Assembly (NCBI GenBank): GCA_016195275.1 | Contig: JACPZZ010000017.1 | Location: 21,581 to 85,580, forward strand | Source: Candidatus Aenigmatarchaeota archaeon | GTDB taxonomy: Archaea > Aenigmatarchaeota > Aenigmatarchaeia > JACPZZ01 | Length of the DNA: 64,000 nt | Direction of reading: 5' to 3' | Shown here: piece after piece, positions 1-64,000 of the stretch | Position numbering within the stretch: position 1 is the stretch's first letter | Layout: each line of letters starts with the position of its first letter | Notes under the pieces: model-generated | The model's input: the letters and a program-made list of their open reading frames with translations, nothing else | The model's database searches: none | Told to the model about the DNA's origin: nothing | Made by a program: the position numbers and the translations under genes

Positions 1-335
1 TTTTTTGACTGTAACACATCCCATGAAATTAGCTCTTTCTTCGCGGCCGGAAATCTTTTTGTGAATATTGCATACGCCTTTTTTAATTCTTCCCCATGCA
101 GCATTTTCGCACTGCCGGCGAACTGCAAACCCATTGTCGGAGCGCCGAATGTTTTGTGCTGTTTTGCTATTGTTCCGGCCACGCTGTTATTTTTTTCTAT
201 GTGCCTGCTGTGGTTCCGGTAATACCTGGACAGGAAATAAATATCGAAATTTTCATCGAATGCGTAAAATATTGTAGCACACCATGGTTTATTTTTGCTG
301 ACGGTCGCCATGGACATCAGCTTTACGTTTTCCAT
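1..335 (-). CDS. PNPOx-like (pyridoxamine 5'-phosphate oxidase family) FMN-binding protein, partial; C-terminus lies beyond the window edge
   Basis: Minus-strand ORF from ATG at 333-335 running off the left edge; translation MENVKLMSMATVSKNKPWCATIFYAFDENFDIYFLS...TMGLQFAGSAKM resembles the general stress protein 26 / PNPOx fold. Absent from the ORF track because it is truncated. Confidence 0.4.
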   Translation of the reverse strand, partial: MENVKLMSMATVSKNKPWCATIFYAFDENFDIYFLSRYYRNHSRHIEKNNSVAGTIAKQHKTFGAPTMGLQFAGSAKMLHGEELKKAYAIFTKRFPAAKKELISWDVLQSK

Positions 336-354
336 GTAACTTTTTGCCAGTTTT

Positions 355-1434
355 TTAGGATTTTGCCTCATCTTGATGCTCCAATGATTTTTGCTGATTT
401 TTTAAGTTCTCAGTCATTTCTGCGTAAACGTATTCGAATATTTTTCCAGGCTCTTCCGCAGGTACGGACTCGTATTTTTTTACGGCATCCTCAACCTTTT
501 TACCCAGTTTTGCAAGCAGCTTTTCTTCGTCAGCCTTTGACCATAATTTTTTTGATTCCATGTATTTTCTCAGCCGTTCTATGGGATCTTTTTTTACCCA
601 TTCGTCCACTTCGGATTTTTTCCTGTACTTCGATGCGTCGTCGGCTGTGGTGTGGTCGCCCATTCTATATGTAAACAATTCTATCAACGTGGGTCCGCCG
701 CCGGAACGGGCTTTTTCCAATGCGCTTTTGGTTGCGCTGTAAACCGCGAAAACGTCGTTGCCGTCGACCTGTACGCCCTCAAAACCGAAAGCGACTGCCT
801 TCTGCGCTATTGTCTGCGACGCGGTTTGTCTGCTTCTTGGCACAGAGATGGCCCATTGGTTGTTCTCGCAAACAAAAACCAAAGGAAGGCTGAACACGCC
901 CGCAAAATTCATAGCCTCGTTGGTGTCGCCTTCCGAAGTCGCCCCGTCTCCGAAATAAACAAGGGACGCGGTTTTTTCGCCCATTATTTTCATAGCCAGC
1001 GCAATGCCTGCTGCGTGCAACGGCTGCGTGCCCACCGGAATTGCAAACGTCAGATCATTTTCCCCGGAAGGAATTTTTTGGCCGCGTTCGTCTCCTCCCC
1101 AGTACTGCAATATCATTTCCATAGACAACCCCCGGAGAATCATGGAAGCGTGCTCCCTGAAAGCCGGTATCATCCAATCGTTTTTACCCAGCGCGTAGGC
1201 TGATGCGATTTGCGCAGCCTCCTGGCCTTTCAATGGCGGATATGTTCCTAAACGGCCCTCGCGCTGCAGTTTTATTGACCGCTCATCGAAAATTCTTGCC
1301 AATACCATCGACTCATAAATTTCTTTTATTTGCTTCTGTGTTAACCCAGGCTGCTCGGCGCATTTTCCGTTTTCATCCAGAATTTGCAGATAATTGACGG
1401 AAAATTTCGCTATTTCCTTTTCCATGATCCACAC
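355..1434 (-). CDS. pdhA: 2-oxoacid (pyruvate) dehydrogenase E1 component alpha subunit, TPP-dependent
   Basis: 359 aa; YRMGDHTTADDASKYR and GDGATSEGD motifs typical of E1 alpha TPP-binding subunits. Confidence 0.85.
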   Translation of the reverse strand: MWIMEKEIAKFSVNYLQILDENGKCAEQPGLTQKQIKEIYESMVLARIFDERSIKLQREGRLGTYPPLKGQEAAQIASAYALGKNDWMIPAFREHASMILRGLSMEMILQYWGGDERGQKIPSGENDLTFAIPVGTQPLHAAGIALAMKIMGEKTASLVYFGDGATSEGDTNEAMNFAGVFSLPLVFVCENNQWAISVPRSRQTASQTIAQKAVAFGFEGVQVDGNDVFAVYSATKSALEKARSGGGPTLIELFTYRMGDHTTADDASKYRKKSEVDEWVKKDPIERLRKYMESKKLWSKADEEKLLAKLGKKVEDAVKKYESVPAEEPGKIFEYVYAEMTENLKNQQKSLEHQDEAKS

Positions 1435-1458
1435 CCTAAAATAAGTTGCACTTTATTA

Positions 1459-2364
1459 TTAGATATCATTTTCGACCGCCTTGCTTTCCTTTTGCAACAC
1501 CGATTTTACAAAAAGCTCGCCTGCCCTGTACGATGAACGGATAAACGGGCCTGATGCAACGTAAAGGAAACCTTTTTGTTTACCGGCTAATTTTAACCTT
1601 TCAAAGACTTCCGGGTGGACGTATTTTTCCGCGGCCATTTGCTTCTTGGTAGGCCTTAGGTACTGCCCTATGGTAAAGAAATCAGCGCCTGCGTTACGCA
1701 GGTCGTCCATGGCCTCGCACACCTCCTGTTCCGTTTCGCCCAAACCCAGCATTATAGAGGATTTCGTGCGCATTTTCGGATCCAATTTTTTTGCGATCTT
1801 CAAAACTTCCAGCGACTGGCCATAATTTGCCCTGCGATCACGGACGAAAGGCTGCAGCCTTCTAACGGTTTCTATGTTATGCGCGATTACGTCTGGTTTT
1901 GCGTCGGTGATGTTTTTTATCAGGTCTTCGCGCCCCTGAAAATCCGGGATAAGAACCTCGACCAGTATTCCGGGATTCATCTTTTTTACAGCCCTGATGC
2001 AGGCTGCGAAATGCGACGAGCCCTGGTCAGGCAAATCATCACGATCAACGGAAGTTATTACAACATAATCCAGGTTAAACTCTTTCACGGCTCTGGCCAA
2101 TTTAACAGGCTCGAATATATCAACCTCTTTCGCCTTGCCATGGGACACTTCGCAGAAACGACAACCACGGGTACAGGTATCGCCCATGACCATGAACGTG
2201 GCTGTCCCTCCGGACCAGCATTCGGATATGTTCGGGCAGTGCGCGGATTCACACACCGTGTTTAACCCAAGGCCTTTCACTGTTTCGCGAACTTTGGCAA
2301 AAGAACCCATGGTCTGCAGTTTTGTTTTCAGCCATTCGGGCTTGTCAACTGAAACCAACGACAT
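1459..2364 (-). CDS. lipA: lipoyl synthase (radical SAM)
   Basis: 301 aa; CPNISECW and CTRGCRFC cysteine clusters diagnostic of LipA; adjacent to pdhA. Confidence 0.9.
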   Translation of the reverse strand: MSLVSVDKPEWLKTKLQTMGSFAKVRETVKGLGLNTVCESAHCPNISECWSGGTATFMVMGDTCTRGCRFCEVSHGKAKEVDIFEPVKLARAVKEFNLDYVVITSVDRDDLPDQGSSHFAACIRAVKKMNPGILVEVLIPDFQGREDLIKNITDAKPDVIAHNIETVRRLQPFVRDRRANYGQSLEVLKIAKKLDPKMRTKSSIMLGLGETEQEVCEAMDDLRNAGADFFTIGQYLRPTKKQMAAEKYVHPEVFERLKLAGKQKGFLYVASGPFIRSSYRAGELFVKSVLQKESKAVENDI

Positions 2365-2400
2365 GATTAGTAATCGAAAAGCAGAATAAAATACTTAGCG

Positions 2401-3462
2401 TCAGTTTCTTTTTACCCGTTTGAACCCGGATATCTCGACTATTTTCAATTTAAATTTCTTATCCAATTTATCGAGAACCAAGTTCATGCCCAGCGAATCC
2501 GAAGACATGTGGCCTGCCGCAACAACGTTGATATTGTGCGATTTCGCCTCTTCGTATTGGTCCTTTGACATGTGCATAGCGACGATAGTATTGATTCCGG
2601 ATTCGGCCATGACCTTCATTCTTGACTTATCCAATTCGGTGCCTCCGGTCATGTCAAATGTTATTTTACCGCATTCGTTTTCCGGGCTGCCTGTAAAAAT
2701 CGTAGGGCCCATTCCATGGGACGCGGCCCACTGGTATTCAGGTATTTTGTAAAGTATGTCGACCAGGTTCTTGATTGTCCTAGGTTTTTCCTTTTCCAAG
2801 AGTTTTTGCAAAAACATGTGTACATGGTTGTCTGCAACGGTGTGCATTGACATGAACGGAATGCCAAGCAGGCGCGCAGCGTCTATGGCGCGCGTATGGT
2901 TAAAAGGGTGCAAACCCCTTCTCACTTCGTCAACACGCGGCCGCACAACGGCTTCGGCCTGGGAAATGGGAACGCCTGCCTTATGAAGTATCCTTATCTG
3001 CATGTCCATTACCTGGTGCAACGCTGCCAGCGCGCGGCCTTCCGGGTGATGGGTTATTATGGCGTCAATTTTCGTTCCTTTCTGCTTCAGGCGGTCGACT
3101 AAAAGCATTTCCTGGCTTTCTATGTCTATACCGACTGCGACCGCTTCGATGTTTTTAGCGTCTTCACCGTTCAGGATAAGGCTGTCTGCAAAAGGGTTTT
3201 GCAGCCTTTCCCTGTCAAAATACTCTTTCTGGTAGCCTTTTAATTCACTGTAGCGTTCCTTTGCTTCCACAAGCAGCCTTTTTATCTCTTCTTCGCCCCG
3301 GGGATCCTCTTTTACCCCTTCCTTTATCGAGAATTCGTAAATTTCTTTCAGCGAAGGCATGAAATCACTTAATAATATGTAAATTTGTGTATAAATCTTC
3401 CGCGTATCGCCAGTCATAGACTGGCGGTATTGCCTTGACAACTCTTTGCCATAAAAACCCAA
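2401..3462 (-). CDS. Nif3-family (DUF34) dinuclear metal centre protein with N-terminal extension
   Basis: 353 aa; AIITHHP motif mid-protein and C-terminal VVAAGHMSSDSLGMN resembling the Nif3 AGHYxTExxG motif. Confidence 0.5.
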   Translation of the reverse strand: MGFYGKELSRQYRQSMTGDTRKIYTQIYILLSDFMPSLKEIYEFSIKEGVKEDPRGEEEIKRLLVEAKERYSELKGYQKEYFDRERLQNPFADSLILNGEDAKNIEAVAVGIDIESQEMLLVDRLKQKGTKIDAIITHHPEGRALAALHQVMDMQIRILHKAGVPISQAEAVVRPRVDEVRRGLHPFNHTRAIDAARLLGIPFMSMHTVADNHVHMFLQKLLEKEKPRTIKNLVDILYKIPEYQWAASHGMGPTIFTGSPENECGKITFDMTGGTELDKSRMKVMAESGINTIVAMHMSKDQYEEAKSHNINVVAAGHMSSDSLGMNLVLDKLDKKFKLKIVEISGFKRVKRN

Positions 3463-3475
3463 AACTAATTATTGG

Positions 3476-3487
3476 GATTGGTATATA
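3476..3487. promoter_or_regulatory. TATA-box-like element (ggtatataaatc) in a divergent intergenic region
   Basis: AT-rich TATA-like hexamer about 30 nt upstream of the start at 3517 (+) and about 16-24 nt from the minus-strand start at 3462; archaeal promoter architecture inferred. Confidence 0.25.
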
Positions 3488-3516
3488 AATCATACGGACA
3501 AATTTAACTTGATTAA

Positions 3517-4188
3517 ATGGAAGATCACAAATGCCCTGACTGCGGGAAAAATTTTGATTCTGCCGAAGCATTAAACCAGCACAAAGAGGCAAAACACACA
3601 ACCGAAATAAAAGCAGAAGAACAAAAAAATAACGCCAGAAGTTTTAACTTTGACAAAACTAAAGCTGTGCTTTACGCCTTGATTTTAATCGCAGGTGTTG
3701 CAGCGGCTTATGCGATAATGTCATCGCTATCAACCGGTCCGCGCATAGGCAGCGTTGGTTCGACACACGAGCACGTCGATTTCAAGATATACATCGAGGG
3801 CAAGCCGATAGATTTCTCCCAACAGAAATACCAGGTTGCAGCGCAATACGTTCATGTGGAAGGCGGTGTCGGCGGTGTCGTACACAAGCACGCAACAGGC
3901 GTCACGTTCCGCGATTTTCTTAAGACTGTGAACATGGATATGGAAAGCAAATGCTTCAAATCGGACAACAATAAAAATTACTGCGACGAAAACGGCGAAA
4001 CCCTGAAATTCTACCTGAACGGCAAGCTTAATGATAAGTTTGAAAGCTACGAGTTGCGCGATTTGGACAAAGTTTTGATAAGCTACGGCAATGAAACTGA
4101 AGACGAAATCAGACAGCAGCTTGCCGGCATAACCGATTTGGCAAAGATAGAATCCGGAAAACAAGGGGTTCCGAAACGTCTGGGATAA
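3517..4188 (+). CDS. membrane-anchored protein with N-terminal C2H2 zinc finger
   Basis: 223 aa; CPDCGKNFDSAEALNQHKEAKH C2H2 finger, then a hydrophobic helix (AVLYALILIAGVAAAYAIM) and a His-rich outer domain. Confidence 0.5.
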   Translation: MEDHKCPDCGKNFDSAEALNQHKEAKHTTEIKAEEQKNNARSFNFDKTKAVLYALILIAGVAAAYAIMSSLSTGPRIGSVGSTHEHVDFKIYIEGKPIDFSQQKYQVAAQYVHVEGGVGGVVHKHATGVTFRDFLKTVNMDMESKCFKSDNNKNYCDENGETLKFYLNGKLNDKFESYELRDLDKVLISYGNETEDEIRQQLAGITDLAKIESGKQGVPKRLG

Positions 4189-4238
4189 CCGCTGAATATC
4201 GGTATTATTACCGCAAACGCGGTTCCCTGTTTAATCTG

Positions 4239-5402
4239 CTAGATAACAAACAATCCGGTCGCGTACATCACGAAAAGTCCGGCGAAAAACCCGCCCACGT
4301 TGGTGAAGGTAAATATCGTTGTTGCCGTTTCTTTTTTCATGTATTTTATTATTTCAACCACAACGTGAAAAATCGCGCCCACCCCAACCGAGAGAAATAT
4401 CAAAGACCATAATTGGGAAAACGCGAAACCCCCTATCCATGCACCGATTATGGTAGGCCCGCCTGCTATTAGACCAAGCGTTATCAAATGCCGCAGGATA
4501 TTGTCTTCTTTATGCCTTGTTATCGGCGCAACTATCGCAATGCCCTCGGTAAGGTTGTGCATCATGAAACCGATGACCAACAACGACCCTAATGTTATTT
4601 CGCCCACAGAGAACGCGCTGCCTATCGCCAGGCCTTCGCCCATGTTGTGAAGCCCTATACCAAGCGCTATCATGTATGAAAGCCGCAGCGTGTGGCCAAT
4701 GACTCCTTTCTTTGTCACGTCTATCGAGCCGCGTTTGCTTATCGCCAGCAGCGTGAGATAAGGCAGGAAAAATCCTATGGTTATCAGGCTGACGCCCTGC
4801 AATGTCTGCGGTATTTCCGACGTCAACTCCAAAGCGCCTTCTAACGCATCTATCAGCAAGAAAACCAGCAAACCTACTGTTAGCGAAAGAAAAAAGTCGT
4901 ACCATCTCCTGCTTAAATTTCTCAGGAACGGCAGCCAAAGCAAACCTAGAAAAACCGGTATCACGCCGACGTAAAGTCCTATCACTGCAAAACTCAGTAT
5001 GTACCGTGCGTCAGGCACAGGCGTAGGCGTGGCGACTTTAATCTCCTTTTCAAAAGTCAGGCCGCTTGACGAAACAAGCTTGATGCTTAACGGCAGTGTT
5101 TCAAACCATGGATAATCCATACGAACAACAGCTTTTTCCAGATGCTTTAGCGTGCTTTGCGTTATACGGAACTGGTTGTAAGCGTCATTGATTAACACCT
5201 GCGACACCGTAACCTCACCAGGCCCGTCGTTGATTATGTACGCTGTTATTTTATCTTTTTCAAGGACGACCCTCTCAAACGCGATGGTTTCGACAGGTGG
5301 GAAAGCGGTTTTTAACAGGCCTAGCGGGCCAAACTGCAAAAACGACGCTATCAGAACCAGCAGCAAAACAACCGGAAGCGCTCCTGTGATCAGCTTTTTC
5401 AT
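4239..5402 (-). CDS. ZIP-family divalent metal transporter with N-terminal extra domain
   Basis: 387 aa; GLHNMGEGLAIG and MMHNLTEGIAIV signatures (HNxxEG) of ZIP/ZupT transporters; multi-TM; preceded by a non-TM N-terminal region of about 150 aa. Confidence 0.75.
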   Translation of the reverse strand: MKKLITGALPVVLLLVLIASFLQFGPLGLLKTAFPPVETIAFERVVLEKDKITAYIINDGPGEVTVSQVLINDAYNQFRITQSTLKHLEKAVVRMDYPWFETLPLSIKLVSSSGLTFEKEIKVATPTPVPDARYILSFAVIGLYVGVIPVFLGLLWLPFLRNLSRRWYDFFLSLTVGLLVFLLIDALEGALELTSEIPQTLQGVSLITIGFFLPYLTLLAISKRGSIDVTKKGVIGHTLRLSYMIALGIGLHNMGEGLAIGSAFSVGEITLGSLLVIGFMMHNLTEGIAIVAPITRHKEDNILRHLITLGLIAGGPTIIGAWIGGFAFSQLWSLIFLSVGVGAIFHVVVEIIKYMKKETATTIFTFTNVGGFFAGLFVMYATGLFVI

Positions 5403-6424
5403 GGTTCAACCTCGAAGAATCCCATCCAACCCAGCTCGGAAAACTCGGTCTGATGCGCATGGAACATGTACTTGCCCGGGAATTTGAACCGTAACTCGAG
5501 TATAGATCGTTCGGCCTGCCCAAGTTGGATAATATCTGTAAAAGCGCTTGGCGTGCTTAATGTTCCTGTCTGATACTCATTGAAAAAGTTTCCGTGTATG
5601 TGAATGGAATTGACCGGATCGAATTCGACCATATTTGCAACGTATATCCTTACAAGCTCACCCACTTTGGCCTTTATCGTGTTGTTAACGTAATAAAAGG
5701 CCTTTGTGTTGACCGCGTAAACTTCATTCTCGCCGTCAAAATTCGTATCAAAGGCGTTCATCATCATTATTAATTCATTGGCCGGTTCCCTTCTTTCAAC
5801 CGGATCCACTATAAACATTGCGTACATGCCCTGAGCTATGTGAGCCTTCAAAGGTGTCACATGGCAATGATAAAGATGCAAACCCACAGGCCCCGCCTTG
5901 AATTCATAAATAAAACTTTCACCAGGCTGAACAAACTGCTCTGGCATCGCGCCGTCCATGGAAGCTTCGTGATAACCGTGGAAATGCGCTGTGTGCGCAT
6001 GTGACCCCTGGTTTATCAGATGCACGCGTATTGTGTCGCCTTCTGTGGCGCGTATCGTCGGACCTGGAACTTTTCCGCTGTAGGTCCACGCATCAAAAAA
6101 AACACCGGGTGCAACCTCTATCTTTTTATCTATAGCGTATATCCAATACTCACGCAGCATTGTACCGTCGGACAGGTTCTGTTCTTTGTAAAATTTTTCA
6201 CGCTCTTTTTCAGGCAGGTCGTTGAAGTTCCAGGACTTCAAGTACGACATGGGATCGAAGTCGTCGAACGTGTATTCACCTACAACGCCGGTGTGTCCGT
6301 GCTTCGCCTGTGCGGCTTGCCCTGTCAAATTGCCTACTGTCTGAACCGGGAAAACCGAATAAAATACTGACAGCACAAAAACCGCTGCCAATATAGCTGC
6401 TGCATTCTTCGGCAAATTTATCAT
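5399..6424 (-). CDS. multicopper oxidase (two-domain cupredoxin, NirK/small-laccase-like)
   Basis: 341 aa with signal-like N-terminus; copper ligand motifs HLINQGSHAHTAHFHGYH and HCHVTPLKAHIAQGM (HCH...H....M); 4-nt overlap with the downstream ZIP gene (operon). Confidence 0.75.
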   Translation of the reverse strand: MINLPKNAAAILAAVFVLSVFYSVFPVQTVGNLTGQAAQAKHGHTGVVGEYTFDDFDPMSYLKSWNFNDLPEKEREKFYKEQNLSDGTMLREYWIYAIDKKIEVAPGVFFDAWTYSGKVPGPTIRATEGDTIRVHLINQGSHAHTAHFHGYHEASMDGAMPEQFVQPGESFIYEFKAGPVGLHLYHCHVTPLKAHIAQGMYAMFIVDPVERREPANELIMMMNAFDTNFDGENEVYAVNTKAFYYVNNTIKAKVGELVRIYVANMVEFDPVNSIHIHGNFFNEYQTGTLSTPSAFTDIIQLGQAERSILELRFKFPGKYMFHAHQTEFSELGWMGFFEVEP

Positions 6425-6511
6425 AAGTACGCCTTATTTTAGAGTAGATTAACAAATTTAGATACATCTAACATTATTAATCTTATATTTAAGCGTGGCC
6501 AATCGTGTAAT

Positions 6512-6928
6512 ATGGAAAAAATCAACACCCCCACTGTCGAGGATTACCTTGAAACTGTCTACAAGCTGACCAGGTCCAAGGGTTATGCCAAGGTCGTTGA
6601 CATATCGGAACGCCTCAATGTACGGCCCCCAACAGTAACGAGTATGATACAAAAGCTCGACAAAAAAGGTTTCATAAAATACGAGAAATACCGTGAAATA
6701 TCACTGACCGAAGCCGGGGAAAAGGTGGCTAAACAGGTCTCTGACACGCATTCAAAGATAATGAAATTCCTGACTATGATAGGTGTGGACGAGAAAACGG
6801 CCTACGCGGACACCGAAGGGATAGAGCATCACGTCCACCCGTCCACAATAAGGAAGATCGACAGCCTGGTTTTGTTCGCGGAAAAAAACCCGAAATGGGT
6901 AAAAAGACTGAAAAGGTTCACAAAATAG
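6512..6928 (+). CDS. DtxR/MntR-family metal-dependent transcriptional regulator
   Basis: 138 aa; N-terminal TVEDYLETVYKL...ISERLNVRPPTVTSMIQKLDKKGFI matches DtxR HTH; divergent from the metal transporter/oxidase operon. Confidence 0.8.
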   Translation: MEKINTPTVEDYLETVYKLTRSKGYAKVVDISERLNVRPPTVTSMIQKLDKKGFIKYEKYREISLTEAGEKVAKQVSDTHSKIMKFLTMIGVDEKTAYADTEGIEHHVHPSTIRKIDSLVLFAEKNPKWVKRLKRFTK

Positions 6929-6969
6929 GTCAATATTAAATACGGAAACCCACCAAATAGAGTTGACGT

Positions 6970-7881
6970 ATGTACGATCTCGTTATTGTAGGAGGCGGCG
7001 TTGTCGGTCTTGGCGCGGCGATGTACGCCGGCCGGCTTAATTTAAAAACTGCCATGATCGGCGACAACATAGGCGGAACGATAACTTTAACTGATATAGT
7101 CGAGAATTATCCCGGTTTCGAAAGGTTAACCGGGCTGGAACTTGCGGAAAAACTGCGCAAGCACGCCGAAAATTACGATGTGGCACTTGTGGAGAGCAAG
7201 GTTACAGACATAGAAAAAAAGGGCAGTTCTTTTGTTATAAAAACCGAGGAAAAATCGTATGAAGCAAAATCGATCCTGATAGCAACCGGTTCCAAGCACC
7301 GGGAACTTGGCGTGCCCGGCGAAAAGGAGTTTGAAGGCAAAGGTGTCCATACTTGCGCTCTATGCGATGGATACTATTATCGGGACAAAATCATAGCCGT
7401 TGTAGGAGGCTCTGACAGCGCAGGCAAAGAGGCCTTGCTTTTGACGCAATGGGGTAAAAAAGTTTACATTATATACCGCGGCGAAACAATACGTCCCGAA
7501 CCTGTGAATATGAAAAGGATAGAGGCAAACAAAAAAATCGAAATAATAAACAATACCAATGTCAAGGAAATAAAAGGGGATAAAATGGTAAAAAGCGTTG
7601 TTCTTGACAAGCCGTACAACGGGAAAAACGAGCTTGCGCTTGATGCCGTGTTCGTTGAGATAGGTGCGACGCCCATGTCTTACCTTGCAGAGAAACTGGG
7701 TGTTAAATTGAGCGAAAAAAAAGAAATAATCATTGACCGCGAATCGAAAACGAACGTGCCGGGCATTTTTGCCGCAGGCGATGTTGTTGACACTAAATTC
7801 AAGCAGGCCATAACAGGCGTTGGCGAGGCTGTATCCGCTGTATACTCGGCATACAAGTATGTGAACGAAAACGGGCTTTAG
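6970..7881 (+). CDS. trxB: thioredoxin-disulfide reductase
   Basis: 303 aa; FAD motif VIVGGGVVGLGAA, redox-active CALCDG, second NAD(P)H GG motif (AVVGGSDSAGKEA). Confidence 0.85.
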   Translation: MYDLVIVGGGVVGLGAAMYAGRLNLKTAMIGDNIGGTITLTDIVENYPGFERLTGLELAEKLRKHAENYDVALVESKVTDIEKKGSSFVIKTEEKSYEAKSILIATGSKHRELGVPGEKEFEGKGVHTCALCDGYYYRDKIIAVVGGSDSAGKEALLLTQWGKKVYIIYRGETIRPEPVNMKRIEANKKIEIINNTNVKEIKGDKMVKSVVLDKPYNGKNELALDAVFVEIGATPMSYLAEKLGVKLSEKKEIIIDRESKTNVPGIFAAGDVVDTKFKQAITGVGEAVSAVYSAYKYVNENGL

Positions 7882-7889
7882 GTGTCTTC

Positions 7890-8519
7890 ATGGCCGATGG
7901 AATTGTGAAATTGCTTGAATCCGTCAAAAATCCGGAACATCCTATGCTGAAGGTCATGAAAGCTGCCTGCGACAAGGCGAAACTCGCGGATAAAAACGGC
8001 AATTACAAGGTATACTCTGATGAAATCGGGGAAAAATATCCGCCGCATTTCAGCGCAACTATACAGAAACAAGGCGGTAAATATTCGTTCCTGGAAATAA
8101 AGAACATAAGCAACGGGGTCGTGTTTTCGGAAAAGGCTGCCCATAACATAATAATTTCCGAAATGGAACTGTCCAAATATCCGGACCAGATTCCGACAGA
8201 AGACGCTTTCAAAATAGCGCAAAAAATAACAACGCACGGGAAAATAATCCGCCTGGCAAAAGAGGACAGGCAAAAAGCCATGGAGAATGCAAAAAGGATC
8301 GTAGTTACGGAAAAATTGCCGGACATGCCAAAGGCTGTAAAGAATGAAATAATCAATGCAGCGCAATGGGATTTGCTGAGTGACGGCGCCAAATCCCTGA
8401 TAGCCGCGCAATGGGCAAGAAAAATCGGAGGAAAAACAATGGTCGTTGTCAACGACGATGAAACTACAGACAAGGAAAAATTGCGCGCTCTGATATTATA
8501 CATACAGAAGGAAGCCTGA
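7890..8519 (+). CDS. hypothetical protein
   Basis: 209-aa ORF with coding-like composition, no recognisable motif; stop overlaps start of next small ORF. Confidence 0.5.
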   Translation: MADGIVKLLESVKNPEHPMLKVMKAACDKAKLADKNGNYKVYSDEIGEKYPPHFSATIQKQGGKYSFLEIKNISNGVVFSEKAAHNIIISEMELSKYPDQIPTEDAFKIAQKITTHGKIIRLAKEDRQKAMENAKRIVVTEKLPDMPKAVKNEIINAAQWDLLSDGAKSLIAAQWARKIGGKTMVVVNDDETTDKEKLRALILYIQKEA

Positions 8520-8671
8520 TGAGGTCACTGAAACAAAACGATCGCATTGATGTGACCAGGGATTTTCGCAGAAGGGTTTGCCCGGAATGCGGATCCAACA
8601 AACTGATGGAAGACCCTTCGCACGGACGCGCCATGTGCGCAAAATGCGGGCATGTAATAAGGGAATAATAA
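8519..8671 (+). CDS. small zinc-ribbon protein (50 aa)
   Basis: ATG overlaps the upstream stop (TGATG); CPECGSNKL...CAKCGHV two CxxC pairs; below the ORF-track length cutoff. Confidence 0.4.
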
Positions 8672-8672
8672 T

Positions 8673-9215
8673 TTACTTAACCCAGCCTTTCCACTTCACC
8701 GAGCAGCCCACAGGCGTAGTTTCCGTTGTTGCAATCTCCTTGTTGGAAAGTATAGCATCAAGCGATTCCCTTAGGTATTTTCTTTTTGCTGCATTAGCGT
8801 TTTCCCAGTTGTCATCTATCGCGCCGACGTACCTTAACTTTCTGGAAGCATCGAAAACAAAAACATGCGGTGTAACCTTCGCCCCATAAACTCTTGCAAC
8901 GTCCTGAGATTCGTCCCTCAGGTATGGGAAATCAAATCTTTTCTCCTTTGCGCGTATTTTCATGTTTTCAAAGCTGTCTTCCGTGTATTTGGAGTCTTCA
9001 TTCGAATTAATCGCAACAACCTGCACGCCTTTCGCTGCGTAATCTTTTTGCACAGCCATTATTCTACCCTGATACGCCTTTGCATAAGGGCAATGATTGC
9101 ATGTGAAGATAACAACCAGTATTTTTTTGTCTGCAAATTCGCTGGTGGAATGTATTTTGTCATCTACGCCTTTCAGGCCAAATTCTGCAATTGAATCACC
9201 TATTTTCAACGGCAT
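8673..9215 (-). CDS. thioredoxin-fold thiol-disulfide oxidoreductase (redoxin/TlpA-like)
   Basis: CNHCPYAK CxxC motif in a redoxin-like context; start moved to the internal Met (MPLKIG) because the ORF-track start at 9263 would overlap the tRNA-Tyr 3' end. Confidence 0.7.
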   Translation of the reverse strand: MPLKIGDSIAEFGLKGVDDKIHSTSEFADKKILVVIFTCNHCPYAKAYQGRIMAVQKDYAAKGVQVVAINSNEDSKYTEDSFENMKIRAKEKRFDFPYLRDESQDVARVYGAKVTPHVFVFDASRKLRYVGAIDDNWENANAAKRKYLRESLDAILSNKEIATTETTPVGCSVKWKGWVK

Positions 9216-9241
9216 TTCAATTCCTCCAATGATCAAAAATG

Positions 9242-9550
9242 TCCCCCGGGGGCGAGTTTCCAAACGTTTTCTTTTGCCTTAAGGCTTTTCTTTTTCAAAA
9301 GAAAAGGCTTATTTGAACGCCCAACACTCCGGTTTCTGAGCAACGAAAACCGTAAGGTTTCGACGGAAAGCCGAAGCTTTCCGTGCACAGAAAACTAATG
9401 TGTTTTCTGTGTCGTGCATGGAAAATCAACGATTTTCTATGCAATAGCCAAATCTTGATGCAATAGCAGACCGACATATGCATTGCATATGTCAGCTTAT
9501 TACGGCACCAAACTACAGCCGGATACTCTACCGAGTTGAGCTACCGGGGG
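9242..9550 (-). tRNA. tRNA-Tyr(GUA) with two introns (about 179 nt at 37/38 and 56 nt at 59/60)
   Basis: Hand-folded: acceptor CCCCCGG/CCGGGGG with C1:G72 (archaeal Tyr identity), D-arm GCTC-AACTCGGTA-GAGT, anticodon stem TCCGG/CCGGA with loop CTGTAG|intron|A giving anticodon GTA, variable GTGTT, T-stem GGGCG/CGCCC, T-loop TTCAAA|intron|T, discriminator A. Mature length 74 nt. Confidence 0.7.
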
Positions 9551-9610
9551 TTAAACTAAATTCCTATTTACCCGATTACCTTATTAAGTTAATTTTTACC
9601 GGATATTATC

Positions 9611-10243
9611 ATGAATCTGGAATCCTTAAAAATTTTTTATGGTTCAAAAAAGGACGAGATTCACTCGCGCCTTGCGGAATTCTCGGAAAACGGCAAAAAC
9701 GATGAGAAAATTTTCCTCGAGCTTTGTTTTTGCCTGTGTACGCCCCGTTCTTCGGCAATAAAATGCGATCGCATCGTAAGACAGCTCGCAAGCAACAGGC
9801 TCCTTTTCACCGCCAACGCAGACCAGATAAAAAGGTACATGGACGAAATAAGTTTCCCGGATGAAAAATCCCGTTACATAGAAGAGGCCAGAAAAGTGTT
9901 TCTCGAAAGAAAAGTCGATTTCAGGGAATTCTTCAAGAGATTCCTGTCGCCAGCCGGGGCGCGGGAATGGTTTCTGAGAAACGTAAACGGCCTGGGCCGC
10001 AAGGAGGCTTCACATTTCCTGAGGAACATAGGAATGGGCAAAGAGTTCGCAATACTGGACGTCCATATACTGAAAAACCTGAAAGAATTCGGCGTTATAG
10101 AAGAAATTCCTGCCAGGCTCGACGACAAAAAATACCTGGAGATAGAGGCTAAAATGAAAAAATTCTCGGATAGTGCGGGCATACCGATGGACGAGCTTGA
10201 TTTGCTGTTATGGTCAAAGGAAACAGGCTTTATTTTCAAATAA
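9611..10243 (+). CDS. ogg: N-glycosylase/DNA lyase, HhH-GPD superfamily (archaeal Ogg2-type 8-oxoguanine glycosylase)
   Basis: 210 aa; HhH-GPD hairpin GLGRKEASHFLRNIG with catalytic Lys and downstream Asp (AILDVH); size and layout as archaeal Ogg2. Confidence 0.65.
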   Translation: MNLESLKIFYGSKKDEIHSRLAEFSENGKNDEKIFLELCFCLCTPRSSAIKCDRIVRQLASNRLLFTANADQIKRYMDEISFPDEKSRYIEEARKVFLERKVDFREFFKRFLSPAGAREWFLRNVNGLGRKEASHFLRNIGMGKEFAILDVHILKNLKEFGVIEEIPARLDDKKYLEIEAKMKKFSDSAGIPMDELDLLLWSKETGFIFK

Positions 10244-10284
10244 TCATACCGGCATTTGCCGACCAGCGTTTGATTGTTAAAACT

Positions 10285-11733
10285 TCACTCGTCGCGCTTT
10301 ACCCTTGCAACCTCGCCCAATTCGGCATAATTCGAGTCTACTCTCATGGAATTTTCGTTGGCGTCCCTGTATCTCAGGTAAGCCTTTGGCAGCGAAACAG
10401 TTCCCAAAACACCCATAACAGGGGACAATTTATAGGTTATTATCCTCTCTTCCTGGGGCTTGACATCGCCGATCTTCCATATCATTTCCGTGCCCACTGC
10501 AGTCTTCTTTACCAGTGGTTTTAAGGTGTCGTGGTGCGGCAACAGCTTCATCACTGGTGGTATCAGATCGCGTACAACGGCCGCATTCAACGTATTGCGT
10601 GAAGAGTTCTTGACAATTACCGTAACAGCAAATTCCCTTCCTATCTGGGCAGGACCGGAATGAAGCACGCGCTTGTATATCCTGGGCTTCTGGAGTTGTA
10701 TCAGTACAACAACGCTTCCGACAACCAGGAATGCAAGAATAACATAGGCGGGTGTGTAGGAAATCCTGTAAACGAAACTCGCAGTCTCTCCCGGGGTTAA
10801 CTCATCAACGGCCCAGAAATAAGAAACGTCTCCGCCGGACGAGGTCGTATAATTCGGTTTCGTGTCCGGCGATGCCAACCAGGAAACAACGCTGGAAAGG
10901 TCTTCGCGCACGGTTATGTTCCTTCCAACCAAATTACCTTCGTTGGACAATTTTATCGTGACAGTCTTGCCTGAAGATGTTTTTTGCTCGTCCTTTGTCT
11001 GCAATACGTTATAGTAAGTGTTTACAACAAATGAAGTCTGGTTCTGCGATACTTGCTCTCCGCTTTGTGACCTTAATCTGGCAGAAGCCTTGTAATCGCC
11101 GGCCATAGCATGCTTGTCTAACGCAATCGGTTTTTGTACTGTCTTTTCTTCAAGTCCTCCCACTCCCACAGGAACTGTTAATCCGGTCTGCCTGTTTAAC
11201 GGGTCTGTTATTGTTATTTCAAGCGAAAAGCCTTCCAGATCTGTAACAGCCAGGTTCGCGACCTTTATCACCGCGTTTATGTCCGTGCCCGGATTATACG
11301 CAGAATTATCGAGTTTAAAATCCCTGATTACAAGGGGGTATTTGAAATAAACCGTGAAAAAGAATTCCGCAGTGTCGAAAATGGTAGCGTCGTTAGCCGA
11401 GTCTGCGCGCACCACATAACGGTAAACCGACGGGTTTATCCCCACAGGTGGATTAACGGAAAGGTAAACAGTCTCCTCTCCGCCGGCCGGTATGACAACG
11501 CTGCTTTTTTCCAGTGTAACCCAGGAAGAGAATGTTCCCGAATATGACAATAGAAACTGGTCCGCCTTGTTTTCCATATTTTTTATTATAACGGCGTATT
11601 TGGTTGCGGATCCGCTGAAACCTTCGGCCTGTGACGGCGTAACGCTGACATCAACGCCTGCTGCCGAGACAAAAGATGATATGACAACCAGGGAAACAAA
11701 AACTGACAAAAACAGGCTTTTGCGCGCAAACAC
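10285..11733 (-). CDS. secreted/membrane-anchored surface protein, hypothetical
   Basis: 482 aa; N-terminal signal-like segment (LFLSVFVSLVVISSFVSAAG), long Ser/Thr/Val-rich beta-type ectodomain, single TM (AYVILAFLVVGSVVVLI), cytoplasmic tail. Confidence 0.55.
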   Translation of the reverse strand: MFARKSLFLSVFVSLVVISSFVSAAGVDVSVTPSQAEGFSGSATKYAVIIKNMENKADQFLLSYSGTFSSWVTLEKSSVVIPAGGEETVYLSVNPPVGINPSVYRYVVRADSANDATIFDTAEFFFTVYFKYPLVIRDFKLDNSAYNPGTDINAVIKVANLAVTDLEGFSLEITITDPLNRQTGLTVPVGVGGLEEKTVQKPIALDKHAMAGDYKASARLRSQSGEQVSQNQTSFVVNTYYNVLQTKDEQKTSSGKTVTIKLSNEGNLVGRNITVREDLSSVVSWLASPDTKPNYTTSSGGDVSYFWAVDELTPGETASFVYRISYTPAYVILAFLVVGSVVVLIQLQKPRIYKRVLHSGPAQIGREFAVTVIVKNSSRNTLNAAVVRDLIPPVMKLLPHHDTLKPLVKKTAVGTEMIWKIGDVKPQEERIITYKLSPVMGVLGTVSLPKAYLRYRDANENSMRVDSNYAELGEVARVKRDE

Positions 11734-11776
11734 AGAAACACCTATGTTTTCTTGGCTTTTTTGCCATATAAGTTTT

Positions 11777-12769
11777 CTAACCCAGCATCAGGGAAGCCAC
11801 GACAAAATAGATCACTATGGTAAGCATATCCGAAACAACCGTGGCTATCGGACCGCTGCCGATTGCAGGATCGACGCCCATCCTATAGAACCAGTAGACA
11901 ACCGCCAAAGACGAAAACGCGGAAAACATAAAGGAAACGATCATCGAGCTTGCGATCACAAACCCTATGAAAGGCTGGTTCCACAAAATGGAAACCGCAC
12001 CCAAGGTCAGCACTCCGCAAATCAGGCTTATTACCGTGGAAACGAACATCTGCCTTGAAAGGTAATTAAAAAATCTGAGATTTTTCCCAAGTATGGCGAT
12101 ATCACGCACCATGAGCGTCTGCAGTTGTGTTCCGATTGCATCGCTCATATACACCACGGTGGGCAGGAAAAAAGCAAGTATTAAGTGCCTTTCCACGGTT
12201 TTTTCAAGCGCGTTGATAAAAATAGCCGTAATCATCATCGAAACAAGACCGACAAGGAGCCACGGCAACCGGCTTTCAATGCTTTTGTAATACGGAACTT
12301 CAAGCGTGTTTTCAAACTCAAGGTGGGATTTATGAATACCTGCAAAATGCAATATGTCTTCCTGCAAAGACCTGTTGAGTATTGCCATTATCTTATGATT
12401 CGGGACAACGCCCAAGAACCTGCCTTTGCTTACAACAGGCACGTCCTTGATCTTGTGCTTTAAGGCGAGGTCCGAAACCTTTTCCTGGTCTGTTTCCGGC
12501 AATACGGTTATCAGGCTTGTTTTCATCAGCCTGTCGACCCTGGTCTTCCTGGGCGTGGAAAAAAGGTATTTCACTGAAAACACGCCGACGAGTTTTCCCC
12601 TTTTATCGACCACATAAATGTAATCAACCGTTTCCAGGTTTTTGCTTTCAGCGGCAAGCCTTTGGACAACACCTCCGACAGTCTCGCCCAAGCGTGCAAT
12701 GGGAACATTTGTTACCATCCTTCTTCCGGCAGAGTTGTGTGAATATCGCTCAACAGCAGAAGGCTGCAT
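11777..12769 (-). CDS. mgtE: magnesium transporter MgtE (CBS pair plus MgtE membrane domain)
   Basis: 330 aa; CBS-domain region (VVSKGRFLGVV) followed by a 5-TM MgtE-type domain. Confidence 0.8.
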   Translation of the reverse strand: MQPSAVERYSHNSAGRRMVTNVPIARLGETVGGVVQRLAAESKNLETVDYIYVVDKRGKLVGVFSVKYLFSTPRKTRVDRLMKTSLITVLPETDQEKVSDLALKHKIKDVPVVSKGRFLGVVPNHKIMAILNRSLQEDILHFAGIHKSHLEFENTLEVPYYKSIESRLPWLLVGLVSMMITAIFINALEKTVERHLILAFFLPTVVYMSDAIGTQLQTLMVRDIAILGKNLRFFNYLSRQMFVSTVISLICGVLTLGAVSILWNQPFIGFVIASSMIVSFMFSAFSSLAVVYWFYRMGVDPAIGSGPIATVVSDMLTIVIYFVVASLMLG

Positions 12770-12798
12770 GTGAATAATTTGATTTTCGGGATAAAAAA

Positions 12799-12931
12799 GG
12801 TGGGGTTAGGGTGATTTGAACACCCATATGAAGCTCTTTCTAAACCTTTCTTTTTCCCTTGAGGCTTTTTCTTTGGAAAGAAAAAGGCTCACCCAAAGCT
12901 CCTATGCTAAACCAGGTTACATCATAACCCC
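12799..12931 (-). tRNA. tRNA-Pro(UGG) with 56-nt canonical-position intron
   Basis: Hand-folded: acceptor GGGGTTA/TAACCCC, D-stem ATGT/GCAT, anticodon stem GGAGC/GCTTC, loop TTTGGG|intron|A giving anticodon TGG, variable ATAT, T-arm GGGTG-TTCAAAT-CACCC, discriminator A then CC. Confidence 0.7.
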
Positions 12932-13222
12932 GATTGTAAAATCAGATTGTCTGCATTACTTAAAAATAGATGTTTACCCTTCCCTGAACAGCCACTTAGG
13001 CAGCGGGACAGGTGAGAACTGGTTTTTCTTCGAAAGCTTCAATTGATATCGCGCATTTGAATGCGAATGCCTAATCTGCGCGAGTAACCGCATAGTCCTT
13101 ATGTACCGTGTCGCATCCGCAAGATTAGCCACAATATATTATTATCAGAGGTGGTTAAAATTTTTAACTATTTGGCTTGTTAACCGCTACAATTTGTCTG
13201 TAACGATACAAATGACTGCCAA

Positions 13223-13705
13223 CTACGATTCTATCGTTGCACCCTCAAATAATCTTTCTATCTGCCGTGCTATCGTGGACAACCTCAGGTTTATCCCGGT
13301 TTGATCAAAAACCGCTTTAGCTATGTCTTCAGGCAAGGTCGGACTATCCTGATATTGTTCAAACAACTCGGTTATCATACTGTCTATAAGAGGACGAATT
13401 TTAAGATACGATACGATATAAGCCTGACGCGATTCCTGAACTCCAGGCCTATCCCTATACTTTCGGTAGGATTGCAAGCGCCGCGCTCGGGCTTCTGGCG
13501 TTAATTCTTCCACCCTGTCTTTTCTACGCCTCTCCTCAAGATATCCGGGCGTCAATCTGCGGTATACAGTAAACATCCTGACTCCGTAAATATTGGCAAT
13601 GCTTTTGTGTATCTGAGCGCGCGACATGCCCGTTGATGAATATCGCCTTTCAAGATCAGCCCATTCCTCTACCATTGAATCTGGGATTTTCAAACCAGTC
13701 GGCAT
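13223..13705 (-). CDS. hypothetical HTH-containing protein
   Basis: 160 aa; putative HTH (MSRAQIHKSIANIYGVRMFTVYRRL); basic; located between tRNA-Pro and a toxin-antitoxin patch. Confidence 0.45.
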   Translation of the reverse strand: MPTGLKIPDSMVEEWADLERRYSSTGMSRAQIHKSIANIYGVRMFTVYRRLTPGYLEERRRKDRVEELTPEARARRLQSYRKYRDRPGVQESRQAYIVSYLKIRPLIDSMITELFEQYQDSPTLPEDIAKAVFDQTGINLRLSTIARQIERLFEGATIES

Positions 13706-13738
13706 AACCGCTTTTGGGAATAATAGAAATTTAAGGCC

Positions 13739-13882
13739 ATGTCATTGTTTTTGGATGGCAACAAACGCACAGCTTACGTTCTAGCCAAAACTCTGATACT
13801 TCAGAATGGGGTAGAACTGAAACCAAACTGCGAAAATGAAGGCAGAGCTTCCACAAAATCTTGTAAAGTGGTGTGTTGATAT
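13739..13882 (+). pseudogene. Doc (Fic/Doc family) toxin remnant, 47-aa fragment
   Basis: Translation MSLFLDGNKRTAYVLAKTLILQNGVELKPNCENEG parallels the HYFWDGNKRTAYVIAKTILL core of the intact Doc gene 100 bp downstream; lacks the N-terminal half. Confidence 0.5.
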
Positions 13883-13957
13883 ACGATATCGTTCACTTAG
13901 ATATAGAGAAACGTTGTCTACCACACTACAATTTACGGAAACGCCAAATAGGTTTTA

Positions 13958-14398
13958 GTGATTCGGATGGTTGTGACGAAAGAAGAAACGGAAAATCTGG
14001 TCAAAGTCTTTATAGACATACACAATGACATACTTCAAGTAACAGGACAACGTTCTAACCCTGAATTGCACGAAGAAGTACCAGCTGGCGGAGAATCGGG
14101 TGTAAGAGATCCTGGAGGACTACATGTATTGGCTTACAAAATACTATCGTTAGAAAGCGATCCAACAAAAATAACAGCTGATGTAGCGACTGAAGCATTG
14201 TATGATATCGCAACAAAACACTACTTTTGGGACGGGAACAAAAGAACTGCATACGTAATTGCAAAAACCATATTGTTAAGGGAGGACATGGTCTTGCTGC
14301 CTATTTATAAAGATGCTCTCGAATTTATTATCAGGGTAGCTGACAAAAAGATTCCCAAAAAAGAAATAAAAACATGGATTGAAGGTATGATCTTGTAA
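13958..14398 (+). CDS. doc: Doc (death-on-curing) toxin, Fic/Doc family
   Basis: 146 aa; HYFWDGNKRTAYV Fic/Doc active-site motif (HxFxDGNKR); no obvious Phd antitoxin upstream. Confidence 0.75.
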   Translation: MIRMVVTKEETENLVKVFIDIHNDILQVTGQRSNPELHEEVPAGGESGVRDPGGLHVLAYKILSLESDPTKITADVATEALYDIATKHYFWDGNKRTAYVIAKTILLREDMVLLPIYKDALEFIIRVADKKIPKKEIKTWIEGMIL

Positions 14399-14678
14399 AA
14401 GGGTGTTAGGGTGACTATTAAAGACATTAAAAGATGGCGTCAACAAGCAAAGAAGGTTATAGAAGAAGATATAGAGCTACTCAGGGAACTGGCGAAACGT
14501 TGATATTAATTCTAGATAGCCTCAGGCGGGCTCGGGAGAACAGTCAATAACACCAACTGTTGGAATATTATTTTTTAACACGATATATTAGCTTTTACAA
14601 CTTACACACAATCCATATGCTTTGAATATGCGGCACTATCCAGCCTTTTGCATCGTCTTTGAATATTTGTTTCCTGTA

Positions 14679-15098
14679 TTAACCTTTCAACAAGCCCGTT
14701 TTAATTTCTTTAATTATTCTTTTGCACTTTTCTATTGCGTGCAAAGCAGTCTCAAAATCCATTCTTTTGCCATAATAGGTCAGAGAATTTCGTTTGTATC
14801 TTACATCGCCGAAAAGGACATACAAATCAGTTCTTTTGAGAACATCCCTGATATAATAGCCAAGGCATACGTGGTTGCTTATCTTGTAACCATTTGATAA
14901 AACAATTGCCTGCAACATTTCCATAATTGAAGTATAATAATCCTCGAAAACGAAATTGCAGTTTTTCTCGTTTATTTCGCTTGTTAGTTTTATCCTTTCG
15001 GCTGCGGTTTCAACCAATGATTTTGCTCTTGCTCTATCTGGAGAAATTTTTACCGCTGTGTTCCCCTCTACGCAGTCGTTCCACGAGCTTTCTTTCAT
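14679..15098 (-). CDS. HEPN-domain protein (toxin component of HEPN/MNT module)
   Basis: 139 aa; helical HEPN-like protein immediately downstream of and overlapping (4 nt) the MNT gene; R...H-type motif near the C-terminus. Confidence 0.65.
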   Translation of the reverse strand: MKESSWNDCVEGNTAVKISPDRARAKSLVETAAERIKLTSEINEKNCNFVFEDYYTSIMEMLQAIVLSNGYKISNHVCLGYYIRDVLKRTDLYVLFGDVRYKRNSLTYYGKRMDFETALHAIEKCKRIIKEIKTGLLKG

Positions 15099-15628
15099 TT
15101 GAACACCTCAATAAATCCATTAAGCACAATACCGTTTACTATGTTGTTCACCAAACCGGTGTTTCCTATCTCCCTGATATTTTTATGCCGAAAAACTTGT
15201 ATCTTTCTTTGCAGAATCTTTTCAAATTTCTCAACGTTAATGTTTTTTTTGGAAGGCGTTTCCAAGTATAAATCTATGTCGCTGTTTTCTGTATCCTCCC
15301 CTTTCGAGTAAGAACCGAACAAAATTATAGTCGGGTTGCTTAATTCGTCTCTCAGCCAATCAACAATTCCGGATGCATGGATCTGTTTTAGATTAAAAAG
15401 CTTTTTCTCCATCAAGAAGTCCTCGTTCGTCCTGTTGGAAGTGTAAAAGACGACGTCGCCCGTCTTTGTTGTCGTTAGTATCCCCTCTTCCTTCAAATCC
15501 TTGCAATATCTGATCACAGAAGGCAACGGCAGTTTCAGTGTTTTTTCTATCTGCCTTACCCTCAATTTAGAGCCCGGATTGATAAAAAAATAACCCCTGA
15601 TCGTTTCCTTGATATCTTTTCTTATCAT
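15095..15628 (-). CDS. minimal nucleotidyltransferase (MNT) with N-terminal wHTH (antitoxin component of HEPN/MNT module)
   Basis: 177 aa; LFGSYSKGEDTENSDIDL nucleotidyltransferase motif (GS...DxD); N-terminal winged-helix-like region. Confidence 0.75.
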   Translation of the reverse strand: MIRKDIKETIRGYFFINPGSKLRVRQIEKTLKLPLPSVIRYCKDLKEEGILTTTKTGDVVFYTSNRTNEDFLMEKKLFNLKQIHASGIVDWLRDELSNPTIILFGSYSKGEDTENSDIDLYLETPSKKNINVEKFEKILQRKIQVFRHKNIREIGNTGLVNNIVNGIVLNGFIEVFK

Positions 15629-15727
15629 ATGATAATTTATATTATCAATTGATACTTAAAGTTATCATTTATGATCCGACCCAACGATAACACAGATTTT
15701 ATCCGGCGTTAGCCTTGGTAAAATAGG

Positions 15728-15748
15728 TTCTTGAATAAGCCTCAGGCG
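15728..15748. repeat. attL: 21-bp direct repeat agcctcaggcgagaattgaac (copy of tRNA-Thr 3' end)
   Basis: Identical 21-mer occurs at 56631-56651, where it forms the T-loop/acceptor 3' end of tRNA-Thr. Confidence 0.75.
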
Positions 15749-15850
15749 AGAATTGAACAATTGTCTACCTTACGTGCGTACTTGCTTGAGCAAGTCGCGT
15801 AGGAGGCGAGGTAGAGTCATCATTCCTATTGGCGCTGTCGGCTCATAAGT

Positions 15851-16597
15851 TTGATGCTCAAACCCTTGCATCCACAAAGCGGCAATCGTCCAAGACCGGA
15901 AGCGACGCCTACCAGCCAGGTAGGAGATGACGGTTCGAATCCGCCTTGCCGCATTTCTCTGCGTCTCTGTTCTGACAGGCAGGACTTCGAGGCGTTCCGC
16001 TGGATCATCGACACGTACCACACTTACAAGCCTTGGAAGCCTTCTCCCGGCAGGAAGATCTGCTGGCTTATTGAACGCGAAGGCGAGACCATCGGCTCCA
16101 TCGCAGTCCATAGCGCCGTGCTCACAATCAAGCCGAGAGAAGACTTCATTGGATGGGACCAGAGACAAAAGCTTGTCAACTTGAACAAAGTAGCCAACAA
16201 CTATCGTTTTGCACTCATTGAGCGGGGCGTTGGCTCTCGTGTGCTATCCGAGCTGGAACGTGAGGCCAAACGGGAATGGAAACGGAAATACGGCGATCCG
16301 CTCGTCCTGTTGGAAACTTTTGTCCAGCCGCCCTATGAAGGCACATCGTACAAAGCCGCGAACTGGACCTACATCGGTATGACCAAGGGCTTTGCTGTGA
16401 GGCGCGCCCCCGTCTCATTGTGGAAACGCGCGGGGGGCGAGAGAAAGAAGTTGTGGGAGTCCGATCCACATGCTGCGGCGAAACTGTACGCGGGCTGGAA
16501 TGGCGGCCAGCTTGTCAAAGTCACTCCGACTCCGAAGAAGCACATCTTCGCGCGCCCGCTGCATCGGTATTGGAGACGAGAGTTGCTGCGCGTCTAA
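15851..16597 (+). CDS. hypothetical GNAT-like protein (possibly DUF4338-like), likely 5'-truncated or with mis-assigned start
   Basis: 248-aa ORF; ERGVGSRVLSELEREA resembles GNAT motif A (RxxGxG); the annotated N-terminus overlaps a tRNA-like sequence (15879-15953) and has no in-frame alternative start until far downstream. Confidence 0.4.
   Translation: MMLKPLHPQSGNRPRPEATPTSQVGDDGSNPPCRISLRLCSDRQDFEAFRWIIDTYHTYKPWKPSPGRKICWLIEREGETIGSIAVHSAVLTIKPREDFIGWDQRQKLVNLNKVANNYRFALIERGVGSRVLSELEREAKREWKRKYGDPLVLLETFVQPPYEGTSYKAANWTYIGMTKGFAVRRAPVSLWKRAGGERKKLWESDPHAAAKLYAGWNGGQLVKVTPTPKKHIFARPLHRYWRRELLRV
15879..15953 (+). other. degenerate tRNA-like sequence (Gly-GCC-like) just inside attL
   Basis: 7-bp perfect acceptor stem GCGGCAA/TTGCCGC, anticodon hairpin CCTAC-CAGCCAG-GTAGG, T-arm GACGG-TTCGAAT-CCGCC, discriminator A; mismatches in the D and T stems and A33 suggest a pseudo-tRNA or element-borne tRNA. 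Confidence 0.45.
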
Positions 16598-16635
16598 CTC
16601 ACTGTGCTTATGAATCTGACGGCTCAATATCAATA

Positions 16636-16914
16636 ATGCCAAATCCAACTTTGTACTGGCTTGTCGGCCTGTTCTTGGCCGGAGTCTTGATTGTCGCTGT
16701 TGTCGCTGCGTTGAAGGGTATTTTCTCCGTTGCAATTGCAAGCGTTTCACTGGGTGGCACGATCCTGCTCGCCTATATCCTGATAATACCGGGTGTGCGT
16801 AACATCGCCCTTTATGTCCTCACGTTTCTGCTTGCGGCCATTACAGCGTGGATTGTGCCTCAAGCTCTGAGTGACCTGGTCACGATAGCCACAATTCTAC
16901 CTAAGACACTATAG
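16636..16914 (+). CDS. small membrane protein (about 92 aa, 3 TM)
   Basis: MPNPTLYWLVGLFLAGVLIVAVVAALKG...; strongly hydrophobic; nested in the 3' part of the longer ORF-track ORF 16420-16914. Confidence 0.4.
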   Translation: MPNPTLYWLVGLFLAGVLIVAVVAALKGIFSVAIASVSLGGTILLAYILIIPGVRNIALYVLTFLLAAITAWIVPQALSDLVTIATILPKTL

Positions 16915-16962
16915 GGGATGTTTTACCCATCGCCTGTCGAGGTAATTCCGATTCGCTTTCGT

Positions 16963-17334
16963 TCATGCCACTAATCTATTGATAATCTCTTCGAGGCCAT
17001 TTAGTCCAACTGGTTTCCTTAGCACATGATCGATCCCGGACTTTGAAAGCGCTTCATCGTCGAAGTCTATTAGCCATCCTGTGATCAAAACAATGGGAAG
17101 GTGAGGCATCGTCTCGTGGATTCTCGCAGCGCCCTCGATCCCGTTTTCTCCAGGGAGTCCAAAATTTATGACCACCAGGTCAAACCGCTCTTGTGAAAGC
17201 AGGGTGAAACCCTCATCGGTGTTATGGCACAGGGCAGCATAGGAACCCAAAGAACGAACAGCTTCGCACAGGGTCTCGCCTACTTCCTGGTTATCCTCTA
17301 TTACAAGTATTCTAGCTACCTGTCTGGAACCCAT
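16963..17334 (-). CDS. response regulator, stand-alone receiver (CheY-like) domain
   Basis: 123 aa; VIEDN, DLVVINFGLPGENG (phospho-Asp), VLITG, LRKP, the conserved REC residues; no output domain. Confidence 0.8.
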   Translation of the reverse strand: MGSRQVARILVIEDNQEVGETLCEAVRSLGSYAALCHNTDEGFTLLSQERFDLVVINFGLPGENGIEGAARIHETMPHLPIVLITGWLIDFDDEALSKSGIDHVLRKPVGLNGLEEIINRLVA

Positions 17335-17335
17335 G

Positions 17336-18178
17336 TCACTTGGGTATACAGCCAGATTCCTGGGCTAACGGCAGTGAGATCGTAAAGGCCGAGCCCTGGC
17401 CTGGCACGCTGTTTACCTCTATCTTGCCTCCAAACCTCTCCACCACTTCTCGTGCCAGTGTCAGCCCCAGACCTGTCCCCCGGTTTCCTTTGGTAGTGAA
17501 GAAGGGGTCAAAGATTTTATAGAGCAGCTCCTGGGGAATCCCTATGCCCGTGTCGGATACAACAATTCTCCTAACTGTGCCCCCTATTTCTGTGCTAATA
17601 GTGACGGTCCCCCCTTGGGATGTCAGCGCATCGAAAGCGTTCATGACGATGTTGGCCAAAGCGGTACGAAGTTCGGTTGCTTTCCCTTTTACCAGGCCCT
17701 GGCCTCCCAGGCTGACCTTTAGCTCAACGGGCCTACCCACCACCTCGGTCATCTCCTGGCGGTGAGGCTCGAAGAATTCAGCTACTTCCAGCACGAGCGA
17801 GTCCAGGTCAAGCAGCCCACCGGTCTCATCAAACCGGATATCACCGGATTGCCGCAAACGATTGACGACCTCTGCTGCGCCCAGGGTAGCAGTCCTCGCT
17901 AACTCAAGGTGCCGAAACTCTTTCCAGTCCAAATCGACTCCCATGGCCATGTCTATCCTGGCTAGTATGATGGTCAAGAGGTTATTTAGGTCATGGACTA
18001 CGCCATAGGATATATAGCCCAGATTATAGACTCGGTTTGCCTGTAAGAGTTCCCAGTATAAGGTATCCGAAATCGCTTGCTGTTGGTTCCACAACGATTC
18101 ACCGGGTTCAACGGTTTCCATGTGAATCTTCCCCGCGATGAACAAATTCCTGGCAGACGAACGATACCCAACAGCCAC
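17336..18178 (-). CDS. sensor histidine kinase (HisKA plus HATPase_c), soluble
   Basis: 280 aa; H-box VVHDLNNLL, N/G boxes (GTGLGLTLAREVVERFGGKIEV); no TM segments; 1-nt gap to the downstream receiver gene. Confidence 0.8.
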   Translation of the reverse strand: MAVGYRSSARNLFIAGKIHMETVEPGESLWNQQQAISDTLYWELLQANRVYNLGYISYGVVHDLNNLLTIILARIDMAMGVDLDWKEFRHLELARTATLGAAEVVNRLRQSGDIRFDETGGLLDLDSLVLEVAEFFEPHRQEMTEVVGRPVELKVSLGGQGLVKGKATELRTALANIVMNAFDALTSQGGTVTISTEIGGTVRRIVVSDTGIGIPQELLYKIFDPFFTTKGNRGTGLGLTLAREVVERFGGKIEVNSVPGQGSAFTISLPLAQESGCIPK

Positions 18179-18850
18179 CAGAGAACAGTGTCATGTCTCT
18201 AGACGACGATGTCCGTGGTGTTGGGTATGGGAGCACCAACCGAACCTTGTTATCACACTCCACGGGACCTATTTTACCCAGGGACGCCGGGCTTATCAGC
18301 ATGAGCCCATCATTGGCAATGATGACACTGGAGTTCAAAACCGTACTAACGGTCCCAACTCGACTCCTCAGCAATCTTAAGCCATTCGCGGTGACGCCGA
18401 ACAAGGTTAGGTACGCAAGGATTGACCCTTAGCAGCATTTCTACTGTGGATATACAACGTTCTCAGCAAAGACAACCGCCGTACCAGCAAGGGCTAGCAG
18501 AGCGGCAGTAGCGATGGCAATCCACTTTACGACAACCGGACGAACTTTGCGCATTTGGTTACACCTCCTAATGTTCTTAGGCAAAAACTAACAGGAGGCA
18601 GTAACCATTCGGTAACCAGGTTCAAAGGACAGTCGTGTGCGGAGAGGGCGCAGAATAGGGATTTAGCGGTCCAGACTGCGCCTTACGGTCTCCATAGGTG
18701 ACCACAGAGGCGGTTGGCAAAAAGGCAGGTGTCATGAAGCTCTACTATCTGATAACTGCCGCAAGGAGGAGACTGTGAAACGACCCAAGATAGATAGCCA
18801 AAGGAAATGAAAGTGGAGGATGTACAAGGAGGTCTGTGAACGCAGTCTAG

Positions 18851-21800
18851 CTACGCGGGTGGGGCTTTTGTTAATGCCTGATTGTAGAGGGACAGAAAAT
18901 GGGCTGGGACACTGATACCCAGCTCTGTACGGGCAGCCTTAATGTAGCGCTCCAGATATTTCAGTGATCCGAACCGGTCTCCTAATTTCAGACAAGTCTC
19001 TGCTAGTAGATAATTTGCTTCCTCATTATAGGGGTCCGACTCGACGAGCTTTTCCAGTACCTCAACAGATCGACCCAACTCACCTCTAGCGGTATAGTAT
19101 TTGGCAACGTTCATAAGTGCACGAATGTATTTTATCTCTAGAGAAGTACGTAAACTTTGACACCAGTCTGAGTAGAATTCATTCAGGAAAGGACCTATGT
19201 ACATCTCCATTGCCCTGAGCAGATTCTCCTCTTTGACAGGGCTTTCTTCCTCACATCGCTCAGCAGTCCTTAGGCTTTCTTCAAAGACCTCAAGGTCGAA
19301 ATCTACAGGGCTCTCGGGATTGAAGCAGTATCCATCACCTTTTGAGAGCACGCACCCTGGATAAAGAGCTTGTCTAAGGCGATAGATATTCATCTTTGAT
19401 GCAGCCGCAAAGTTCTCAAGGGTAACATCCGGCCATAGAGCTTCGATGATCTCCTCCTTGGTCACCACTCTTTTGGTACAAAGGAGAAAGTAGAAGAGTT
19501 CCTTGGCCTTGCGGCTTCTCCATTCGGAATCTGTTACCTCGTGTTTGCCCAGGAAAACACTGGCTTGCCCAAAGCTAAAGACCTTCAACGGAGGCAGCGA
19601 TCTCTGAGCAGGAGACGTAGTTCTGTCCGGCTCTGTCAGTTGTGCTCTTTCACTCATTCGTCTCGCTAGTCTCGTGAAAACTCCACCTGCCCCCTTTGCT
19701 GCACCGAATTGAACAAGCTCTGAAACCTGAGCACCATCTGCCAAAAGGAAACCCTCGTAACCGAGTCTTTGCGTGATGTGGTCAAGTTCTCGTAGGCAGA
19801 CTAGGGCTTCCCGAACTTGAGTCAGTTTATAAAAGACAAGTCCCTGGTGCAGTTTTGCCTCTGCCAGGCCCCTTTGACTTCCTACCTCACCGAACATCGC
19901 CTTTGCATCCCCTAGATGCTCTGTAGCCTCTTCAAACGAGCCCATCTGGCAATACACTTTGCCAAGCGAGAGGTGATAGCGAGCGCAGATGTATCTTTCC
20001 CCCGATTGCTCGGCATCGGGAATAGCTTGTTGTAATAACGCCTCAGCTTTGGATAACTCGCCTAAATCTCGATAAGTGTTTCCAAGGCCGTTCACAGCTT
20101 CAGCGATAAGTCGCTGGTCAAGAATGCTCCGGGCCATCTCTAGCCCTTCCAGGAGGCTCGTCAAGGCATCATGGTGGAGCCCGTTAGCTCTCTGCATGAT
20201 CCCTCTGGTGATCAGGACAAAAGCCTGCGTCCAACGTTCTCCAACGGCACGCGCTACTTTGAGAGCTTCGGTAATCTCATCGAGGGCAATATCGAAGTCC
20301 CCTAAATAGTAGTAGACATTGGCGAGGTTATTAAGGGTTAACGGCAAAGCGGTGTTGTTCTCCAGCTTCAACCAGCCCTGTCGTGCCTTCTCTAGATACA
20401 TAGATGCTTTATTCAGTTCTCCTGTCTCGATGTGTACAGCAGCTAGGCCATCATTTATCGTAGAAATGAGCGGCAGATTCTGCTGCGGAGCAATGTTTGA
20501 GGCCAACTCGAAATATTCTTTCGCTCGTTGAAATTCGCCTAGGCCAGCCAGGGCGCTGGCGAGCTGGCGATACGCTTCCGACAGATCCTCTGCCCTTGCA
20601 TTATGTGATCTCAGCACTGCGATGCCCTGCTCCGCTATTTTGACGGCAGCATCAAGCCTTCCCAGAGCCCTGGAAGCAGACGCCTTGTGGACCAGCACCC
20701 GTCCGGCGGTTGCCCAATCGTTTCCCTCTGCTATTGCAGTAGCTTTATCGAATTCTTCCATTGCCCGGGCAGGGTCGCCTGACCTGAGTAACACTGCCCC
20801 TCTAACCATCAGGATATGGGGGTCCCTCTCAGACAACTCGCGAGGAAGGAGATCTAGCCAGGCAGTCAGGGTCTGCCACTTTCGTTCCTGAAGGTATCTG
20901 TCAGCCACCTGTCTGATTATTTGGGCCGCCCCTTCTGCTTCGCCAGCCTTTGTCAGATGTCTGATAGCTGCATCGTGGTTTCCCACCTGCTGGAACAGGG
21001 AGCCTGCTCTCTGGTTAAACGCCTTATATGACTCAGGTTTCTCACTACTGAACTTCCTTTCCAGATATTCCCTGAAAAGGTCATGGTACCTGTAAACCGA
21101 GTCTTCACTGCCACGTTCCTCAAGGAACAGGCCTCTCTCTTTTATCTCGTGGATCAACTGACTGGAATGAGCTAGGTTAAGCAGATTGTCACAGAGCCTC
21201 ACACTGAACTCTTTCAGGATGGACGTTTGCAGAAGGAAAGATTTGAGACGTTCGGGAAGCCCATTGAAAACTTCCTGGGTCAAGTAATCGAAGAAGACAC
21301 TTTCATTGAGGCTGGCTAAAGTCGGCGATAGAGCGTCTCTTGAGCGTGTCCTGGCGGTCAGCAATACACCTGTGACCCAGCCACCAGTACGCGTGGCTAC
21401 TTCTTGAGCTTCTTCTGTTGGCACGGACCTTTCCCAGACACTGGATAGGGCTTCAGCGATTTCTTCCACAGAAAGGCGCAGAGTCTCGTTATCAAGCCAG
21501 GAGACGTCATCTTGGGCTACAAGTTTAGGTAGACAACTAATAGACGGCTTTGTTCTGCTTGCAATGAGGAAGTGGACATTGGACGGGGAACGCTCTATGA
21601 GTAAAGACAGAGCTTCTTTCAATGCTGACTTTGTATCTATGTGGTGTACGTCATCAAATATGAAGAGTAATTTGCCCTCAACCTTGTTATGAAACGCAGT
21701 TACCAGCAGGCCAACCAGGGTGCGCCAATCTGCCGTGGACGTTCGTATGAGCCAATTCACATCCCCTTTATTACCATCCTTAAACCGACTTTCAAGGGTT

Positions 21801-22057
21801 CTTACACAATATCGGAGAAACTCTAGAGGTTCATTGTCTTCAGGAGTAAAGGAGTACCAGCACACCGGAAAATCTGAATCTGAGATAAAGTCCACGAGTA
21901 GAGTTGTTTTTCCGTAGCCAGCAGGTGCCCAGAGAATCTGAACTCTTCTGTCGAGACCTGATTTTACAATATCAAGCGGCTTCGTCCGGCGGATAATACC
22001 TTCCCGCCGCTTCGGTATAAGGATCTTCGTGATGAACGGTAAATCAGTGGTTATCAA
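18851..22057 (-). CDS. MalT-like STAND ATPase - TPR repeats - C-terminal SARP module (OmpR-type wHTH plus BTAD)
   Basis: 1068 aa; N-terminal Walker A ILWAPAGYGKTTLL as in MalT/LAL regulators; extensive TPR-like helical repeats; C-terminal LKVFSFGQASVFLGKHEVTDSEW...LWPD (trans_reg_C) plus a BTAD-like helical tail. Confidence 0.75.
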   Translation of the reverse strand: MITTDLPFITKILIPKRREGIIRRTKPLDIVKSGLDRRVQILWAPAGYGKTTLLVDFISDSDFPVCWYSFTPEDNEPLEFLRYCVRTLESRFKDGNKGDVNWLIRTSTADWRTLVGLLVTAFHNKVEGKLLFIFDDVHHIDTKSALKEALSLLIERSPSNVHFLIASRTKPSISCLPKLVAQDDVSWLDNETLRLSVEEIAEALSSVWERSVPTEEAQEVATRTGGWVTGVLLTARTRSRDALSPTLASLNESVFFDYLTQEVFNGLPERLKSFLLQTSILKEFSVRLCDNLLNLAHSSQLIHEIKERGLFLEERGSEDSVYRYHDLFREYLERKFSSEKPESYKAFNQRAGSLFQQVGNHDAAIRHLTKAGEAEGAAQIIRQVADRYLQERKWQTLTAWLDLLPRELSERDPHILMVRGAVLLRSGDPARAMEEFDKATAIAEGNDWATAGRVLVHKASASRALGRLDAAVKIAEQGIAVLRSHNARAEDLSEAYRQLASALAGLGEFQRAKEYFELASNIAPQQNLPLISTINDGLAAVHIETGELNKASMYLEKARQGWLKLENNTALPLTLNNLANVYYYLGDFDIALDEITEALKVARAVGERWTQAFVLITRGIMQRANGLHHDALTSLLEGLEMARSILDQRLIAEAVNGLGNTYRDLGELSKAEALLQQAIPDAEQSGERYICARYHLSLGKVYCQMGSFEEATEHLGDAKAMFGEVGSQRGLAEAKLHQGLVFYKLTQVREALVCLRELDHITQRLGYEGFLLADGAQVSELVQFGAAKGAGGVFTRLARRMSERAQLTEPDRTTSPAQRSLPPLKVFSFGQASVFLGKHEVTDSEWRSRKAKELFYFLLCTKRVVTKEEIIEALWPDVTLENFAAASKMNIYRLRQALYPGCVLSKGDGYCFNPESPVDFDLEVFEESLRTAERCEEESPVKEENLLRAMEMYIGPFLNEFYSDWCQSLRTSLEIKYIRALMNVAKYYTARGELGRSVEVLEKLVESDPYNEEANYLLAETCLKLGDRFGSLKYLERYIKAARTELGISVPAHFLSLYNQALTKAPPA

Positions 22058-22342
22058 ATTTACCTACCACGCCTGGATGGTAAAATCTCTGCCACGGCTG
22101 ACTCACAATTGCAGGACTGCTTCAGGAAGCCACGTACATGCTGGATGTACTCTATCACAGTCAATTCTTAGACTCACCTGTGGCAGCAGGTCTAACGAGA
22201 TTATAGCATTTCAGGAACAGCCGTTGTGACACAAAACCTATGTACACGTCGCCCAGCGAGGCGTACAGGAGCTTCACCGGAACATCCCGCTCGGCAAGGT
22301 CCCGCCGCCACCTGTATAAGCCGTCCGTGTCATTGATTATGT

Positions 22343-22849
22343 ATGAACTACCAAAACGACTTCACCCAAAAAATCTCGCAATACCTGGAGCAGCTTAGGA
22401 ACGAATTGAATGAGGACGTTCCTAGGCTCGGAGAGCTGGTTGGGGACCTAACGCTTTCTCAGGCTGACATCTACGTTGAGCAGGCCAGCGAACTTCTCGA
22501 CAATTATCATAGCATGTTCCGCCCTGACGCCGAATCCGGTGAGGCCGGTAAAACGCGAACCAACTGGTATCAGCGTCGCAAAGTCCTTCAGGAATACGAC
22601 GCCAAGATAGAGGCTGCACTCCCAGAGATATTCGAGAAGGACGGTTATGTGACGGCAGCGATTATTGAGAGCCAAGTTGGAATTGAGTCGAAAGAGGCGG
22701 AGAAGCGGTTGAGAATCCTGTCAAAGAAATACAAATGGAGAACGAGGCAGGACCCAGAGCACCCGGAGTCGATCCGTTATCTCGCGTCCCGCCTATCGAG
22801 ACAAAGCTCCGAAACGCAGCCTACCCCTGGTAAGGGAGAGCAGGGTTAG
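22343..22849 (+). CDS. hypothetical protein
   Basis: 168-aa acidic/helical ORF, no motif recognised. Confidence 0.45.
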   Translation: MNYQNDFTQKISQYLEQLRNELNEDVPRLGELVGDLTLSQADIYVEQASELLDNYHSMFRPDAESGEAGKTRTNWYQRRKVLQEYDAKIEAALPEIFEKDGYVTAAIIESQVGIESKEAEKRLRILSKKYKWRTRQDPEHPESIRYLASRLSRQSSETQPTPGKGEQG

Positions 22850-23286
22850 ACTCCTGGCCGGTTTTTTCTCCAAGTCGGCTGCCAAGGCGAAGTTCTTCAG
22901 GTGATCTGTAACTCTGCTTTTGATCCGCGCAATTCACAATCGTCATCTCATCCACCCCCTCCACCCTAGCCACCTATACATGCTTCAGTCCTTTCTCCAG
23001 GCGAGCTTTCTTGATATAATCTCCGAAAGTAGTCGGCTCACCATAGCGAGATGTGCTGAATGACAGGACAAGCGGCTTCACAAACACTTGTGCCGAATCT
23101 GCATATTGATTGTGGATTGATGCTGAACGGTTGAGTGATCATGGAGATTGCTATCATGAAGATAGGATGGCTGCGGTCTCTCGCATAACAACTAGCCGAC
23201 TGGCATCGCTCTCCACCGCCTCTCAGCTATGAGAGCCGGGTTGCCATCATAGAATTGAGGACTTCCTCACATGGCCCAAACCTGTT

Positions 23287-24996
23287 TTACCTGGCTGACA
23301 ACTTCAGCGGCAGGAAACTAACCGCATCACTCTTCACTTCAGTTAAAGTTGCGTCCATTCTATCAGGATAGTGTGAACTCAATTGATCCCTTGCCAATAT
23401 AGGCAGGATTGCTTCCAGCTCAACACTATCTCCATCTATCCAAACCTTAAGCTGGAGAGTTTCTAATAAAAGACGCCTGGCTTCAAAGCTGAATTCCTGC
23501 AATCTCCTTAACACCAGATTACAGAGTGATTTGATGCCTTCTTCGTCTAATTGCCATCGTCGCAGGTTCTTGAGACGTTGTTCAAACACCTCTTTCTCGC
23601 TGAGGAGGCGCTTGCGTTCAATTTCAATACTCGCTTTCTCTCTTTGCAGCAAGTCGTCATCGAATTCTCCAAACGAGTAAAGCCGTATTAGGCGTACCTC
23701 CCTATTGCGAAGCTTGTCAAGCATAGCATCAATTGTCTTGAGATCCTCTTCTGCTGAATCTCCGGACAAAAGGGTCTCCTGCCTTCTTCTTAGCAGCTCA
23801 TAGACAAAATCAGGGTTGGTCATGGCTTCTTCGAGTCGTTCCCAAACCAATCTCTCTAATCTTGCGGCACTATAGGTACGGTTCCTGCACTTTGTAGGGA
23901 AGTCGATGTGTTGTTTGGCTGCACAAGCATAGCTGGGAACCTTCTTCTTCGGCATTCCCCAATATCTTCTACCGCACCATTTACAGTATACGTAGCCGCT
24001 AAACAGGTATTGATGCTTGCTGTTTCTTTTGGCTAGTTCGCTATTCCTCTGAAGCTGCTTCTGGACACTGTTGAACAGTTCTTCAGTGATAATAGCTGGT
24101 GTTGCACCAGGAACTTCGATCCATTCGTCCCGCGGCCTCCAGGCCCTGCTGGTTAGTAGGCGCGAGGGATTTGACTTCAAACGCCTCTTTGGTTCTGCTG
24201 GCGTCATGGTGAATGCGTATGTCTTGCCTGTGTAAGCAGGGTTGGTGAGAACCCTGTGGACTGTGCTCTTTATCCATGTTTCCTTGCCTGAGGGACTTGG
24301 AATCCCAAGATCTCGTAGTCTCCGAACAATAGCGTTGAGAGTCAACCCTTCTTCCACAAGCCAACTGTATATTTTCTTCACGACCTCGGCGTTCTCTGGA
24401 ACGATTGCTCTGATTCCTTCTCCGTCTCCTCTGCCTGGAATATAGCGATACCCATAGGGAGAGGTATGTCCAGCGCTAGGGATTTTACCGCGCAAGGCCC
24501 GCATCTTCTTGCCGCGCGTTGTGCGCTCAAGGATTTTCTCCTTTTCTATCTGGGCAGCGTAGCCAATGACATAACGGATTAGCTGACCTTCAGGGGTATT
24601 ATCCAAAGGCTCAGTCACGAAGATCAACTCAACCTTTCTCTTTTCGCACTCCTCAGCAATGATAGCAATATGTATTGGATTCCTCGCCAGCCTGTCAGTG
24701 GAGTGTACAATGAACGCATCAATCTTCTTCTCCTTAAGAAGAAGGCGCGCGTGCATCAGTAATGGCCTGTCCAGGGTCGCGCCTGAATAATCCTCCTTAA
24801 AGATGAACTCGTCTGGGACCTCGTATCCTTTTGCCTTTGCCAGCGCCAAGCATCGCTCAAGCTGCGTCTCCAGGCTCGTGCCTTCTTCCTTTTGTCTCGT
24901 GGTGCTTACACGAGTGTAAATTGCCGCGGTTTTCATGCGTGCCTCCTTGCCGAAGTTCTCAATGGGTTTACTTCGGCTCTTGTTTTTCCAGATCAC
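23287..24996 (-). CDS. large serine recombinase (resolvase/invertase catalytic domain plus recombinase domain plus zinc ribbon plus coiled coil)
   Basis: 569 aa; N-terminal AAIYTRVSTTRQ catalytic-Ser motif; CKWCGRRY...CAAK zinc ribbon; long C-terminal coiled coil typical of large serine recombinases. Confidence 0.85.
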   Translation of the reverse strand: MIWKNKSRSKPIENFGKEARMKTAAIYTRVSTTRQKEEGTSLETQLERCLALAKAKGYEVPDEFIFKEDYSGATLDRPLLMHARLLLKEKKIDAFIVHSTDRLARNPIHIAIIAEECEKRKVELIFVTEPLDNTPEGQLIRYVIGYAAQIEKEKILERTTRGKKMRALRGKIPSAGHTSPYGYRYIPGRGDGEGIRAIVPENAEVVKKIYSWLVEEGLTLNAIVRRLRDLGIPSPSGKETWIKSTVHRVLTNPAYTGKTYAFTMTPAEPKRRLKSNPSRLLTSRAWRPRDEWIEVPGATPAIITEELFNSVQKQLQRNSELAKRNSKHQYLFSGYVYCKWCGRRYWGMPKKKVPSYACAAKQHIDFPTKCRNRTYSAARLERLVWERLEEAMTNPDFVYELLRRRQETLLSGDSAEEDLKTIDAMLDKLRNREVRLIRLYSFGEFDDDLLQREKASIEIERKRLLSEKEVFEQRLKNLRRWQLDEEGIKSLCNLVLRRLQEFSFEARRLLLETLQLKVWIDGDSVELEAILPILARDQLSSHYPDRMDATLTEVKSDAVSFLPLKLSAR

Positions 24997-25540
24997 TCAA
25001 GAGCAGTCTCGCCAACTTATCCAAAACAGGATCGAGTCCAACAAATGCGCGTGCTTCACCCATGCGCAAAACCTCTTGCGGCTCCGCTACCCTGTCAACA
25101 CTATGCACCGAGTCCGGCTCATCGAGGACCCGTTCATCTTCGCCTGGCTCCTGGAAAAGCGCAGGAAGCTCTCCTTCTTCGCTTTCCGCTCTCCCAACAC
25201 GTCTGGGTCCAGCTTTCTGTTCATTTTCTCTATGGAGGCCCTGGGATAACTGGGCATCCTCGTCTGCTTCACGACTTCCCTCAAGCTTGGGCTTCGGGGT
25301 AGGCTGGGTGGGACAGCCTACGGCATCAGCCCGTTCCTCGTCAATAGGGATAGCAGTATTGCTTTCTCTTTCTACTTCCACTTTCTCAGAGGAACTCTCC
25401 CCGGCTGGCCAGAGGGAAAGTTGCATAGCCCTGATTTGCTTCTTGCCAAGGCGTTGTGCCCGGCTTTCAAGCTGGCCCTCCTCTGTTTTCCCGACTCGCC
25501 GCCGGGTGTCCGTCTTGCGCTCTTTCATTCTCTGTTTCAC
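24968..25540 (-). CDS. hypothetical acidic protein
   Basis: 190-aa Glu/Arg-rich ORF immediately upstream of, and overlapping, the serine recombinase start; low complexity. Confidence 0.35.
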   Translation of the reverse strand: MKQRMKERKTDTRRRVGKTEEGQLESRAQRLGKKQIRAMQLSLWPAGESSSEKVEVERESNTAIPIDEERADAVGCPTQPTPKPKLEGSREADEDAQLSQGLHRENEQKAGPRRVGRAESEEGELPALFQEPGEDERVLDEPDSVHSVDRVAEPQEVLRMGEARAFVGLDPVLDKLARLLLSDLEKQEPK

Positions 25541-25557
25541 GCCGACCTGTTTCTGGT

Positions 25558-26830
25558 TTAGCCCTCATTAAGGCGTTGCCAATTACACTGCGTCACTGAA
25601 ACGAAATAGAACGCAGTCAGGGGTCTTGGGGAAGGCTTGCCTGCGCATAGGGCGATGGATGCCGGACCGGAGCGATTCGCAGAGAAGCGAGGGAAGAAAG
25701 GCATCGCTCGTTTGCGCTCTCCACATCGGACGACACTGTGGCGATGCCCTGACACAAATCGGCGGCGGTCTAAGCCCGACGCCATAAATGAATGTGAGCC
25801 GCATTGCGACCCAGAGTCTTTGTTCCGATCATTAACCATGTCTCTTACATCTTTCCGACCTGTTTCATCCCTGAAACTGATCGCGTAAGGGGATGGGTTC
25901 GGGAAACCGCGAGAGGTTTTCCGATAGGGCTTCCGAGTGAGCGCAAGCGAGCTCGCCGAGCGGAGCGAGGGGAGAAGCCCGTGAGGGTTACGGGAGCGCA
26001 GTCTCCCGATTACAAAATGGGCGGCGTCCGCCCCAATTACGCCACGGTTAGAGGGCAACAGGTGTCCCCACCGTTGCCTCTCTTTCCGATACCAGGCGTC
26101 ATCGATTGAGCCTGCAATCGCTCTGGCGATGTCCAGGCCGAACTTGCTGTCGAACCGGACGACCTGAACCTCGTCGGGTTCGTCCCAGTACAGTCGGAAT
26201 TCCTCCTCTTGGAAATCGACCAGCACTTTGGGAAGTCCTCCCTTCGATTTCGTTTGTCTGCAATTTCACAGACACCACCTCCACACACCTATTCGCGAAT
26301 CCCCGCTTGAAGCTTTCATCAGAAAGATTCAAGAACGGGGATGAGCGGTCACTTGTGGAGGTGGTGTGAAATACAGACTGAAATTGCAAGAGGGGAAGGT
26401 TTGCGAACCTTGCCCGGTCTTCCACGTCCTCGCCCGCTATCCCTTCGCCTTCCGCCCAGAGGATACGATCCGAGTAGCCCGCACCATACGAGGGATACTT
26501 TGGCTCGCGTATCCGGTAGGAGCTTCTCTCACGCCTATACGAGAGCCACAGGTTCTCGATCAGGTGGTAGGCTCTTGGCCGCCACATTCGGTATCCGGTC
26601 ATTCCGTTCGCCCTGCCTTCCTCAGCTCGCGCAGCAGTAGCTTTCCTTTCGGGCTGTCGAACGGCACGAACTCAAGAGGTCTGTCCCAACAGAACTTTCG
26701 GAACGTCCTGAGCCGAAAGTCCACGTTGTACCCATTCCACTTCAGAAACCGCCTCATACGCTCACCCCTGTTTAGGGAGAGGAACGGGGCTTCTTCCCCT
26801 TCCTTCTTTTCTTTTCAATCAACCAGATGC
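25558..26830 (-). other. decayed coding region (broken ORFs, frameshifted fragments)
   Basis: Minus-strand translations give conserved-looking stretches (MRRFLKWNGYNVDFRLRTFRKF...; MWRPRAYHLIENLWLSYRRERSSY...; MLVDFQEEEFRLYWDEPDEVQVVRF...) interrupted by stops or frame changes; also contains a degenerate copy of the island repeat at 25891-25928. Confidence 0.35.
25891..25928 (+). repeat. island repeat element, degenerate copy f
   Basis: gggttcgggaaaccgcgagaggttttccgatagg aligns to the CGGGAAACCG...AGGTTTCCGG core of copy a. Confidence 0.4.
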
Positions 26831-26833
26831 GGG

Positions 26834-27319
26834 TCATGCTTTCACCGCCGCTGCGGATTGCGAAGAAGAGGGCGCATCCTCCTTCTCCGTCTCCACCGTG
26901 CTACAGGTGGATGGCTTGGCATTTACTTTGCCGAGCAGCCACTCGGCGAAGTTGTCAGCCAACTTCTTCACACCGTCCGATGACAGCCCAGTCGGTGCCC
27001 AGCACGTTGCTGCGGCTTTCAAAGCGACTGAGTAGACCATCAAGGTCTCCCGTTCGTAGAGGCCGAAGCCCCTTGGAACGGTGTCCGACAGCTTGGCAGT
27101 CGGGGTCTCCACGACCTCAATCGCCTTAATGTTTCGGAACTTCCCGTTCTCCACATAGGCGATGGCCACCTGCTGTCCTTCTTTCACCGGACACTCTTTC
27201 TCGAAGGCGCTGTAATACTCGCCCCCGACCCTGACGGCGTACCGGTCTGGGTTTCTCCAGACCAACTCCACGCGGCCTGCCGTCAGCCGCATCCCCCTTT
27301 TTTCTTCTTTCCCTGACAT
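26834..27319 (-). CDS. hypothetical protein
   Basis: 161-aa ORF with coding-like composition (MSGKEEKRGMRLTAGRVELVWRNPDRYAVRVGGEYY...). Confidence 0.4.
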   Translation of the reverse strand: MSGKEEKRGMRLTAGRVELVWRNPDRYAVRVGGEYYSAFEKECPVKEGQQVAIAYVENGKFRNIKAIEVVETPTAKLSDTVPRGFGLYERETLMVYSVALKAAATCWAPTGLSSDGVKKLADNFAEWLLGKVNAKPSTCSTVETEKEDAPSSSQSAAAVKA

Positions 27320-27450
27320 GTTCTCTCAACTCCTTGGGATGGCTTCTTTTCGAGCCACCCCTGCTTTTTCGTTTACTTCAGTCGTGGTCGGCGCAGGCGA
27401 GGCGACCCTCACACTGAGTGCAGAGAGGAGAAACCGAGAATATGCCCAGC

Positions 27451-27521
27451 GGGGCTTATCTCGGTTTAGCCCGCCTGCGCGAGGGAAGGCCGAGCACGGG
27501 AAACCGTAGGTTTCCGGTGCC
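27451..27521 (+). repeat. island repeat element copy a (extended about 70 nt; core 27481-27521)
   Basis: ggggcttatctcggtttagccc...gagggaaggccgagcacgggaaaccgtaggtttccggtgcc; the core is nested in an outer inverted repeat CCTGCGCG...CGCGgagCGCAGG. Confidence 0.6.
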
Positions 27522-27739
27522 TTCGCGCGGAGCGCAGGTTGACCTCTAGCTGACTCTTCATCCCTCTTTCTCCGAATTGAGGAACCTGACAAGGGTGGAC
27601 GGCGCGACTTTTTCCCTGTCCGCTCTCCCAAGCTCACTCCTTACGAGTTCCTCGATCTGCCCGAGATGGGTCTTGCTCTCGCTCAGGACGATCACGCTCG
27701 CGCAGCCCAGGTTTTGGATGTTCCTCTGGTTCTCTCTTG

Positions 27740-29899
27740 TCACAGAAGGCTCACATTGAAGGGTGGCGGCGAGAGGTAGAAATCGAGAAGCGTGCTGAAC
27801 CGCACGTGGCGCAAGTCCTCGCCGCTGAGACGCTTGCTGGCAAGCTCCTTGATGGACTGCAAGTGCTTTTCGCCCTCGGCCAGGACGAACACGACATCGC
27901 AGAACTTCAAGTCAGCCTGGATGTTGCGCAGCTCGTCCTCTGGCCGGGTCGTCTCGGAAATCTCGGTGCCGATCACTTGGTTCTCAATCCGAGCCAGCAC
28001 GTCAACAGCCTTCCCTGTCGTCTGGTCCTCGATAGTGACGTTGGCGTTCGGCAGCGACGCGGTGATGCGTTCCGCGATCTTGTGCTGCCAGAACTGATGG
28101 ATGAAGGAACCGCGGCCTGATGGCCGTTTAGCCTTGCGCTTGTACTGCTCAAGCAGCGCCCATCCCTTGTCTGTGACTTCGATCAGCTTGGTCGGGCTGC
28201 CACGCCTCACCAAACGGACCTGGTACTCTCGGATCAGGCCCAACTTACCCAGCTTGTCGCGCCGGCCATTGCCTGCCCCATGAGAAACACCTAGTCTCGT
28301 GTCTCTATCTGTGGCCGCTTCGAATGGGGTTGCTGCTATGTCTTGAAGATAGTCGAGCAAGGTGGAATCCATCGACCGGTCTACGTATTGGCTCTCCTGT
28401 TCGCCTTTCTCGTCGCGCGCAGGCTCTCCGTTGACCGCAGCATCGCCTTCCTTATGGTGTGCTTCGTTGCGTGCAGCAGGCGTGGTTCCGTTTCGGGCTG
28501 ACGCTGGTGTCCACTTCAAGGCCGCGAGTATGGCTTTCATCATTTCGGCGATCTGCTCCTCTGTGACAGGAATGTTGAAGCTAATTTCCGGCATCCTGAC
28601 CAGGAAAGGCTTCGCGACCTCCGGGTGGCGCATCATCGCAAATCTCATAGGTAGTTCTTGAAACAGCCGCGCCTGCTCCAACGTCAGCGAGTGGTCGCTG
28701 GCGATCCGCTTGATTGACTCCCCATCTGTTGTGCCGTAATACAAATGGGTCGCCGAGTTGCCGCTAATTACCGAAGGAAGGTCCTTCGCCTCCTGGGTCG
28801 TTGTGACAACCCCCAGTTTGCGTTTCCGGCCCGTACGAACCGTGTCAAAAAGCAGCGGCTCCCCAAGGATCGTCTCAGCATGTCCCGCTGATTTCACGAA
28901 GCGATGCCCTTCCTCCAGGAAGAGGACGTTGCGAAGGTCCGCGTCGCCGAGCTTGGCCTTGTAGTCATCGAACGCAGTGAGCAGCTCAATCGGAAAGAAC
29001 ACTCTGGTGTCCGAAGCCATGCCTTGAAGGTTGAACACCCATGAGCGGTGCGCAAGCTCTCCGAACGAAAAACCCTCAAGCGCGTCGTAAGTTCCGGCCA
29101 GGTGAAGCACTAACCCCGTGAAGCGGTTGATAAGTCCTTCGAGATATTGCGCACGTCGCATGTCAACGGCCCGGTTCATCTTCGCCCGGCGACGCACCAG
29201 TTCCTCGTGGAACTCCCTCACTGTGAATACGCCCTGCCGCTGGTACATCTCGAACCCGATCTCAGTCCCCAGGTTGACGCCACCGTCCCCTACCCAGACC
29301 TCCCTGTCGATGTCCCGCATCCGCGCATCCACATCCGCAAACGATTCGCCAGGCAAAGGCTCGAACAGGTTGCGCTTGAACTGGCCCTCTTTGATCGTGC
29401 AGCGCACAATTCGGCCAGGTGGGGCGTAGGCCGGCAGGTCCCAGACCTCGTTCTCCGAGTCAAGGAAAATGAAATGGTCGCCAAGCTGCTCAAGCTGTAG
29501 CGCCAACGACCTATTCGTAACGGACTTCCCAGTGCCGGGCGCACCCACGTTCACAACGTGGCGGTCGAAATGCTCTCGCTTAAGAAAGACCGGAAAGCCA
29601 AGGGACCAGTCCGGGTTGACGACATAGCCGACCAGAATGTCCCCGACCACGGCTTCGGGCGGCGGCACATCAAAGGGATGAGGCGGTCGATCCGAATTAA
29701 ACGGGCGCATCATATTGACCACCTGAATGACTGGTCTCCAGTTGCCCGTTCTGAGCGCAAGGTTGAAGAACGAGAGGACGCGCGGGTCATGGTCCAGGCC
29801 AGCAACGTGGATGAGCTCCATGACTTGCTGCACGTCGTTGTGTTGGGGTGCATGACCGACGCTCCTCAAAGTAGCCATCAGTCGCAACGTCCTTTGCAA
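27740..29899 (-). CDS. FtsK/HerA/TraG-superfamily P-loop ATPase (DUF87-like) with C-terminal wHTH and additional domain
   Basis: 719 aa; Walker A VNVGAPGTGKSV, Walker B-like FIFLDSEN, VVTTTQEAKDL...HLYYGTTD region as in HerA/VirD4-type ATPases; C-terminal LGKLGLIREYQVRLVRRG wHTH-like segment; last gene of a 7-gene operon. Confidence 0.7.
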   Translation of the reverse strand: MQRTLRLMATLRSVGHAPQHNDVQQVMELIHVAGLDHDPRVLSFFNLALRTGNWRPVIQVVNMMRPFNSDRPPHPFDVPPPEAVVGDILVGYVVNPDWSLGFPVFLKREHFDRHVVNVGAPGTGKSVTNRSLALQLEQLGDHFIFLDSENEVWDLPAYAPPGRIVRCTIKEGQFKRNLFEPLPGESFADVDARMRDIDREVWVGDGGVNLGTEIGFEMYQRQGVFTVREFHEELVRRRAKMNRAVDMRRAQYLEGLINRFTGLVLHLAGTYDALEGFSFGELAHRSWVFNLQGMASDTRVFFPIELLTAFDDYKAKLGDADLRNVLFLEEGHRFVKSAGHAETILGEPLLFDTVRTGRKRKLGVVTTTQEAKDLPSVISGNSATHLYYGTTDGESIKRIASDHSLTLEQARLFQELPMRFAMMRHPEVAKPFLVRMPEISFNIPVTEEQIAEMMKAILAALKWTPASARNGTTPAARNEAHHKEGDAAVNGEPARDEKGEQESQYVDRSMDSTLLDYLQDIAATPFEAATDRDTRLGVSHGAGNGRRDKLGKLGLIREYQVRLVRRGSPTKLIEVTDKGWALLEQYKRKAKRPSGRGSFIHQFWQHKIAERITASLPNANVTIEDQTTGKAVDVLARIENQVIGTEISETTRPEDELRNIQADLKFCDVVFVLAEGEKHLQSIKELASKRLSGEDLRHVRFSTLLDFYLSPPPFNVSLL

Positions 29900-30255
29900 T
29901 TCCAGCCCGCGTTAAGGAACCCCGGGTGCCCGCATTCAGCGCAGACCGGGCGATGGCACTTCCCGCATTCCTTGCTGGTCGCGCAATCTCCGCACATGAC
30001 ATGCAGGCACCTGTAGCAGGCGCACGTCGCGATCTCGGGAGATCGAAAGACCTTTTGGCACCCTTTGCAAAGCCCGGCGCGTATGGTTGTGGTGAAGCCG
30101 TTCTTCGCTGTGGGAGCCTCGACCTCGAAGACTCGCTGGCCCAATTTCACGTGGTCGAGCAGGATCCAGGCCGAATTGCCACCAGCAGACTGCGGGTCTG
30201 CTGGAAAGTTGGGCCGCATCCCCGTACCCCCCTGGCCGGACTCAGTAGCACTCAT
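29878..30255 (-). CDS. Cys-rich small protein, paralog 1 (6 CxxC pairs)
   Basis: 125 aa; N-terminal VKLGQRVFEVEAPTAKNGFTTTIRAGLCKGC then CxxC repeats; paralogous to the next gene (VKVGQKVFEVEEPSARNGFTRTIKAGICKGC); overlaps the ATPase start. Confidence 0.55.
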   Translation of the reverse strand: MSATESGQGGTGMRPNFPADPQSAGGNSAWILLDHVKLGQRVFEVEAPTAKNGFTTTIRAGLCKGCQKVFRSPEIATCACYRCLHVMCGDCATSKECGKCHRPVCAECGHPGFLNAGWNCKGRCD

Positions 30256-30607
30256 TGCAGTGCCACTCCTCTGTCAGGCCATCTTCACCACCACAATCCG
30301 GGCACACCGGCCGTCGGCATATCGCGCATCTCTTCTGCTCTTTGCACTCCGAACACATCACATAATGGCAGCGGCAGCATGAAGTCCTGGCCGCGTTCGC
30401 GGACTGGAAGATGTCTTCGCAGCCCTTGCAAATCCCGGCCTTGATAGTCCTCGTGAAGCCGTTCCTGGCAGAAGGCTCCTCGACCTCGAAGACCTTCTGA
30501 CCGACCTTCACGTAGTCCATCGTGAGGTAGACTGTGTTGTCTGCCACGTTGGGACTGACCATGCCTGGTTGCCCGGACCCAGTGCCCATCCTCGTGTCGA
30601 GTTCCAT
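30242..30607 (-). CDS. Cys-rich small protein, paralog 2
   Basis: 121 aa; same two-domain layout as paralog 1; 14-nt overlap with paralog 1. Confidence 0.55.
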   Translation of the reverse strand: MELDTRMGTGSGQPGMVSPNVADNTVYLTMDYVKVGQKVFEVEEPSARNGFTRTIKAGICKGCEDIFQSANAARTSCCRCHYVMCSECKEQKRCAICRRPVCPDCGGEDGLTEEWHCNECY

Positions 30608-31017
30608 GCTGAACCTCCTATCTGGCTCTTACCTTGGCAAATTGGGCAAACTGCTGACCCTCCGCTCATTTGGGCGCAGCGTGAGCAGGCCTGGCGGCCG
30701 CACACGCATCTGAAACGGGGTGCGCAGTACGTGCAGAGAATGAAGCCGTCGAACATGCACATCGACCCGGCTTCAGCCTCGGACTTTATGAGATCGCCCG
30801 TCCCGGCGCACGTCGCCACCTGAATCTGGGTCTCGTTGATGAGCACTCCGTCTTCGCGGAGGTCAACGACCTGCACCTCCGCGTACGGTGATCTGCCGAT
30901 ACCTGCCGGCCCAATCGGCACCATTCGTCGCACAGTTACGGTTCGCACTGGCTGTGTCACTTCGCTAGGTCTTCCGAAACTCACCCCTGGCACGTTGTTG
31001 GGGTTTGGCGTTACCAT
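30508..31017 (-). CDS. Cys-rich small protein, paralog 3 (divergent)
   Basis: 169 aa; preceded by AGGAGGTG RBS; central Cys cluster CTYCAPRFRCVCGRQACSRCAQ...CPICQG. Confidence 0.5.
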   Translation of the reverse strand: MVTPNPNNVPGVSFGRPSEVTQPVRTVTVRRMVPIGPAGIGRSPYAEVQVVDLREDGVLINETQIQVATCAGTGDLIKSEAEAGSMCMFDGFILCTYCAPRFRCVCGRQACSRCAQMSGGSAVCPICQGKSQIGGSAWNSTRGWALGPGNQAWSVPTWQTTQSTSRWTT

Positions 31018-31027
31018 CGTTCACCTC

Positions 31028-31354
31028 CTAGTAATGGTCCATCTCAGGTGTTCGGCCCGGATTCAACAATCGCTGCATCGAGACGTGGTCAGGCACGAAC
31101 TCTGGGATGCTGCTAGTCAATCGCGGCGACTGAAGCACTGGCGAAAGCGGCGGACGCCTGGTGGGTGACACGCGCCGATTCAGCATACCTTCGAGCGAGT
31201 TCCTATAAAGCGCCCTCGCTTCAAAATCTCGGTTCGGATAGACCCTGTTCCTGTTCGGCCTGTTGGCGTACGAGACCTTATGAGCTTGTCTCGCCTTAGC
31301 TGCCTTCGCTCTCTGCTTCTTGTAGACCCACCACGGGACTTTTCGGTTGGACAT
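31028..31354 (-). CDS. basic low-complexity protein
   Basis: 108 aa, Lys/Arg/Pro-rich; AGGAGGTGAAGG 8 nt upstream of the ATG. Confidence 0.45.
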   Translation of the reverse strand: MSNRKVPWWVYKKQRAKAAKARQAHKVSYANRPNRNRVYPNRDFEARALYRNSLEGMLNRRVSPTRRPPLSPVLQSPRLTSSIPEFVPDHVSMQRLLNPGRTPEMDHY

Positions 31355-31364
31355 CCTTCACCTC

Positions 31365-31598
31365 CTAGAATCCGTCGCATGACTTGTATCCGGACCTGAC
31401 GCAGAACACGCACGCCCTAGCCTTGACCATCTGCTCGCCGCAGCCAGGACAAGCCTCGCCATCGCCAGACGCAACGCCGACATCTACACGAGGTCCGCCA
31501 CCATCGCCACCCTCGGTAGGGAGACGAACGTTGCTGTTGCGGATGCCAATACTGGAAATCCTCGTCCCTTCCTTTTGAGCCTCCATAGGCGTCTCCAA
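31365..31598 (-). CDS. small zinc-ribbon protein
   Basis: 77 aa; CPGCGEQ...CVFC ribbon; same strand and spacing as the operon. Confidence 0.4.
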   Translation of the reverse strand: METPMEAQKEGTRISSIGIRNSNVRLPTEGGDGGGPRVDVGVASGDGEACPGCGEQMVKARACVFCVRSGYKSCDGF

Positions 31599-31608
31599 TC
31601 CGAACCGT

Positions 31609-31980
31609 TCAGAAAGGCGGTCTTATTAATCGATGCCATCGCCGTCTCCCCTTGCGCGCTGGGCCCATCAGGTTTGTCGTACGGCCCGCTAGCTCCTTGT
31701 TTCTCCACAGCAGAATCAGGGCAATCCCGTACAAAGGTGTCATAACGCCGAGCGTCGCGCTCCCGGCAATGAAGAGAGCAGTGGCCGACCTGTCACCCGC
31801 GGCGTCCAATATTGCGGTCGCGAGAAAAAGACAGAGCGGCACACAAAACGCGCAAAACCCAAGACCCCATATCCGCCAGCTTCTTCTCAGGGCTGGCAGA
31901 CCAATAGGCAGCAGGCTCATCAGCGCAAACGGAATCGCCGTGAGCGTTACAGCGTTATTGCCTATACAATCCTGTGCCAT
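31609..31980 (-). CDS. small membrane protein (3-4 TM)
   Basis: 123 aa, hydrophobic segments LTAIPFALMSLLPIGL, LGFCAFCVPLCLFLATAIL, GVMTPLYGIALILL. Confidence 0.45.
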   Translation of the reverse strand: MAQDCIGNNAVTLTAIPFALMSLLPIGLPALRRSWRIWGLGFCAFCVPLCLFLATAILDAAGDRSATALFIAGSATLGVMTPLYGIALILLWRNKELAGRTTNLMGPARKGRRRWHRLIRPPF

Positions 31981-32206
31981 TCCGCTCTCTTACCGGCTGC
32001 GGTTGTTCCACGCCTAGTCTTCTCAGATACACGCGCCCGATAACCTGGTCCTCTGGCGAAAGTCCCTCTGGCAGGCCGTGGTCTGTCACGTACGCACTCC
32101 ACTTCGAGAACTCGCGCGGTCGAGTCGTCTTGAAGTCGTCGAACTCCCACTCCGCCGCAGTCTCCAGAAGCCATCTTTTTACGAAGTTCACAACCCATCG
32201 CCGCAT
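31955..32206 (-). CDS. hypothetical protein, first gene of the operon
   Basis: 83-aa ORF overlapping the next gene by 26 nt. Confidence 0.35.
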   Translation of the reverse strand: MRRWVVNFVKRWLLETAAEWEFDDFKTTRPREFSKWSAYVTDHGLPEGLSPEDQVIGRVYLRRLGVEQPQPVRERNGTGLYRQ

Positions 32207-32408
32207 ATATTTGTCCTCGGGGGTTCTTATGCATTACGGTCCCTGTTGCTTGACACTCTTGGTCGTGGGGGGTAGCATAGATTTGGCTTCTCCGACTCGG
32301 CATTGTCGCCGAAAACTTGTCCACGCCACCACTATAATCTGAAGTGCCTGCTGCGGTGCCGCAGGAAAACCGCAGACCGCCGCAAAACAACCGCAAAAGA
32401 GGTCGAGC

Positions 32409-35400
32409 ATGGCAAGCCAAGGTCGTCCTCACACCAGAGCTCCGTGGAAAGACAAGATCCTGATTTGGCAGGAATACTATAGGAACCGAGTCATTAAACG
32501 AGTGGCTGAGGACCTCAGCTTCCAAAAGGCGGATGGCGAATGGTATGGCTATAGCGAGGACACCGTAGCAAGAATAATCAAGGAGTTGGACTACATCTCC
32601 GAAGAAGATGCGGCGAGTCTGTCATCAGAGATTCAAGAACTCAGACGTAGCCGTACACAGGCACCAAACCAACAGGCGTCGCCACAACAAATCGGTCAAC
32701 AATCAGACTACAAAGTTGATTTGCAAGCACTCCGGCAGTCTTGTTCGGATGGGCTCAGGGCTCACCTTGATCGGCATTCGGTAGAGTTTAATAGCAAAAG
32801 CTACGTACCACGCGCCGCCATTGAAGGGGAATTCCGCGAGTTCTTAGATTCGACAAAGCTTTGTTTTCCCATCATTGGCGAAGCAGGCATGGGCAAGACA
32901 ACTTTGCTTTGCCATTTAGCAGACGAGTACTCGCATAGAACCGAACAGCACCCAGACCATTTAGTTTGGGTGTTGTCCGCGAGACCGCTGGCCAATATTC
33001 GCGATCACCCGTTGCGTACGGCGGTAGGCGAGGAAGCGACGGACGTGGGAGCTGCGATCAAGAGCCACCTCTCACGGCACCTCAGCATGGTCGATGTCAC
33101 TAAGAGATCAGAGGTTGACTTCACGGAGGTCGTGGAAGCTCTCTATCGTGAGTTAAGAGACACCGGCGACAAGAAGTTCATCGTGTTAATCGACGCGCTG
33201 AACGAACACCCCCAGGCTGACAAGCTAATTGCATCGCTGGACTCAGCGGTGGCAAGCCTCGCGGACCTCTCCGATGAACTCGATGGCCTCTCAAGGCGCT
33301 TCAAGATCTGTGTGACGTGCCGACCATATTCGTGGCACCGGGCTATCAGCGAAGAACTCCATAGCAGGATCAGGTATTCCCATTATCATGCCCTGCAAGA
33401 GCAGAACTTATTGCCCCAAGTGACTCTTGGAGAATACTCAGAGCAGGAGCTTCAAACGATTTACGAAGGGACAAAGGTTATCACAGACGATGGGAGACGA
33501 TCGGAGTTGCGCCCGGAGTTCACAGCCTTGAAAAGGGACGCCCCCAAGTGGATCAATCGACTATCCGACCCCTACCTGTTCGCCTGCGCGATAGAGGTGG
33601 CAAGGAAGAATGACGGTTATATCCCTCTAGGCTTAACCAAGGCTCAAATGCTGAGAGCCTATATCGACCGGCTGACCAACAATGACAAAGTAGCGCAGAG
33701 ACTCCTCGCGGAAATAACAGAGCGCATGCGGGTGACCATGAGTCCCCAACTGACTCGGCGCGAATTGGAGAGTTGCGCGCAAAGGCTCACCTTGGACCTC
33801 GATGCTCCTGACTCCCCCTATAACCGTCTGATAGATGCAGGAATTCTCCAAGAGTTGAACGATGCGACGAACGACCCGACCCAACTAGCGGTGGGTATCC
33901 GCAACGACCGCATCCTGGAGTACCTCTTGTATGAGCGTCTCAAGCTGCTTCAGCAAGATGTTACGCACATCCGCGATACGCTGATACAAGCGGAATTGTA
34001 CCCTCAGTTGTGGGCTGCCTTGCATACCCTATTCGTTGAAGACTGGGATCAAGCCACCGTTAGTCAACTGGCCGCCATCCGCAACGAGGACCAAACGGCC
34101 CCCGTCGTTGTTCGGGCCTTTATTCCAGGCGTATGTCGCGAAGTGTACAAAGACCGGCCGAAGGAGGTGAATGACCTCGTCCAGACTCTCTTGAAGTCGA
34201 GCGACAATGTGGCATTGATGATGGCAGTGGCGGTTGCCTATACTGTCAAGGACACGGACGGTCTGCTTCAAGCGTTGCAAAACAAGAGCTTAGTTGCACA
34301 GAGACTGGCCATCCAATACTCGTATCTTTTTTGGCGGGCTCACCGTAAGAATGGCTACGCCCTGTTAAACAGATTAAGTGACCGAATATCCGTGGCACCT
34401 GATAGGAAAACAATCCAAGCGTTCGTTGACCTTAGCGTGGCGATCGGAACCAAGCATTTTCGACAACCAGAAATCCGAGAGGAAATTATTGCACTGGCAC
34501 AACGCACGGCTCACGGGTTGATGCACCCCGATCTGAGGAAATCCGGGTTGAATCCCGCCCAGAGGATGAAGAGGCGAGCCGCTAGCTTAATCCTTCGAGC
34601 ATCAACGTCGTTTGCCGGTGGTCCTCTCGTCAATGCAGCGGCTGTTTACTTGGAGAAAACGCTCCGTGTCGCCGAGGACAACAACACCATAGGTAACTAT
34701 TCGGACGTAGCCGCCTTCTTCAAACACGTGCCGCCCCGCGATAGACACCCATATAAAGTGCTGTTGAATTTTTGGGGGCCAGAAGAAGCCAATCTCGTTA
34801 AATTGCGAAACATCATTTGTGATTTGGCGCACAGGCAAGATGGTGTGTTCTACTCCCTCGCAGCCGGGGCTTTGGTCATCCAAGCCTACTATCGACCCGA
34901 AGCTGCACTCAAGATGTTCAATGAGGTTTACGATAGTGCCGAGCAGAATGCGCTTCAAAAACGGCTGGTGCTACGGGCGTCCGATGTCTTGTCTCCACTG
35001 GCCAGCGGAAAGCATCTGAACTCCCAACTCCGGTCCCACAGCGACCTAGTCCGGAGGTTCATCGATGAAACAGCAGGCCGGTGCACCGTGGCAGGCCACA
35101 ATCGGACCATGTGCGGAGTACCGCTTTATCACACTTCGTTAGTAGAAGTTTCTTCACGCGGTAGCTTGACTATCCTGCCCGACGCTATTACTAAAGCTCT
35201 GGTACGGAATGACCCCGAGCTGCTCGTGTCATTAGCTGAAGTTATTAACCAAATGGTCTGGTATATTGAGCCAGAACGCGTCCTCTCACTCAGGGAGTCA
35301 CTGCTTTGGCTACTCGCTTACGGGGACAATCCCCAAGGGAACGTGTACCAAGCTGCGCTGCGCACCGTTGCCACCTTAGCTCTGATATATCCGGATGCAG

Positions 35401-35675
35401 GTGAAGACGTCATTGCAGCAATCGCCAACAAAGAGGAACGGCAACGAGTCAGGAGCGGACTCAAACGCATTGCGGCGGACGAATTGGTCACCCCCGTGAG
35501 CGTTTACTTGGGCGGGATGCACGATGCGGGCATATATACGCTGCTTTCGTCTGACGGTGACGCAGTACGACGATTAGTCGTCGAGATATTGAACGCCGGA
35601 TTGAACGAGAAAACCGTACATGGTCTCATGCGGCTAGTTGCGCGTAGGAGCCTTAAACTATTGCAAGCTACGTAG
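32409..35675 (+). CDS. NACHT-like STAND NTPase with long C-terminal HEAT/ARM-like helical repeat region
   Basis: 1088 aa; about 150-aa N-terminal region, Walker A CFPIIGEAGMGKTTLLCHL, Walker B FIVLIDALNE; more than 600 aa of helical repeats. Confidence 0.75.
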   Translation: MASQGRPHTRAPWKDKILIWQEYYRNRVIKRVAEDLSFQKADGEWYGYSEDTVARIIKELDYISEEDAASLSSEIQELRRSRTQAPNQQASPQQIGQQSDYKVDLQALRQSCSDGLRAHLDRHSVEFNSKSYVPRAAIEGEFREFLDSTKLCFPIIGEAGMGKTTLLCHLADEYSHRTEQHPDHLVWVLSARPLANIRDHPLRTAVGEEATDVGAAIKSHLSRHLSMVDVTKRSEVDFTEVVEALYRELRDTGDKKFIVLIDALNEHPQADKLIASLDSAVASLADLSDELDGLSRRFKICVTCRPYSWHRAISEELHSRIRYSHYHALQEQNLLPQVTLGEYSEQELQTIYEGTKVITDDGRRSELRPEFTALKRDAPKWINRLSDPYLFACAIEVARKNDGYIPLGLTKAQMLRAYIDRLTNNDKVAQRLLAEITERMRVTMSPQLTRRELESCAQRLTLDLDAPDSPYNRLIDAGILQELNDATNDPTQLAVGIRNDRILEYLLYERLKLLQQDVTHIRDTLIQAELYPQLWAALHTLFVEDWDQATVSQLAAIRNEDQTAPVVVRAFIPGVCREVYKDRPKEVNDLVQTLLKSSDNVALMMAVAVAYTVKDTDGLLQALQNKSLVAQRLAIQYSYLFWRAHRKNGYALLNRLSDRISVAPDRKTIQAFVDLSVAIGTKHFRQPEIREEIIALAQRTAHGLMHPDLRKSGLNPAQRMKRRAASLILRASTSFAGGPLVNAAAVYLEKTLRVAEDNNTIGNYSDVAAFFKHVPPRDRHPYKVLLNFWGPEEANLVKLRNIICDLAHRQDGVFYSLAAGALVIQAYYRPEAALKMFNEVYDSAEQNALQKRLVLRASDVLSPLASGKHLNSQLRSHSDLVRRFIDETAGRCTVAGHNRTMCGVPLYHTSLVEVSSRGSLTILPDAITKALVRNDPELLVSLAEVINQMVWYIEPERVLSLRESLLWLLAYGDNPQGNVYQAALRTVATLALIYPDAGEDVIAAIANKEERQRVRSGLKRIAADELVTPVSVYLGGMHDAGIYTLLSSDGDAVRRLVVEILNAGLNEKTVHGLMRLVARRSLKLLQAT

Positions 35676-35723
35676 GTCCATAGAAGCTGCTTCTATCCAA
35701 AGGAGGAATAGGCGTATAAACAA

Positions 35724-36083
35724 CTATGAAATCTCCTGCACGTTTATTCGAAATCTCCTCTCACCAGTTTCTCTACCCTGCCGGTCAATTGCTTCAAGGC
35801 GACCTAGTAAATACTCCGCCCTTTCAAAGTTTACCGGATAGACTGGCCTTCGATATCCTCTAGCATCATTCGGGTAATAGTCTCGCATCCTCATTTTTAC
35901 CACTGGTTCCCCGATCACGCCTAACTGTCTCAGGTACTTGATTCCCTCTTCGGTAACAGGCTCCCTCCGCATGTAATAAAGGTCTCTGGTTGGCCGCGAA
36001 GATAATCTTCGTGATTCGTTCACTACGTGACGTAATGCCTTGTTGATAGTCGTCAAATACATCTGCTTGAGTTCCCGCTTCAT
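35724..36083 (-). CDS. hypothetical protein
   Basis: 119-aa basic ORF. Confidence 0.4.
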   Translation of the reverse strand: MKRELKQMYLTTINKALRHVVNESRRLSSRPTRDLYYMRREPVTEEGIKYLRQLGVIGEPVVKMRMRDYYPNDARGYRRPVYPVNFERAEYLLGRLEAIDRQGRETGERRFRINVQEIS

Positions 36084-36340
36084 AATTTACTTCATTATGG
36101 GTGCCACCTTAAATAGATTGACTGGTTTGTTGGTGCCAATGTTTTCTACCTTATAACCTCTCAGTCGATAGCTTTCTGCCATGACTCACTTCAGCTTGTA
36201 TTATCCTCATGCATTTTCGCCTCCTTCGCCTTTTCGTAGGCTTCATGGATTTCACGTATCGTGTCCTCAAAAACTGAATCAAACCCCATGCGCAAGCTGC
36301 TCTCTGCGCTGTAACGACCTGTCGGAATTTTTTTGAGTAG

Positions 36341-36577
36341 CTAACATCGGCCTGAACAATTCTCAGAAGTGTGCACCCTGGCCCGGCCACAACACACAAA
36401 CTGCAAAATGCCGCAGTGCTCAACGAGCGTTGCGTTGTGTGCGGAGCTGAACACCAATCGCAGGCCCGCCGTCTCCTTGCAGAAACCGCACATCGGATGA
36501 CCGTCCTGAGTCCACTTGCACCTCGGCAGGACCTGGACCATCGCCTGCCCGTTGATTGTGACAACGCCGTCTCTCAT
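36341..36577 (-). CDS. small Cys-containing protein (cassette copy 1, gene B)
   Basis: About 78 aa from MRDGVVTINGQAMVQVLPRCKWTQDGHPMCGFC...; conserved in copy 2 with conservative substitutions; start overlaps the stop of gene A (ATGA). Confidence 0.45.
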   Translation of the reverse strand: MRDGVVTINGQAMVQVLPRCKWTQDGHPMCGFCKETAGLRLVFSSAHNATLVEHCGILQFVCCGRARVHTSENCSGRC

Positions 36578-36939
36578 ACGGTGCGACCCCCGCACGTCAC
36601 GCACGTCATCGGAATCGCTTCCCCCGTACCTTTGATCTTCGGACACCTGCAATGTTCGCAGTCGCACAGTTCGTCGGCCGGGCGACGTCTCCCCGACCAA
36701 ACGAGCGCCCGCTTTGGTATCTCCCAAATCCGACCGCCGAGAGACGTTAGCTCAGACTCGCGGAAGTATCCCAACTCTTCATCGAAGCCTTGGTCCAACC
36801 CGAAGTACAAGACATCTGCGTCTGTCTTTTCTGTGACCTCAGTCGCGAACCAAAACCAGCCAATGTAGCTTTCGAAGCCCTTGATAACCTCCTTGCCGTC
36901 GATGTACAACTTCCCGTCCCTTTCCTCAAACTTTGCCAT
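36574..36939 (-). CDS. conserved hypothetical protein with C-terminal zinc ribbon (cassette copy 1, gene A)
   Basis: About 121 aa from MAKFEERDGKLYIDGKEVIKGFESYIGWFWFATE...ADELCDCEHCRCPKIKGTGEAIPMTCVTCGG; start trimmed from the ORF-track start (37083) to the Met conserved in copy 2. Confidence 0.55.
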   Translation of the reverse strand: MAKFEERDGKLYIDGKEVIKGFESYIGWFWFATEVTEKTDADVLYFGLDQGFDEELGYFRESELTSLGGRIWEIPKRALVWSGRRRPADELCDCEHCRCPKIKGTGEAIPMTCVTCGGRTV

Positions 36940-37112
36940 GTTGATCCCCCCCCCCTTGGCGATGCTCTTTGGCACCACCCTACTTGCTGGCTTACCAGTT
37001 CCCCCATGCTGAGGGGGATAGGGGGTGCAGGGATCGCACCGTATCCACACTGCGACCCGCACACCCACGACAAAGCGGGGCAAGCCAGAATAACCCTAGC
37101 GGGAGGACCGAG

Positions 37113-37183
37113 CGCGGGTTATCTGGATTGAGCACTACACTGGAGGGAAAGCCGAGCACGGAAAACCGAAGGTTGTCGGTGCC
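37113..37183 (+). repeat. island repeat element copy b (core 37142-37183)
   Basis: gcgggttatctggattgagcac...ggagggaaagccgagcacggaaaaccgaaggttgtcggtgcc. Confidence 0.6.
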
Positions 37184-37235
37184 AATTACAACTCTATCTT
37201 TGCAGTTTTGCCTGGCCAGATACGGTTTTTAGGGC

Positions 37236-38288
37236 TTGTCGGGTGTAACTGCCAGATACGGGAATTCAAAAAGCGCAAAGATGGAGTACAAAACTGTAAG
37301 GGACAACAGGACACATAACCCAATAGGTCGGTTAGGGTATAATGTTAGTAACAAGTTGAACTTTGAGATTGTGTTGTCGGGAGTGGCAGCCGCCGTAAGG
37401 CGAATGGAGATCAGGTTGACGATGCCTGCTCAAACGGAGGGGGTCAATTTGATACATCATCTGACCCTTACTGGTCTACTTGTTCTATTTTTTCTCATTG
37501 CATCGGCTTGTGCTCAGCCTACGCCCACCACAGCACCTACACTTACTCCGGCACCTGTACTGACCCCACCCCCTATCCCTAGCCCAACTTCTCCACCCAT
37601 GCCTGGTCCGACACTAACAGGACCTACATTTACCCCATCACCTACCCTGACCCCTACTCCCACTTTGACACCTACAGTTACATCAGCCCCTACTCCCACC
37701 CCTACTACCAAGGCACCAGGTGTAGTCTCTGGTTCATCAGGGGAAGTTTCGGCGGACGGCAAGGTACTAGCAGCCTTGATAGGTGCTCTCGGAGCGGGAG
37801 GAGCTGCTTTGATCGTAGGCGCAGTCAACTTTTTCATGAACAGGAGAGCACTACGCCAGCAAGCTGAGGCGCTGAAGAAAACACTGGATCACCAAGAAAA
37901 GGTTCTGGCTCTACAGGAGAAGGCCTTGGAAAGAACATCGAACCAAGAAACGGCTGCATTAAGGGCTGAATATACGAAATTACATACTGAAAATGTCCTG
38001 AAGGTATATCAGGATGTTTCTAAGCAATTAGCTCTTTTCCGTGCTTATTTGGAGGGAAAGGAGCCTGCTTCAAGTCTACTAGGCGTAATTGAGACCTTTT
38101 ATTGGGCTTATCCCTTCTTAGGTCAAGATACCATTAACGAATTTGACACGAAAATCGTCCCACTAGCCTTAGACCCAGAGAAGCTTCGAGACCTTGACTA
38201 TCCTCGACTTCAGTTACTCCTAGCCGATGTCCTTGAAAAGGTGCGGAGCGATGTGGATGCTATCAAGAGAGGAGAACCGAAAATATGA
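37236..38288 (+). CDS. Pro/Thr-rich membrane-anchored protein with C-terminal coiled coil
   Basis: 350 aa; TM (LTGLLVLFFLIASACA), about 100-aa PT-rich linker (PTPTTAPTLTPAPVLTPPP...), second TM, helical C-terminal domain; the true start may be the internal MEYKTV. Confidence 0.55.
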   Translation: MSGVTARYGNSKSAKMEYKTVRDNRTHNPIGRLGYNVSNKLNFEIVLSGVAAAVRRMEIRLTMPAQTEGVNLIHHLTLTGLLVLFFLIASACAQPTPTTAPTLTPAPVLTPPPIPSPTSPPMPGPTLTGPTFTPSPTLTPTPTLTPTVTSAPTPTPTTKAPGVVSGSSGEVSADGKVLAALIGALGAGGAALIVGAVNFFMNRRALRQQAEALKKTLDHQEKVLALQEKALERTSNQETAALRAEYTKLHTENVLKVYQDVSKQLALFRAYLEGKEPASSLLGVIETFYWAYPFLGQDTINEFDTKIVPLALDPEKLRDLDYPRLQLLLADVLEKVRSDVDAIKRGEPKI

Positions 38289-38767
38289 CTGAACTAAAAG
38301 TCACGCTGGAACATGAAGGAGATCAATCACTAGCTACAGTCGCCCGCCCTTTAGTATCCCTATCTCAGTTGTATTATTTCCTTTGGCTGGTCGACCACGG
38401 TAAGCGTGAAAACTGGGATGCTTGGCTTCAAGGATTTCGTGAATGGATTGGGGAAGATGGCTTAAAACTTAAAACATTCCACTACGGTTCTATTTGTGAG
38501 GCTACTCTTGAAGTCAAGAAAGAGAATGAGTCCACGGCCCGCAGACTGGCTGAGGCAGCCATGAAGGTGGTAGAACGCCTGCGGGACATCGGACAAAAAC
38601 CAGAGCAACAACGTCGAGAACAAATCAGCGACCAAGTTGTTATTCAACTCCTTCCTGAAATTGATAAAGTCCCAAATGATCTACGTTCACCAGTGATTGG
38701 CCAATTGCGGTTTACCTTATTCGGACTAAGCAGAATAAAACTGATGGGCTTTGAAATAGGTGAATAA
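38285..38767 (+). CDS. hypothetical protein
   Basis: 160 aa; start overlaps the upstream stop (ATGA), suggesting co-translation. Confidence 0.5.
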   Translation: MTELKVTLEHEGDQSLATVARPLVSLSQLYYFLWLVDHGKRENWDAWLQGFREWIGEDGLKLKTFHYGSICEATLEVKKENESTARRLAEAAMKVVERLRDIGQKPEQQRREQISDQVVIQLLPEIDKVPNDLRSPVIGQLRFTLFGLSRIKLMGFEIGE

Positions 38768-38853
38768 ATGACGAATCTGTAAAGGCAACCTAGAGGCGAT
38801 TGCGGTTACGTGATAGTTGATGATATGCAAGACATTTCCCCACCCTTTGAGAC

Positions 38854-39198
38854 TCAATAATCCTCTGGAAACATAATCGTCCTGCCGCCCGTCTCGTTGT
38901 CCATCATCCAGAAGCGGTTTCCTTTGTACGTGAACTCGACTAAGTCCTTGTCCTTAGCCCGGTTGTAAGCGGCTCTGGCAGAATCTTCCAGCTCTCTGTA
39001 CGGTTTGGAAATGTCAGCGTCATTTTCCAGGCCGCCCAAGAAAGCGTACACGGCACTGGTCACGCGATTCACGTCGTGCCGCGAAAGTTTAGCCACGTCA
39101 TGCAGCACGCCGTCGGCCAGAGCCATTTCGTCGGTGTAGCTGAAGATCACATTGCCGAATAACTCAGCCTCATAATCCTTTCGTTCCTTGTCGTTCAA
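38854..39198 (-). CDS. hypothetical protein
   Basis: 114-aa acidic ORF. Confidence 0.4.
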   Translation of the reverse strand: MNDKERKDYEAELFGNVIFSYTDEMALADGVLHDVAKLSRHDVNRVTSAVYAFLGGLENDADISKPYRELEDSARAAYNRAKDKDLVEFTYKGNRFWMMDNETGGRTIMFPEDY

Positions 39199-39264
39199 TT
39201 CTAGTCACTACCAAGAATCGGTCCCTCGCCCAGATAAAGATTCCTTCAACGCTCTGCCTTTCAT

Positions 39265-40769
39265 GCCTGTAAACACGACTTGGAGGGTTATTGCCTGGGA
39301 AGGTTCAAAGGGTGAAAATGATAGGCATCAGTGAAGGAGAGGGAAGGTGTGACTCATGCTCCCCATTGTGGAAGTCCCAGAGTCCATCCGACGTGGTATG
39401 GAGCGCTACCGCTCCATTTTCTGCCGCCAGGAAGGCTTCGACCATGTCTGCCGCTATGTCACAGGTTTGATAGTCTTACCCAATAAAACCCTCCAGGGCA
39501 TCCATGACCTCCAGGTCTGGGAGGACCACACCCCCAGTAGAAGGTCTATGCATGAAGCAGTTTTCGAGGCCCACTGGGATGACGATCAATTGATGAAGGA
39601 TCATCGCAAGGCAGTGAGCCAGGACCACCATGGGCTGGGACGTGAGGTGATCGGTCTGGATTGGACTTTCTCTCATCATGAGCGGGGGCCAAAAATATAC
39701 GCCACCACTCGGGCCTGGGACTACGTGAATAACCTCTATAGCAGGTTCCAGACGGTAGTCACCGCTTCCATTGCCAACCGCCAGCTCATCGATGGCCTTG
39801 AGGTGAAGGTCCAAGAGCCTAAGCTCTGGAAGAAGGAGCTAGAGGCCCTCAAAGTCACTGCCCAGGAGGACTACAACCAGTTGGAAGATGCACGCAGCCG
39901 GCTACTGGAACTCCTGAGGTATCGGCTACATAGGAAACAGTATCGTAAGAGGACAGAGATAGCAGTGGAGATAGCAAAACAGATAGAGGAAGAAGGCCAC
40001 TTCCCCCAGGCCAGCTATGCCTTTGATAGTGCAGTGCTGACCCCGGAGTTGGCACGGCTGATAGAAGGAGCTGGCAAGCACTGGGTGAGTGAACTTCAGA
40101 GCAACCGTCAGATCCAATGGCGTGGCGAGTGGAAGCGGGTGGATGAGGTGGATAAGGAGCTGAGGGAGCAGCACCCTGAGAGCTTCAGGGAGGTAAGGGC
40201 TCGCTGCCGTAATGGAGAGGAAAAGACCCACTTTGCCTTTACCAAGGTAGTGCGCCTGAGAAGGTATGGACGCAAGCGGTTGGTGATAGTCCATGAAAAG
40301 GAAGATTTGAAAGACGAGCCTCGCTTCTTGCTCACCGATGCCCTTCATTGGGAAAGCAAGCGGGTGATAGAGAACTGGAACTTTCGCTGGCCTATAGAGG
40401 TCTTTCATGAGTTCAGCAAGCAGGTGACGGGGCTGGAGTCGGCTCAGGTACGCAAGGAGGAAGCGGTTAAACGCCACTTCCGATTGAGTTGTGTAGCGCA
40501 GTCGCTGGTACAGCGGGCACCTGTGAGTGGGACGACATCGGAAAGATTTGCCTTTGTGACAAACCAGCAAGGGAGCATAGGTCAGCGGTGCAGGAGCATC
40601 ATGCGAGAAGTGTTGAAGGGAGTGTTACAGCTTGCGAAGAACCTGTTTGAGCAAGGGCGCTCATGTGATGAGGTGCTGGAGGTGCTGATGCCAGCCTGAT
40701 GAGTAGTAGCACAGATATTCTCAAAATTAATCAACCCTCCAAGTCGTGTGTAAACAGGGAGCTAGAGAT
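39265..40769. mobile_element. insertion sequence (about 1.5 kb) with about 24-bp imperfect terminal inverted repeats, IS4/IS701-like
   Basis: IRL cctgtaaacacgacttggagggtt (39265-39288) versus the reverse complement of IRR aaccctccaagtcgtgtgtaaacaggg (40743-40769): 16/16 core identity plus flanking matches; single transposase ORF inside. Confidence 0.65.
39356..40699 (+). CDS. DDE transposase (IS4/IS701-like)
   Basis: 447 aa; layout and segments (VIGLDWTFSHHERGPKIYATT..., ...LTDALHWESKRVIENWNFRWPIEVFHEFSKQ) reminiscent of IS701/IS4-family transposases; bounded by IRs. Confidence 0.6.
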   Translation: MLPIVEVPESIRRGMERYRSIFCRQEGFDHVCRYVTGLIVLPNKTLQGIHDLQVWEDHTPSRRSMHEAVFEAHWDDDQLMKDHRKAVSQDHHGLGREVIGLDWTFSHHERGPKIYATTRAWDYVNNLYSRFQTVVTASIANRQLIDGLEVKVQEPKLWKKELEALKVTAQEDYNQLEDARSRLLELLRYRLHRKQYRKRTEIAVEIAKQIEEEGHFPQASYAFDSAVLTPELARLIEGAGKHWVSELQSNRQIQWRGEWKRVDEVDKELREQHPESFREVRARCRNGEEKTHFAFTKVVRLRRYGRKRLVIVHEKEDLKDEPRFLLTDALHWESKRVIENWNFRWPIEVFHEFSKQVTGLESAQVRKEEAVKRHFRLSCVAQSLVQRAPVSGTTSERFAFVTNQQGSIGQRCRSIMREVLKGVLQLAKNLFEQGRSCDEVLEVLMPA

Positions 40770-40983
40770 TCACTTCCCGCCAGCTTTCAAATACCAGGGT
40801 GGAGCCCATCGTCCGCACGACCTACAAGTACCGCTATCTCGGCCAGGAAGACCAGTCCCAGTGGGAGCCAGACCCACAGGTAAACCAGGATTGAAAGCCT
40901 GGCGTTTGTTCTGAGAGGTAACCTGGATTTCAACTGCTCAGCAACTACCAACCTTTATATACTTTGCCATATAATATAAAAAG

Positions 40984-41664
40984 GTGATTGTCATGAAATT
41001 GAGGCAGTTTTACGAGGATTTGCAGGACAGATGGGCAGGCAGCCTGGTCAAAGTTCAGTATTTGGACCATCCTCACGCCAAGGAATACATGTACCGGTTA
41101 GCTAGAGAAGGCTTGGTGGAAAATGTTGCATGGGGCTGGTACTGGGTGCCAGCTCAGTTGGAAGATGTTTGGGACTTTCTCGCCAACGATAAAAACTTCA
41201 AAGTGATTGCTGGCCAGACTGCTGCCTCTCTCTGGAATGGAGACTTTGTTCACCGCGAGCTCTATCTGGTAAAGGTTAAGGATCGCTCTTACGGCCAAGC
41301 ATTAAAGGCCTTTGGTGAAGGAAAGGGCTGGGACCTTGAGGTAGAAGTAGCCCGCAAACCTCCAGCCTACACCAAGATTGACGGCCTGCTGGTCGAGACC
41401 ATCGACGAGACTATCCTGGACTGCCTGAGCAGGTGGGCTTTTCTGGATGCCTTTGCCATTCTGCATGAACATCCGGAGATAGATTTCAGAACAGTGGCAA
41501 AACAGGGCTACTGGCAACGCTTGCCCGGCACACACATCAGGCTGAAACCGGTGCTGGAATACGGGTATTCCAGACTCACAGGACGCAAGAGTAGACCGCT
41601 GGCAGACCCATTCGTGGCGAGGGAAGTGGAAGAAGCGGTGGAAAAGGTGATGGAGATTGGCTAG
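40984..41664 (+). CDS. AbiEi-like antitoxin / transcriptional regulator (type IV TA, abortive infection)
   Basis: 226 aa; N-terminal wHTH-like region; immediately upstream of, and overlapping (8 nt), an AbiEii-type nucleotidyltransferase. Confidence 0.55.
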   Translation: MIVMKLRQFYEDLQDRWAGSLVKVQYLDHPHAKEYMYRLAREGLVENVAWGWYWVPAQLEDVWDFLANDKNFKVIAGQTAASLWNGDFVHRELYLVKVKDRSYGQALKAFGEGKGWDLEVEVARKPPAYTKIDGLLVETIDETILDCLSRWAFLDAFAILHEHPEIDFRTVAKQGYWQRLPGTHIRLKPVLEYGYSRLTGRKSRPLADPFVAREVEEAVEKVMEIG

Positions 41665-42394
41665 ACAGCTCAGGCTTGCCCATGCCCGGGAAGAGGTGAT
41701 TGCCGACCTTCTTAACAGGTTGGCCGAAAAGTCGCATGGCTTCAGTTCACCTAAACTGGTCCTCATCGGCGGATATGCCTTGAGGGCGTTTGTGCCCTTG
41801 TCCAGGTCCACCCGGGATTGCGACTTTGCCCTGCGGAAAGGACAGGATTGGCAGATTGACAGAATCCGCACATGGTTCTCAGACCTTGAGGTGCTCACTC
41901 TAGAGAAAAGGGATGACCATGGCTTTATGCGCTGCTTGAAGCTGATCAGAATCAATGACAGTACAGCCAGGGTCTCATTGGACTTCATGGAAGACAAAGT
42001 GGTGGGCAGAGATATGGAAGAGGTCATCAACTTGGATGCGAGGTTTGAAGGGGATGCCCAGAATGTGCGTATTACCATTGCCAACCAGCCAATTGATGTG
42101 GTGGTGCCATGCTACCGCGACTATTTCATACTGAAGGCCGTATCTGCCAGAAGAAGCGATATCCGTGATATAGCTGCGCTGGTGTGGAAGCTGGGCGTGC
42201 CTGAAGTGAAGCCAAGGTTAGAGGAGATACTGCCTTATCCCGATGTTTTTTACCGGAAGGTCAGGGAGGTCATCATTCCCGACATCGAGGATACCAGATT
42301 TATCCACTCGTGGCGCGGCACGTTTGTCACGACTGCGTTCTCTGAACAAGATAAACAAAATGTGATTGATGAGCTGAGGGAATTGTGCGGGTGA
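41657..42394 (+). CDS. AbiEii/AbiGii-family nucleotidyltransferase toxin (DUF1814-like)
   Basis: 245 aa; VLIGGYALRAF...TRDCDF polymerase-beta-type NTase motif (GG...DxD) in the position typical of AbiEii. Confidence 0.65.
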   Translation: MARQLRLAHAREEVIADLLNRLAEKSHGFSSPKLVLIGGYALRAFVPLSRSTRDCDFALRKGQDWQIDRIRTWFSDLEVLTLEKRDDHGFMRCLKLIRINDSTARVSLDFMEDKVVGRDMEEVINLDARFEGDAQNVRITIANQPIDVVVPCYRDYFILKAVSARRSDIRDIAALVWKLGVPEVKPRLEEILPYPDVFYRKVREVIIPDIEDTRFIHSWRGTFVTTAFSEQDKQNVIDELRELCG

Positions 42395-42418
42395 CTTTGA
42401 GGGCAGTGTGGTAAGCTG

Positions 42419-42739
42419 ATGGAAAATGAAGTGTTAATAGAATTGAAAGTGCCGCTTGATATGGTGGACGACCTGCGGAAGCTGGAACAGGTAGAGCACA
42501 TAGACAGGTCTACGGCAGTACGAAAGCTGCTTTACTCAGGTCTTCGTGAATGGAAACTCGAACATGCAGCTACGCTTTATAGGGATAACAGGGTGACCCT
42601 TGCGCGGGCAGCCGAAGAGGCAGGCGTCCCGGTGAGGGAGATGATGGAGTATTTCAGGCAGAAGAAAGTGCCCATGCAATATGACATGGACGATTTCGAG
42701 AAGGACCTGAAAGGGATTTACGAGCGACTCGGAAAATGA
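42419..42739 (+). CDS. small HTH protein, UPF0175-like putative antitoxin
   Basis: 106 aa; helical, C-terminal HTH-like TLARAAEEAGVPVREMMEYFRQ; weak assignment. Confidence 0.35.
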   Translation: MENEVLIELKVPLDMVDDLRKLEQVEHIDRSTAVRKLLYSGLREWKLEHAATLYRDNRVTLARAAEEAGVPVREMMEYFRQKKVPMQYDMDDFEKDLKGIYERLGK

Positions 42740-42794
42740 ACAGCCTCAGGTCAGCGGAGTGAATATCAACCTGCCATGCTCTGGTTTCACTGTT

Positions 42795-43643
42795 TCAATG
42801 CCCTAGCTGAACCTCCTCATCTGCAACGGACACCCATTCAAACCACGAGGAAACTCCAAGCTCCTCTGCCCACCGGTTGACAGTCTCTATGTCCTGCTGC
42901 TGGCCGCCATCAGGCGACGACCAGATTGACCTCGCCATCCGCTCCCCGCGTCGATAGTAGGGAGTCCTGACGTACGGCTGCCTCATTCTCCTATCATCCA
43001 GCAGCCAACCGAGATACGAAGCAAAGGCTGAGTTCATGGTCACGGAAGCGTCGTACACCTTCTTCGGAGTGAACGCCTGAACTGCTGGCTTCAACCCCTC
43101 GGCATTCTGCTCTACTTGCCTCCTGAGAGCGCGTCTCTGCGCTGGCCGCAAACCTTCGTAGCTCTCATACATCCATCGTTCGATACGCATGTCCACAGGC
43201 ATGTTGTTGACCTGGCGAACTACGCCATCATGCCACATCTTCAGGACATGGCCCAAAGCCTCTTCGGGCATACCTCTATCGGCCAGCCGGAAAAGGTGGT
43301 CCTTCAGCTCGTAGCCAACCGAACGACGCTGCTCGTTGGTGACGGTGGGAAGTCTGCGCATATCCTCCGGCCCTCGGAAAAAGCGCAGAATGTGACCGGC
43401 TTCATGAGCGAGGTAATAGGGAAGGTGCTCCTCAAGATGCGGCGAATATCGGACGACGTGCAACGGATCGCCGGGCCCTGCCAGCCTCACAGTTGCGTTG
43501 GCGTACTCTTCAATGCGGGCATCTGGCACCAACAAGAAGCCTTTCCCTGTGAGGTCCTCCACTTCCTGCCAGATGCGATTGACATCATCCGGCAAGCGTA
43601 GCAGGTAGTTCTGTGCCCTACAGATCACCTTGTAATCTGTCAA
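42795..43643 (-). CDS. HExxH-motif protein, putative zinc metallopeptidase
   Basis: 282 aa; YYLAHEAGHILRF (HExxH); no other recognised domain. Confidence 0.45.
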   Translation of the reverse strand: MTDYKVICRAQNYLLRLPDDVNRIWQEVEDLTGKGFLLVPDARIEEYANATVRLAGPGDPLHVVRYSPHLEEHLPYYLAHEAGHILRFFRGPEDMRRLPTVTNEQRRSVGYELKDHLFRLADRGMPEEALGHVLKMWHDGVVRQVNNMPVDMRIERWMYESYEGLRPAQRRALRRQVEQNAEGLKPAVQAFTPKKVYDASVTMNSAFASYLGWLLDDRRMRQPYVRTPYYRRGERMARSIWSSPDGGQQQDIETVNRWAEELGVSSWFEWVSVADEEVQLGH

Positions 43644-43899
43644 AGGCGTGAGGGGCTTTGGCTAAGATTTCATCGCGAGAAAAAGGAGTGACCGGGAACA
43701 TCTCAAAAGGAGTGGGGTCAAAGCCTCGCAGCCCTGCGTCCACGGCGTCTCTAAGGCTCTTGAATTCCCCTGAGTCGTAATGACAGTATCGCTTGCGGTC
43801 TGTGCCAACGTAAAGGCGGTACGATCCTGGGGCTGCTTCTAAAAAGAGCAGGTGGTATTTGCCCATTCTCGTTTCTATGTATGGAAGCGCCCGAGACAC
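43618..43899 (-). CDS. hypothetical protein
   Basis: 93-aa ORF overlapping the downstream gene by 26 nt. Confidence 0.35.
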   Translation of the reverse strand: MSRALPYIETRMGKYHLLFLEAAPGSYRLYVGTDRKRYCHYDSGEFKSLRDAVDAGLRGFDPTPFEMFPVTPFSRDEILAKAPHAFDRLQGDL

Positions 43900-43968
43900 A
43901 CAATGATTTGCCCAGCAGGGACTTATAAAGTCTCGGACGAAGGCTTGCCAGCCTTGCGGGTGAGATTC

Positions 43969-45015
43969 TCACCCTTCCTTCTTAACTCTCAACAGCCTGA
44001 TGTTACCCCTCATGTCCGCGCGCTCGCTCTCGATCAGTCCCACCGAGATTAAAGTTGCCACATACGCGGAAAATGTGCGCGAGGCGACCGGCCTCTTGCC
44101 AATATCCGAGCAATGCCTCAAGTAACCTTGCCACAACGTGTTGGAAAGCATACCTTCAGATCCTGAACCTTTGATTAGCTCGAATATGGCCCTGTGGTGC
44201 TCGGTCAGGCTCTGGAGCAGGTAACGCTGCTCCAGTTCTCTGGCAGACGTGAATCCTGACTCAACGTGTTGCGCCAGGATGACCCGGCTTCTGTCGGATT
44301 CAGCCAGCTCCGCAGCGTTGTTCAAGGTTTGAATCGCTACTCTGGCATCGCCGTCGGATAGCGATGCGATCCTGCCCAGCGTTTCCTGATCCCAGGAACC
44401 GGAAACAAGCGCTTCCCTTGCCCTCTGCTCAACCATGCCTACAAGCTCTTCGGCACTGTACGGCTCGAAAGCGATCTGCCTTAACGCAACCCTTGATAAA
44501 ACCCTCGGGTCCACATTCATCAAAAAGTAGCGCGAATTACAGATGGCGACCAACCCTACGCTGCCGATCCTTGCAAGGTTGTAGAGAATGGCATTTCTCT
44601 CTTTCGGGGCGGGTTTGTCTATCTCGTCCAGGACGATGACGAAAGGTTTGTTGCCGATGCTCCTTTCAAAGCGTTCCAGCTTCAAAGCCGCCTCGGTTTT
44701 GTCGGCGAACATGATGCGAAGCTCTTTGACAATCTCATCAGCCACCAGGTACAGGGAGTTGTGCTTCCACCAGTTTATGTAAACAGATTGGATAGGAGAC
44801 TCTCGCCTCAGGCGTTGCAGGGCCCACCGGGCCACAGCGGTCTTGCCTGTTCCAGGATTACCGTACAGCCAGATATTAACAGGCTTCCGGTGTTTCAATG
44901 CCGGAGCGAGGCGTAGATTAAGCTGATGGATTTGCTCCTCCCTGCCTGACAAGGACGCCGGCATATATTCTTCTGAAAGGACCGCAGGCTCCCTGATGAT
45001 GCGAATCTCTTCCAT
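43969..45015 (-). CDS. Orc1/Cdc6-family AAA+ replication initiator with C-terminal winged helix
   Basis: 348 aa; Walker A LYGNPGTGKTAVA, Walker B VVLDEIDK, sensor ICNSRYF, C-terminal wH; archaeal plasmid/virus-type initiator. Confidence 0.85.
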   Translation of the reverse strand: MEEIRIIREPAVLSEEYMPASLSGREEQIHQLNLRLAPALKHRKPVNIWLYGNPGTGKTAVARWALQRLRRESPIQSVYINWWKHNSLYLVADEIVKELRIMFADKTEAALKLERFERSIGNKPFVIVLDEIDKPAPKERNAILYNLARIGSVGLVAICNSRYFLMNVDPRVLSRVALRQIAFEPYSAEELVGMVEQRAREALVSGSWDQETLGRIASLSDGDARVAIQTLNNAAELAESDRSRVILAQHVESGFTSARELEQRYLLQSLTEHHRAIFELIKGSGSEGMLSNTLWQGYLRHCSDIGKRPVASRTFSAYVATLISVGLIESERADMRGNIRLLRVKKEG

Positions 45016-45083
45016 ACTTATCTTTAGTAGTCCAAACTTTAATCGACGGGCGGGAGCGATCTGCGGGTTATGCGCTTAACCGC

Positions 45084-45302
45084 TCACTTGAAATTCTCAA
45101 CGCGCCACCTCACGCGGTTCATCTTCATTTCCCGATGCGCACTCACCAGGTACTCCGGTATGTGGTACTGGGCCAAATAATCACGCCTGACCCGGTAAAG
45201 CTCGTTAGCTACGTGTTCGGCCTGCTGCGCCAACTCCGCAAACCTGTACTTCAACTGCTCCACCGATGACTGCACAGCTTCCACGCCAGAGAGCTTGTTC
45301 AA
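45084..45302 (-). CDS. hypothetical protein
   Basis: 72-aa helical ORF; start overlaps the upstream stop. Confidence 0.35.
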   Translation of the reverse strand: MNKLSGVEAVQSSVEQLKYRFAELAQQAEHVANELYRVRRDYLAQYHIPEYLVSAHREMKMNRVRWRVENFK

Positions 45303-45988
45303 GAACGTCGCATTGAGCTCAACCCTGCATCCCTGGCTCGCTGCATCTCGTCGTTGCGCACGAACGCATCGAGAAACTTGCTGCTGTCTGTCGCCTCCAT
45401 CAACAGCTTGTTCAGAGTCAGATGCACCAGATAGGGCTGCTGAGTTGAAGTGGGTAGATTGGTAAACCTTTGAGGGTTCATGAAACTCGCCACCCGGACC
45501 GCCAGGCTTCGGACAGATCTGGTCAACGGCGGCAGTCTTTTCTCAAGCTCTCGGATCTCCTGCGTGATTTCTGGATGCTGCTGTTCAAACTCCACAAATC
45601 TCCCAGGCTCGAAAATGGTAGAGTAGCCGTCCAACAAGGGCTTGAGTATTCCAAGAAACGGTGCCGGATAGTAGAACCGATCCTGGCTGATCTGGAATAG
45701 CTCCAGTTGCTCTTTCTGGATCTCCCTGGCCGCGAATTCTTCATCGCTGACTGCCCAGGCGTGGCTTCTGGTTTTCACAGCATGTTCAAGATCCTTCAGC
45801 CGGTCCGATAGAGGGTCGATAACAGTGACAATCTCCTCCACCACACGGTCTCGCGATGCCAGTGTTCGGTTTTGGTTTATCAGGGTGCGGTTTTGAAGCG
45901 CCAGCCAAAGTGTGATAGTGGCCAGCAGCGTTGTGGAAATGGCGCTGAGCCAGGGGGCGTTGATCTGCAAAAACTCTAAAACCCCCAT
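45299..45988 (-). CDS. membrane-anchored hypothetical protein
   Basis: 229 aa; N-terminal TM (WLSAISTTLLATITLWLAL) followed by a helical domain. Confidence 0.45.
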   Translation of the reverse strand: MGVLEFLQINAPWLSAISTTLLATITLWLALQNRTLINQNRTLASRDRVVEEIVTVIDPLSDRLKDLEHAVKTRSHAWAVSDEEFAAREIQKEQLELFQISQDRFYYPAPFLGILKPLLDGYSTIFEPGRFVEFEQQHPEITQEIRELEKRLPPLTRSVRSLAVRVASFMNPQRFTNLPTSTQQPYLVHLTLNKLLMEATDSSKFLDAFVRNDEMQRARDAGLSSMRRS

Positions 45989-46253
45989 AGTCGGTCACAC
46001 GCCAATCCTTCATACCAACGCGAAGGGTCCTACTTATTTTCGGCGGCTGGCGAGATAAGGTTGTGCCTGTGGTCAGGCGATAAAAAAGCAGGTGGTATCC
46101 CAGGATAATCGCAGCCACCCTGCCAGACATAGGAACCACTCCTGAGGTGGTCGGTAGAGGCTCTCCTCCCAAATAGGGGGTTCATAATGCTTGGTTTATA
46201 TTTAGCTTATGTGTGATTATTCTAGGACACTACCAAAAAGCATTGACGATAAA

Positions 46254-46281
46254 GAAATGGAAAACCGAAGGTTGTTGGTGC
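46254..46281 (+). repeat. island repeat element copy c (3' half only)
   Basis: aaatggaaaaccgaaggttgttggtgcg matches the GGAAAACCGAAGGTTGTCGGTGCC half of copy b. Confidence 0.5.
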
Positions 46282-46453
46282 GTGTTCTTATTTCGGTCAC
46301 AAGCCGGGGGCAGATCAAGTAGCAAGATCCAGGATGGACTGCCGCATGACATAGGAGGTTGGCTTTGTTGAAACCCAAGAATGGAAATCGCGCTGAGTCC
46401 CGTTTGAACTATCCCCTCAGCGATCAGGGCCGCTTACCTGCTGATTCGAGCAG

Positions 46454-46861
46454 CTAGCCATCATACGCCATACCAAACCAGAGGTCGAATGAATTGGCAC
46501 TTGGAAGCTTCATCCCCAGAGTCATCAGGAAGTCATTGAGGAAGTCTCTGCCCAGTACCACGACCCTCCGGTCTCTGGGTTGGGGATCCTCCATGACACG
46601 TATAGGAAAATAGTGCGAGAAGCCAGAGATTTTAATGTCTGCATCGTATATAGAAGAACCAGATAAAACTCCGACGGGTGCCCACGGCCGAAGTTGGGCA
46701 AACACAAACGCCGGGATCCTCGAATAGTCTGCACTGGTATCGATCCTGGCCACCAAACCCCCAGCCGCCATTTTGGACCGCGACGAGCGAATCGCCTCTA
46801 CATTAACGATTAACTCTGGCGGAAGTGCAGACAACGCATATGAGTATAAAAACCCTGGCAT
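46454..46861 (-). CDS. retropepsin-like (clan AA) aspartic protease domain protein
   Basis: 135 aa; ARIDTSADYSRIP resembles the D(T/S)GA active-site loop of retropepsin-like proteases; 3-nt gap to the upstream gene. Confidence 0.45.
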   Translation of the reverse strand: MPGFLYSYALSALPPELIVNVEAIRSSRSKMAAGGLVARIDTSADYSRIPAFVFAQLRPWAPVGVLSGSSIYDADIKISGFSHYFPIRVMEDPQPRDRRVVVLGRDFLNDFLMTLGMKLPSANSFDLWFGMAYDG

Positions 46862-46863
46862 TG

Positions 46864-48534
46864 CTATTCGTCCTCATGCCAGAACTCCAGATCCGGAATA
46901 TGCGAAAGCTCTGCTTCCGTCAGTAGTACTGTAAATAGCGGTCGTCCCCGATATTCTGGAGGTAATTTTCGGGTGAGTTGACCCGATGTAGGCGCCACGG
47001 CTATAACCGACTCTCCACTGATGGCCACATATTGTCTAGGGTAAGTCTTCAATAACCGATCTTTGTCCCTGAGATAAAATCGCCATCCGGTGAGAAAATC
47101 CATCCCACCTTTGTCCTCGGCCAACGAGCGGAGTGCTTCGCGCGGCAACTCTGGAACTCCGTATTCTGTGACTAGCTCTCTATATAATTTCCACCATTCT
47201 GCGGCTCCCACTATGCCACCCTCTTGATCTATATTATGGGATCGCGGACTGATAAATCTATCTGGTATCTCTTTCCCAAACATCGCCTCGTGCTGGTAGG
47301 GAAACGCCATGTATAACCCAGAATCGGGTAATTTGCACGTTGCAAGGAACTGGGTTACGTTAGGCAACACTTCCTGCACCAGTGATGAGACGAGGCCCAG
47401 GTACTCCGGTGATGAGCCTAACCCCTTCCCCTCTACTAGCAGATAAATTACTTTGAGAGTGTTCAACCCGAAGCGTTCTGAGCACACACTCGGCAGTGAG
47501 TCAACTGTGGAGAAATTAGTTACGGCCCCGTCAGAGAGACATGAGTGTAAGAATCTCAGTGGTCCTGCTGAGTCGAGCCACGCGAGATCATCGCCATTTG
47601 GCTTAATTGCCTCCATGCTAAGTAGCGCACGCACTAGCTGAAGAGCATATCTAGTGTGTAACAAATCCGGGATCTGGTCGTCTTTACGGTTCCTCCTGAA
47701 TCCCCCGCTGTTCTTGTCCCAGCAGTATTGGAGTAATCTCGCCACCTTGGGACCCTTAGCCCGCAACTGCGCTAGCAGGTTCCGGTACGAAGGGTTATCT
47801 TTACCCAGCAACTCTCCCAAAATAATGCAGACTCTATACGCCTGTTCAGTCACGGATAGGCAAGGCTCCTCTGCGCCAGTGTCCCGGAACCCGAATGTCA
47901 CCGAATCTTCATAAGTGAAATCCTGGCGGAGCAATGTATCTGCTACGGTCTCTAATGGGAATTCGATATTAGGGAGCACACTAAAGTGCTCACGGGCTTG
48001 ATTGTATGTGCGGATGGCCGAGACACTAGAAAATATGCCGAAAACACCTGGGTTCCGCCACTCCGACAGACTATAAGCCTTCTCGGGTTCGATATATGCC
48101 TTCCGGACAAACTGCCCACACGCAGCCAGGATGGAATGAAAGTCTGAACTCACTATTTGAGGCCGCTGTGCAGAGTTTACGAACAGAAGGCGCAGACCAA
48201 GGTCAATTGCCTGTACAGAAGGGGTATCCCCCTCGTACATCCGAAAAACTTTTCGGTCGGGGTCTATGAATTCTCTGCTTATGCAGCCGGTGTTTTGGGG
48301 AACCGACGGTCCTTCTTCGATTGGCTGGTTGTAGAAGAACCTATCCTCACTTCTTGACCCTTGAAGGAGCTGTGCCAGTTCTTGGGCGTAGTTTTGGGTG
48401 GTTCTAGCGAAGTATAGAGCGTCCAGAGCGGGCGCTACCGCCCACACATAGTAAAGCTCAGCAATCTCCTTGGATGGGGCAGTTGCTCTCCAATACCGTA
48501 TGGTCTCATTGAGGAGTTCTTGATAGAAAGTCAC
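46864..48534 (-). CDS. large hypothetical protein with one prenyltransferase/squalene-oxidase-type repeat match (possible alpha/alpha-toroid domain; assignment weak)
   Basis: 556 aa; DKNSGGFRRNRKDDQIPDLLHTRYALQLVRALL fits the QxxDGGF...D...T..AL repeat of terpenoid cyclase/prenyltransferase barrels; otherwise unassigned. Confidence 0.45.
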   Translation of the reverse strand: MTFYQELLNETIRYWRATAPSKEIAELYYVWAVAPALDALYFARTTQNYAQELAQLLQGSRSEDRFFYNQPIEEGPSVPQNTGCISREFIDPDRKVFRMYEGDTPSVQAIDLGLRLLFVNSAQRPQIVSSDFHSILAACGQFVRKAYIEPEKAYSLSEWRNPGVFGIFSSVSAIRTYNQAREHFSVLPNIEFPLETVADTLLRQDFTYEDSVTFGFRDTGAEEPCLSVTEQAYRVCIILGELLGKDNPSYRNLLAQLRAKGPKVARLLQYCWDKNSGGFRRNRKDDQIPDLLHTRYALQLVRALLSMEAIKPNGDDLAWLDSAGPLRFLHSCLSDGAVTNFSTVDSLPSVCSERFGLNTLKVIYLLVEGKGLGSSPEYLGLVSSLVQEVLPNVTQFLATCKLPDSGLYMAFPYQHEAMFGKEIPDRFISPRSHNIDQEGGIVGAAEWWKLYRELVTEYGVPELPREALRSLAEDKGGMDFLTGWRFYLRDKDRLLKTYPRQYVAISGESVIAVAPTSGQLTRKLPPEYRGRPLFTVLLTEAELSHIPDLEFWHEDE

Positions 48535-49109
48535 GCGTTACACTCCGATGGCTTAGAGTCCTCCCTCGCCCACGCCGCGGTCTATGGACCGCCCTTTAGA
48601 GTAAAGACTAGGCGACCCACAGTCCGGTGAACGAACACAACCTTGAGACAGTAACGTTCGGTGTGGAAAACACCACCACCCTTAACTGATACGCTCAACT
48701 GTCTGCCTCCCGTTGTTCTTCCCAGAGTACCCTAATAAACGAGGGAGAAGCCCTTCTCATGCGGTACATTGCTCTCCCAAAACTATCGCGTCTGGTAGGT
48801 CACTATGGCAACTCACTAAAGTTGCTCCAACAGAAATATCTGGAGCGGATTGGCACTGTCACGATCCTGGCCTGACCGTCACCTCTGTAAAACACGCCAG
48901 GGCCGGAACCTTGCGTCGTGTGACACCTCAGCGCCAGCCCGCGTTCGCCCCCAAGCCCACTATTGTCGTCCAAGTACCCCACCTTAGTATAGTCGACCAG
49001 TATTTCCGTGTCAATACTTTGAATCTCCCCTAATGATACATTGGTGCAATTCTCACGGAACACCAGATGCAACCCCGAGGCAACAATAGTGTTCTAACCT
49101 GCTGGATCA

Positions 49110-50372
49110 TCAACTTGCAAATGCCACAGTGAACATGTCGGATTGGAAACTACGACTTCCAACCCACGCTCGAATGCACACTTTTTGCTCCCCTATGGCA
49201 AGTCTTTTCGGTATCTGGAAGTAAACCGTGTGAGTCTCAACGTCGCTTATCACATAAGTAGGCAAGGCCAATGTGTCCAGCCAGTTTCCCCTAATGAAGA
49301 CCTGTACCCTTTGCAGTTGCGATGGCTGCGATACCCTAAAGGTCACTACCACCGCCAAGTTTATGTCATGGGTGGTCTCACTAAGACCGCCAATGGCTGG
49401 GTTCCCGCCCGAAAGCAGCATATATCTTTGAACTTCGACCTCCAGAGAGCCTTGTTCCCGGTCCGCCAATTCTTCATTGGGCGGCCGAAGAATTTGTCGT
49501 GTTACCCTGCCTCCAGGCAACACTCTAACCTTGTCACCAGTGTCTTCCTGCATTCCATCGGGGAACTTACCTCGCAATGTTAGCTTCGTAAGAAACACCC
49601 GGACGAAAGTCGCTGCTACACCCGCCGCGTAGTGTCTCCATAGAGCCCTCTGTTCAGACGCGCCCAAGCCTGCTCCGTCAGACGTCAAACCGGGCACGTC
49701 AGAAATACCACGTATCATCAGGGCTCCGATCGACTGCTTTGACTGAGTAAGACGTATCGCTGAACCTACGCCAGTACCCTCCATCTCGATCGCGTCGGCT
49801 TCAGGAATCCCCTTCCTCAGATCCTGAACAAGGGGATAGTTAAGGTCGTCGACAGTTGCGTTGATGGAAACTACATATCCACTGTCTACTTTGGGAGTTC
49901 GCTTTTCTTCCGGCTTCGGCCAAGCTATCCCCACGTTATCCACCCATTCCGGACTCATTTTAGCTATGAGCTCCGCGTGTTCTAGCAGAGTTCTGTCAGG
50001 CCTCCAATCTTGGTCAGGCCTTCTCTTGAAGCTCCCGCCAATTATTTTCCCGACCACGCCATACACATTGCTGGCGATTATAACGTCCCCATGACGAAAT
50101 TTACCATCTGGAAAGCCTCCAGCGATACCGACGATGAGCACCCACCTGGGTTCAAACGTTGTGATAACCTGTTGCAATGACGACGCGGCGTTCTCCTGAT
50201 ATTTACCCACCTGCACACAGACTACCTGGAACTTCCCAATTTGGCCTCGCTTGGCGGGGAGGAGTTGATCTATAGGATCGAATGAATGGCCTAGTTGGCT
50301 AGCCATCGCAGCCCATTCCTCAGGCAAAGGGCACGCGAGCAAGAAGTCCACTGAGCTATGATCACTGCTCAT
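49110..50372 (-). CDS. PNP/MTAN-family (PNP_UDP_1) nucleosidase/phosphorylase domain fused to about 180-aa unknown C-terminal domain
   Basis: 420 aa; LIVGIAGGFPDG, AIEMEGTGVG, MIRGISDVPG, the three signature blocks of the MTA/SAH nucleosidase/purine nucleoside phosphorylase fold; C-terminal beta-rich domain without matches. Confidence 0.7.
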   Translation of the reverse strand: MSSDHSSVDFLLACPLPEEWAAMASQLGHSFDPIDQLLPAKRGQIGKFQVVCVQVGKYQENAASSLQQVITTFEPRWVLIVGIAGGFPDGKFRHGDVIIASNVYGVVGKIIGGSFKRRPDQDWRPDRTLLEHAELIAKMSPEWVDNVGIAWPKPEEKRTPKVDSGYVVSINATVDDLNYPLVQDLRKGIPEADAIEMEGTGVGSAIRLTQSKQSIGALMIRGISDVPGLTSDGAGLGASEQRALWRHYAAGVAATFVRVFLTKLTLRGKFPDGMQEDTGDKVRVLPGGRVTRQILRPPNEELADREQGSLEVEVQRYMLLSGGNPAIGGLSETTHDINLAVVVTFRVSQPSQLQRVQVFIRGNWLDTLALPTYVISDVETHTVYFQIPKRLAIGEQKVCIRAWVGSRSFQSDMFTVAFAS

Positions 50373-50701
50373 AGGGACACCTCCTAATGTTCGCTACGCT
50401 ACTGGTGGCCCAATCCTACATGTGGCCTGGCTCCGAGTCAAGAATCCTGGCCTGGAGTGCGTCTCACCATTCGATGACAAAATACCCAACTGGAGCGGCG
50501 TCAGTAGTTACCTCGTGCCCAACTGCATTCACCCTGATGGCGATCTCAGCGGCAAACCGAGAGCCCGATGCAGTTGTGGCTGACCGCACGTGGGGCTAGT
50601 TAGAAAGTCCCCTTCGTCTTCGGATCAGCCATATCTTCCTCTGCCGCATGAAATAGTCGATTGCGGCAATTATACTCTCTCTGGCCTGCGGCTTCATCAC
50701 C

Positions 50702-50920
50702 TCAACCACTACAACCCCCTGCCTCTGCCCAGCCGCAACGCACAAACTGCACGATCCCGCAATGCTCCAACAGCGTCGCATCGTGCGCACTGCTGTAAAC
50801 GAGTCGTATTCCGGCGGCACCGCAGAAACCGCACCACACCCGACCGTCTCCGGTCCTCTTGCACCTCGGCAATACCTGAACCATCGCCCGGCCGTTGATC
50901 GTGACCACGCTGTCGCTCAT
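50702..50920 (-). CDS. small Cys-containing protein (cassette copy 2, gene B)
   Basis: About 72 aa from MSDSVVTINGRAMVQVLPRCKRTGDGRVWCGFC...; paralog of 36341-36577. Confidence 0.45.
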   Translation of the reverse strand: MSDSVVTINGRAMVQVLPRCKRTGDGRVWCGFCGAAGIRLVYSSAHDATLLEHCGIVQFVRCGWAEAGGCSG

Positions 50921-51282
50921 ACGTTGCAGCCACCGCAGGACACACACGTCGTCGGGATCGCTTCTCTTGTGCCGCTTATCTTGGGACACCTGCAATGTTC
51001 GCAGTCGCACAGTTCGTCGGCCGGGCGGCGTCTCCCCGACCATACGAGCGCCCGCTTTGGTATCTCCCAAATCCGACCGCCAAGAGACTTTAGCTCGGAC
51101 TCACGGAAGTAACCCCACTTCTCCTCGAAGCCCTGCACGAACCCGAAGTACAAGACATCGGCGTCTGTCTTCTCAGTGATCTCGGTTGCAAACCAGTACC
51201 AGCCGCCGAAGCTCTCGAAGCCTTTGATGACCTCCTCGCCGTCGATGTACAGCTTTCCATCTTTGTCCTCAAACTTTGGCAT
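50917..51282 (-). CDS. conserved hypothetical protein with C-terminal zinc ribbon (cassette copy 2, gene A)
   Basis: About 121 aa from MPKFEDKDGKLYIDGEEVIKGFESFGGWYWFATE...ADELCDCEHCRCPKISGTREAIPTTCVSCGG; about 80% identical to copy 1. Confidence 0.55.
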   Translation of the reverse strand: MPKFEDKDGKLYIDGEEVIKGFESFGGWYWFATEITEKTDADVLYFGFVQGFEEKWGYFRESELKSLGGRIWEIPKRALVWSGRRRPADELCDCEHCRCPKISGTREAIPTTCVSCGGCNV

Positions 51283-51461
51283 TCCTAACACGCTCCTTAG
51301 GCGACCTTCTTCGAGGCCACCTCTACTTGCGTGCTTACTTCTTGATCGTTGCCCCCTGCGGGGGCCAGGGGCGGAGTGGGGGTATTGGCCTTGATGGTGT
51401 GAACGCACAATATGCCTAGCTCGACGAAGGAGAGCGGCTTATGTGCGTTCAGCACGACGCA

Positions 51462-51498
51462 TGGAAAGGCGACATGGGAAACAGCAGGTTTCCGGTAG
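51462..51498 (+). repeat. island repeat element copy e
   Basis: ggaaaggcgacatgggaaacagcaggtttccggtagc, preceded by gcggcttatgtgcgttcagcac matching the extended 5' part of copies a and b. Confidence 0.5.
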
Positions 51499-51505
51499 CT
51501 CCAAG

Positions 51506-52852
51506 CTATTCAGTTGTCCGACCGCAGGTCGACACTTCGACATCGCTTCTCTTCTCACTGATCCTTTTGGCCGCCATCTGCACGTATTCCGGCTTGAGGT
51601 CCACGCCCCCGAAGTTACGGCCAAGCGCGGCTGCCACAACACCGACTGTTCCAGACCCCATGAACGGGTCGAGCACCAGCGCGGGCGCAATTTCCGAACC
51701 TGAGCATTGGCAGGTAGCCTGCCATCCCAGGGTGCGCGTCGTCCTGAGTCTTCTCACTTCATAAGGCCGGGCAGCACCCCCCAGAAGCGGCACGCCTTTT
51801 CGAGTCATGTTGTTGTTCCCCCGGCCAGCGTCCACATAAGAGACGGAAACTTTTCGGCGCCGGGGAGCGCCACATGAAGAACAGCATCCTGCCTCGCTGC
51901 TGCCAGTCAGGATGCACCGCCTTGCCAGCGCCTCCGGAAACGTTGCGAAATGCGCACCAGGAAAGGGCTGTGTCGGAATGGTCCACACGCTACGAATGTT
52001 CCTGCCCCGACCGTCGTCCGACCACGGTACGCAGCTCGCGATGTGGCGGTTCGTTCTCGACCGCTCCCCAAGTTTGGCAACGAAGCGCCGAACATTCCCG
52101 CTGCTTTTGTCCTTCTCTACGACAGGCTCCCTGGCAGCCTCCTGGTCGAACAGATAGGTCGCGCTTTTGGTCAGCAAGAAAACGTACTCGTGCGCCTTGG
52201 TGGGTCTGTCGCGCACGCTCTCCGGCATGGGATTCGGTTTTGCCCAAATGACATCGGATCGAAGCCACCACCTGTCCGCCTGCAAAGCGAACGCAACACG
52301 CCAGGGCATACCCACAAGGTCCTTCGGCTTGAGGCCGGAACCTTTGCGGTTGTACGGCCTGAGATAGGTATCGCCTTTCTTCCCGTCCCTGAAGTCGCCG
52401 CCAGGAGAACCGCTGCCCGCGTAGCAGTCACCCAGGTTCAGCCAGAACGTCCCGTCGCTTCTGAGAACCCGCCAGACTTCCCTGGCCACCTCGGTGATGT
52501 GCTGGACGTACATCTCCGGTGTATGCTCCAACCCAAGCGATCCTCGCCACGCAGTGCAGAGCGAGCAGAAAGCACTGGGTTGTGGCGCACACGCGGTAGC
52601 ATGGACCTTGCCAGGATCAAATCGGCCTCCACTGTACCAACCGTTCGTATTTCCTCCGCTTCCTAACTTCGTGGACGGAGGCTTACCATTGCCCCATTGA
52701 TGAACGCATCCGGCATCGCCTCCCCAAACGCTCGGCGGCAGACCGTAATCGCGCAACCCCCAATACGGCGGGCTGGTTACCACGCAATGGACGCTTCCAT
52801 CTTTGAGAGGGAGGTGACGAGCGTCACCGACATATAGTTGGCTCCGGAGCAA
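51506..52852 (-). CDS. DNA methyltransferase, N6-adenine/N4-cytosine type (beta class; motif IV before motif I)
   Basis: 448 aa; VVTSPPYWGLRDY (motif IV, SPPY) near the N-terminus and LDPFMGSGTVGVVA (motif I) near the C-terminus; no adjacent restriction endonuclease recognised. Confidence 0.8.
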   Translation of the reverse strand: MLRSQLYVGDARHLPLKDGSVHCVVTSPPYWGLRDYGLPPSVWGGDAGCVHQWGNGKPPSTKLGSGGNTNGWYSGGRFDPGKVHATACAPQPSAFCSLCTAWRGSLGLEHTPEMYVQHITEVAREVWRVLRSDGTFWLNLGDCYAGSGSPGGDFRDGKKGDTYLRPYNRKGSGLKPKDLVGMPWRVAFALQADRWWLRSDVIWAKPNPMPESVRDRPTKAHEYVFLLTKSATYLFDQEAAREPVVEKDKSSGNVRRFVAKLGERSRTNRHIASCVPWSDDGRGRNIRSVWTIPTQPFPGAHFATFPEALARRCILTGSSEAGCCSSCGAPRRRKVSVSYVDAGRGNNNMTRKGVPLLGGAARPYEVRRLRTTRTLGWQATCQCSGSEIAPALVLDPFMGSGTVGVVAAALGRNFGGVDLKPEYVQMAAKRISEKRSDVEVSTCGRTTE

Positions 52853-52895
52853 GGCAATCCCTTAGAGAATCGGCCTGACAGCAGAAAGCCCTTGC

Positions 52896-52937
52896 GGGGA
52901 GGGAAAGCCGAGCACAGAAACTGTGGGTGTCGGCACC
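52896..52937 (+). repeat. island repeat element copy d
   Basis: ggggagggaaagccgagcacagaaactgtgggtgtcggcacc; carries compensatory changes relative to copy b (CGG/CCG to CAG/CTG; TCGGT to TCGGC). Confidence 0.6.
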
Positions 52938-52974
52938 TACTCAATAGCGTTCATCAGGCCAACATTGTACAATC

Positions 52975-53335
52975 GATGACGATGACAATTGCTAAGCAAG
53001 CAACGTGCGGCCCGGTCGAAAGAGACGCCCTCATCGAGTATCTAATGGCTACGCCGGTTCGATGGGCGGCTGATCTCATACGGGGTGGCGCTCAACTATC
53101 AAAGGGAGAAGTCAACTCTCGCGAGTTCCTTGGATCGCTTGAAACTATCTTTGAGAACCTGGGCGGGCGTCACCCCCGAGGCGTGGACGGCAGAAAGCGA
53201 TTTCTGGTTCGAGAGGTCCTTCCTGCCCTCCAGGACCCCCAATGCACGGACAAGGCTTCGTTGGAAAGGCTCTTGCTCTACATGAAGCTCGACGCCGCGA
53301 ATACCCTGGAGATCAAGATAACTATCGTCCAGTAA
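52975..53335 (+). CDS. hypothetical protein
   Basis: About 120 aa from MTMTIAKQATCGP...; start trimmed from 52838 because the upstream part is occupied by repeat copy d. Confidence 0.4.
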
Positions 53336-53718
53336 GGCGGTGAACTCATGATTGTAGACGGGAACAAGCGGGCCGCTGCTTGCTACGAAAGACGCCGGAC
53401 CGCCTCCTTCGGCAGGATCCCAGTGTATGTCATCTCTTTGTGACATAGGGGAGCGTCAAGTGGCTAAGGTCCTCCAGTACGGTTCGAACTGTGATGAACG
53501 GCGCGCCTTAACTCTCCTGACCGGCTAGACGGTGCTGCGACGCCCATTGGAAAGGCGCAGACCGTCGACCAATAACTACATCGCGTGGGGCAAGTCGGTA
53601 ACTTGAAGCATCTGAGCTTGTGCCACAGCAGATTTCGAGTTCCAGTCAGCTAAAAAGTGCTGAATTGTGTATTTCAATCTATGGTTCCTATTCGGTCCTT
53701 AGAACTCTGTGAAGGAGA

Positions 53719-54714
53719 ATGCTTATGGACGCAGCAAGTGCTCTCAAACTCTTTAATGAGAAGGCAAAGAAGTTAGAAGGCCTCAGCTTCACAAAAATGC
53801 TGGCTGAACAGAAAACAGGCGTCACGCTCTCAGGGAAACAAGGGCATCCTTTAACCATAGAGCGCTCCGGCCCCGGCGATGAAGCCATAGATGCTTTCGT
53901 ACTTACACTGAGATTCTTCGTCCAGGACAACGAAAGTATATCACTGAGGAATTTCGCACATCTTTACGCGGGTCTACCTGTTGATCAGGAACTGATTGAC
54001 AACTTCAACGCTGCCAGGGACGCCTTGAACAGCTTTCTCGACAACAAGCCGCTCGTCGTTGTCCTTGATGAGATCGACAAGGCCCAGCCCAAGGACCAGA
54101 GCTCCATCCTCTACACGCTTTCGGAGCTTGAGAACGCAGGAGTCGTTTGCATTTCCAACAGCCGCGCGACCCTTCTGTCTCTTGATGACAGGGTGAAGTC
54201 GCGGCTGAACTCAGTCTTCATCGGCTTCGACCCGTACAACAATGATGAACTTCGACGCATCCTCGAGGCCAGGGCAGGGCACGCGCTCTTTCCTGGCTGT
54301 TTTGTGCCGGAGATTCTTGACCGGATTGCCGGACTTTCTGGTGGCGATGCCCGTGTCGCAATTCAAACGCTGAGACAGGCCGCGCAGCTAGCCGAGGTCC
54401 AGGGCACCCGCACCATCGCTGCTGACCACATCGAGCACGGCGTTGTCACCGTGCGCACCCTGCGGACCCAGTATGCCCTGAACAAGCTGACTGAGCATCA
54501 CCGCATACTGTTCACTATCGTCTCCTCTGCCCGTGAGATCACGAACATCGCGCTGTGGGTAGCCTACATCGAGAAATGCAAGGAGACGAGCAAGACTCCG
54601 ATTGCTGATCGCACGTTTCGGGCCTATCTGAATACCCTGGTCTCGCAGGGCCTCGTGTTGAGGGAGCGCTTGGCCGAGCCTGGCGCTCTGTTCCGTTTCC
54701 GGCCGTGCGCGTGA
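53719..54714 (+). CDS. Orc1/Cdc6-like protein lacking the Walker A P-loop (degenerate paralog)
   Basis: 331 aa; Walker B VVVLDEIDKAQPKDQSSILYTL, sensor ISNSRATLL, GGDARVAIQTL and C-terminal wH all align to Cdc6; no GxxGxGKT, and an in-frame stop lies just upstream of the ATG. Confidence 0.6.
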   Translation: MLMDAASALKLFNEKAKKLEGLSFTKMLAEQKTGVTLSGKQGHPLTIERSGPGDEAIDAFVLTLRFFVQDNESISLRNFAHLYAGLPVDQELIDNFNAARDALNSFLDNKPLVVVLDEIDKAQPKDQSSILYTLSELENAGVVCISNSRATLLSLDDRVKSRLNSVFIGFDPYNNDELRRILEARAGHALFPGCFVPEILDRIAGLSGGDARVAIQTLRQAAQLAEVQGTRTIAADHIEHGVVTVRTLRTQYALNKLTEHHRILFTIVSSAREITNIALWVAYIEKCKETSKTPIADRTFRAYLNTLVSQGLVLRERLAEPGALFRFRPCA

Positions 54715-55016
54715 GTCGGCAAGGTCGCTTGCCAGCGGTTATTAGCCAGCGCGGGCGAATCTCTGCCGTGACAAAAGAATCGTCTCGTTCCGATGATGCG
54801 TCGATCAACTCGCTGGCATTGAGCATCCTCGCTCGGCTGGCAGCTAGGCTACCCTGCCAAGGGTGCGTACCCTTCCCGGTGGTGTTCAGCAGGATATGCC
54901 CTGAGCTTTGTATCAAGAAGTCCGAGGCCTGGGCTGTACTGAAGAGCCTCAGGGCTTCAGGCTCGATAGAAATCGTTCCGTTCCACGGGATCCGCATCAA
55001 AGGTGATCGGGGTTGA
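54705..55016 (+). CDS. small wHTH-like protein
   Basis: 103 aa; C-terminal AWAVLKSLRASGSIEIVPFHGIRIK resembles a winged-helix; overlaps the Cdc6-like gene end. Confidence 0.4.
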   Translation: MRVSRQGRLPAVISQRGRISAVTKESSRSDDASINSLALSILARLAARLPCQGCVPFPVVFSRICPELCIKKSEAWAVLKSLRASGSIEIVPFHGIRIKGDRG

Positions 55017-55294
55017 GGAAAGAGGACCTCGTTAATGAACTGAACGATCTGTTGGAAATGGAACACCCGATCAGCGTGTGGCAGTGTTTGCAGATCAGGA
55101 AATACGAACTCGAGGAGATTGTTTCAAAGGTGAGGCTCCTCCATGACTCCTCGCGCGGGTATTCAAGGAGCGCCGGCATTGACACTCCTGTGGATGACCA
55201 AGCGTATCGGCAGCCCCGTGCCTTAACGCAAGTCCAATACAACGCGGCTCCGACGCCGTACAGGCGTAGACCCAAAGGTGGGGACGGCCTATGA
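55013..55294 (+). CDS. hypothetical protein
   Basis: 93-aa ORF, start overlaps the upstream stop. Confidence 0.3.
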   Translation: MRKEDLVNELNDLLEMEHPISVWQCLQIRKYELEEIVSKVRLLHDSSRGYSRSAGIDTPVDDQAYRQPRALTQVQYNAAPTPYRRRPKGGDGL

Positions 55295-55382
55295 ACGATG
55301 TCGGCGTGAAGAAATTCTCCACGATGAAAGAGCTTCTCGAATACATTGAAACGGAAGCGAAGAGGCGCGCTGCACAGCAAGC

Positions 55383-56582
55383 TTAAGCCTTCAACAGTTT
55401 CGTCTTCAGAATCTCTTCTACGCGCACCTCTATCATCTTGTCGATCATTTCGGGTGTCAGGAGTTTTAGCACCTGCTGCTCTCTGTCCTCCAACTCAAAC
55501 AGACCCTTCACCGAGATCGCTCTGCTGCACTGGACACAAAAATCCGCACTTAGCGAGTTTTCAGTTTTGCAGAACGTGCAAACCGTAGTGCTAACGACCC
55601 CGAGGGCACGCTTCTCTCGCTGTTCGATTGAGTGCTGTTTCAATACATACTCCTCAACTTGCTTCTCTGCCAGGTGTTCATAGAATCTGAATGCCTTGCT
55701 TTCTACCGAGTGCCCTACGAGTTTCTTTATCATTATCTCGTTCCATCCAGCTTCGAGCAGATGTGTGATCCTGCTGTGCCGTAGAAGATAGGAGTACACT
55801 CGCTTCTCCATACCTAACTTTTTGGCCGTCCTCTTGAGAGTGACGTTGAATCCCTCCGGTTGTAGAAACTGCTTGGTTAGGTAGCTCACATAGCTTGACG
55901 GAAAGAGAGGCGCATTCTGATCGCGCCTCAATGGGTGGACGTTGAGCCAAGCCCTCAAATAGCGATCAGAGTCCATTGCGAAGATCGTCCTCGTGAAAGT
56001 CTTGCTCTCCCGCAAGAAAATCCTTGTGTACCCTTCTGTGGATTTGAGACTTCCAACAGTAAGGGTGAGCAACTCCGATGGTCTTGCTGCGGTTTCATAC
56101 GCAAGCGCAAAAAGACATTTGTACATCGGACTGTGGACCGCGTTAACAAGTTGTTCCACTTCATCCTTGGTTAGCAGGTCGTTGTAGGTGATATCGAATT
56201 TCCTCGGCCCGTTTCTTTTCGTCTTGATCCAACGATATTTCTCAGGATTGAAGCTGTCACCCAGAACAAATTTCAGGAGTCGCTTCACCGCAATCTTGTA
56301 GTCATTCATTGTCCATGCCGCAAGACCTCGCGCGGTGATTTGCGCGAGTGCCGCCTCAATATCTCGGTTGTCGAGGTCGGCGTAGTCTTTCTTCATGGCA
56401 ATGGTGAGGTCGCGTAGGAGGATCAGATACTTCTTGATGCGGCCAAGAGAGATGCCTTCGGCGCGGAGCCTCTGTGCAAAGGCTGCCAGGGTCTCTGCGT
56501 TGTTGGGCGAGATTTCCGGCATGACGCGAATCTGGCACAGCACACGCTCGTAATCCTTGTTGCTCCTATAGAACGAATCCAT
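55383..56582 (-). CDS. int: tyrosine recombinase / integrase with C-terminal zinc ribbon
   Basis: 399 aa; N-terminal SAM-like core-binding domain, catalytic region with LRHSRITHLL (HxxR) and downstream Tyr; C-terminal CTFCKTEN...CVQC; adjacent to tRNA-Thr/attR. Confidence 0.85.
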   Translation of the reverse strand: MDSFYRSNKDYERVLCQIRVMPEISPNNAETLAAFAQRLRAEGISLGRIKKYLILLRDLTIAMKKDYADLDNRDIEAALAQITARGLAAWTMNDYKIAVKRLLKFVLGDSFNPEKYRWIKTKRNGPRKFDITYNDLLTKDEVEQLVNAVHSPMYKCLFALAYETAARPSELLTLTVGSLKSTEGYTRIFLRESKTFTRTIFAMDSDRYLRAWLNVHPLRRDQNAPLFPSSYVSYLTKQFLQPEGFNVTLKRTAKKLGMEKRVYSYLLRHSRITHLLEAGWNEIMIKKLVGHSVESKAFRFYEHLAEKQVEEYVLKQHSIEQREKRALGVVSTTVCTFCKTENSLSADFCVQCSRAISVKGLFELEDREQQVLKLLTPEMIDKMIEVRVEEILKTKLLKA

Positions 56583-56630
56583 GCAATTACATGGGTCAGT
56601 CTGCTAATAAAAGATATACACTTGTTCAAA

Positions 56631-56651
56631 GCCTCAGGCGAGAATTGAACT
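56631..56651. repeat. attR: 21-bp direct repeat agcctcaggcgagaattgaac within the tRNA-Thr 3' end
   Basis: Identical to 15728-15748. Confidence 0.75.
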
Positions 56652-56733
56652 CGCGACCTTTACCTTACCAAGGTTTAGCGACAAACTTCGCTTGGAAATT
56701 CGTTAACGCTCTACCAACTGAGCTACTGAGGCG
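56631..56733 (-). tRNA. tRNA-Thr(GGU) with about 30-nt non-canonical intron in the 5' strand of the anticodon stem
   Basis: Hand-folded: acceptor GCCTCAG/CTGAGGC, D-arm GCTC-AGTTGGTA-GAGC, exon junction TTA|...|CC restoring anticodon stem TTACC/GGTAA, loop TTGGTAA (anticodon GGT), variable AGGTC, T-arm GCGAG-TTCAATT-CTCGC, discriminator U. Intron position 28/29 or 29/30, ambiguous by one A. Confidence 0.65.
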
Positions 56734-56867
56734 ATTACAACCAGAAACAGACATTTCGTAAACTGAAGCATACCGATACACCATACGGTATGCTTCTAGC
56801 TGAACGTCTGTTTCAGTTTACTGTTTGTTTTCTCACTCTTAAATCTTATCGGATTATTATCAACCAT

Positions 56868-58157
56868 ATGAAAGTCCTCGTTGTAGGCGGCGGCGGGCGA
56901 GAGGATGCGATTGCACGGAAGTTCAGGGAGGAGCTTCGCGGCGCGATGGACGAGCTTTACGTTGCGCCCGGTAACGCAGGCACCGGCATAATTGCGCAGA
57001 ACGTGCCTATAGAAGCCGACAATATAAACGCGCTCGCTGAATTTGCCGAAGAAAAAAGGATCGATCTTACTTTTGTCGGACCGGAAAAGCCTCTAGTTTT
57101 GGGCATCGTAGACGAGTTTAATCGCAATGGTTTGCCGATAGTAGGCCCGACAAAAGCTGCTGCAGAATTGGAAGGCAGCAAAATATTTTCATACCAATTC
57201 ATGGAAAACTACGGAATACCGTGCCCGGAATCCTACGTGGCCGATACCGCGAGACAAGCTTTTGAACTGGGCAAACGATTTCTCAAGTCAGACGACATAG
57301 GTGTAATAAAGCTGGATGGCTTGGCTTTGGGCAAAGGCGTGGCGGTTTATCATAACGAAAAGGAACTCGAACAATCTATAGACGAGTTGATGGTCAAAAG
57401 TCCGTACAGAGGGCGTGCATTAATGCAAAAATTCCTGCCTGGCCAGGAAGCGTCTTTCATAATTTTCACAGACGGTGAAAATACCGTACCGACACCTCAC
57501 ACCAAAGACTATAAGCCTGTTTATAATAATGACAAAGGCCCGAACACGGGCGGAATGGGAGCGTATGCCCGCGCCCCTGTCATCACACCTGAAATCGAAA
57601 AGAAGGTGATGCGCGAGATAATAATGCCAACTCTAAACGGCATCAACCGGGAGGGCGCAAGGTATAGGGGAATATTGTACGCAGGCCTTATGATTGTCGA
57701 CGGCGAACCTTATGTTTTGGAATACAATTGCCGTGGCGGCGATCCGGAAACGCAATCTTCGATACCCCTGTTAAAATCCAGCCTTCTTGAAATTGGTTAT
57801 GGTATAACCGAAAATAATTTGAAGGGTGTAAATCCTGTATGGTCGCCCCAATCTGCGGTTACTGTTGTGTTAGCGTCGCAAGGCTACCCGTCCGACGAAT
57901 ACAGAAAACATTTGGATAAAGAGATATACGGCCTAGGCAGGAATGATGTGATGATTTCCCATGCCGGCACAAAAAGATTGCCGGATGGCAGAATCGTAAC
58001 TTCGGGCGGCCGTGTTCTTGCCGTGACAGCATTAGGCAATGATACAACAGAAGCGAGAAACACGGGATATTCAGCGATCGGCCAAAAAAACAACGGAATT
58101 TATTTCGAGGGTATGTTGTACAGAACTGATATAGCAGCCAAACCTCTTCAAATCTAA
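56868..58157 (+). CDS. purD: phosphoribosylamine--glycine ligase
   Basis: MKVLVVGGGGREDAIARKF N-terminus and ATP-grasp body typical of PurD; start trimmed to this Met (ORF-track start 56790). Confidence 0.85.
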   Translation: MKVLVVGGGGREDAIARKFREELRGAMDELYVAPGNAGTGIIAQNVPIEADNINALAEFAEEKRIDLTFVGPEKPLVLGIVDEFNRNGLPIVGPTKAAAELEGSKIFSYQFMENYGIPCPESYVADTARQAFELGKRFLKSDDIGVIKLDGLALGKGVAVYHNEKELEQSIDELMVKSPYRGRALMQKFLPGQEASFIIFTDGENTVPTPHTKDYKPVYNNDKGPNTGGMGAYARAPVITPEIEKKVMREIIMPTLNGINREGARYRGILYAGLMIVDGEPYVLEYNCRGGDPETQSSIPLLKSSLLEIGYGITENNLKGVNPVWSPQSAVTVVLASQGYPSDEYRKHLDKEIYGLGRNDVMISHAGTKRLPDGRIVTSGGRVLAVTALGNDTTEARNTGYSAIGQKNNGIYFEGMLYRTDIAAKPLQI

Positions 58158-58423
58158 CCGCCTTTAGCCAAGGCGGCTTTCTTTTCTTTCTTGAACTGGG
58201 CCAATAGATTAGATAATTTCATAGTATGCCCGCAGAAGCCGCATTTCACAGAAAAGGGTTTTTTCCATTCCTCGGTTGTTTCTGCGCCTTTTACGCACAT
58301 AGGGCACACATACTTCACTTTGGCGTCGTTGCTGTCTTTTGGGACCAAGACTTTTATCATACCTGTTACTTTGCCTTCGTCGTTCTGCAATTCTCTCGTC
58401 GTAAGGTATTTTACGTTGCTCAA
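58154..58423 (-). CDS. small zinc-ribbon protein, hypothetical
   Basis: 89 aa; CPMC...CGFCGH ribbon; Lys-rich tail. Confidence 0.4.
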   Translation of the reverse strand: MSNVKYLTTRELQNDEGKVTGMIKVLVPKDSNDAKVKYVCPMCVKGAETTEEWKKPFSVKCGFCGHTMKLSNLLAQFKKEKKAALAKGG

Positions 58424-59265
58424 ACCAAAACACCTGCTAAAAATGCTATAATCGCTGTCAGCATATTTATTTTTATTAATTCGTCCGTTTTCGCCAGCCG
58501 CACCGCGTTTTTGCCGTTTTTAACAATGTTGAACAGCGCAACAAACGCCACAAGGGAACTTATCGTTATCAGCGCCAAGTAACTGATTGAAACCAATCCC
58601 AATAGATAAGGCACGGGACTGAGGATTATGAATATCGCCAGCGACGCTGCCGCCGCCTTCCTCGTTCTGTCTGCATCGAATCTGATGTAAGATGAAAAAT
58701 GCTTCAGCAGGCTTATCAAGAAACTCGTCCTGTCTTTCATCTCCTCTGTTATGCTCTTCACCATGTCGCCCGCAGCGTTTGAAAAGAAAAGCAGCAACGC
58801 CATAAAATAGGCGGTGTACGAGAGTCCTGCAACATCCGAGCCTAAAATTACGGCAACAGACGCAGCCGCGCTGGTTATGATACTTCTTACGAAGCGCACG
58901 TTCCTGAGGTATTGGATATTAACCCACAAAAGTAACGCGGCCAAAGCGTAAAGCGACGCCGTATAAACGCTGATGCCATAGGAAACTGCAAAACCGGCTG
59001 CCAGTAAAATCGTGGAAATTAACAGCGAATTTCTCGATTCGCCGCCGCTCTTCCGGTAAATTTTTTTTATGATATTATAAACTTTATTTCTGGAAAATCC
59101 GCTGAACGTGTTTGCAGCCGCTGTCAGGAAAAACATGGACAACAGCGTTTTGGCCAGCTCCATTGTTACGTCCACCGAACCGGCCGATACGAAATAAGCG
59201 CTCGCTGACAGTATTGCAAAGAAAAAGAAATTCATAGGGCGTAAAAAATCTAAGCGTGGCATCAT
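58420..59265 (-). CDS. polytopic membrane protein (7-8 TM), family unassigned
   Basis: 281 aa, almost entirely hydrophobic helices; no D-rich prenyltransferase motifs seen. Confidence 0.5.
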   Translation of the reverse strand: MMPRLDFLRPMNFFFFAILSASAYFVSAGSVDVTMELAKTLLSMFFLTAAANTFSGFSRNKVYNIIKKIYRKSGGESRNSLLISTILLAAGFAVSYGISVYTASLYALAALLLWVNIQYLRNVRFVRSIITSAAASVAVILGSDVAGLSYTAYFMALLLFFSNAAGDMVKSITEEMKDRTSFLISLLKHFSSYIRFDADRTRKAAAASLAIFIILSPVPYLLGLVSISYLALITISSLVAFVALFNIVKNGKNAVRLAKTDELIKINMLTAIIAFLAGVLV

Positions 59266-59268
59266 GCG

Positions 59269-59445
59269 TCACACTTTAATGTCCTTGTTCTTTAACCTCA
59301 GGAAAGCGTAGCCGCATCTCCTGCACTGGACCTTGCCGCCCGCTATTTTCTTCAGGTTTGTTCGCAGTTTGGCGTTGCAACGCATGCAAACGTAAACGTT
59401 CTTGAAAAGCCTCTGTTCGATCTCCGGGAATTTCTTCTTTGCCAT
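59269..59445 (-). CDS. rpl40e: 50S ribosomal protein L40e
   Basis: 58 aa: MAKKKFPEIEQRLFKNVYVCMRCNAKLRTNLKKIAGGKVQCRRCGYAFLRLKNKDIKV, the F..K..CMRCNA...KC(R)RCGY..LR.K pattern of archaeal L40e; below the ORF-track cutoff. Confidence 0.7.
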   Translation of the reverse strand: MAKKKFPEIEQRLFKNVYVCMRCNAKLRTNLKKIAGGKVQCRRCGYAFLRLKNKDIKV

Positions 59446-59498
59446 GCCATATTTTAATTTCTTGGATTTAATAACATTAACATGGTATAAAATACCAT

Positions 59499-60566
59499 CT
59501 ATAAAGCACGTTTGATTCTGTCTTTCAAGTTCCGATTCAAATCGAAAAATCCCTCTTCGAAGAGTCTTCTGGTAGCGTCCGGCGGCATGTGAACCCTGTA
59601 ATTGCCTGTCCTTCTATCCTGCCGGGGTCTTAGCCCTGTTACCCCAATTCCGGATATCATCCCTGTTAGATCTTCGGCAAATTGCCTAGAGCCTGTATAT
59701 ACAGATGATATGCGCTCCGTTTTATCGAAATAGGTAGCAGACGGCAAAAAATACATTAGAAATTCCAGCTGTTTAACCGGAGCCATCCCCTTTATTTTTT
59801 CAGGCACGCCTGAATGCAATGCCACATCGTCAGTCCTTGCCAAACCTATATAGTCTATCAAATATGACGCTAGTGCCTTTGAACAGATTATCAGGTAATG
59901 CGAATAGCCTCTGCTATTTTTATTTTCTAAAGGTTTGGTCCGGATATTAAATGCATCTTCGATTGCGGGTATGCCGGAATGTTCATAAAATCCCAATTCT
60001 TCATGCTGAAAATGAAAAATACTATAGCTGCCCTGATTAAACACAAAACTATATTGGGCAAGAATAACCCCCAAGGCGCGGGCTGCTTGTGCGTCTATTT
60101 CAATTGGCAGATATAGACCTCTCAGAATATCACGGGTGCTAAACCGTATGTCCGTAAATTCCTCCGGGTTGGAAGCAGTAAAGCCAAGATCTGTAACAAG
60201 CTGTTCGGTGCTGCCAAAATGTTTCCTTAACCTTTTCTCACCGTTTAGCGCAGCGTTCTCTGTAGGCGCACCGCAAAGCTCAGTGATATTTTTACCTGTT
60301 ACTAGGATAGGCCTTCTTCCTCTGGGACCTTGCTCAAGAGGTCTCCCGGATACATAAAAATCAGAAGCATCCGCCAACAGCCTGGCAGCCATTTTGTAGT
60401 TTTCGGGCTCGTTGTGACATCCTAGGTCTGCAAGTCTTTCTGCGGCCTCATTTTCAGGAATACCCAAGCCTTCGGATATTATGCGTTCCCATATTCCCAT
60501 ACGTTCCTGGTATGGTCTTCCCCAGCGTCCCTGCAATTCGGGCGGATAATATTTTATATAACCCAT
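59499..60566 (-). CDS. hypothetical protein
   Basis: 355-aa ORF with coding-like composition; no confident motif (weak LAGLIDADG-like stretches only). Confidence 0.5.
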   Translation of the reverse strand: MGYIKYYPPELQGRWGRPYQERMGIWERIISEGLGIPENEAAERLADLGCHNEPENYKMAARLLADASDFYVSGRPLEQGPRGRRPILVTGKNITELCGAPTENAALNGEKRLRKHFGSTEQLVTDLGFTASNPEEFTDIRFSTRDILRGLYLPIEIDAQAARALGVILAQYSFVFNQGSYSIFHFQHEELGFYEHSGIPAIEDAFNIRTKPLENKNSRGYSHYLIICSKALASYLIDYIGLARTDDVALHSGVPEKIKGMAPVKQLEFLMYFLPSATYFDKTERISSVYTGSRQFAEDLTGMISGIGVTGLRPRQDRRTGNYRVHMPPDATRRLFEEGFFDLNRNLKDRIKRAL

Positions 60567-60647
60567 ACGGTCTTATGTAAAATAAAACTACTTAAAAGTT
60601 TGCAAAACTTTAAAACCTCATCGACTTCAGATTCAAGTATATAAGAT

Positions 60648-61481
60648 TCAAAACTTCAACGCTTTTAAGTTCCTTATTCTTGCTTCTGTGCTTGGGTGCG
60701 TGGACAGCAAATTAATTAGAATATCCCCGCTGAAAGGGTTTATTATGAACATGTGCGACGTGGCAGGATTGCCTTTGAGATGAACGTGTTTTGATGCATC
60801 GGAAATTTTTGTTAAAGCGCTTGCCAGGCCGCTTGTTTCTTTGATTAGCGCAGCTCCGGTCCGGTCTGCTGAAAACTCCCTGCTGCGTGAAATCGCCAAC
60901 CGCACTATTGTAGCTGCCAGAGGCACGAAAATTATCATTAAAACGAGACCGATTGGATTGCGATTCCGATCACGTCCGCCGAAAAGCGCGCCGTAGTAAG
61001 CCATCTGGGCTATGAATGCCAAAGCGCCTGCGAACGTAGCGGCTAGCGTGGAAATCAGTGTGTCACGGTTCTTAATGTGCGCGATTTCATGGGCCAAAAC
61101 GCCTTTGATTTCATCATTATCTAAAATGTCCATCAAACCTGTCGTGACTGCCAAAGCCCCGTTTTTCGGGTCGCGGCCGGTTGCAAAGGCGTTGGGCGCT
61201 TTTTGGTCAACAATGTAAATTTTCGGTTTTGGTACGCCTGCCTTCTTTGTGATTTCTTCCACTATTTTGTGTATTCCGGGATTTTGAGCTTTGCTTACTT
61301 CCTTGGCGTTGTACATCTTCAGAACAATTTTATCAGAATACCAATAGGCCAAAAAGTTCATAGCTAGGGATAAGACCAACGCAATCGTCGCGCCGCCGCT
61401 GCCCCCCAGGTAATAACCGACGCCTAAAAACAGGCCTGTCAATAAACCTAACAACGCCACGGTTTTTATTGTCTCGAACAT
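60648..61481 (-). CDS. htpX: HtpX-like M48 zinc metalloprotease (membrane)
   Basis: TM helices flanking LAHEIAHIKNRD (HExxH) and a downstream Glu; start trimmed to MFETIKTVALLG to avoid overlap with the upstream gene. Confidence 0.8.
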   Translation of the reverse strand: MFETIKTVALLGLLTGLFLGVGYYLGGSGGATIALVLSLAMNFLAYWYSDKIVLKMYNAKEVSKAQNPGIHKIVEEITKKAGVPKPKIYIVDQKAPNAFATGRDPKNGALAVTTGLMDILDNDEIKGVLAHEIAHIKNRDTLISTLAATFAGALAFIAQMAYYGALFGGRDRNRNPIGLVLMIIFVPLAATIVRLAISRSREFSADRTGAALIKETSGLASALTKISDASKHVHLKGNPATSHMFIINPFSGDILINLLSTHPSTEARIRNLKALKF

Positions 61482-61515
61482 ACAAAGAATGAATTGAATA
61501 GCTATGATATAAATG

Positions 61516-62016
61516 TTATCGCAGCCTTTCAACGTGTCTAAACATCGTCCGGGCAACCGATTTTGGCGTTTTCCTGTAAGTGTCGATCTCAATGCACTTT
61601 TTACCGTGAATGTCCAAAGCCTCGCCCAATATCACATTCAATCTTTCCGCCTCAAGGTTTTCCTCGATTTTTCCGCCATTCCATCCACGGTTTTCCATCC
61701 GTTTTCTTAATTCGCCTATATTTGCGCGCAAAACAAAAACAACGTCGCCTTTGAAATAATGCGCAAGGTGGCTTTCAATTATCAAATCTTGGTTGTCCTT
61801 AACCTGCTCAGAAACGAATTTATTCAGTTTGCGCATATCCACATTTTTGGATTTTCTTTTTTTGTCAACAGAAGACCATAACCCGCGCCTTAAGATTTCA
61901 GTGTTGATGTGGAGCACCTTGAATTTTTTGCCCGTTTTCCTGTCAAGCGCCTTTGCCAATTCATTGGAAATTCTGGTCTTTCCTGTGGCTGGCGTGCCTG
62001 TAATAATGATTATCAT
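61516..62016 (-). CDS. AK6/Fap7-like nucleoside monophosphate kinase
   Basis: 166 aa from MIIIITGTPATGKT (P-loop); start trimmed from ORF-track 62391 (N-terminal extension has no coding signal). Confidence 0.7.
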   Translation of the reverse strand: MIIIITGTPATGKTRISNELAKALDRKTGKKFKVLHINTEILRRGLWSSVDKKRKSKNVDMRKLNKFVSEQVKDNQDLIIESHLAHYFKGDVVFVLRANIGELRKRMENRGWNGGKIEENLEAERLNVILGEALDIHGKKCIEIDTYRKTPKSVARTMFRHVERLR

Positions 62017-62074
62017 ACCAACACTCTGCCTCAATCCTTTATATTTCACGCACCCTTCTTCATATTGACCAGCC

Positions 62075-63037
62075 ATGCAGGAAAAACAGTTTGAAATGTG
62101 GACCGAAAAACACAGGCCCAAAGATTTTTCTGAATTGGCCGGCCAGGAGCAGATAACGAAAAGGCTTGCTGAATTCGCCAAAAATAAAAATCTGCCGCAC
62201 ATGATGTTCGCCGGTCCTGCCGGCTGCGGCAAAACAACAGCAGCGCTGGTAATGGCGCGCTCTTTGTTCGGCGATTCGTGGAAGCACAATTTCCTTGATC
62301 TCAATGCGTCTGATGAACGCGGGATAGACGTAATTCGCAACAAAGTAAAGGAATTTGCAAGGACAAAATCGCTGGGCAGCGCGCCTTTCAAGCTGGTTTT
62401 CCTCGACGAAGCCGATGCATTGACAACGGAAGCTCAAAACGCGTTGCGCAGGACAATGGAAAATTACACGAACACCGCCCGTTTCATCATAAGCTGCAAC
62501 TATTCCTCAAAAATCATCGAACCTATACAATCGAGATGCGCTGTTTTCCGCTTCAAACCGCTTGCCGCAGATCATATTGAAAAACAACTGTCCAAAATAG
62601 CGGCCAAAGAGAACCTGAAAACAACCAAAAGCGCGCTGCCGGCTGCTGCCAGCCTGGCCGAAGGCGACATGAGAAAGGCAATAAACATTTTGCAGGCCGC
62701 TGCCGCAGTCAAGGATGAAATATCCGAGGACGATATTTTCGAAATCGCGTCGAGCGCGAAGCCGAAAGAAGTTGAAGAAATGCTGGCTAATGCTGTTAAT
62801 GGTAATTTCAAGGCCGCCCGTGAAAATCTGAAAAAATTGGTTATCGAACAGGGCTTATCCGGAAAGGATGTAATTTCCGAACTCCACAGGCAGGTTTTCG
62901 ATCTGGATGTGGCGGAAAAAGCAAAAATCTCAATGCTTGAAAAAGTCGGCGAGTGCGAATTCCGCTTGTCAGAGGGCTGCGACGAAATAATACAGCTTGA
63001 ATCGCTTCTCGCCCAGTTTGCGCTCTATTCAAGATAG
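62075..63037 (+). CDS. rfcS: replication factor C small subunit
   Basis: 320 aa; WTEKHRPKDFSELAGQE (RFC box II), Walker A GPAGCGKTT, DEAD-like LDEAD, SRC motif. Confidence 0.85.
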   Translation: MQEKQFEMWTEKHRPKDFSELAGQEQITKRLAEFAKNKNLPHMMFAGPAGCGKTTAALVMARSLFGDSWKHNFLDLNASDERGIDVIRNKVKEFARTKSLGSAPFKLVFLDEADALTTEAQNALRRTMENYTNTARFIISCNYSSKIIEPIQSRCAVFRFKPLAADHIEKQLSKIAAKENLKTTKSALPAAASLAEGDMRKAINILQAAAAVKDEISEDDIFEIASSAKPKEVEEMLANAVNGNFKAARENLKKLVIEQGLSGKDVISELHRQVFDLDVAEKAKISMLEKVGECEFRLSEGCDEIIQLESLLAQFALYSR

Positions 63038-63157
63038 AAACCTGAATTAACCAGCGAATGTAAATCTTTAATACGTCTTTTATCGAATAGCGAAAGGCAT
63101 ATAAATAGGATAAAAGATAGTTTATATCCAGAAACCGAACGCCGGTTTAAAGGATAC

Positions 63158-63451
63158 TTGGTTCGCATGACATCAGGTGAAATGAGCAGATTTTTCGTTT
63201 TGTCCGAATTGATTACAAATTCCTCTGTACATTGTGTCAGATATCATGCCGCGAAAGAAGCAAGAATACTGAAGTCCATTTTATCCGGCGCGGGAATCAG
63301 AGTGGAAGAGTCGCATGAACGCGTCGCCGGGACCGGAATCATTAATCGCTATGCTCCGCGCATGATAACCGCGTACGGCGCGCCGGACCAATTTTCGATG
63401 TATTCTAAACAGATAGGCAACACTGTAAACTTCTATCACCTGAAAGATTAA
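63158..63451 (+). CDS. hypothetical protein
   Basis: 97-aa ORF, no motif. Confidence 0.35.
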   Translation: MVRMTSGEMSRFFVLSELITNSSVHCVRYHAAKEARILKSILSGAGIRVEESHERVAGTGIINRYAPRMITAYGAPDQFSMYSKQIGNTVNFYHLKD

Positions 63452-63492
63452 CCTTTTAAATCTTTGATAGCATGGTCATTTAACAGATCACT

Positions 63493-64000
63493 ATGGCAGA
63501 TCAGGAAAACATTTCCAGGCTTAGACAACGGCTTATAGAGTCTTTGTTTAATTGGGACGTGTTCGAATTCGATACGCGCCTGTCGCCGGACTGGGTAGTT
63601 CACCCATTTTTCATGAGGCTGGGAAGGGCGCTTGGAACAGGAAAAAGGTTAAGAACGCTGCGCGATGTTTACAGACAATTGGTTCTGGATAACATCCGCG
63701 AAGATCCTGATTTCGTTTACGGCCCAGCGTATAAGGGCATCCCTCTAGCAGCGCTGACAGCAATGGCTATTGGCGAAGACGATTCAACCAAACCGGTCAG
63801 CTACGGCTTTAATCTTCCGGGAGGCGCGACAAGAAGGGTACAAGATGTCATAACCGATGGAAATTACATTACCGATGTAAGCTCCACATTTCGTGCATGG
63901 GTGCCGTTTAGTGAAGTTGATAATTCCAAAAAACTGAGAGAATGGGCAACATACGCTGCGCAGACGTGGCACCACAATTACAACGTGGAACCTCACCACA
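63493..64000 (+). CDS. orotate phosphoribosyltransferase-like (type I PRTase) protein, partial (runs off window)
   Basis: VYGPAYKGIPLAA motif characteristic of OPRTase-like PRTases; C-terminus beyond the window. Confidence 0.5.
   Translation, partial: MADQENISRLRQRLIESLFNWDVFEFDTRLSPDWVVHPFFMRLGRALGTGKRLRTLRDVYRQLVLDNIREDPDFVYGPAYKGIPLAALTAMAIGEDDSTKPVSYGFNLPGGATRRVQDVITDGNYITDVSSTFRAWVPFSEVDNSKKLREWATYAAQTWHHNYNVEPHH

Follow-up and report, generated by a model that had tools for sequence, protein, structure and literature searches.

The question raised by this locus is how two tRNA genes of different identity came to carry closely similar inserts of the same length at different positions, and whether these inserts are introns that have moved. 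The window (the whole stretch of DNA analysed, 64,000 nucleotides) derives from a DPANN archaeon of the Aenigmatarchaeota, a tiny, symbiotic organism, and includes an integrated element of ~41 kb, the individual 4-kb bins of which have 50-59% GC. The GC content of the window is 50% overall and 45-46% in the host flanks, so that the description "AT-rich with bacterial-like genes" given in the initial annotation was imprecise. Our reading, which we hold to be reasonably probable, is that the two 56-nt inserts are protein-spliced introns of the bulge-helix-bulge (BHB) type in functional tRNAs and represent two subtypes of a widespread, mobile family of DPANN modules.

The interrupted tRNA genes and their inserts

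Both 56-nt sequences quoted in the initial annotation were recovered exactly, on the minus strand, at 37/38 of tRNA-Pro and 59/60 of tRNA-Tyr (Table 1). Formal alignment gave 42 of 56 identical positions ungapped and, when gaps were allowed, 44 matches over 57 columns (75-77%), in keeping with the ~75-80% originally claimed and far above shuffled sequences: the alignment score was 29 compared with -9.1 +/- 4.4 (maximum 9) for 2000 shuffles, i.e. 8.7 sd above the composition-preserving background. Blocks common to both inserts are the non-repetitive URAGCC and GCCUYAAGG, which include a covarying R-Y pair. Removal of the inserts restores canonical cloverleaves with an intact anticodon loop and T-loop. 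Alignment and folds together bear out the earlier view of homologous inserts in unrelated tRNAs, one at a canonical and one at a non-canonical position, and a single genome was found to contain clearly homologous introns at different positions in tRNAs of different identity.

Table 1. Interrupted tRNA genes, introns and module copies in the window (positions counted from its first nucleotide).
Feature	Position	Strand	Basis or remark
tRNA-Tyr(GUA) gene, two introns	9242..9550	minus	read by eye; constrained folding
tRNA-Tyr exons	9550..9513, 9333..9312, 9255..9242	minus	
tRNA-Tyr 56-nt T-loop intron, 59/60 (between A59 and U60)	9256..9311	minus	five-orthologue alignment
Module copy 2, within tRNA-Tyr T-loop intron	9265..9311	minus	covariance model R1
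tRNA-Tyr second intron, 179 nt, 37/38	9334..9512	minus	overlooked in the initial annotation
tRNA-Pro(UGG) gene	12799..12931	minus	ARAGORN with introns allowed
tRNA-Pro exons	exon 1 12931..12892; exon 2 12835..12801, then CC	minus	
tRNA-Pro 56-nt intron, 37/38	12836..12891	minus	ARAGORN, intron after position 37
Module copy 1, within tRNA-Pro intron	12845..12891	minus	covariance model R1
tRNA-Thr(GGU)	56630..56732	minus	Rfam tRNA match, 52.9 bits, with 41-nt insertion
tRNA-Thr 30-nt intron, anticodon stem, 28/29-29/30	about 56703..56674	minus	overlooked in the initial annotation

The tRNA-Tyr gene was seen by neither ARAGORN nor Rfam; when its four cloverleaf helices were enforced in folding, all pairs were standard. 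Its T-loop insert has a T at both ends, and the boundary may slide by one base to 60/61. The second intron is composed of five hairpins in a row; its 3' bulge reads AAA, and its central helix is formed by CUG/CAG together with a U.U mismatch. Its extra hairpins are, within the window, confined to this intron. Both intron positions are occupied in the tRNA-Tyr orthologues of L009, L055, L056 and L059, where the intron at 37/38 measures 47 nt in the first and roughly 45-160 nt in the other three. The T-loop intron was found in four of the four relatives examined as well as in the window and, judged by its presence in all five genomes compared, appears to be old.

The cloverleaf arms of tRNA-Pro appear in the unconstrained MFE fold. 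Three compensatory pairs in the acceptor stem distinguish the window copy from its orthologue in L007, which suggests that the exons are under tRNA-type selection. The intron is identical at 56/56 positions between the window and L007, whereas third codon positions at conserved fourfold-type residues of the adjoining MgtE gene are 46% identical between the same two sequences, and this comparison is evidence for a putative constraint on the intron. The same identity argues for function and against selfish drift. In the syntenic tRNA-Pro of L060 the intron is absent, the anticodon loop reading TTTGGGA with the junction after TTTGGG corresponding to the predicted G37-A38, while L056 and L061 have diverged introns of 55 nt and 98 nt, respectively, at the same site. 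Compared without a tree, presence in the window, L007, L056 and L061 and absence from L060 represent either loss or gain; intron turnover in this clade is supported by L060, L056 and L061.

The third interrupted tRNA of the window, tRNA-Thr(GGU), has an intron with a clean 3-4-3 BHB motif (UU|A, AGCG/CGCU, AA|A) and once spliced folds as a cloverleaf; the label Gly(tcc) assigned to this interval by ARAGORN was rejected. It serves as context, suggesting that non-canonical introns are used elsewhere in the same genome.

Predicted splicing geometry

Self-splicing group I and group II introns were rejected on account of the length of only 56 nt and the absence of any Rfam intron family match (gathering and E-value thresholds). 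C/D-box sRNA introns were likewise rejected, as no C (RUGAUGA) or D (CUGA) boxes were seen in the 56-nt introns by inspection; the sole snoRNA-like Rfam match in the region (14.3 bits, E = 9.1) lies inside the 179-nt tRNA-Tyr intron. Judged from their sequences, both inserts behave as endonuclease-type (BHB-like) introns, the splicing of which we infer.

In both cases the insert follows nucleotide 6 of a 7-nt loop closed by a 5-bp stem, and both loops start with UU, so that 37/38 and 59/60 are structurally the same site and one intron design fits both. The order of elements is module, GGUUU (3' strand of h'), AGAA and AG in the tRNA-Pro intron and module, CGUUU (3' strand of h'), GGAA and AC in the tRNA-Tyr T-loop intron. 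The 3' RGAA of each would pair with UUY of the host loop: AGAA with U32-U34 of tRNA-Pro, leaving a G35.A mismatch, and GGAA with U54-C56 of tRNA-Tyr, leaving an A57.G mismatch. The terminal AG with A38, or AC with U60, would form the 3' bulge. In the proposed precursor, the outer helix would be the host stem (anticodon or T stem, 5 bp), and loop bases 1 to 3 (UUU for tRNA-Pro, UUC for tRNA-Tyr) would pair with GAA near the 3' end of the intron in a short central helix closed by the purine-purine mismatch. The 5' bulge would consist of loop bases 5 and 6 and the first intron U, the 3' bulge of the last two intron bases and loop base 7, and the inner helix of the intron RAGCC paired with GGUUU or CGUUU. 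Cleavage by the splicing endonuclease would take place within the two bulges, after which the exons would presumably be joined by a ligase.

Folding the pre-tRNAs to look for BHB motifs at these junctions, as proposed in the initial annotation, gave a mixed picture. Both introns can be drawn with the same layout of two 3-nt bulges, two flanking helices and a mismatch, as can their orthologues when judged by eye; however, a strict motif scan placed none correctly in the two window introns, whose central helix has only three Watson-Crick or wobble pairs plus a purine-purine mismatch (G.A or A.G). The MFE fold of pre-tRNA-Pro prefers a 3x3 internal loop (-46.7 kcal/mol), and imposing the BHB register and bulges gave -36.4, i.e. 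10 kcal/mol less favourable. Strict 3-4-3 motifs are present in the module-family introns of L008, L013, L017, L030, L040 and L048 and in the 16S intron of L035, and in these members the 5' cut falls exactly before the first U of the module, while in L022 and L032 the motif is offset by one base from the module start. The scan gave no convincing BHB for copies behind protein genes, and a single mechanism may not operate across all module contexts.

Disrupted tRNA genes and broad-specificity splicing endonucleases have already been reported for DPANN, where possession of an L3 loop by the enzyme goes together with increased disruption of tRNA genes (accessible text of PMC5829648); the broad-specificity types are epsilon2 of ARMAN-2 and alpha4 with the L3 loop (accessible text of PMC3239211 and PMC5829648). 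The genes described here resemble other disrupted DPANN tRNAs in having multiple and non-canonical introns, and relaxed BHB motifs are expected to be cleavable there. The accessible text of the same two papers covers enzyme types and intron positions, and a conserved intron module or copies outside introns were not found in it. No splicing endonuclease gene was identified among the 40 window ORFs scanned with Pfam.

The 47-nt module within and beyond introns

Each 56-nt intron starts with a conserved module of ~47 nt (the 5' 47 nt), composed of a 14-bp hairpin with a C.C mismatch and a purine tract that mirrors the 3' strand of the hairpin. Copy 1, in tRNA-Pro, is of the TG / U5CU3 / C subtype (UGAGCC-UUUUUCUUU-CC-AAAGAAAAA-GCCUCA-AGG-GAAAAAGAAA) and copy 2, in tRNA-Tyr, of the TA / U4CU4 / U subtype (UAAGCC-UUUUCUUUU-GA-AAAAGAAAA-GCCUUA-AGG-CAAAAGAAAA). 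Covariance model R1 scored 69.4 bits for copy 1, itself a training member, and 68.5 bits for copy 2, the next-best match in the window scoring 10.6 bits. Across 20 distinct copies the hairpin is 99.3% paired, pair 2-33 being A-U in 14 of them and G-C in the other 6, and two further pairs alternate between C-G and U-A; diverged copies retain the lower stem by compensatory changes (URAG/CUYA, CAAC/GUUG, GCAC/GUGC, AAAC/GUUU, CAAA/UUUG, GAAA/UUUC). The purine tract has the mirror orientation in 22 of 26 informative copies and the Watson-Crick orientation in none, and the mirror rule holds over eight (a,b) length classes. Two near-isoenergetic folds are kept by compensatory change in orthologues. 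No Rfam family matches the module.

In the ENE with an A-rich tail (MALAT1, PAN), one A strand is clamped between two U strands in U.A-U triples. The module resembles it in having, 3' of a hairpin, a purine-rich tract that keeps register with that hairpin, and in lying at the 3' ends of coding regions. However, two U strands clamping an A-rich tract were not found, as each module has one pyrimidine strand; with one U-rich and two A-rich strands it would need A.A-U and G.G-C triples, a type for which, to our knowledge, there is little documentation in RNA. It is the purine strand that the purine tail mirrors, and any triplex would be of a type other than that of the ENE (A.A-U).

Copies of the module were found in MAGs labelled Aenigmatarchaeota, Nanoarchaeota/Nanoarchaeia, Woesearchaeota and Micrarchaeota, which represent at least three DPANN phyla. 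They occupy five or more different tRNA positions, an intron of 16S rRNA (L035, identified as an archaeal SSU rRNA gene), the 3' trailer of a tRNA and the ends of protein genes. Directly behind protein genes, mostly in ribosomal operons, the first three bases of the module are the stop codon, and TAA/TGA serves as in-frame stop for the gene upstream in 10 of 11 copies; the genes upstream include S7, S8, S19, NusA-like, SecY and RpoN. All tRNA, rRNA and gene-end copies have the orientation of the host transcript. Several copies lie within 8 kb of L014, one Nanoarchaeia MAG has three loci, and module parts are partly tandem-duplicated in L038 and L059. Some of the copies in spacers appear to have decayed (e.g. 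L018 3012-3059). The flanks of about 35 copies frequently had a single T at both intron borders and included one roughly 42-nt duplication, around the module in L014; terminal inverted repeats other than the internal hairpin, and target-site duplications of a regular kind, were not found. No transposase or other enzyme was associated with the copies, and no match was obtained in viral contigs.

Over the 47-nt module, identity is 77% between the two window copies. For each of them it rises to 94-96% with copies from other metagenomes and to 87-89% with copies from other phyla, these last having been found by a window-derived pattern that favours near-identical copies. Taken together, copies in other taxa or positions are 87-96% identical to the window copies, compared with 57-74% for positional orthologues, from which we infer turnover or mobility.

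Similar introns at different positions are termed "intron transposition" in the Thermoproteales (Fujishima et al., 2010, as summarised in the accessible text of PMC4090602), and there, as here, the tRNA bodies are unrelated. However, the lineage here is DPANN rather than TACK, the introns have in common a structured module of defined extent (47 nt) that, among the sequences examined, spans at least three phyla, the range of this module extends to an intron of 16S rRNA, the 3' trailer of a tRNA and fusions with the stop codons of protein genes, and the window pair appears old, both introns being conserved in relatives. The tRNA-intron transposition initially proposed is supported in part, as regards homology, endonuclease-type geometry and turnover in the clade. 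It does not stand as a recent or private event between tRNA-Pro and tRNA-Tyr, each intron being kept at its site in relatives; the shared part occurs outside introns as well.

Explanations for the module family

We consider it most likely that the family is a mobile cassette spreading between strongly expressed RNA genes, with tRNA, rRNA and ribosomal-protein operons as targets. In tRNA and rRNA it would persist because it can be removed by splicing, and selection would maintain its structure. A possible but doubtful alternative is that the module is mainly a functional RNA element rather than a selfish one, introns and intercistronic spacers being mere sites of expression and the likeness of the two window introns reflecting shared function; protein binding or processing, stability, or a two-state element of the translation apparatus are possible roles. 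Such a function would fit the invariance of the tRNA-Pro intron across genomes with saturated synonymous-type sites, the hairpin covariation across phyla, the mirror rule in all eight length classes, the constant orientation and in-frame stops, and the maintenance of two folds. However, positional orthologues diverge, gain insertions or lose the intron, which is unexpected for an essential element, certain spacer copies seem decayed, and there is no known partner protein, target or Rfam family. Among functional tRNA introns, that of archaeal tRNA-Trp contains a C/D-box guide. The intron of eukaryotic tRNA-Tyr is required for m1A58 modification (accessible text of PMC12168002). Such introns act before or after excision, which is the source of the purifying selection on intron sequence that they share with the introns described here; in contrast, the latter have no C/D boxes and were found to have no guide complementarity with the host tRNA, and the same module is found in many different hosts.

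It is unlikely, though less readily dismissed than chance, that the module is a miniature transposable element acting at the DNA level, with many insertions seen only where tolerated, at spliceable tRNA and rRNA positions and exact gene ends, in the latter case with the stop codon replaced by the TAA or TGA of the element itself. Rickettsia palindromic elements and prokaryotic MITEs are short, structured, multi-copy elements of reduced genomes, whose presence within genes, RNA genes among them, is tolerated, and the module shares these properties. Many copies per genome in diverse contexts (as around L014 and in the Nanoarchaeia MAG), variable presence at orthologous sites, near-identical copies across phyla, and the duplications in L038, L059 and L014 are all consistent with such an element. 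However, the module differs in its flanks, which have neither terminal inverted repeats nor regular target duplications, in its predicted removal by RNA splicing rather than in-frame retention, and in an orientation tied to transcription, which fits a constraint at the RNA level; nor would random DNA insertion make intron modules start exactly at the 5' splice site, and neither a transposase nor viral copies accompany it. It is highly improbable that the inserts are unrelated introns in which U-rich and A-rich hairpins of low complexity have come to resemble each other by chance or convergence, or that the tRNA calls are wrong and the segments intergenic. The low complexity of the sequences and the failure of both programs to detect tRNA-Tyr would fit such a reading, but it is contradicted by the shuffles, the shared non-repetitive blocks with their covarying pair, the conservation of the tRNA-Tyr exons and intron positions in four other genomes, and the intron-less tRNA-Pro of L060.

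Within the preferred reading of spliced introns belonging to a mobile module family, we tentatively propose that the 47-nt module could be an undescribed pan-DPANN cassette moving among the most highly expressed RNA genes, with the architecture of a triple helix or a two-state switch. Its occurrence in tRNA and rRNA introns and behind ribosomal-protein genes points to a mobile or functional RNA cassette, of which no description was found in the literature searched. If the proposal is correct, its architecture would combine a pyrimidine strand with its purine complement, a further purine strand in mirror register and a fixed C.C mismatch. The triple helix would be intramolecular, with A.A-U and G.G-C triples, whereas the switch would lie between a pre-splicing and a post-splicing fold, and in the spacers of ribosomal-protein operons the module would supply the stop codon.

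Interrupted tRNA genes and their predicted splice junctions

All of the relevant window genes (tRNA-Pro, tRNA-Tyr and tRNA-Thr) lie on the minus strand (see table). The unconstrained fold of tRNA-Pro gave the acceptor, D and T arms together with an anticodon stem prolonged into the intron. tRNA-Tyr was detected neither by ARAGORN nor by Rfam, and its cloverleaf helices could all be enforced using standard pairs only. Both 56-nt sequences quoted in the initial annotation were located exactly in the window, and the insertion sites it had assigned, 37/38 in tRNA-Pro and T-loop 59/60 in tRNA-Tyr, were recovered by ARAGORN and by the constrained cloverleaf, respectively. The proposed homology of the inserts held in a formal alignment, with 42 of 56 positions identical ungapped, 44 matches over 57 columns gapped, and a score of 29 against -9.1 ± 4.4 (maximum 9) for shuffled sequences (n=2000).

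A DNA pattern scan of species-representative genomes identified near-identical tRNA genes in two MAGs labelled Aenigmatarchaeota (L007 and L009; L-numbers denote comparison loci from other MAGs or metagenome assemblies), with syntenic flanking proteins (MgtE 86% identical to L007, a DUF11 protein 70% identical to L009). The closest MgtE homologues carry the NCBI name Aenigmarchaeota, and MgtE of L060, L056 and L061 is 78%, 75% and 74% identical to that of the window. Matches to the window are also present in the Logan assemblies of SRR12113409 and SRR12113410. Between the window and L007, tRNA-Pro differs at three compensatory pairs of the acceptor stem and is identical over positions 8 to 65, all 56 intron bases included. 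The syntenic tRNA-Pro of L060 is intron-less, its anticodon loop (TTTGGGA) being exactly the predicted junction of exons 1 and 2, and the same site carries an intron of 55 nt in L056 and of 98 nt in L061. Orthologues of tRNA-Tyr in L009, L055, L056 and L059 have both introns at the same two positions. Since the exons belong to functional tRNA genes, the inserts must be removed, and we hold with high confidence that they are homologous spliced introns of functional tRNA-Pro and tRNA-Tyr. The tRNA-intron transposition put forward initially was sustained as regards homology and intron nature, which are well supported, but not as a recent jump from tRNA-Pro to tRNA-Tyr in this genome; each window intron already occupied its own site before the sampled relatives diverged.

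Five near-perfect hairpins in a row, several of the xGAAAA...UUUUCx type, make up the 179-nt intron of tRNA-Tyr. Its extra length relative to L009 is due to perfect GAAA...UUUC hairpins, which differ from one relative to another. As the length of this intron differs across relatives (47 nt in L009 and, by inspection, ~45 in L056, ~100 in L059 and ~160 in L055), hairpin units come and go inside it. Similar hairpins were also observed upstream of the tRNA in L009. A window-wide repeat family was ruled out, as within the window these hairpins are confined to that intron.

In both 56-nt introns the outer helix of the junction is the 5-bp host stem. The 5' bulge comprises loop bases 5-6 and the first U of the intron, and the 3' bulge comprises the last two intron bases and loop base 7 (AG↓A38 in tRNA-Pro and AC↓U60 in tRNA-Tyr). 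The central helix pairs loop bases 1-3 with intron GAA (U-A, U-A, U-G in tRNA-Pro; U-A, U-A, C-G in tRNA-Tyr) and is followed by a purine-purine mismatch (G35.A and A57.G, respectively), and in the inner helix RAGCC is paired to GGUUU or CGUUU. By inspection, orthologues retain this layout, with central helices of UUCA against GGAA or UGAA and of UUUG against AGAA or AAGA. Folding of the precursors in search of the bulge-helix-bulge (BHB) motif of archaeal splicing endonuclease, a check suggested earlier, allowed a near-canonical layout to be drawn in both cases but not the strict 3-4-3 form; the nearest-neighbour fold of pre-tRNA-Pro favours a 3x3 internal loop, and imposing the BHB register and bulges was 10 kcal/mol worse. 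Endonuclease cleavage is predicted from sequence at both junctions. Positions 37/38 and 59/60 are structurally one site, between bases 6 and 7 of a 7-nt loop that starts with UU on a 5-bp stem, an equivalence absent from the initial annotation.

Interrupted genes, introns and repeats of the window, and module-bearing RNA genes of the comparison loci
Feature	Position in window	Strand	Details
tRNA-Pro(UGG)	12931..12799	-	ARAGORN with introns allowed; 56-nt intron after position 37
tRNA-Tyr(GUA)	9550..9242	-	Full tRNA with two interruptions; read from sequence and constrained fold
tRNA-Tyr canonical intron	9512..9334	-	179 nt, at 37/38
tRNA-Tyr T-loop intron	9311..9256	-	56 nt, between A59 and U60
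tRNA-Thr(GGU)	56732..56630	-	30-nt intron at ~29/30 in anticodon stem; Rfam alignment and spliced fold
22-nt direct repeat AAGCCTCAGGCGAGAATTGAAC	~15737-15758 and 56629-56650		Bounds integrated element
L008, L013, L040			Module intron at ~53/54; strict 3-4-3
L017, L030			Module intron at 59/60 of two tRNA-Ser; strict 3-4-3
L048			Module intron at ~25/26; strict 3-4-3
L022 tRNA-Thr(GGU)			Module as strict BHB intron at 27/28; 5' cut offset +1
L032			Module intron at 37/38; 5' cut offset -1
L035			Module intron in 5' part of archaeal 16S rRNA gene; Rfam 194 bits
L038			Module in tRNA 3' trailer, right after discriminator base

Sequence and structure of the module

The 5' ~47 nt of each 56-nt intron constitute a module, a hairpin with a C.C mismatch followed by a purine tract, with the consensus U-R-A-G-C-C, U(a)CU(b), a 2-6 nt loop, A(b)GA(a), G-C-C-U-Y-A, A-G-G and G-A(a)-G-A(b), where a and b are the A/U-run lengths on either side of the G or C. 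Pairing across the 14-pair hairpin reaches 99.3% in the alignment of 20 distinct copies, with the C.C mismatch conserved; 14 copies have A-U and 6 have G-C at pair 2-33, and two upper-stem pairs flip together between C-G and U-A, the search pattern having left free R at position 2, Y in its N slot and the tract interior. A covariance model scored the two known window copies at 69.4 and 68.5 bits (next 10.6), and with filters off no further copies were found in the 64-kb window. In other loci the model identified many diverged copies, in which the architecture is retained and the lower stems differ (CAAC/GUUG, GCA/UGC, GCAC/GUGC, AAAC/GUUU). The lower stems of the tRNA-Tyr orthologues are CAAA/UUUG, GAAA/UUUC and CAAAA/UUUUG, and the 3'-terminal intron strand that pairs with the intron 5' end (h') covaries; because h' changes in step with the lower stem, the intron 5' end has two alternative conserved partners. 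The window introns are two subtypes, TG/U5CU3/C and TA/U4CU4/U, of a pan-DPANN family, and very likely the inserts belong to a structured module family found across DPANN phyla and contexts. No relevant Rfam family was found at the gathering threshold on the window or at an E-value threshold on the tRNA-Tyr region and the L026 spacer, and a keyword search of the literature, of incomplete coverage, returned no description of the module, only broader studies of disrupted tRNAs in DPANN and of transposition in Thermoproteales.

Longer versions (L009, L035, L038 and L039) contain a palindromic linker, CCUUAAGG, and further downstream another CCUUAAGG-like copy; the two pair, so that the purine tail is enclosed in a hairpin loop. 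In the TG/C subtype the linker (CCUCAAGG) lacks this palindromic character.

In its order of bases, the 3' purine tract mirrors the purine strand of the hairpin, which makes it equally the parallel complement of the pyrimidine strand. For the 26 distinct copies in which the tract lengths differ, representing eight (a,b) classes, the first A-run equals a in every case and the full (a,b) mirror is present in 22; where one copy has two C's (U3CU3CU2), its tail reads A3GA3GA2. This rule may reflect a constraint from two competing Watson-Crick folds. The predicted energies of the two folds are close, at -16.1 and -12.6 kcal/mol for the long rods of the excised window introns and -14.3 kcal/mol for the isolated module hairpin. 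Alternatively, the tail could form a triple helix (A.A-U, G.G-C), which we consider unlikely: a mirror-repeat purine tract beside a complementary pyrimidine strand is the classic signature of such intramolecular triplexes, but there is little documentation of this type in RNA, and the linker that follows the lower stem is short, which is awkward on steric grounds. Simple Watson-Crick pairing between tail and pyrimidine strand was rejected as the cause of the register, since none of the 26 informative copies shows the (b,a) order, although folding of the excised window introns does predict this pairing.

Occurrence and turnover of the module

An exact-pattern scan of one genome per species returned 31 loci, about half of which were chance matches in bacterial MAGs with only the searched words in common and were discarded. 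Extended similarity of ~45 nt was found for 15 matches in 14 loci, 13 of these in archaeal MAGs (Aenigmatarchaeota, Nanoarchaeota/Nanoarchaeia, Woesearchaeota, Micrarchaeota or an unclassified archaeon). The fourteenth, L022 (contig QOAM01000118.1), was binned as Thermodesulfatator sp., carries an archaeal-type tRNA-Thr(GGU) and is probably a mis-binned DPANN contig within a bacterial MAG. A metagenome scan yielded 16 additional loci, and viral contigs gave no long-pattern and five short-pattern matches, all due to chance (12.8-14.4 bits by the model).

Most tRNA and rRNA hosts have a strict 3-4-3 motif with the 5' cut exactly before the first U of the module, intron positions listed for the comparison loci being our own cloverleaf reading of the sequences. 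In L035, the intron interrupts a 7-nt hairpin loop after base 6 (GUAA/UUAC, bulges UG↓U and AA↓G). On the minus strand of metagenome contig L038 (~420-620), the anticodon region of one tRNA holds a module variant with the linker CCCUCGGG, and the consensus module after the discriminator is followed by two partial tandem repeats of the module 3' half.

In 10 of 11 copies that immediately follow protein genes, the first three bases of the module (TAA or TGA) are the in-frame stop codon of the upstream ORF (57-509 codons). By sequence, the upstream genes encode S8, S7, S19, a NusA-like protein preceding S12, SecY, RpoN, a zinc-ribbon ORF preceding L19e, deoxyhypusine synthase and a membrane protein. 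No convincing BHB was found around these copies, a strict search giving chance-level candidates only; module orientation is that of the host transcript in intron, trailer and protein-gene copies alike.

Several arrangements around individual copies were observed. Spacers of Aenigmatarchaeota ribosomal-protein operons (L026 at 2648-2850 and 4297-4500, L018, L044 and L046) share a larger layout of a stop codon within the module, ATATTAA (TATA-like), GGTGG, a hairpin and a second small hairpin, CCUUUUCUU/AAGAAAAGG, just before the next start codon. The L046 copy at 8872 has a ~50-nt insertion in the module loop, and the L018 copy at 3012 appears decayed. The only copy with a long flanking duplication (L014 ~6700-6860, equal to L045 ~2720-2880, both on the minus strand) lies between two ~42-nt, ~90% identical copies of the 5' end of the ribosomal protein S11 gene (ribosome-binding region and first 9 codons). 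Tandem units of ~85 nt with the outer parts of the module (TAAGCCTTTTCTG ... AAAAAGCCTTAAGGGAAAAG) and a different core alternate with a conserved GAGTTCGGACAGCGCAATCTGTTATCCGAAGCTCAG segment in L036 (299-420) and L047 (30-220), the L036 array beginning at the rpoN stop codon.

Conservation of the module is not clock-like. The Pro intron is identical at 56/56 positions to that of L007, at a divergence where third positions of conserved fourfold-type codons in the neighbouring MgtE gene are only 46% identical, whereas its identity to the positional orthologues of L056 and L061 is 57-61%. The window Pro module shares 96% identity with the T-arm intron of an unrelated metagenome contig (L040) and 87-88% with spacer copies from Aenigmatarchaeota and Nanoarchaeia, and the window Tyr module reaches 94% with L038 and L042 and 89% with a Micrarchaeota copy, identities to be read with the caveat that cross-taxon copies were ascertained by similarity. 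The Tyr module shares 66-74% with its orthologues in L055, L056 and L059, and the two window modules share 77% with each other. This pattern fits repeated replacement or invasion by a family of stable consensus, and on balance we favour past or present mobility of the module family over purely vertical conservation. The same identities are also compatible with strong, context-dependent selection. No MITE features (terminal repeats, target duplications) were found around module copies, and an IS200/IS605-like model with URAG as external target and CUYA as internal guide was rejected, as URA lies inside the intron of the tRNAs and not in the exon.

The integrated element and wider significance

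The gene called by ARAGORN as tRNA-Gly(tcc) with a 6-nt intron is a tRNA-Thr(GGU), and its spliced sequence folds as a cloverleaf. The Rfam alignment places a 41-nt insertion inside its anticodon arm, and the intron, which lacks the module, has clean 3-4-3 BHB junctions (UU↓A, AGCG/CGCU, AA↓A). This clean motif in the anticodon stem indicates that the window genome uses non-canonical protein-spliced introns. The right copy of the 22-nt repeat is the 3' end of this tRNA and adjoins a tyrosine integrase (55383-56582). The 50% GC of the window is a mixture, with host flanks at 45-46% and 4-kb bins of the ~41-kb inter-repeat region at 50-59%. The region from 15.7 to 56.6 kb encodes a serine recombinase, two STAND/NACHT NTPases, a DDE transposase, an AbiEii-like gene, two Cdc6/Orc1-like genes and a DNA methylase. 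In L056, purD, tRNA-Thr, tRNA-Pro and MgtE are contiguous, the tRNAs being 240 nt apart, which confirms that ~43.7 kb was inserted in the window lineage. In this region a mobile element has integrated into a DPANN genome, and the tRNA that serves as its attachment site contains an intron. Just within the left end of the element, an intron-less tRNA-Gly(GCC) (15879-15953, plus strand, Rfam 35.6 bits) may be element-borne.

To our knowledge, 'transposition' of archaeal tRNA introns is well described only in Thermoproteales, and it is the closest known phenomenon to the module introns (PMC4090602). New here are a spreading unit of defined sequence and structure, with the intron starting exactly at the first base of the module, three insertion sites (37/38, 59/60 and the 16S hairpin loop) of common geometry, and filled, empty and diverged alleles among close relatives, which together make the question of intron gain testable. 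Standard tools missed tRNA-Tyr and misnamed tRNA-Thr; such modules help to explain 'missing' tRNAs in DPANN bins, and the covariance model can be used to find them. The fusion of the same module to stop codons in ribosomal-protein operons of minimal-genome organisms suggests one of two things, a new kind of RNA cassette that is mobile, or a new signal for regulation or processing in the DPANN translation apparatus.

Follow-up and report, generated by a model that had tools for sequence, protein, structure and literature searches.

Does a tRNA-Tyr gene interrupted over 309 nt give a working tRNA, and, if it does, how did its anticodon-loop intron come to be so long and what are the hairpins that it holds? 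The locus lies on the minus strand, at positions 9550-9242 of the 64,000-nt stretch analysed here (the window), which comes from a Candidatus Aenigmarchaeota (DPANN) MAG, that of a tiny groundwater archaeon. A reading made from the letters alone (hereafter the sequence-only reading) had described it as a tRNA-Tyr(GUA) gene with a first pair C1:G72 and two introns, including a long structured one in the anticodon loop. That description, borne out by ARAGORN and by the pairing pattern of six genomes, gave no strand, no nested-insertion origin of the long intron, and no mention of the module and the intron 2 family found at other tRNA genes.

Layout, detection and conservation of the tRNA-Tyr gene

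The 309-nt gene was recovered with the same coordinates as before and, as had been proposed, yields a 74-nt mature product. Exon 1 (9550-9513; tRNA positions 1-37) carries the acceptor 5' strand CCCCCGG, the D arm, the anticodon stem 5' strand UCCGG and the loop nucleotides CUGUAG. Exon 2 (9333-9312; positions 38-59) begins with A38 and continues with the anticodon stem 3' strand CCGGA, the variable loop, the T stem 5' strand GGGCG and the T loop UUCAAA, and exon 3 (9255-9242; positions 60-73) brings U60, the T stem 3' strand, the acceptor 3' strand CCGGGGG and the discriminator A73; the CCA end is not gene-encoded. Intron 1 (9512-9334; 179 nt) interrupts the gene at the canonical position 37/38, as placed by ARAGORN and by the homologous introns of relatives, and intron 2 (9311-9256; 56 nt) sits in the T loop, at 59/60 according to the bulge geometry. 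Since either end is flanked by a T, a placement at 60/61 would leave the product unchanged.

The stems had been expected to pair once the introns are removed, and a failure of the exons to form a cloverleaf would have spoken against the gene. ARAGORN recognized the spliced 74-mer as tRNA-Tyr(gta) with its four stems intact, the loop CUGUAGA, the C1:G72 first pair and the A73 discriminator. RNAfold (-34.8 kcal/mol) returned three of the four, i.e. the acceptor, anticodon and T stems, plus a D-region helix shortened to 4 bp. With intron 2 removed and introns allowed, ARAGORN found the gene and reported the 179-nt intron; the unspliced gene was missed by default ARAGORN and by the Rfam tRNA model at its gathering threshold, and such misses are useless for judging whether the gene is real. 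Judging from the letters, a putative TATA-like promoter element, CTTAATAAGG, lies ~30-38 nt before the first nucleotide of the tRNA (9579-9588, minus strand), with TTATATAAGC at the same location in relatives, and the T5 run just past A73 (9235-9239, minus strand) is a likely archaeal terminator.

A tRNA-Tyr gene with both introns at identical positions occupies the syntenic site in five relatives (L001, L002, L005, L014 and L016). Across the six genomes the exons are 96% identical without a single broken pair, and the cloverleaf pairs are 100% kept; all 21 stem pairs are retained in the five distinct tRNA-Tyr sequences, and the two doubly compensated pairs both belong to the anticodon stem, the helix whose strands lie on either side of intron 1. 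A conserved syntenic gene with compensatory changes across intron 1 points to a maintained gene and not to a pseudogene. A tRNA-Tyr pseudogene broken by insertions, with an intact tRNA-Tyr elsewhere in the genome, is accordingly a very improbable description of this locus. It would fit the silence of the standard tRNA finders and a 5' junction of intron 1 that is not a strict bulge-helix-bulge (BHB), and a second tRNA-Tyr may lie beyond the 64 kb of the genome that were inspected; it is at odds not only with the state of the exons but also with the covariation of the intron 2 BHB, with insertions that spare every splice-site element, and with the retention of the promoter-like box and the T-run. 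Moreover, the window has four tRNA genes, three of them with introns, so that disruption is the norm here. We consider it very probable that the tRNA-Tyr gene is real and that its two introns are spliced.

A gene for an Ogg protein flanks the tRNA-Tyr locus, and a 100% match of this protein to an Aenigmarchaeota MAG gives the identity of the organism. The Ogg loci of more distant Aenigmarchaeota (L018-L023, L026, L027) showed neither synteny nor the four-hairpin module described below. Two open reading frames, 9295-9483 (minus strand) and 9478-9705 (plus strand), fall within the tRNA gene or overlap it; they had been set aside as almost certainly spurious and that judgement holds, because the underlying intron sequence is absent or different in relatives.

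Predicted splice sites of the two introns

The structure predicted for intron 2 in the six genomes is a BHB of the EndA type, with the organization hBHBh'. Helix h (GGGCG/CGCCC) is the T stem itself, 100% paired across the six genomes. Helix H (UUCA/GGAA) is made of U54-A, U55-A and C56-G plus A57.G, this fourth pair being non-standard in 6/6 genomes, and helix h' (AAGC/GUUU) is 86% paired with 3 doubly compensated pairs. The bulges, AA|U and AC|U in the window, are AA|U and A(C/U)|U among the six. Position 59/60 is a listed non-canonical site of archaeal tRNA introns (PMC4090602, PMC5829648).

The two ends of intron 1 differ. Its 3' splice-site motif (9333-9339, minus strand) consists of UCAG and, next to it, the 3-nt bulge AA|A38. 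UCAG pairs with C32, U33 and G34 and leaves a U35.U mismatch, and the motif is kept as UCAG or UCGG plus AAA in the six genomes. As modelled, with the anticodon stem, the AA|A bulge and the pairs C32-G, U33-A/G and G34-C, this end fits the hBH half of the motif. The 5' site (AG|U) is predicted to fall between the H helix, whose closing pair is U35.U, and a covarying hairpin (9454-9511, minus strand) with the arms UUGGUGC (9511-9505) and GCAUCAA(G) (9461-9454); in relatives the arms are UUGGCAC/GUGCCAA around a small loop, so that the differences are compensated changes. Since the 3' strand of the hairpin is not contiguous with the H strand, a loop and not a bulge is found at this site, from which we infer a relaxed bulge-helix-loop form, outside the textbook arrangement of a 3-nt bulge between two contiguous helices. 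Two other arrangements were rejected: a strict hBHBh', which would need the 5' end of the intron to pair immediately before UCAG, forms in 0/6 genomes, and an 'inner intron' delimited by the UUUGG repeat yields, by reasoning, no better BHB.

The splice-competent conformer of intron 1 was calculated to be 0.2-3.6 kcal/mol above the minimum free energy structure (MFE) in five of the six genomes and 8.5 kcal/mol above it in L001. In L014 it is essentially the MFE (0.2 kcal/mol above), with stem, bulge and H helix unchanged. For several genomes the predicted MFE has A36-G37-U(i1) base-paired, or the 5' half of the anticodon stem sequestered. A conserved segment, AUUUGGC (9447-9453, minus strand), which was picked up by RNAalifold on three short introns and in the MFE of the window pre-tRNA, could base-pair with GGCUG, in the 5' half of the anticodon stem-loop, and so provide an alternative pre-tRNA conformer.

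The course of events that we favour is the following. The gene's own TATA-type promoter would drive a precursor of about 310 nt, from which the EndA splicing endonuclease would cut out both introns, an RtcB-type ligase joining the exons. Intron 2 would be excised from its near-canonical BHB motif; for intron 1, the 3' cut would be made in a canonical stem/3-nt bulge/helix context and the 5' cut in the open junction beside the covarying hairpin.

Probable growth of intron 1 and the four-hairpin module

The length of intron 1 varies among the syntenic genes: 44-49 nt in L001, L002 and L005, 96-99 nt in L014 and L016, and 179 nt in the window. The latter can be decomposed into the short core of the relatives, a 43-nt block bearing a palindrome, and a 101-nt module of four hairpins; L014 and L016 have a two-hairpin insert exactly where the window has four. 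The comparison makes it highly likely that intron 1 began as an ancestral intron of about 45 nt and reached 179 nt through insertions nested in it. The first insertion would have placed the 43-nt block (9504-9462), which fills the apical loop of the intron hairpin and contains, at 9493-9473 (minus strand), the palindrome GACATATGCA-AT-GCATATGTC already seen in the sequence-only reading. The second would have brought the 101-nt cassette of four back-to-back hairpins into the interval that separates the intron hairpin from the 3' strand of the splice helix. Both avoid all splice-site elements, and the splice-site geometry would have been left untouched. The direct repeat gctattgcat is present twice, as had been reported. 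Hairpin-rich repeats can mislead assemblers and the source is a MAG, which might make one suspect the long intron of being an assembly artefact or a chimera. This is hardly credible: two independent Logan assemblies, built from other runs (SRR12113409 and SRR12113410), reproduce with 100% identity a 421-nt stretch that takes in both introns, and in L014 and L016 this site is occupied by a shorter insert.

The module (9341-9441, minus strand) comprises hairpins H1 (9442-9416), H2 (9411-9386), H3 (9384-9363) and H4 (9362-9344), each of which would fold locally and hang in the intron multiloop, and ends with a UUG tail. Its units are perfect hairpins of ~22-27 nt arranged in tandem, with the common arm consensus CAYRGAAAAYC. 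H3 is the hairpin of arms cggaaagc and gctttccg noticed earlier, and its UUCG loop is invariant among the module copies. Full copies were found elsewhere directly 3' of tRNA-Tyr in L005 and of tRNA-Val in L011, and between genes in L012. The L012 copy holds two extra nested hairpins and appears to follow a TATA-like box rather than a tRNA. The number of hairpins is two in L014 and L016, four, or six in L012. Pattern scans gave five stretches in genome contigs, two of them true, and two in metagenome contigs, one of them true; there is one exact-pattern match per genome (two genomes) and one covariance-model match per locus in ~260 kb of related DNA. Neither of two patterns matched viral contigs. 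In more distant Aenigmarchaeota the module is missing throughout the 89 kb covered, and in the L001 genome it is missing at the two tRNA loci that were inspected, where unrelated hairpins occupy the tRNA-Val/tRNA-Ala spacer in which it might stand.

Is the module a passenger or a functional RNA? We lean slightly towards the former, i.e. hairpin elements without host function, selfish or near-neutral and mobile at the DNA level. Together with the intron 2 family presented below, the module would belong to a set of short hairpin-forming elements lodged in the parts of tRNA units that are discarded (introns, 5' leaders, 3' trailers, spacers), where they would be tolerated because processing removes them. 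Taken as a whole, the statement that a working tRNA-Tyr has an intron grown by nested insertion and carries hairpin passengers is one that we regard as reasonably probable.

Several features speak against a mere passenger, however, and the module looks selected. It is present in single or low copy and has the orientation of the host or adjacent tRNA in 5/5 tRNA-linked copies. Its conservation boundaries are sharp, with scrambled flanks, and variable columns are concentrated in the loops (13/18) as compared with stems and linkers (13/83; p = 5e-6). Pairing holds in 97.2% of the alignment cells and 3 pairs are doubly compensated, although the covariation statistics are thin because only four full copies are known; the window module scores 125 bits with the covariance model (R1), and the G.U pairs work on the tRNA-sense strand only. 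These features, the constancy of the H3 loop and the apparent promoter of the L012 copy would suit a new, host-functional small RNA that takes advantage of tRNA transcription and maturation and is set free from the intron here, probably in circular form, and from 3' trailers elsewhere, the description of the tRNA gene staying the same. On our analysis such an RNA is possible but rather unlikely. The number of hairpins is not constant; copies are lacking at the two L001 loci and in the 89 kb from more distant Aenigmarchaeota; and template-switch mutation can generate perfect hairpins in the absence of selection.

Nor does the module resemble a known RNA class. Intron 1 contains no C box (RTGATGA), even with one mismatch allowed, and a single CTGA, which agrees with the earlier conclusion that it is not a box C/D RNA of the tRNA-Trp type. 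On inspection the stems are continuous over 6-11 bp, without internal loops or G.A tandems, and the module is not of the H/ACA type; it offers almost no single strand for guiding. No significant Rfam match was obtained for the intron: over 9100-9700 the best hit in Rfam 15, a miRNA model on the palindrome, had E = 0.022 and 23.9 bits against a cut-off of 97 bits, and the permissive matches in that interval (mir-5880, STAXI, Phe leader) are at chance level. Searches of the L001, L002 and L005 regions gave tRNAs only. A role as leader of the neighbouring 201-aa ORF in L005 was discarded, as the other copies adjoin tRNA-Ala (L011) or a toxin-antitoxin pair (L012). When the flanks of the free-standing copies were compared for a shared processing stem or BHB, only L011 showed an enclosing helix, and no target-site duplication or conserved flank, such as a fixed tetranucleotide, was seen at the copies of L005, L011, L012, L014 and L016.

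The intron 2 family and related systems

Intron 2 has relatives in other tRNA genes. Members of its family form the 37/38 intron of tRNA-Pro in the window, L001 and L005, and that of tRNA-Ala in L011, L028 and L030. The similarity of Tyr intron 2 corresponds to z = 10.7 with the Pro intron and z = 13.4-13.6 with the Ala intron, and that of the L016 Tyr intron 2 with the L030 Ala intron to z = 10.2; 0/500 shuffles reached the observed score. The similar introns thus differ in the isoacceptor tRNA that they interrupt and in their position, as in a transposed tRNA intron family. The orthologous tRNA-Pro genes of L002 and L014 have no such intron. The family is also found outside introns, in the tRNA-Tyr leader of L016 and the tRNA-Ala trailer of L030, which points to DNA-level insertion around tRNA genes and not to BHB-to-BHB transfer only.

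Marck and Grosjean in 2003 and Sugahara in 2008 are said to have described archaeal BHB tRNA introns at canonical and non-canonical sites. Archaeal tRNA genes with several BHB introns, at 37/38 and at sites such as 59/60 and 29/30, are known in Thermoproteales, Thaumarchaeota and some DPANN (PMC4090602, PMC5829648); DPANN lineages have been reported to have more disrupted tRNA genes, accompanied by EndAs with an L3 loop (PMC5829648). The tRNA-Tyr gene is a genuine multi-intron archaeal tRNA of this kind, the hairpin passengers being the new aspect. It has introns predicted to be spliced by proteins and set by BHB geometry, one canonical and one in the T loop at the 59/60 hot spot, with relaxed motifs, and it is missed by simple tRNA finders. 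It differs in its lineage, as we did not find Aenigmarchaeota covered in the surveys, and in a length that can be traced to datable nested insertions. Typical archaeal tRNA introns measure roughly 12-100 nt, and the canonical intron described here is, with 179 nt, well beyond that range; no documented upper limit was found in the accessible literature.

The presence/absence polymorphism between close relatives recalls the transposed tRNA introns of Thermoproteales (PMC4090602). The phylum is another one, however, the sequence family is unrelated, and the intron 2 family extends into a tRNA leader and a trailer; according to a review, it is unknown how archaeal tRNA introns transpose (PMC4090602). 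By its discrete, conserved and structured RNA module within a long intron at the canonical position, intron 1 can be compared with a second system. This is the tRNA-Trp intron (~105 nt) of Haloferax volcanii, which encodes a box C/D guide RNA. Our module is distinct from it in having neither C/D boxes, nor guide-like single strands, nor an Rfam match, in being made of four near-perfect hairpins, and in being able to stand outside an intron. Short hairpin repeats are also known as the bacterial REP/BIME and as the archaeal and cyanobacterial MITE-like PATEs, which are derived from IS200/IS605. The module shares with them perfect hairpins of similar size, in tandem and with a common arm consensus, as well as units that nest (L012), occupy non-coding DNA at varying loci and relocate. 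Unlike them it is present in very low copy, shows no target-site duplication or fixed flank, and is strictly associated with tRNA transcription units, save for the intergenic L012 copy.

A more ambitious proposal, which we put forward as tentative, combines two parts: the hairpin cassettes would be a system targeting tRNA genes that makes, lengthens and loses BHB introns, and the module would represent structured RNAs of a new class that selection maintains and that ride on tRNA processing, here set free as a circular intron. In any event the module is a conserved, unannotated RNA structure for which tRNA transcription units are the only known habitat, with the L012 copy intergenic. Close relatives display the element families as introns at different positions, as leader and trailer inserts and as presence/absence polymorphisms, and the growth of intron 1 from ~45 to 179 nt by nested insertion offers a comparative system for the gain and enlargement of BHB introns. 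The intron-containing tRNA-Pro of the window is, like the tRNA-Tyr, missed by default tRNA finders. DPANN MAGs of this sort would therefore be scored as lacking both tRNAs, and such misses distort completeness estimates and claims of a 'reduced translation machinery' for DPANN MAGs.

A conserved tRNA-Tyr gene whose two introns keep their positions among relatives

The tRNA-Tyr(GUA) gene is carried by the minus strand and, read from 9550 to 9242, is made of five segments: exon 1 (9550-9513, CCCCCGG UA GCUC AACUCGGUA GAGU A UCCGG CUGUAG), the 179-nt intron 1 (9512-9334), exon 2 (9333-9312, A CCGGA GUGUU GGGCG UUCAAA), the 56-nt intron 2 (9311-9256) and exon 3 (9255-9242, U CGCCC CCGGGGG A). Once joined, the exons give a 74-mer which ARAGORN identified as tRNA-Tyr(gta) with all stems intact, and for which RNAfold returned the acceptor, anticodon and T stems plus a shortened 4-bp D-region helix (-34.8 kcal/mol). 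This confirms the two-insert gene proposed by an earlier, sequence-only reading, to which the strand is now added. The native unspliced gene was called neither by default ARAGORN nor by the Rfam tRNA model; after deletion of intron 2, intron-enabled ARAGORN detected it with an anticodon-loop intron of 179 nt. The sequence does contain the hairpins and 10-nt direct repeat listed by that reading; its remark that C/D boxes are lacking also stands, since no C box appeared even with one mismatch allowed, and the Rfam scan that it proposed gave no family above noise in the region.

The gene is flanked by an N-glycosylase/DNA lyase gene (ogg, 9611-10243), whose product is 100% identical to a protein from a Candidatus Aenigmarchaeota MAG, the next relatives being from other Aenigmarchaeota (69-75% identity). 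The contigs carrying five such relatives (L001, L002, L005, L014 and L016) were compared with the window. In all five the gene order is kept and a split tRNA-Tyr is present, opposite in strand to ogg, its two inserts at identical positions. Across the six genomes the spliced tRNA is 96% identical and never loses any of the 21 cloverleaf pairs. Exons 1 and 2 are bridged over the long insert by pairs 27:43 and 28:42, which have changed on both sides (U-A/C-G and C-G/U-A), so selection acts on the spliced tRNA; the view that the locus is a pseudogene is poorly supported. Also poorly supported is an artefactual origin of the long intron: a 421-nt region recurs unchanged in two independent assemblies from other sequencing runs and is therefore no assembly artefact. 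Two putative transcription signals are present in the window and its relatives, a TATA-like box that lies ~30-38 nt upstream and, past A73, a T5 run.

tRNAs with more than one intron, introns in the T loop and intron families common to several tRNAs are already known. What differs here is the lineage, together with the size and the traceable history of the canonical intron.

Splice-site geometry of the two introns

In the BHB motif, two 3-nt bulges bearing the splice sites flank a 4-bp helix; canonical introns pair with tRNA positions 34-35, relaxed hBH/HBh' motifs exist among archaeal tRNA introns, and non-canonical sites include 59/60 and 29/30 (PMC4090602). Intron 2 fits this motif well. 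Its helix h is the T stem (100% paired in the six genomes), its helix H comprises U54-A, U55-A, C56-G and an invariant A57.G, and its bulges are A58 A59|U and A C|U60; pairing in the inner helix reaches 86%, and three of its pairs are doubly compensated among the six genomes. The bulge rule places the site at 59/60, a cut at 60/61 yielding the same product as a T flanks both ends.

The 3' site of intron 1 is canonical, with the anticodon stem, an AA|A38 bulge and pairs C32-G, U33-A (U.G in L001 and L002) and G34-C, the fourth pair of the splice helix being U35.U. The 5' site, A36 G37|U, precedes a hairpin that covaries (UUGGCAC/GUGCCAA in the relatives, UUGGUGC/GCAUCAA in the window). A linker of 11-14 nt separates the 3' strand of this hairpin from the splice helix, so the 5' site lies in a junction loop and not in a bulge. 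Rival pairings exist, AUUUGGC with GGCUG of the anticodon stem/loop and A36-G37-U with GCU; in 5/6 genomes the splice-competent conformer is predicted to lie 0.2-3.6 kcal/mol above the MFE, that of L014 being essentially the MFE (+0.2 kcal/mol). The predicted folds suggest a relaxed canonical intron of bulge-helix-loop type. In DPANN, extra-loop endonucleases are reported to accompany greater tRNA gene disruption (Kaneta et al., PMC5829648).

Under the processing scheme that we propose, transcription would start from the upstream TATA-like box, EndA would cut at both intron motifs, RtcB would ligate the exons, and the excised 179-nt intron would be released, probably in circular form.

Growth of intron 1 and the four-hairpin module

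Intron 1 measures 44 nt in L001, 45 nt in L005, 49 nt in L002, 96 nt in L016, 99 nt in L014 and 179 nt in the window. The sequences were aligned by eye, with the conserved ends UUUGG...CCAAGAUUUGG ... GUUGCUCAGAA as anchors. Two insertions are apparent in the window. One (9504-9462, minus strand, 43 nt) occupies the apical loop of the intron hairpin and bears a 21-nt palindrome. The other (9441-9341, minus strand, ~101 nt), between AUUUGGC and GUUGCUCAGAA, is a module in which four hairpins abut: H1 (CAUAGAAAAUC-nnn-GAUUUUCYAUG), H2 (CACAGAAAAC-loop-GUUUUCUGUG), H3 (CGGAAAGC-UUCG-GCUUUCCG) and H4 (CGAAACC-loop-GGUUUUCG), with CACGA, CA and U as constant linkers and UUG after H4. At the identical site, L014 and L016 have H1 together with a hairpin resembling H4. 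The splice-site elements are untouched by either insertion, and the inserted hairpins are each predicted to fold locally inside the intron multiloop. We concluded from this alignment that intron 1 was enlarged by insertions.

In L005, intron 1 is without the module, a copy of which is found directly past the T-run 3' of the tRNA-Tyr gene. When 185,579 species genomes were scanned by pattern, two Aenigmatarchaeota genomes were picked out, with one copy each (three bacterial matches were dismissed as chance hits); in the second, L011, the module lies 12 nt past tRNA-Val(UAC), ahead of tRNA-Ala(GGC). One further copy, intergenic, came from a metagenome scan, in contig L012, with two extra hairpins nested within the 3' arm of H3, and the viral contigs scanned gave zero matches. 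A covariance model built from the module gave a single full-length sense-strand match at each positive locus, partial and antisense sub-hits coinciding with these loci. Weaker matches were to the two-hairpin forms and to lone hairpins of the same arm family, e.g. in L001 intron 2 and upstream of the L014 tRNA-Tyr. The rest of the window held no second copy of the module, and no match was obtained over 89 kb from Aenigmarchaeota that are more distant, nor at the tRNA-Val/tRNA-Ala locus of the L001 genome, which has hairpins from other families.

The four full copies are 86% identical, and 97.2% of the cells of the four-helix structure are paired, with three doubly compensated pairs. Variable columns amount to 13/18 in loops versus 13/83 in stems and linkers (Fisher p = 5e-6) and to 10/12 in the flanks; the UUCG loop does not vary. 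In most or all copies two of the pairs are G.U, which is workable solely on the tRNA-sense strand. The module could therefore be a host-functional RNA carried on tRNA processing, of which the haloarchaeal tRNA-Trp offers a known intron-hosted case: its conserved stems and linkers amid scrambled loops and flanks, its strand-specific G.U pairs, its low copy number and its constant orientation relative to the tRNA are marks of selection that make this a serious rival to the passenger reading given below, if the less probable of the two in our judgement.

Single hairpins were also seen. Two, ACGGUUUGC...GCAAACCGU and CAUAGGAAAU...AUUUCCUAUG, lie upstream of the L014 tRNA-Tyr promoter (7330-7385, minus strand) and recur nested in H3 of L012 (1456-1501); single hairpins therefore move independently. 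Another, CAUGGAAAAC-AGAA-GUUUUCCAUG, of the H1/H2 arm family, is in the ~155-nt tRNA-Tyr intron 2 of L001 (5772-5795); both introns thus admit such hairpins. Convergent to the L012 module is a pair of small ORFs (833-1344, plus strand), putatively AbrB/SpoVT-like and RelE/ParE-like as judged by eye. Between the tRNA-Tyr/module and an AhpC-like gene, L005 has a 201-aa ORF (612-1217, minus strand) with no Pfam family; it is missing at the equivalent place in the window and L002 and looks like an inserted gene.

The elements at further tRNA loci

Three of the four tRNA genes of the window have introns: tRNA-Tyr; tRNA-Pro(UGG) (12931-12801, minus strand), with 56 nt at 37/38 (12891-12836); and tRNA-Thr(GGU) (56630-56732, minus strand), with 30 nt within the anticodon stem at ~29/30 (56703-56674). 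Only tRNA-Gly(GCC) (15879-15953) is intronless. The tRNA-Pro gene went undetected by default ARAGORN and by Rfam. Its intron resembles intron 2 of tRNA-Tyr (z = 10.7, a score reached by 0/500 shuffles), both ending in GUUU-RGAA-AN|, which forms the BHB with exon UUC/UUU. The same family includes the introns of tRNA-Ala(GGC) in L011 and L028 (z = 13.4-13.6), and a sub-variant is common to the tRNA-Tyr intron 2 of L016 and the tRNA-Ala intron of L030 (z = 10.2). Non-intronic copies are found in L016, between the TATA box and tRNA-Tyr, and in L030, immediately 3' of tRNA-Ala. Recurrence at other tRNA transcription units is shown by the module and the intron-2 family alike.

In the window, L001 and L005 the tRNA-Pro gene has its intron, but in L002 and L014 the orthologous gene has none; intron 2 of tRNA-Tyr varies from 45 nt (L016) through 56 nt (window) to >100 nt, the longest forms resulting from tandem copies of a AAAAGAAAAGCCUUAAGG-type unit. 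This patchiness and this variation are signs of turnover. Such patterns have been called intron transposition in Thermoproteales (PMC4090602); the pattern is the same here, but in a DPANN lineage and with non-intronic copies too.

We somewhat favour the view that the hairpin cassettes are passenger elements surviving where processing discards them, because several unrelated hairpin families share the same kinds of site, hairpin counts differ, hairpins nest inside hairpins, and insertions were gained or lost among close relatives. New are the conserved module, which has no Rfam family and is confined to tRNA transcription units apart from the intergenic L012 copy, and the occurrence of element families as introns and flanking inserts alike. 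Their significance would grow should the module be shown to act as a stable functional RNA, or should the elements account for the spread of BHB introns.

A few other elements were noted. Downstream of tRNA-Ala, a conserved ~40-nt element (L011 ~1170-1215, L028 ~243-283, L030 ~3888-3925) combines a terminal GCG...CGC stem with C/D-box-like motifs (CCGAUGAAGA ... CUGAGG); it is a candidate for a short RNA of the box C/D-like or K-turn kind. The tRNA leaders and spacers of the clade are generally crowded with stable hairpins; a different family (GAAGCAUACCG ... CGGUAUGCUUC, CUGAAAC ... GUUUCAG) adjoins tRNA-Val, tRNA-Ala and tRNA-Thr genes (L030 3300-3660, L005 7434-7514, window ~56740-56780). 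Finally, the G+C content of the window is 0.53-0.59 at ~24-32 kb versus 0.40-0.47 near tRNA-Tyr (8000-16000), the former being possibly a compositionally foreign segment.

What the first reader, a model, noticed from the sequence alone, without database searches (positions are those of the whole stretch)
15728..56651. A ~40.9-kb GC-rich integrative element sits in the 3' end of an archaeal tRNA-Thr, bounded by exact 21-bp direct repeats
The 21-mer agcctcaggcgagaattgaac occurs at 15728-15748 and again at 56631-56651, where it forms the T-loop/acceptor 3' end of a tRNA-Thr(GGU). A tyrosine integrase (55383-56582) lies next to the intact tRNA. Between the repeats, base composition shifts visibly from AT-rich to GC-rich. 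The cargo is plasmid/virus-like: an Orc1/Cdc6 initiator, a degenerate Cdc6, a serine recombinase, an IS, Abi/TA modules, a DNA methyltransferase, two STAND NTPases and many unknowns. This is the accessory region of the window. The GC contrast and bacterial-flavoured cargo (two-component system, SARP module, AGGAGG ribosome-binding sites) suggest acquisition from a compositionally distant donor.
Basis: partly seen in the sequence, partly recalled or inferred. Interest (0 to 1): 0.75.

Follow-up and report, generated by a model that had tools for sequence, protein, structure and literature searches.

The report
Mobile element inserted in archaeal tRNA-Thr
A 40.9-kb foreign, GC-richer mobile element with its own integrase has inserted into the end of a threonine tRNA gene of a tiny DPANN archaeon (Aenigmatarchaeota); this is a textbook integration, notable mainly for its host and its poorly known replication genes.

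Summary
The finding holds. The right copy is the 3' end of an intron-containing tRNA-Thr(GGU) (56630-56732, minus). An intact tyrosine integrase (55383-56582) starts 47 bp beyond it. GC jumps from 0.45 to 0.53 exactly at the repeats.

A related Aenigmatarchaeota genome (JACQNZ010000004.1) has purD, tRNA-Thr and the window's left-flank genes adjacent: an empty site. In one sample (SRR12113410), two independent contigs break and overlap by k-1 exactly at the inner edge of the left repeat. This suggests occupied and empty alleles coexist.

No capsid, terminase or conjugation genes are detectable, so I class it as a cryptic, plasmid-like integrative element. Its backbone is the integrase, a short Orc1/Cdc6-like initiator plus a Walker-A-less paralogue, a HerA-family ATPase with a wHTH/nuclease-like tail, DUF2958-like proteins and a large serine recombinase. 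The integrase/Cdc6/HerA trio recurs in metagenome contigs of GC 0.35-0.71, one beside a bacterial tmRNA.

Cargo is defence- and regulation-like. The RBS argument for a bacterial donor is not supported. It is a new member of a known kind.

The parts
15737..15758 (.). Distal att copy (22-bp direct repeat), the int-far boundary of the element. To its left lies the original host sequence downstream of the tRNA.
   Evidence: The left flank is colinear with the sequence downstream of tRNA-Thr in L013.
56629..56650 (.). tRNA-proximal att copy. It comprises the last 21 nt of tRNA-Thr plus one base.
56630..56732 (-). Host tRNA-Thr(GGU), intact, with a 30-nt intron at a non-canonical position in the 5' strand of the anticodon stem.
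   Evidence: Rfam 52.9 bits. Aligned with Aenigmatarchaeota and intron-less Thr(GGT) tRNAs.
55383..56582 (-). Tyrosine integrase, 399 aa and uninterrupted, with a C-terminal CxxC...CxxC extension.
   Evidence: Pfam PF00589 at 4.5e-22. NCBIfam XerA_Arch at 3.7e-26, below its cut-off. Alignment to XerA 4a8e shows Arg, LRH, GHS and the Tyr nucleophile, with Tyr in place of His II. Sequence.
53719..54714 (+). Second Orc1/Cdc6-like gene. It lacks Walker A but retains Walker B, the lid and the winged helix.
   Evidence: Cdc6_lid at 1e-13. TIGR02928 at 125 bits, below the 181.3 cut-off. No Walker A motif found.
51506..52852 (-). N6/N4 DNA methyltransferase (cargo; no restriction partner was identified).
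   Evidence: PF01555 at 7e-41. PADLOC MTase_II at 2.8e-88.
50702..51408 (-). DUF2958-like gene pair, a paralogue of 36341-37083.
   Evidence: 300-nt repeat at 84% identity (D1). Homologues lie next to Cdc6 in L054, L055, L063 and L064. The L064 homologue matches PF11171 at 8e-15.
49110..50372 (-). Nucleoside-phosphorylase-superfamily protein resembling defence-system effectors (cargo).
   Evidence: PNP_UDP_1 at 9e-10. PADLOC 'Effector PN-superfamily' at 2.3e-9.
43969..45015 (-). Short Orc1/Cdc6-family initiator (348 aa, Walker A GNPGTGKT), the putative replication initiator of the element.
   Evidence: TIGR02928 at 197.2 bits, above the 181.3 cut-off. Pfam hits. It belongs to a clade of roughly 347-aa homologues.
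42795..43643 (-). Conserved 282-aa protein of unknown function that accompanies the Cdc6-like gene.
   Evidence: Homologues lie adjacent to Cdc6 in L044 and L049. No Pfam or PADLOC hit.
40984..42739 (+). AbiEi-like / AbiEii toxin-antitoxin pair plus a UPF0175 antitoxin-like gene (cargo).
   Evidence: AbiEii/DUF6036. PADLOC AbiEii at 3e-5 and AbiEi at 0.009, which is weak. UPF0175 at 1.5e-12.
39270..40752 (+). IS701-family insertion sequence with 20-bp terminal inverted repeats.
   Evidence: Inverted repeat I4. NCBIfam transpos_IS701 at 1.1e-29 and 103.9 bits, below the curated 150-bit cut-off. Ends read; no clear target duplication seen.
32409..35675 (+). NACHT/STAND NTPase (cargo). It is inserted relative to the syntenic relative L010.
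   Evidence: NACHT at 4.6e-8. PADLOC Avs2 at 7e-7, partial. Absent between the flanking homologues in L010.
24968..32525 (-). Conserved backbone block of small soluble ORFs around the HerA-like ATPase. Together with 35724-37083 it is syntenic with L010.
   Evidence: blastp synteny with L010 and L011. No PHROG or Pfam functions found.
27740..29899 (-). HerA/FtsK-superfamily P-loop ATPase (Walker A GAPGTGKS) with a C-terminal winged-helix plus PD-(D/E)xK-like domain.
   Evidence: The family profile hits PDB HerA/DUF87 at 1e-32 and 2e-31. DUF87 is found in 19 of 31 family members. Only the C-terminal 510-710 of the model is confident, and its fold matches are weak.
23287..24996 (-). Large serine recombinase (Resolvase + Recombinase + zinc ribbon).
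   Evidence: Pfam at 4.7e-31, 5.4e-24 and 2e-9. A serine recombinase sits at the same syntenic position in L010.
16963..22057 (-). Regulatory cargo: receiver-only response regulator (16963-17334), HATPase_c kinase (17336-18178), and a STAND-like ATPase-TPR protein with C-terminal Trans_reg_C + BTAD, i.e. SARP-like (18851-22057).
15854..16597 (+). DruA/DUF4338-like ORF, apparently truncated at its 5' end. Its first 40 codons overlap a tRNA-Gly(GCC)-like sequence at 15879-15953.
   Evidence: PF14236 at 2e-15, matching profile positions 57-219 of 297. tRNA model at 35.6 bits, with A33 and mispaired D and T stems.

Best explanation
This is an integrated mobile genetic element of 40,892 bp (repeat start to repeat start) in the chromosome of an Aenigmatarchaeota (DPANN) archaeon.

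How it got there (inferred from the anatomy): a circular form carried an attP whose 22-bp core is identical to the 3' end of the host tRNA-Thr(GGU). The element's own tyrosine integrase recombined attP with that tRNA end (attB). The element was thereby inserted immediately downstream of an unchanged tRNA, and the 22-bp core was duplicated at the far end. The integrase gene stays whole, so this is not the self-splitting SSV type. Excision should therefore be possible by the reverse reaction.

Backbone (inferred functions): I take the element to be a cryptic, plasmid-like integrative element rather than a virus or a conjugative element. Its backbone is the integrase, a short Orc1/Cdc6-like initiator with a Walker-A-less paralogue, a HerA-family ATPase fused to a wHTH/nuclease-like domain, DUF2958-like proteins and a large serine recombinase. 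The Cdc6-like and HerA-like proteins are proposed to start and drive replication of the excised circle. The serine recombinase is proposed to resolve multimers.

Cargo: the rest appears to have accreted. It comprises a NACHT NTPase, a SARP-like STAND regulator with a kinase and receiver pair, AbiE and UPF0175 toxin-antitoxin genes, a nucleosidase-like effector, an orphan methyltransferase and an IS701-family element.

Shown versus inferred: the insertion, its exact boundaries, the foreign composition, the empty site in a relative and the gene families are shown. The replication roles, the current activity and the donor are inferred.
For: Boundaries
- An exact 22-bp repeat occurs only twice in the window.
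- The right copy is the 3' end of a tRNA identified as Thr(GGU).
- The integrase start codon lies 47 bp beyond the tRNA end, on the same strand.
- GC and tetranucleotide profiles switch at the repeats.

Empty site
- L013 (Ca. Aenigmatarchaeota JACQNZ010000004.1) has purD, then tRNA-Thr with an intron, then 78 bp later the homologue of w15095-15628 (88.7% aa identity), followed by homologues of w14679-15098, w13958-14398, w11777-12769 and w10285-11733.
- The reconstructed attB aligns colinearly with L013. The left flank matches L013's downstream sequence at 230 of 331 positions, against 154 of 341 for the island side.
- L016, L024 and L025 also show purD followed by tRNA-Thr, with no integrase homologue in the fetched loci. 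For L024 and L025 the short stretch read downstream of the tRNA is AT-rich. L016's locus ends 85 bp beyond the tRNA.

Assembly independence
- Logan contigs from SRR12113409 span the left junction (18.5 kb) and the right junction.
- In SRR12113410 the flank contig L003 ends at window position 15758, and the island contig L009 starts 30 nt earlier. That is a k-1 overlap exactly at the end of the shared sequence, i.e. a graph branch.

Integrase family
- A 63%-identical integrase (L004) sits directly after the 3' end of a tRNA-Cys-like sequence. This tRNA is called by ARAGORN, but no Rfam match reached the gathering threshold.
- Both junctions share GTTCAA-N15-TTGAACAAGTGT.

Backbone family
- L010 is syntenic over 24968-32206 plus 35724-37083 and ends with a serine recombinase.
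- Among 38 metagenome loci with the short Cdc6, 16 carry a homologue of this integrase and 13 a homologue of the HerA-like ATPase, in several loci on adjoining genes.
- tRNA or tmRNA genes lie beside several of these loci.

Not viral or conjugative
- No viral hallmark appears in Pfam or PHROGs.
- No relatives turn up in IMG/VR, the phage records or the plasmid records.
- Membrane proteins are almost absent in the ATPase block.
Against: - No excised circle (attP) or attB read was observed directly. The polymorphism is inferred from where two contigs break, and only at the left junction.
- About half of the ORFs have no detectable homology, so an unrecognisable archaeal virus module cannot be excluded. 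The ATPase has a weak PHROG hit annotated 'terminase large subunit' (1.4e-10, partial).
- The ATPase structure model is poor (pLDDT 49), and the nuclease-like tail rests on weak fold matches.
- The HerA-like and Cdc6-like genes could be a defence pair riding on the element rather than its replication machinery. There is a weak PADLOC hit to mad8 at 3.4e-9.
- GC sub-structure (0.56-0.60 at 25-32 kb and 50-55 kb, against about 0.50 elsewhere) and a second recombinase leave room for a composite origin.
- A tRNA-Gly-like sequence at the distal end is unexplained.
Confidence: 0.85

Rival explanations
1. It is a provirus. The 25-32 kb block of small ORFs with a FtsK/HerA-type ATPase would be a morphogenesis and packaging module of an unknown archaeal virus that integrates through the tyrosine integrase.
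For: - FtsK/HerA-superfamily ATPases package DNA in some archaeal viruses, according to the review text in PMC6563490.
- The ATPase has a partial PHROG 'terminase large subunit' hit at 1.4e-10.
- The family profile weakly matches the STIV B204 packaging ATPase at 2.6e-7.
- Many ORFs are unassignable.
Against: - No capsid, portal, tail or protease family appears in Pfam or PHROGs.
- No relative of the integrase, the ATPase or the att junction exists in IMG/VR, and none of the ATPase in the phage records. A Cdc6 profile found only one distant IMG/VR hit (22% identity, in a giant-virus MAG).
- At 719 aa with a wHTH/nuclease tail, the ATPase is three times the size of the roughly 210-aa packaging ATPases. 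Its best profile matches are cellular and defence HerA proteins.
- In related loci the ATPase is paired with Cdc6 and the integrase, not with structural genes.
Confidence: 0.08
2. It is a composite of two mobile elements. One would be mobilised by a serine recombinase (roughly 23.3-37 kb: recombinase, HerA block, DUF2958-like genes). It would be nested in, or fused to, a tyrosine-integrase element that targets the tRNA.
For: - A large serine recombinase sits at the same end of the HerA block in the window and in L010.
- The GC profile is stepped.
- The DUF2958-like gene pair is duplicated at 36.3-37.1 kb and 50.7-51.4 kb, as if two related backbones were present.
- Nested elements are documented in archaea (NitEve-E7 within NitEve-E6, PMC6563490).
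Against: - There is no third copy of the tRNA core and no other long direct repeat bounding an inner segment.
- The HerA-like gene is linked to the Cdc6-like and tyrosine-integrase genes in many independent loci that lack any serine recombinase. The HerA block and the Cdc6/integrase part therefore belong to one backbone family.
- The same 40-nt upstream motif occurs in both parts, at 27.5, 37.1, 46.3 and 52.9 kb.
Confidence: 0.15
3. It is an integrative conjugative element. The HerA/VirB4-like ATPase would power a DNA-transfer apparatus.
For: - There are weak hits to AAA_10 and to a VirB4 model at 1.5e-5.
- The family profile matches a VirB4-like protein (4ag5, 2.6e-13) and TrwB/TraG-type domains in a few members.
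Against: - No VirB6, VirB2, TraG or relaxase families were found.
- Only two small ORFs in the island have multiple predicted membrane helices: 31609-31980 at the edge of the ATPase block, and 16636-16914 near the distal end.
- The best matches are HerA rather than VirB4.
- The C-terminal wHTH/nuclease architecture is not that of VirB4.
Confidence: 0.04
4. It is an assembly or binning artefact. A GC-rich contig from another organism would have been joined to the Aenigmatarchaeota contig through a shared tRNA-like 22-mer.
For: - The source is a metagenome-assembled genome.
- The 21-mer is shared by tRNA-Thr genes of several archaeal phyla.
- The composition differs sharply between island and flanks.
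Against: - Independent Logan assemblies cross both junctions.
- The 30-nt overlap between contigs L003 and L009 implies an assembly word size of about 31, which is longer than the 22-bp repeat. The repeat alone therefore should not merge two unrelated paths. I infer this word size from the overlap; I have not seen it documented.
- The arrangement is the canonical one, tRNA then core then integrase, with the core repeated at the far end.
- The host sequence resumes exactly where the empty site of L013 predicts.
Confidence: 0.02

Closest known systems
Cryptic integrated elements (CIE) and other tRNA-targeting integrated MGEs of archaea, as catalogued in Thaumarchaeota (Krupovic et al. 2019, PMC6563490)
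   Same: - Integration by a tyrosine recombinase into the 3'-distal part of a tRNA gene, including intron-containing tRNAs.
- Short att repeats (median 17 bp in that study).
- Some of those elements encode Cdc6/Orc1-like replication initiators.
- No viral or conjugative signature genes.
- Sizes from 2.6 to 98 kb.
All.
   Different: - The host phylum here is DPANN Aenigmatarchaeota.
- The specific backbone differs: a short Cdc6 plus a Walker-A-less paralogue, a HerA-wHTH-nuclease-like ATPase, DUF2958-like proteins and a large serine recombinase. I found no description of it in four literature searches, which were not exhaustive.
Non-partitioning archaeal integrases (pNOB8 type, from my own knowledge) versus SSV-type 'suicidal' integrases (PMC7253208 abstract)
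   Same: It behaves like the non-partitioning type. attP lies outside the integrase gene, so the gene is intact in the integrated state.
   Different: - I did not place the protein phylogenetically among named archaeal integrase families.
- Its nearest solved relative is XerA (4a8e, E 4e-10).
- Word-based search found only 8 homologues besides itself.
- It is not SSV-type, because the gene is not split.
Integrase-associated horizontal transfer reported in hot-spring 'Ca. Aenigmarchaeota' MAGs (Li et al. 2021, PMC8407114)
   Same: An integrase with neighbouring defence genes (restriction-modification) of apparently foreign, euryarchaeal affinity was found in an Aenigmarchaeota genome. It was interpreted as integrase-mediated gene transfer.
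   Different: The passages I read describe no att sites, tRNA target or empty site. The gene content differs. Here the boundaries are resolved to the base, and the element is about 41 kb.
Bacterial tRNA/tmRNA-targeting genomic islands, and SCC-type elements (large serine recombinases plus a self-encoded AAA+ replication helicase)
   Same: - The logic of tRNA or tmRNA 3'-end targeting is the same. One family member lies near a bacterial tmRNA.
- As in SCC, a large serine recombinase coexists with AAA+ replication-type proteins. There are weak NCBIfam hits to CcrB (6e-28) and Cch1 (3.8e-4), both far below their cut-offs.
   Different: - Integration here is attributed to the tyrosine integrase and targets a tRNA, not rlmH.
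- The CcrB and Cch1 matches are far below family thresholds.
- It is not a member of the SCC family.

Membership tests
Site-specific integrative element at a tRNA gene (tyrosine-recombinase type) | Encodes a tyrosine recombinase with the catalytic Arg...Arg...His...Tyr set | tested here: met
   PF00589 at 4.5e-22 and 79 bits, above the 27.1 cut-off. Alignment to XerA 4a8e shows the Arg of ARPSEL, LRH, GHS and the Tyr of FYEH. His II is replaced by Tyr.
Site-specific integrative element at a tRNA gene (tyrosine-recombinase type) | Bounded by direct repeats, one of which is the 3' end of an intact tRNA gene | tested here: met
   22-bp exact repeat, only two copies. The right copy is nt 83-103 of tRNA-Thr plus one base.
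Site-specific integrative element at a tRNA gene (tyrosine-recombinase type) | Related genomes show the unoccupied target, with the two flanks adjacent | tested here: met
   L013 has purD, tRNA-Thr and the homologue of w15095-15628 within 80 bp of the tRNA end.
Site-specific integrative element at a tRNA gene (tyrosine-recombinase type) | Excision to a circle (attP) and regeneration of attB | tested here: inconclusive
   Only indirect evidence: contigs L003 and L009 of SRR12113410 break with a 30-nt overlap exactly at the end of the repeat. The attB 41-mer is absent from JGI metagenome contigs, and the attP/attL 32-mer is absent from IMG/VR. Raw reads could not be searched.
SSV-type (self-partitioning) archaeal integrase elements | attP lies inside the integrase gene, so integration splits the gene in two | tested here: not met
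   The integrase ORF is continuous at 399 aa, and the att core lies 47 bp outside it. The definition is taken from the PMC7253208 abstract.
Provirus | Capsid, portal/terminase or other virion hallmark genes | tested here: not met
   None found in Pfam or PHROGs for the ORFs scanned. The only candidate is a partial 'terminase' PHROG hit on a HerA-family ATPase. No close IMG/VR relatives for the three backbone queries and no phage-record match for the ATPase. Divergent archaeal capsids could escape these tests.
Integrative conjugative element | VirB4 plus coupling protein, membrane channel or pilin genes, and a relaxase | tested here: not met
   The ATPase is HerA-like rather than VirB4. No other transfer families were found. 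Only two small ORFs have multiple predicted membrane helices.
Orc1/Cdc6 replication initiators | AAA+ module with Walker A and B, Cdc6 lid and C-terminal winged helix, scoring above the family cut-off | tested here: met
   43969-45015 scores 197.2 bits on TIGR02928, above the 181.3 cut-off, and has Walker A GNPGTGKT. It is short at 348 aa and only about 30% identical to cellular and plasmid Orc1. The paralogue 53719-54714 fails: 125 bits and no Walker A.
HerA/FtsK-superfamily ATPases | P-loop core matching the HerA central (DUF87) and C-terminal domains | tested here: met
   The single sequence gives only weak hits. The 31-member family profile gives 8yho at 1.3e-32 and Sulfolobus HerA 4d2i at 2.4e-31. 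DUF87 is found in 19 of 31 members.
Known anti-phage systems (Druantia, Avs, AbiE, MADS) | The complete gene set of the system | tested here: not met
   - Druantia: only a truncated DruA-like ORF, with no DruB-E.
- Avs: the NACHT protein matches Avs2 only over 130 residues.
- AbiE: AbiEii matches, but AbiEi is marginal at E 0.009.
- MADS: a mad8-like hit at 3.4e-9, alone.
These genes are defence-like cargo, not demonstrated systems.

The most novel reading that the evidence does not exclude
The island may be one member of an undescribed, widespread family of tRNA/tmRNA-targeting integrative elements. The family backbone would be a roughly 400-aa tyrosine integrase, a short (about 347 aa) Orc1/Cdc6-like initiator, and a roughly 700-aa HerA-family ATPase fused to a wHTH/nuclease-like domain.

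The family would cross the archaea-bacteria divide. Its loci span GC 0.35-0.71. Cdc6 homologues are labelled Nitrososphaerota, Helarchaeota and Infirmifilum, but also Planctomycetota, Aminicenantes and Thermodesulfobacteriota. One locus sits beside a bacterial tmRNA.

The elements would replicate with a Cdc6-loaded HerA-type motor instead of MCM or DnaB.

Because the 21-nt attB core is identical in tRNA-Thr genes of Aenigmatarchaeota, Micrarchaeota, Altiarchaeota and Methanomicrobiales, one such element could shuttle genes between a DPANN symbiont and unrelated archaea.
Probability: 0.3. Interest if true: 0.7.

Novelty: new member of a known kind. Interest (0 to 1): 0.45.

Why it matters
Integration of mobile elements into tRNA 3' ends is textbook biology, so the mechanism itself is not news.

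What is useful here is a base-resolved, well-controlled example in a DPANN archaeon. It has an occupied site, an empty site in a relative, and a probable within-sample polymorphism.

DPANN archaea have small genomes (general knowledge). Roughly 41 kb of foreign DNA loaded with defence-like and regulatory genes would therefore be a sizeable share of such a genome. The element makes up one third of its 123-kb contig.

It also gives an entry point to a recurrent integrase/short-Cdc6/HerA-like gene trio that seems to be spread across very different hosts. If that trio is a replication module used in both domains, it would be a new replicon type worth testing.

The identical attB core in several archaeal phyla suggests a concrete route for inter-phylum gene flow involving symbionts.

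Tried and rejected
- ARAGORN. With default settings it misses the tRNA-Thr. With the canonical-intron option it forces a false 'tRNA-Gly(TCC)' with a 6-nt intron. I rejected this in favour of the Rfam alignment and the comparison with intron-less Thr(GGT) tRNAs.
- purD protein scan of GTDB genomes found nothing. The 21-mer DNA scan succeeded instead.
- Exact attB 41-mer in JGI metagenome contigs: no hit.
- attP/attL 32-mer in IMG/VR: no hit.
- Integrase and ATPase against IMG/VR: no relatives. ATPase against plasmid and phage records: no match. The HerA family alignment was too divergent for a pattern scan.
- The AlphaFold model of the ATPase from a 3-sequence alignment was poor (pLDDT 49), so the fold search is informative only for the C-terminal domain.
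- I searched for a second copy of either end of the tRNA-Gly-like sequence, to test for a nested tRNA-Gly integration. None was found.
- Shine-Dalgarno usage as a sign of a bacterial donor showed no difference between island and host.
- Tetranucleotide distance to other loci puts the island closest to related element loci (L049 at 0.150, L010 at 0.174). Among the cellular loci it is closest to the two GC 0.52-0.53 Altiarchaeota loci (0.20-0.21). I regard this as too crude to name a donor.
- The ORFs 54997-55380 and 54539-55066 next to the integrase have implausible, low-complexity translations. The opposite-strand ORFs have no Pfam hit. No excisionase was identified.
- An extra 282-aa ORF between purD and tRNA-Thr in L013 looked endonuclease-like by eye but has no Pfam hit.

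Full report
**Observation**

No other copy appears even at three mismatches, and none is expected by chance. The stated coordinates were off by 10 nt on the left and 1 nt on the right. The identity is 22 bp (15737-15758 and 56629-56650, spacing 40,892 bp).

Rfam finds a tRNA on the minus strand at 56630-56732 (52.9 bits). Its last 21 nt are the repeat. The gene is 103 nt long because 30 nt are inserted in the 5' strand of the anticodon stem. That is a non-canonical intron position.

Default ARAGORN therefore misses the gene, and with the intron option it mis-folds it. Its anticodon loop TTGGTAA and both exons align with intron-less tRNAs that ARAGORN calls Thr(GGT) and that end in the same 21 nt. 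The same intron-bearing gene occurs in other Aenigmatarchaeota MAGs. The tRNA-Thr(GGU) assignment stands.

**Composition**

The flanks have GC 0.448 and the interval between the repeats 0.533. In 250-bp bins the step is 0.36 to 0.53 at 15749 and 0.52 to 0.41 at 56641. Tetranucleotide profiles change in the same 2-kb windows.

The flanks resemble other Aenigmatarchaeota loci (L1 distance 0.12-0.17), whereas the island does not (0.36-0.46).

**Host and empty site**

NCBI holds the integrase and the ATPase as proteins of a 'Candidatus Aenigmarchaeota archaeon' MAG, on a 123,381-bp contig.

A scan of GTDB species genomes for the 21-mer returned 17 loci. In L013 (JACQNZ010000004.1, Ca. Aenigmatarchaeota) the purD start is followed by the intron-containing tRNA-Thr. 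Then, 78 bp after the tRNA end, comes the homologue of the window's left-flank gene 15095-15628 (88.7% aa identity). It is followed in order by homologues of 14679-15098, 13958-14398, 11777-12769 and 10285-11733.

A reconstructed attB, made of the window tRNA joined to the window left flank, aligns colinearly with L013. The island side does not.

Three more loci (L016, L024, L025; the last two labelled Aenigmatarchaeota) keep purD followed by tRNA-Thr, with no integrase homologue in the fetched sequence. In L024 and L025 the short stretch read downstream of the tRNA is AT-rich.

**Independent assemblies and polymorphism**

Logan assemblies of SRR12113409 cross the left junction (18.5-kb contig, from the flank to the serine recombinase). 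They also cross the right junction (purD, tRNA and the integrase N-terminus).

In SRR12113410 the flank contig L003 stops at window position 15758. The island contig L009 begins 30 nt earlier, so the two overlap by the 30-mer tcttgaataagcctcaggcgagaattgaac. A k-1 overlap that ends on the last base shared by attR and attB is what a de Bruijn graph produces when two continuations exist after the repeat.

I read this as occupied and empty alleles coexisting in that sample. It is an inference, since I could not see the alternative branch or the reads.

**Integrase and att anatomy**

ORF 55383-56582 (minus, 399 aa) is a tyrosine recombinase (PF00589, 4.5e-22). It is closest to archaeal XerA among solved structures. 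Arg, LRH, GHS and the Tyr nucleophile are conserved, with Tyr in place of His II. It has a C-terminal CxxC...CxxC tail.

Its start codon is 47 bp beyond the tRNA end on the same strand, and the gene is unbroken. The element is therefore not of the SSV type, in which integration splits the integrase gene (PMC7253208 abstract).

Word-based search finds only eight homologues besides itself. The closest with DNA available (63% identity, L004) lies immediately after the 3' end of a tRNA-Cys(GCA)-like sequence. ARAGORN calls this tRNA, but no Rfam match reached the gathering threshold. Both junctions read GTTCAA-N15-TTGAACAAGTGT. That is a 6-bp inverted repeat formed by the tRNA T-loop and element DNA, around a 15-nt spacer. 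I propose these as the core-type binding half-sites (inference).

**Gene content**

- Orc1/Cdc6 at 43969-45015 (TIGR02928 at 197 bits, above its cut-off).
- A second Cdc6-like gene at 53719-54714 without Walker A.
- A large serine recombinase at 23287-24996.
- An IS701-family element at 39270-40752 with 20-bp inverted repeats (the NCBIfam match is below its curated cut-off).
- AbiEii with a marginal AbiEi, and a UPF0175 gene.
- An N6/N4 methyltransferase.
- A NACHT NTPase at 32409-35675.
- An ATPase-TPR-Trans_reg_C-BTAD (SARP-like) protein at 18851-22057.
- A kinase and receiver pair at 16963-18178.

Further genes are a nucleoside-phosphorylase-like protein resembling defence effectors (49110-50372) and a truncated DruA-like ORF (15854-16597).

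None of the defence-like genes amounts to a complete known system.

Shine-Dalgarno-like motifs are no more frequent before island genes (11 of 44) than before host genes (4 of 22). That argument for a bacterial donor fails.

**Backbone versus cargo**

The 719-aa protein at 27740-29899 gives only weak single-sequence hits. However, it belongs to a family with 2,125 cluster representatives. The family profile matches HerA/DUF87 structures at 1e-32 and 2e-31. Its members carry DUF87 or HerA_C.

Only the C-terminal 200 residues of the model are confident. They look like a winged helix plus a PD-(D/E)xK-type domain, but the fold matches are weak.

A JGI contig (L010, GC 0.575, ATPase 71% identical) is syntenic with 24968-32206 and with 35724-37083. 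It ends in a large serine recombinase at the same position. The NACHT gene is an insertion relative to L010.

The Cdc6-like protein belongs to a clade of roughly 347-aa proteins. Cellular and plasmid Orc1 proteins are only about 30% identical to it.

Among 38 JGI loci carrying this short Cdc6, 16 also have a homologue of this integrase (E down to 2e-50). Thirteen have the HerA-like ATPase (E down to 1e-130), in several loci on adjoining genes, as HerA-Cdc6-Int in L035 and L064 (see also L030 and L031).

Other island ORFs recur beside Cdc6 in these loci:
- The 282-aa gene 42795-43643.
- The 161-aa gene 26834-27319.
- The duplicated 36574-37083 / 50917-51408 genes, which connect to DUF2958 through a homologue in L064.

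The loci span GC 0.35-0.71. Four have a tRNA next to the element genes, and one (L068) has a bacterial tmRNA 3.7 kb from the integrase.

The named Cdc6 homologues come from archaeal and from bacterial MAGs.

**Interpretation**

The island is a single integrative element. Its backbone is the integrase, the two Cdc6-like genes, the HerA-like ATPase block, the DUF2958-like genes and the serine recombinase. This backbone has been inflated by cargo.

No virion or conjugation genes are detectable. Only two small ORFs in the island have several predicted membrane helices. No relative appears in IMG/VR beyond one distant Cdc6 hit, and the ATPase has no match in the phage or plasmid records.

It therefore fits the 'cryptic integrated element' class defined for Thaumarchaeota. 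That class shows tRNA 3'-end targeting, intron-containing targets, short att sites and Cdc6/Orc1 initiators (PMC6563490). Integrase-linked transfer into Aenigmarchaeota has also been noted before (PMC8407114).

I propose that the Cdc6-like and HerA-like proteins replicate the excised circle, and that the serine recombinase resolves multimers. These roles are untested. The alternative that HerA and Cdc6 form a defence pair cannot be excluded.

**Rivals**

- Provirus: possible only if the capsid is unrecognisable.
- Composite of two elements: supported by the second recombinase, the GC steps and the duplicated gene pair. It is opposed by the family-level linkage of HerA with Cdc6 and the integrase, by a shared 40-nt upstream motif in both halves, and by the absence of internal att repeats.
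- Integrative conjugative element: no apparatus genes were found.
- Assembly artefact: refuted by independent assemblies and by the empty-site geometry.

**Verdict**

This is a new member of a known kind. The points of wider interest are the DPANN host and the recurrent, possibly cross-domain integrase/Cdc6/HerA-like backbone. A further point is an attB core that is identical in tRNA-Thr genes of Aenigmatarchaeota, Micrarchaeota, Altiarchaeota and Methanomicrobiales. The donor is not identified.

Noticed in passing
window 15879-15953 (+): A tRNA-Gly(GCC)-like sequence lies 120 bp inside the int-distal end of the island. It has a perfect acceptor stem but A33 and mispaired D and T stems (Rfam 35.6 bits). 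It overlaps the first 40 codons of the DruA-like ORF. It could be a relic of an earlier attachment site or donor chromosome, or an element-borne tRNA-like signal.
   Followed up: partly
window 27480-27520, 37142-37182, 52898-52920, 46259-46281 (partial): A roughly 40-nt motif, GGCACCGACAACCTTCGGTTTTCCGTGCTCGGCTTTCCCTCC on the minus strand, contains a small AACC/GGTT hairpin. It is repeated upstream of several minus-strand genes across the island. It may be a shared promoter, operator or 5' leader.
   Followed up: partly
window 36341-37083 and 50702-51408: A duplicated two-gene unit (300 nt at 84% identity). The larger ORF is a distant DUF2958 relative. Its homologues sit next to the short Cdc6 gene in several metagenome loci.
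   Followed up: partly
window 56630-56732; L013, L016, L024, L025: The Aenigmatarchaeota tRNA-Thr(GGU) carries a 30-32-nt intron inside the 5' strand of the anticodon stem. Two intron variants occur among relatives. Standard ARAGORN misses the gene in the window, and with its intron option mis-calls it.
   Followed up: partly
L013 175-1023: In the empty-site relative, an extra 282-aa ORF sits between purD and tRNA-Thr and reads into the 5' half of the tRNA. It has no Pfam hit and is absent from the window.
   Followed up: partly
window 13958-15628: The host flank next to the insertion site is itself toxin-antitoxin-like. It holds a Fic/DOC protein (13958-14398) and a nucleotidyltransferase (15095-15628) with an overlapping 139-aa partner (14679-15098). 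These genes are conserved in L013.
   Followed up: no
L068 (Ga0114930_10010960) 935-6449: A homologue of the window integrase and the short Cdc6 lie 3.7 kb from a bacterial tmRNA gene (182 bits). This backbone family is therefore also present in bacteria.
   Followed up: partly
L001 (SRR12113409 contig), window 56432: The independent Logan contig carrying purD and the tRNA breaks inside the integrase gene rather than at the att site. The full-length integrase is not on record in Logan gene calls. A related integrase or a strain variant in the sample may be the cause.
   Followed up: no
window 39270-40752: An IS701-family insertion sequence inside the island has 20-bp terminal inverted repeats (19 of 20 complementary). 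No obvious target-site duplication is visible at its ends.
   Followed up: partly
L017, L028 (Altiarchaeota MAG loci): Two Altiarchaeota loci share the 21-nt attB core. They have GC (0.52-0.53) and tetranucleotide composition closer to the island than any other cellular locus fetched (distance 0.20-0.21). This is a weak lead to a possible donor or alternative host.
   Followed up: no
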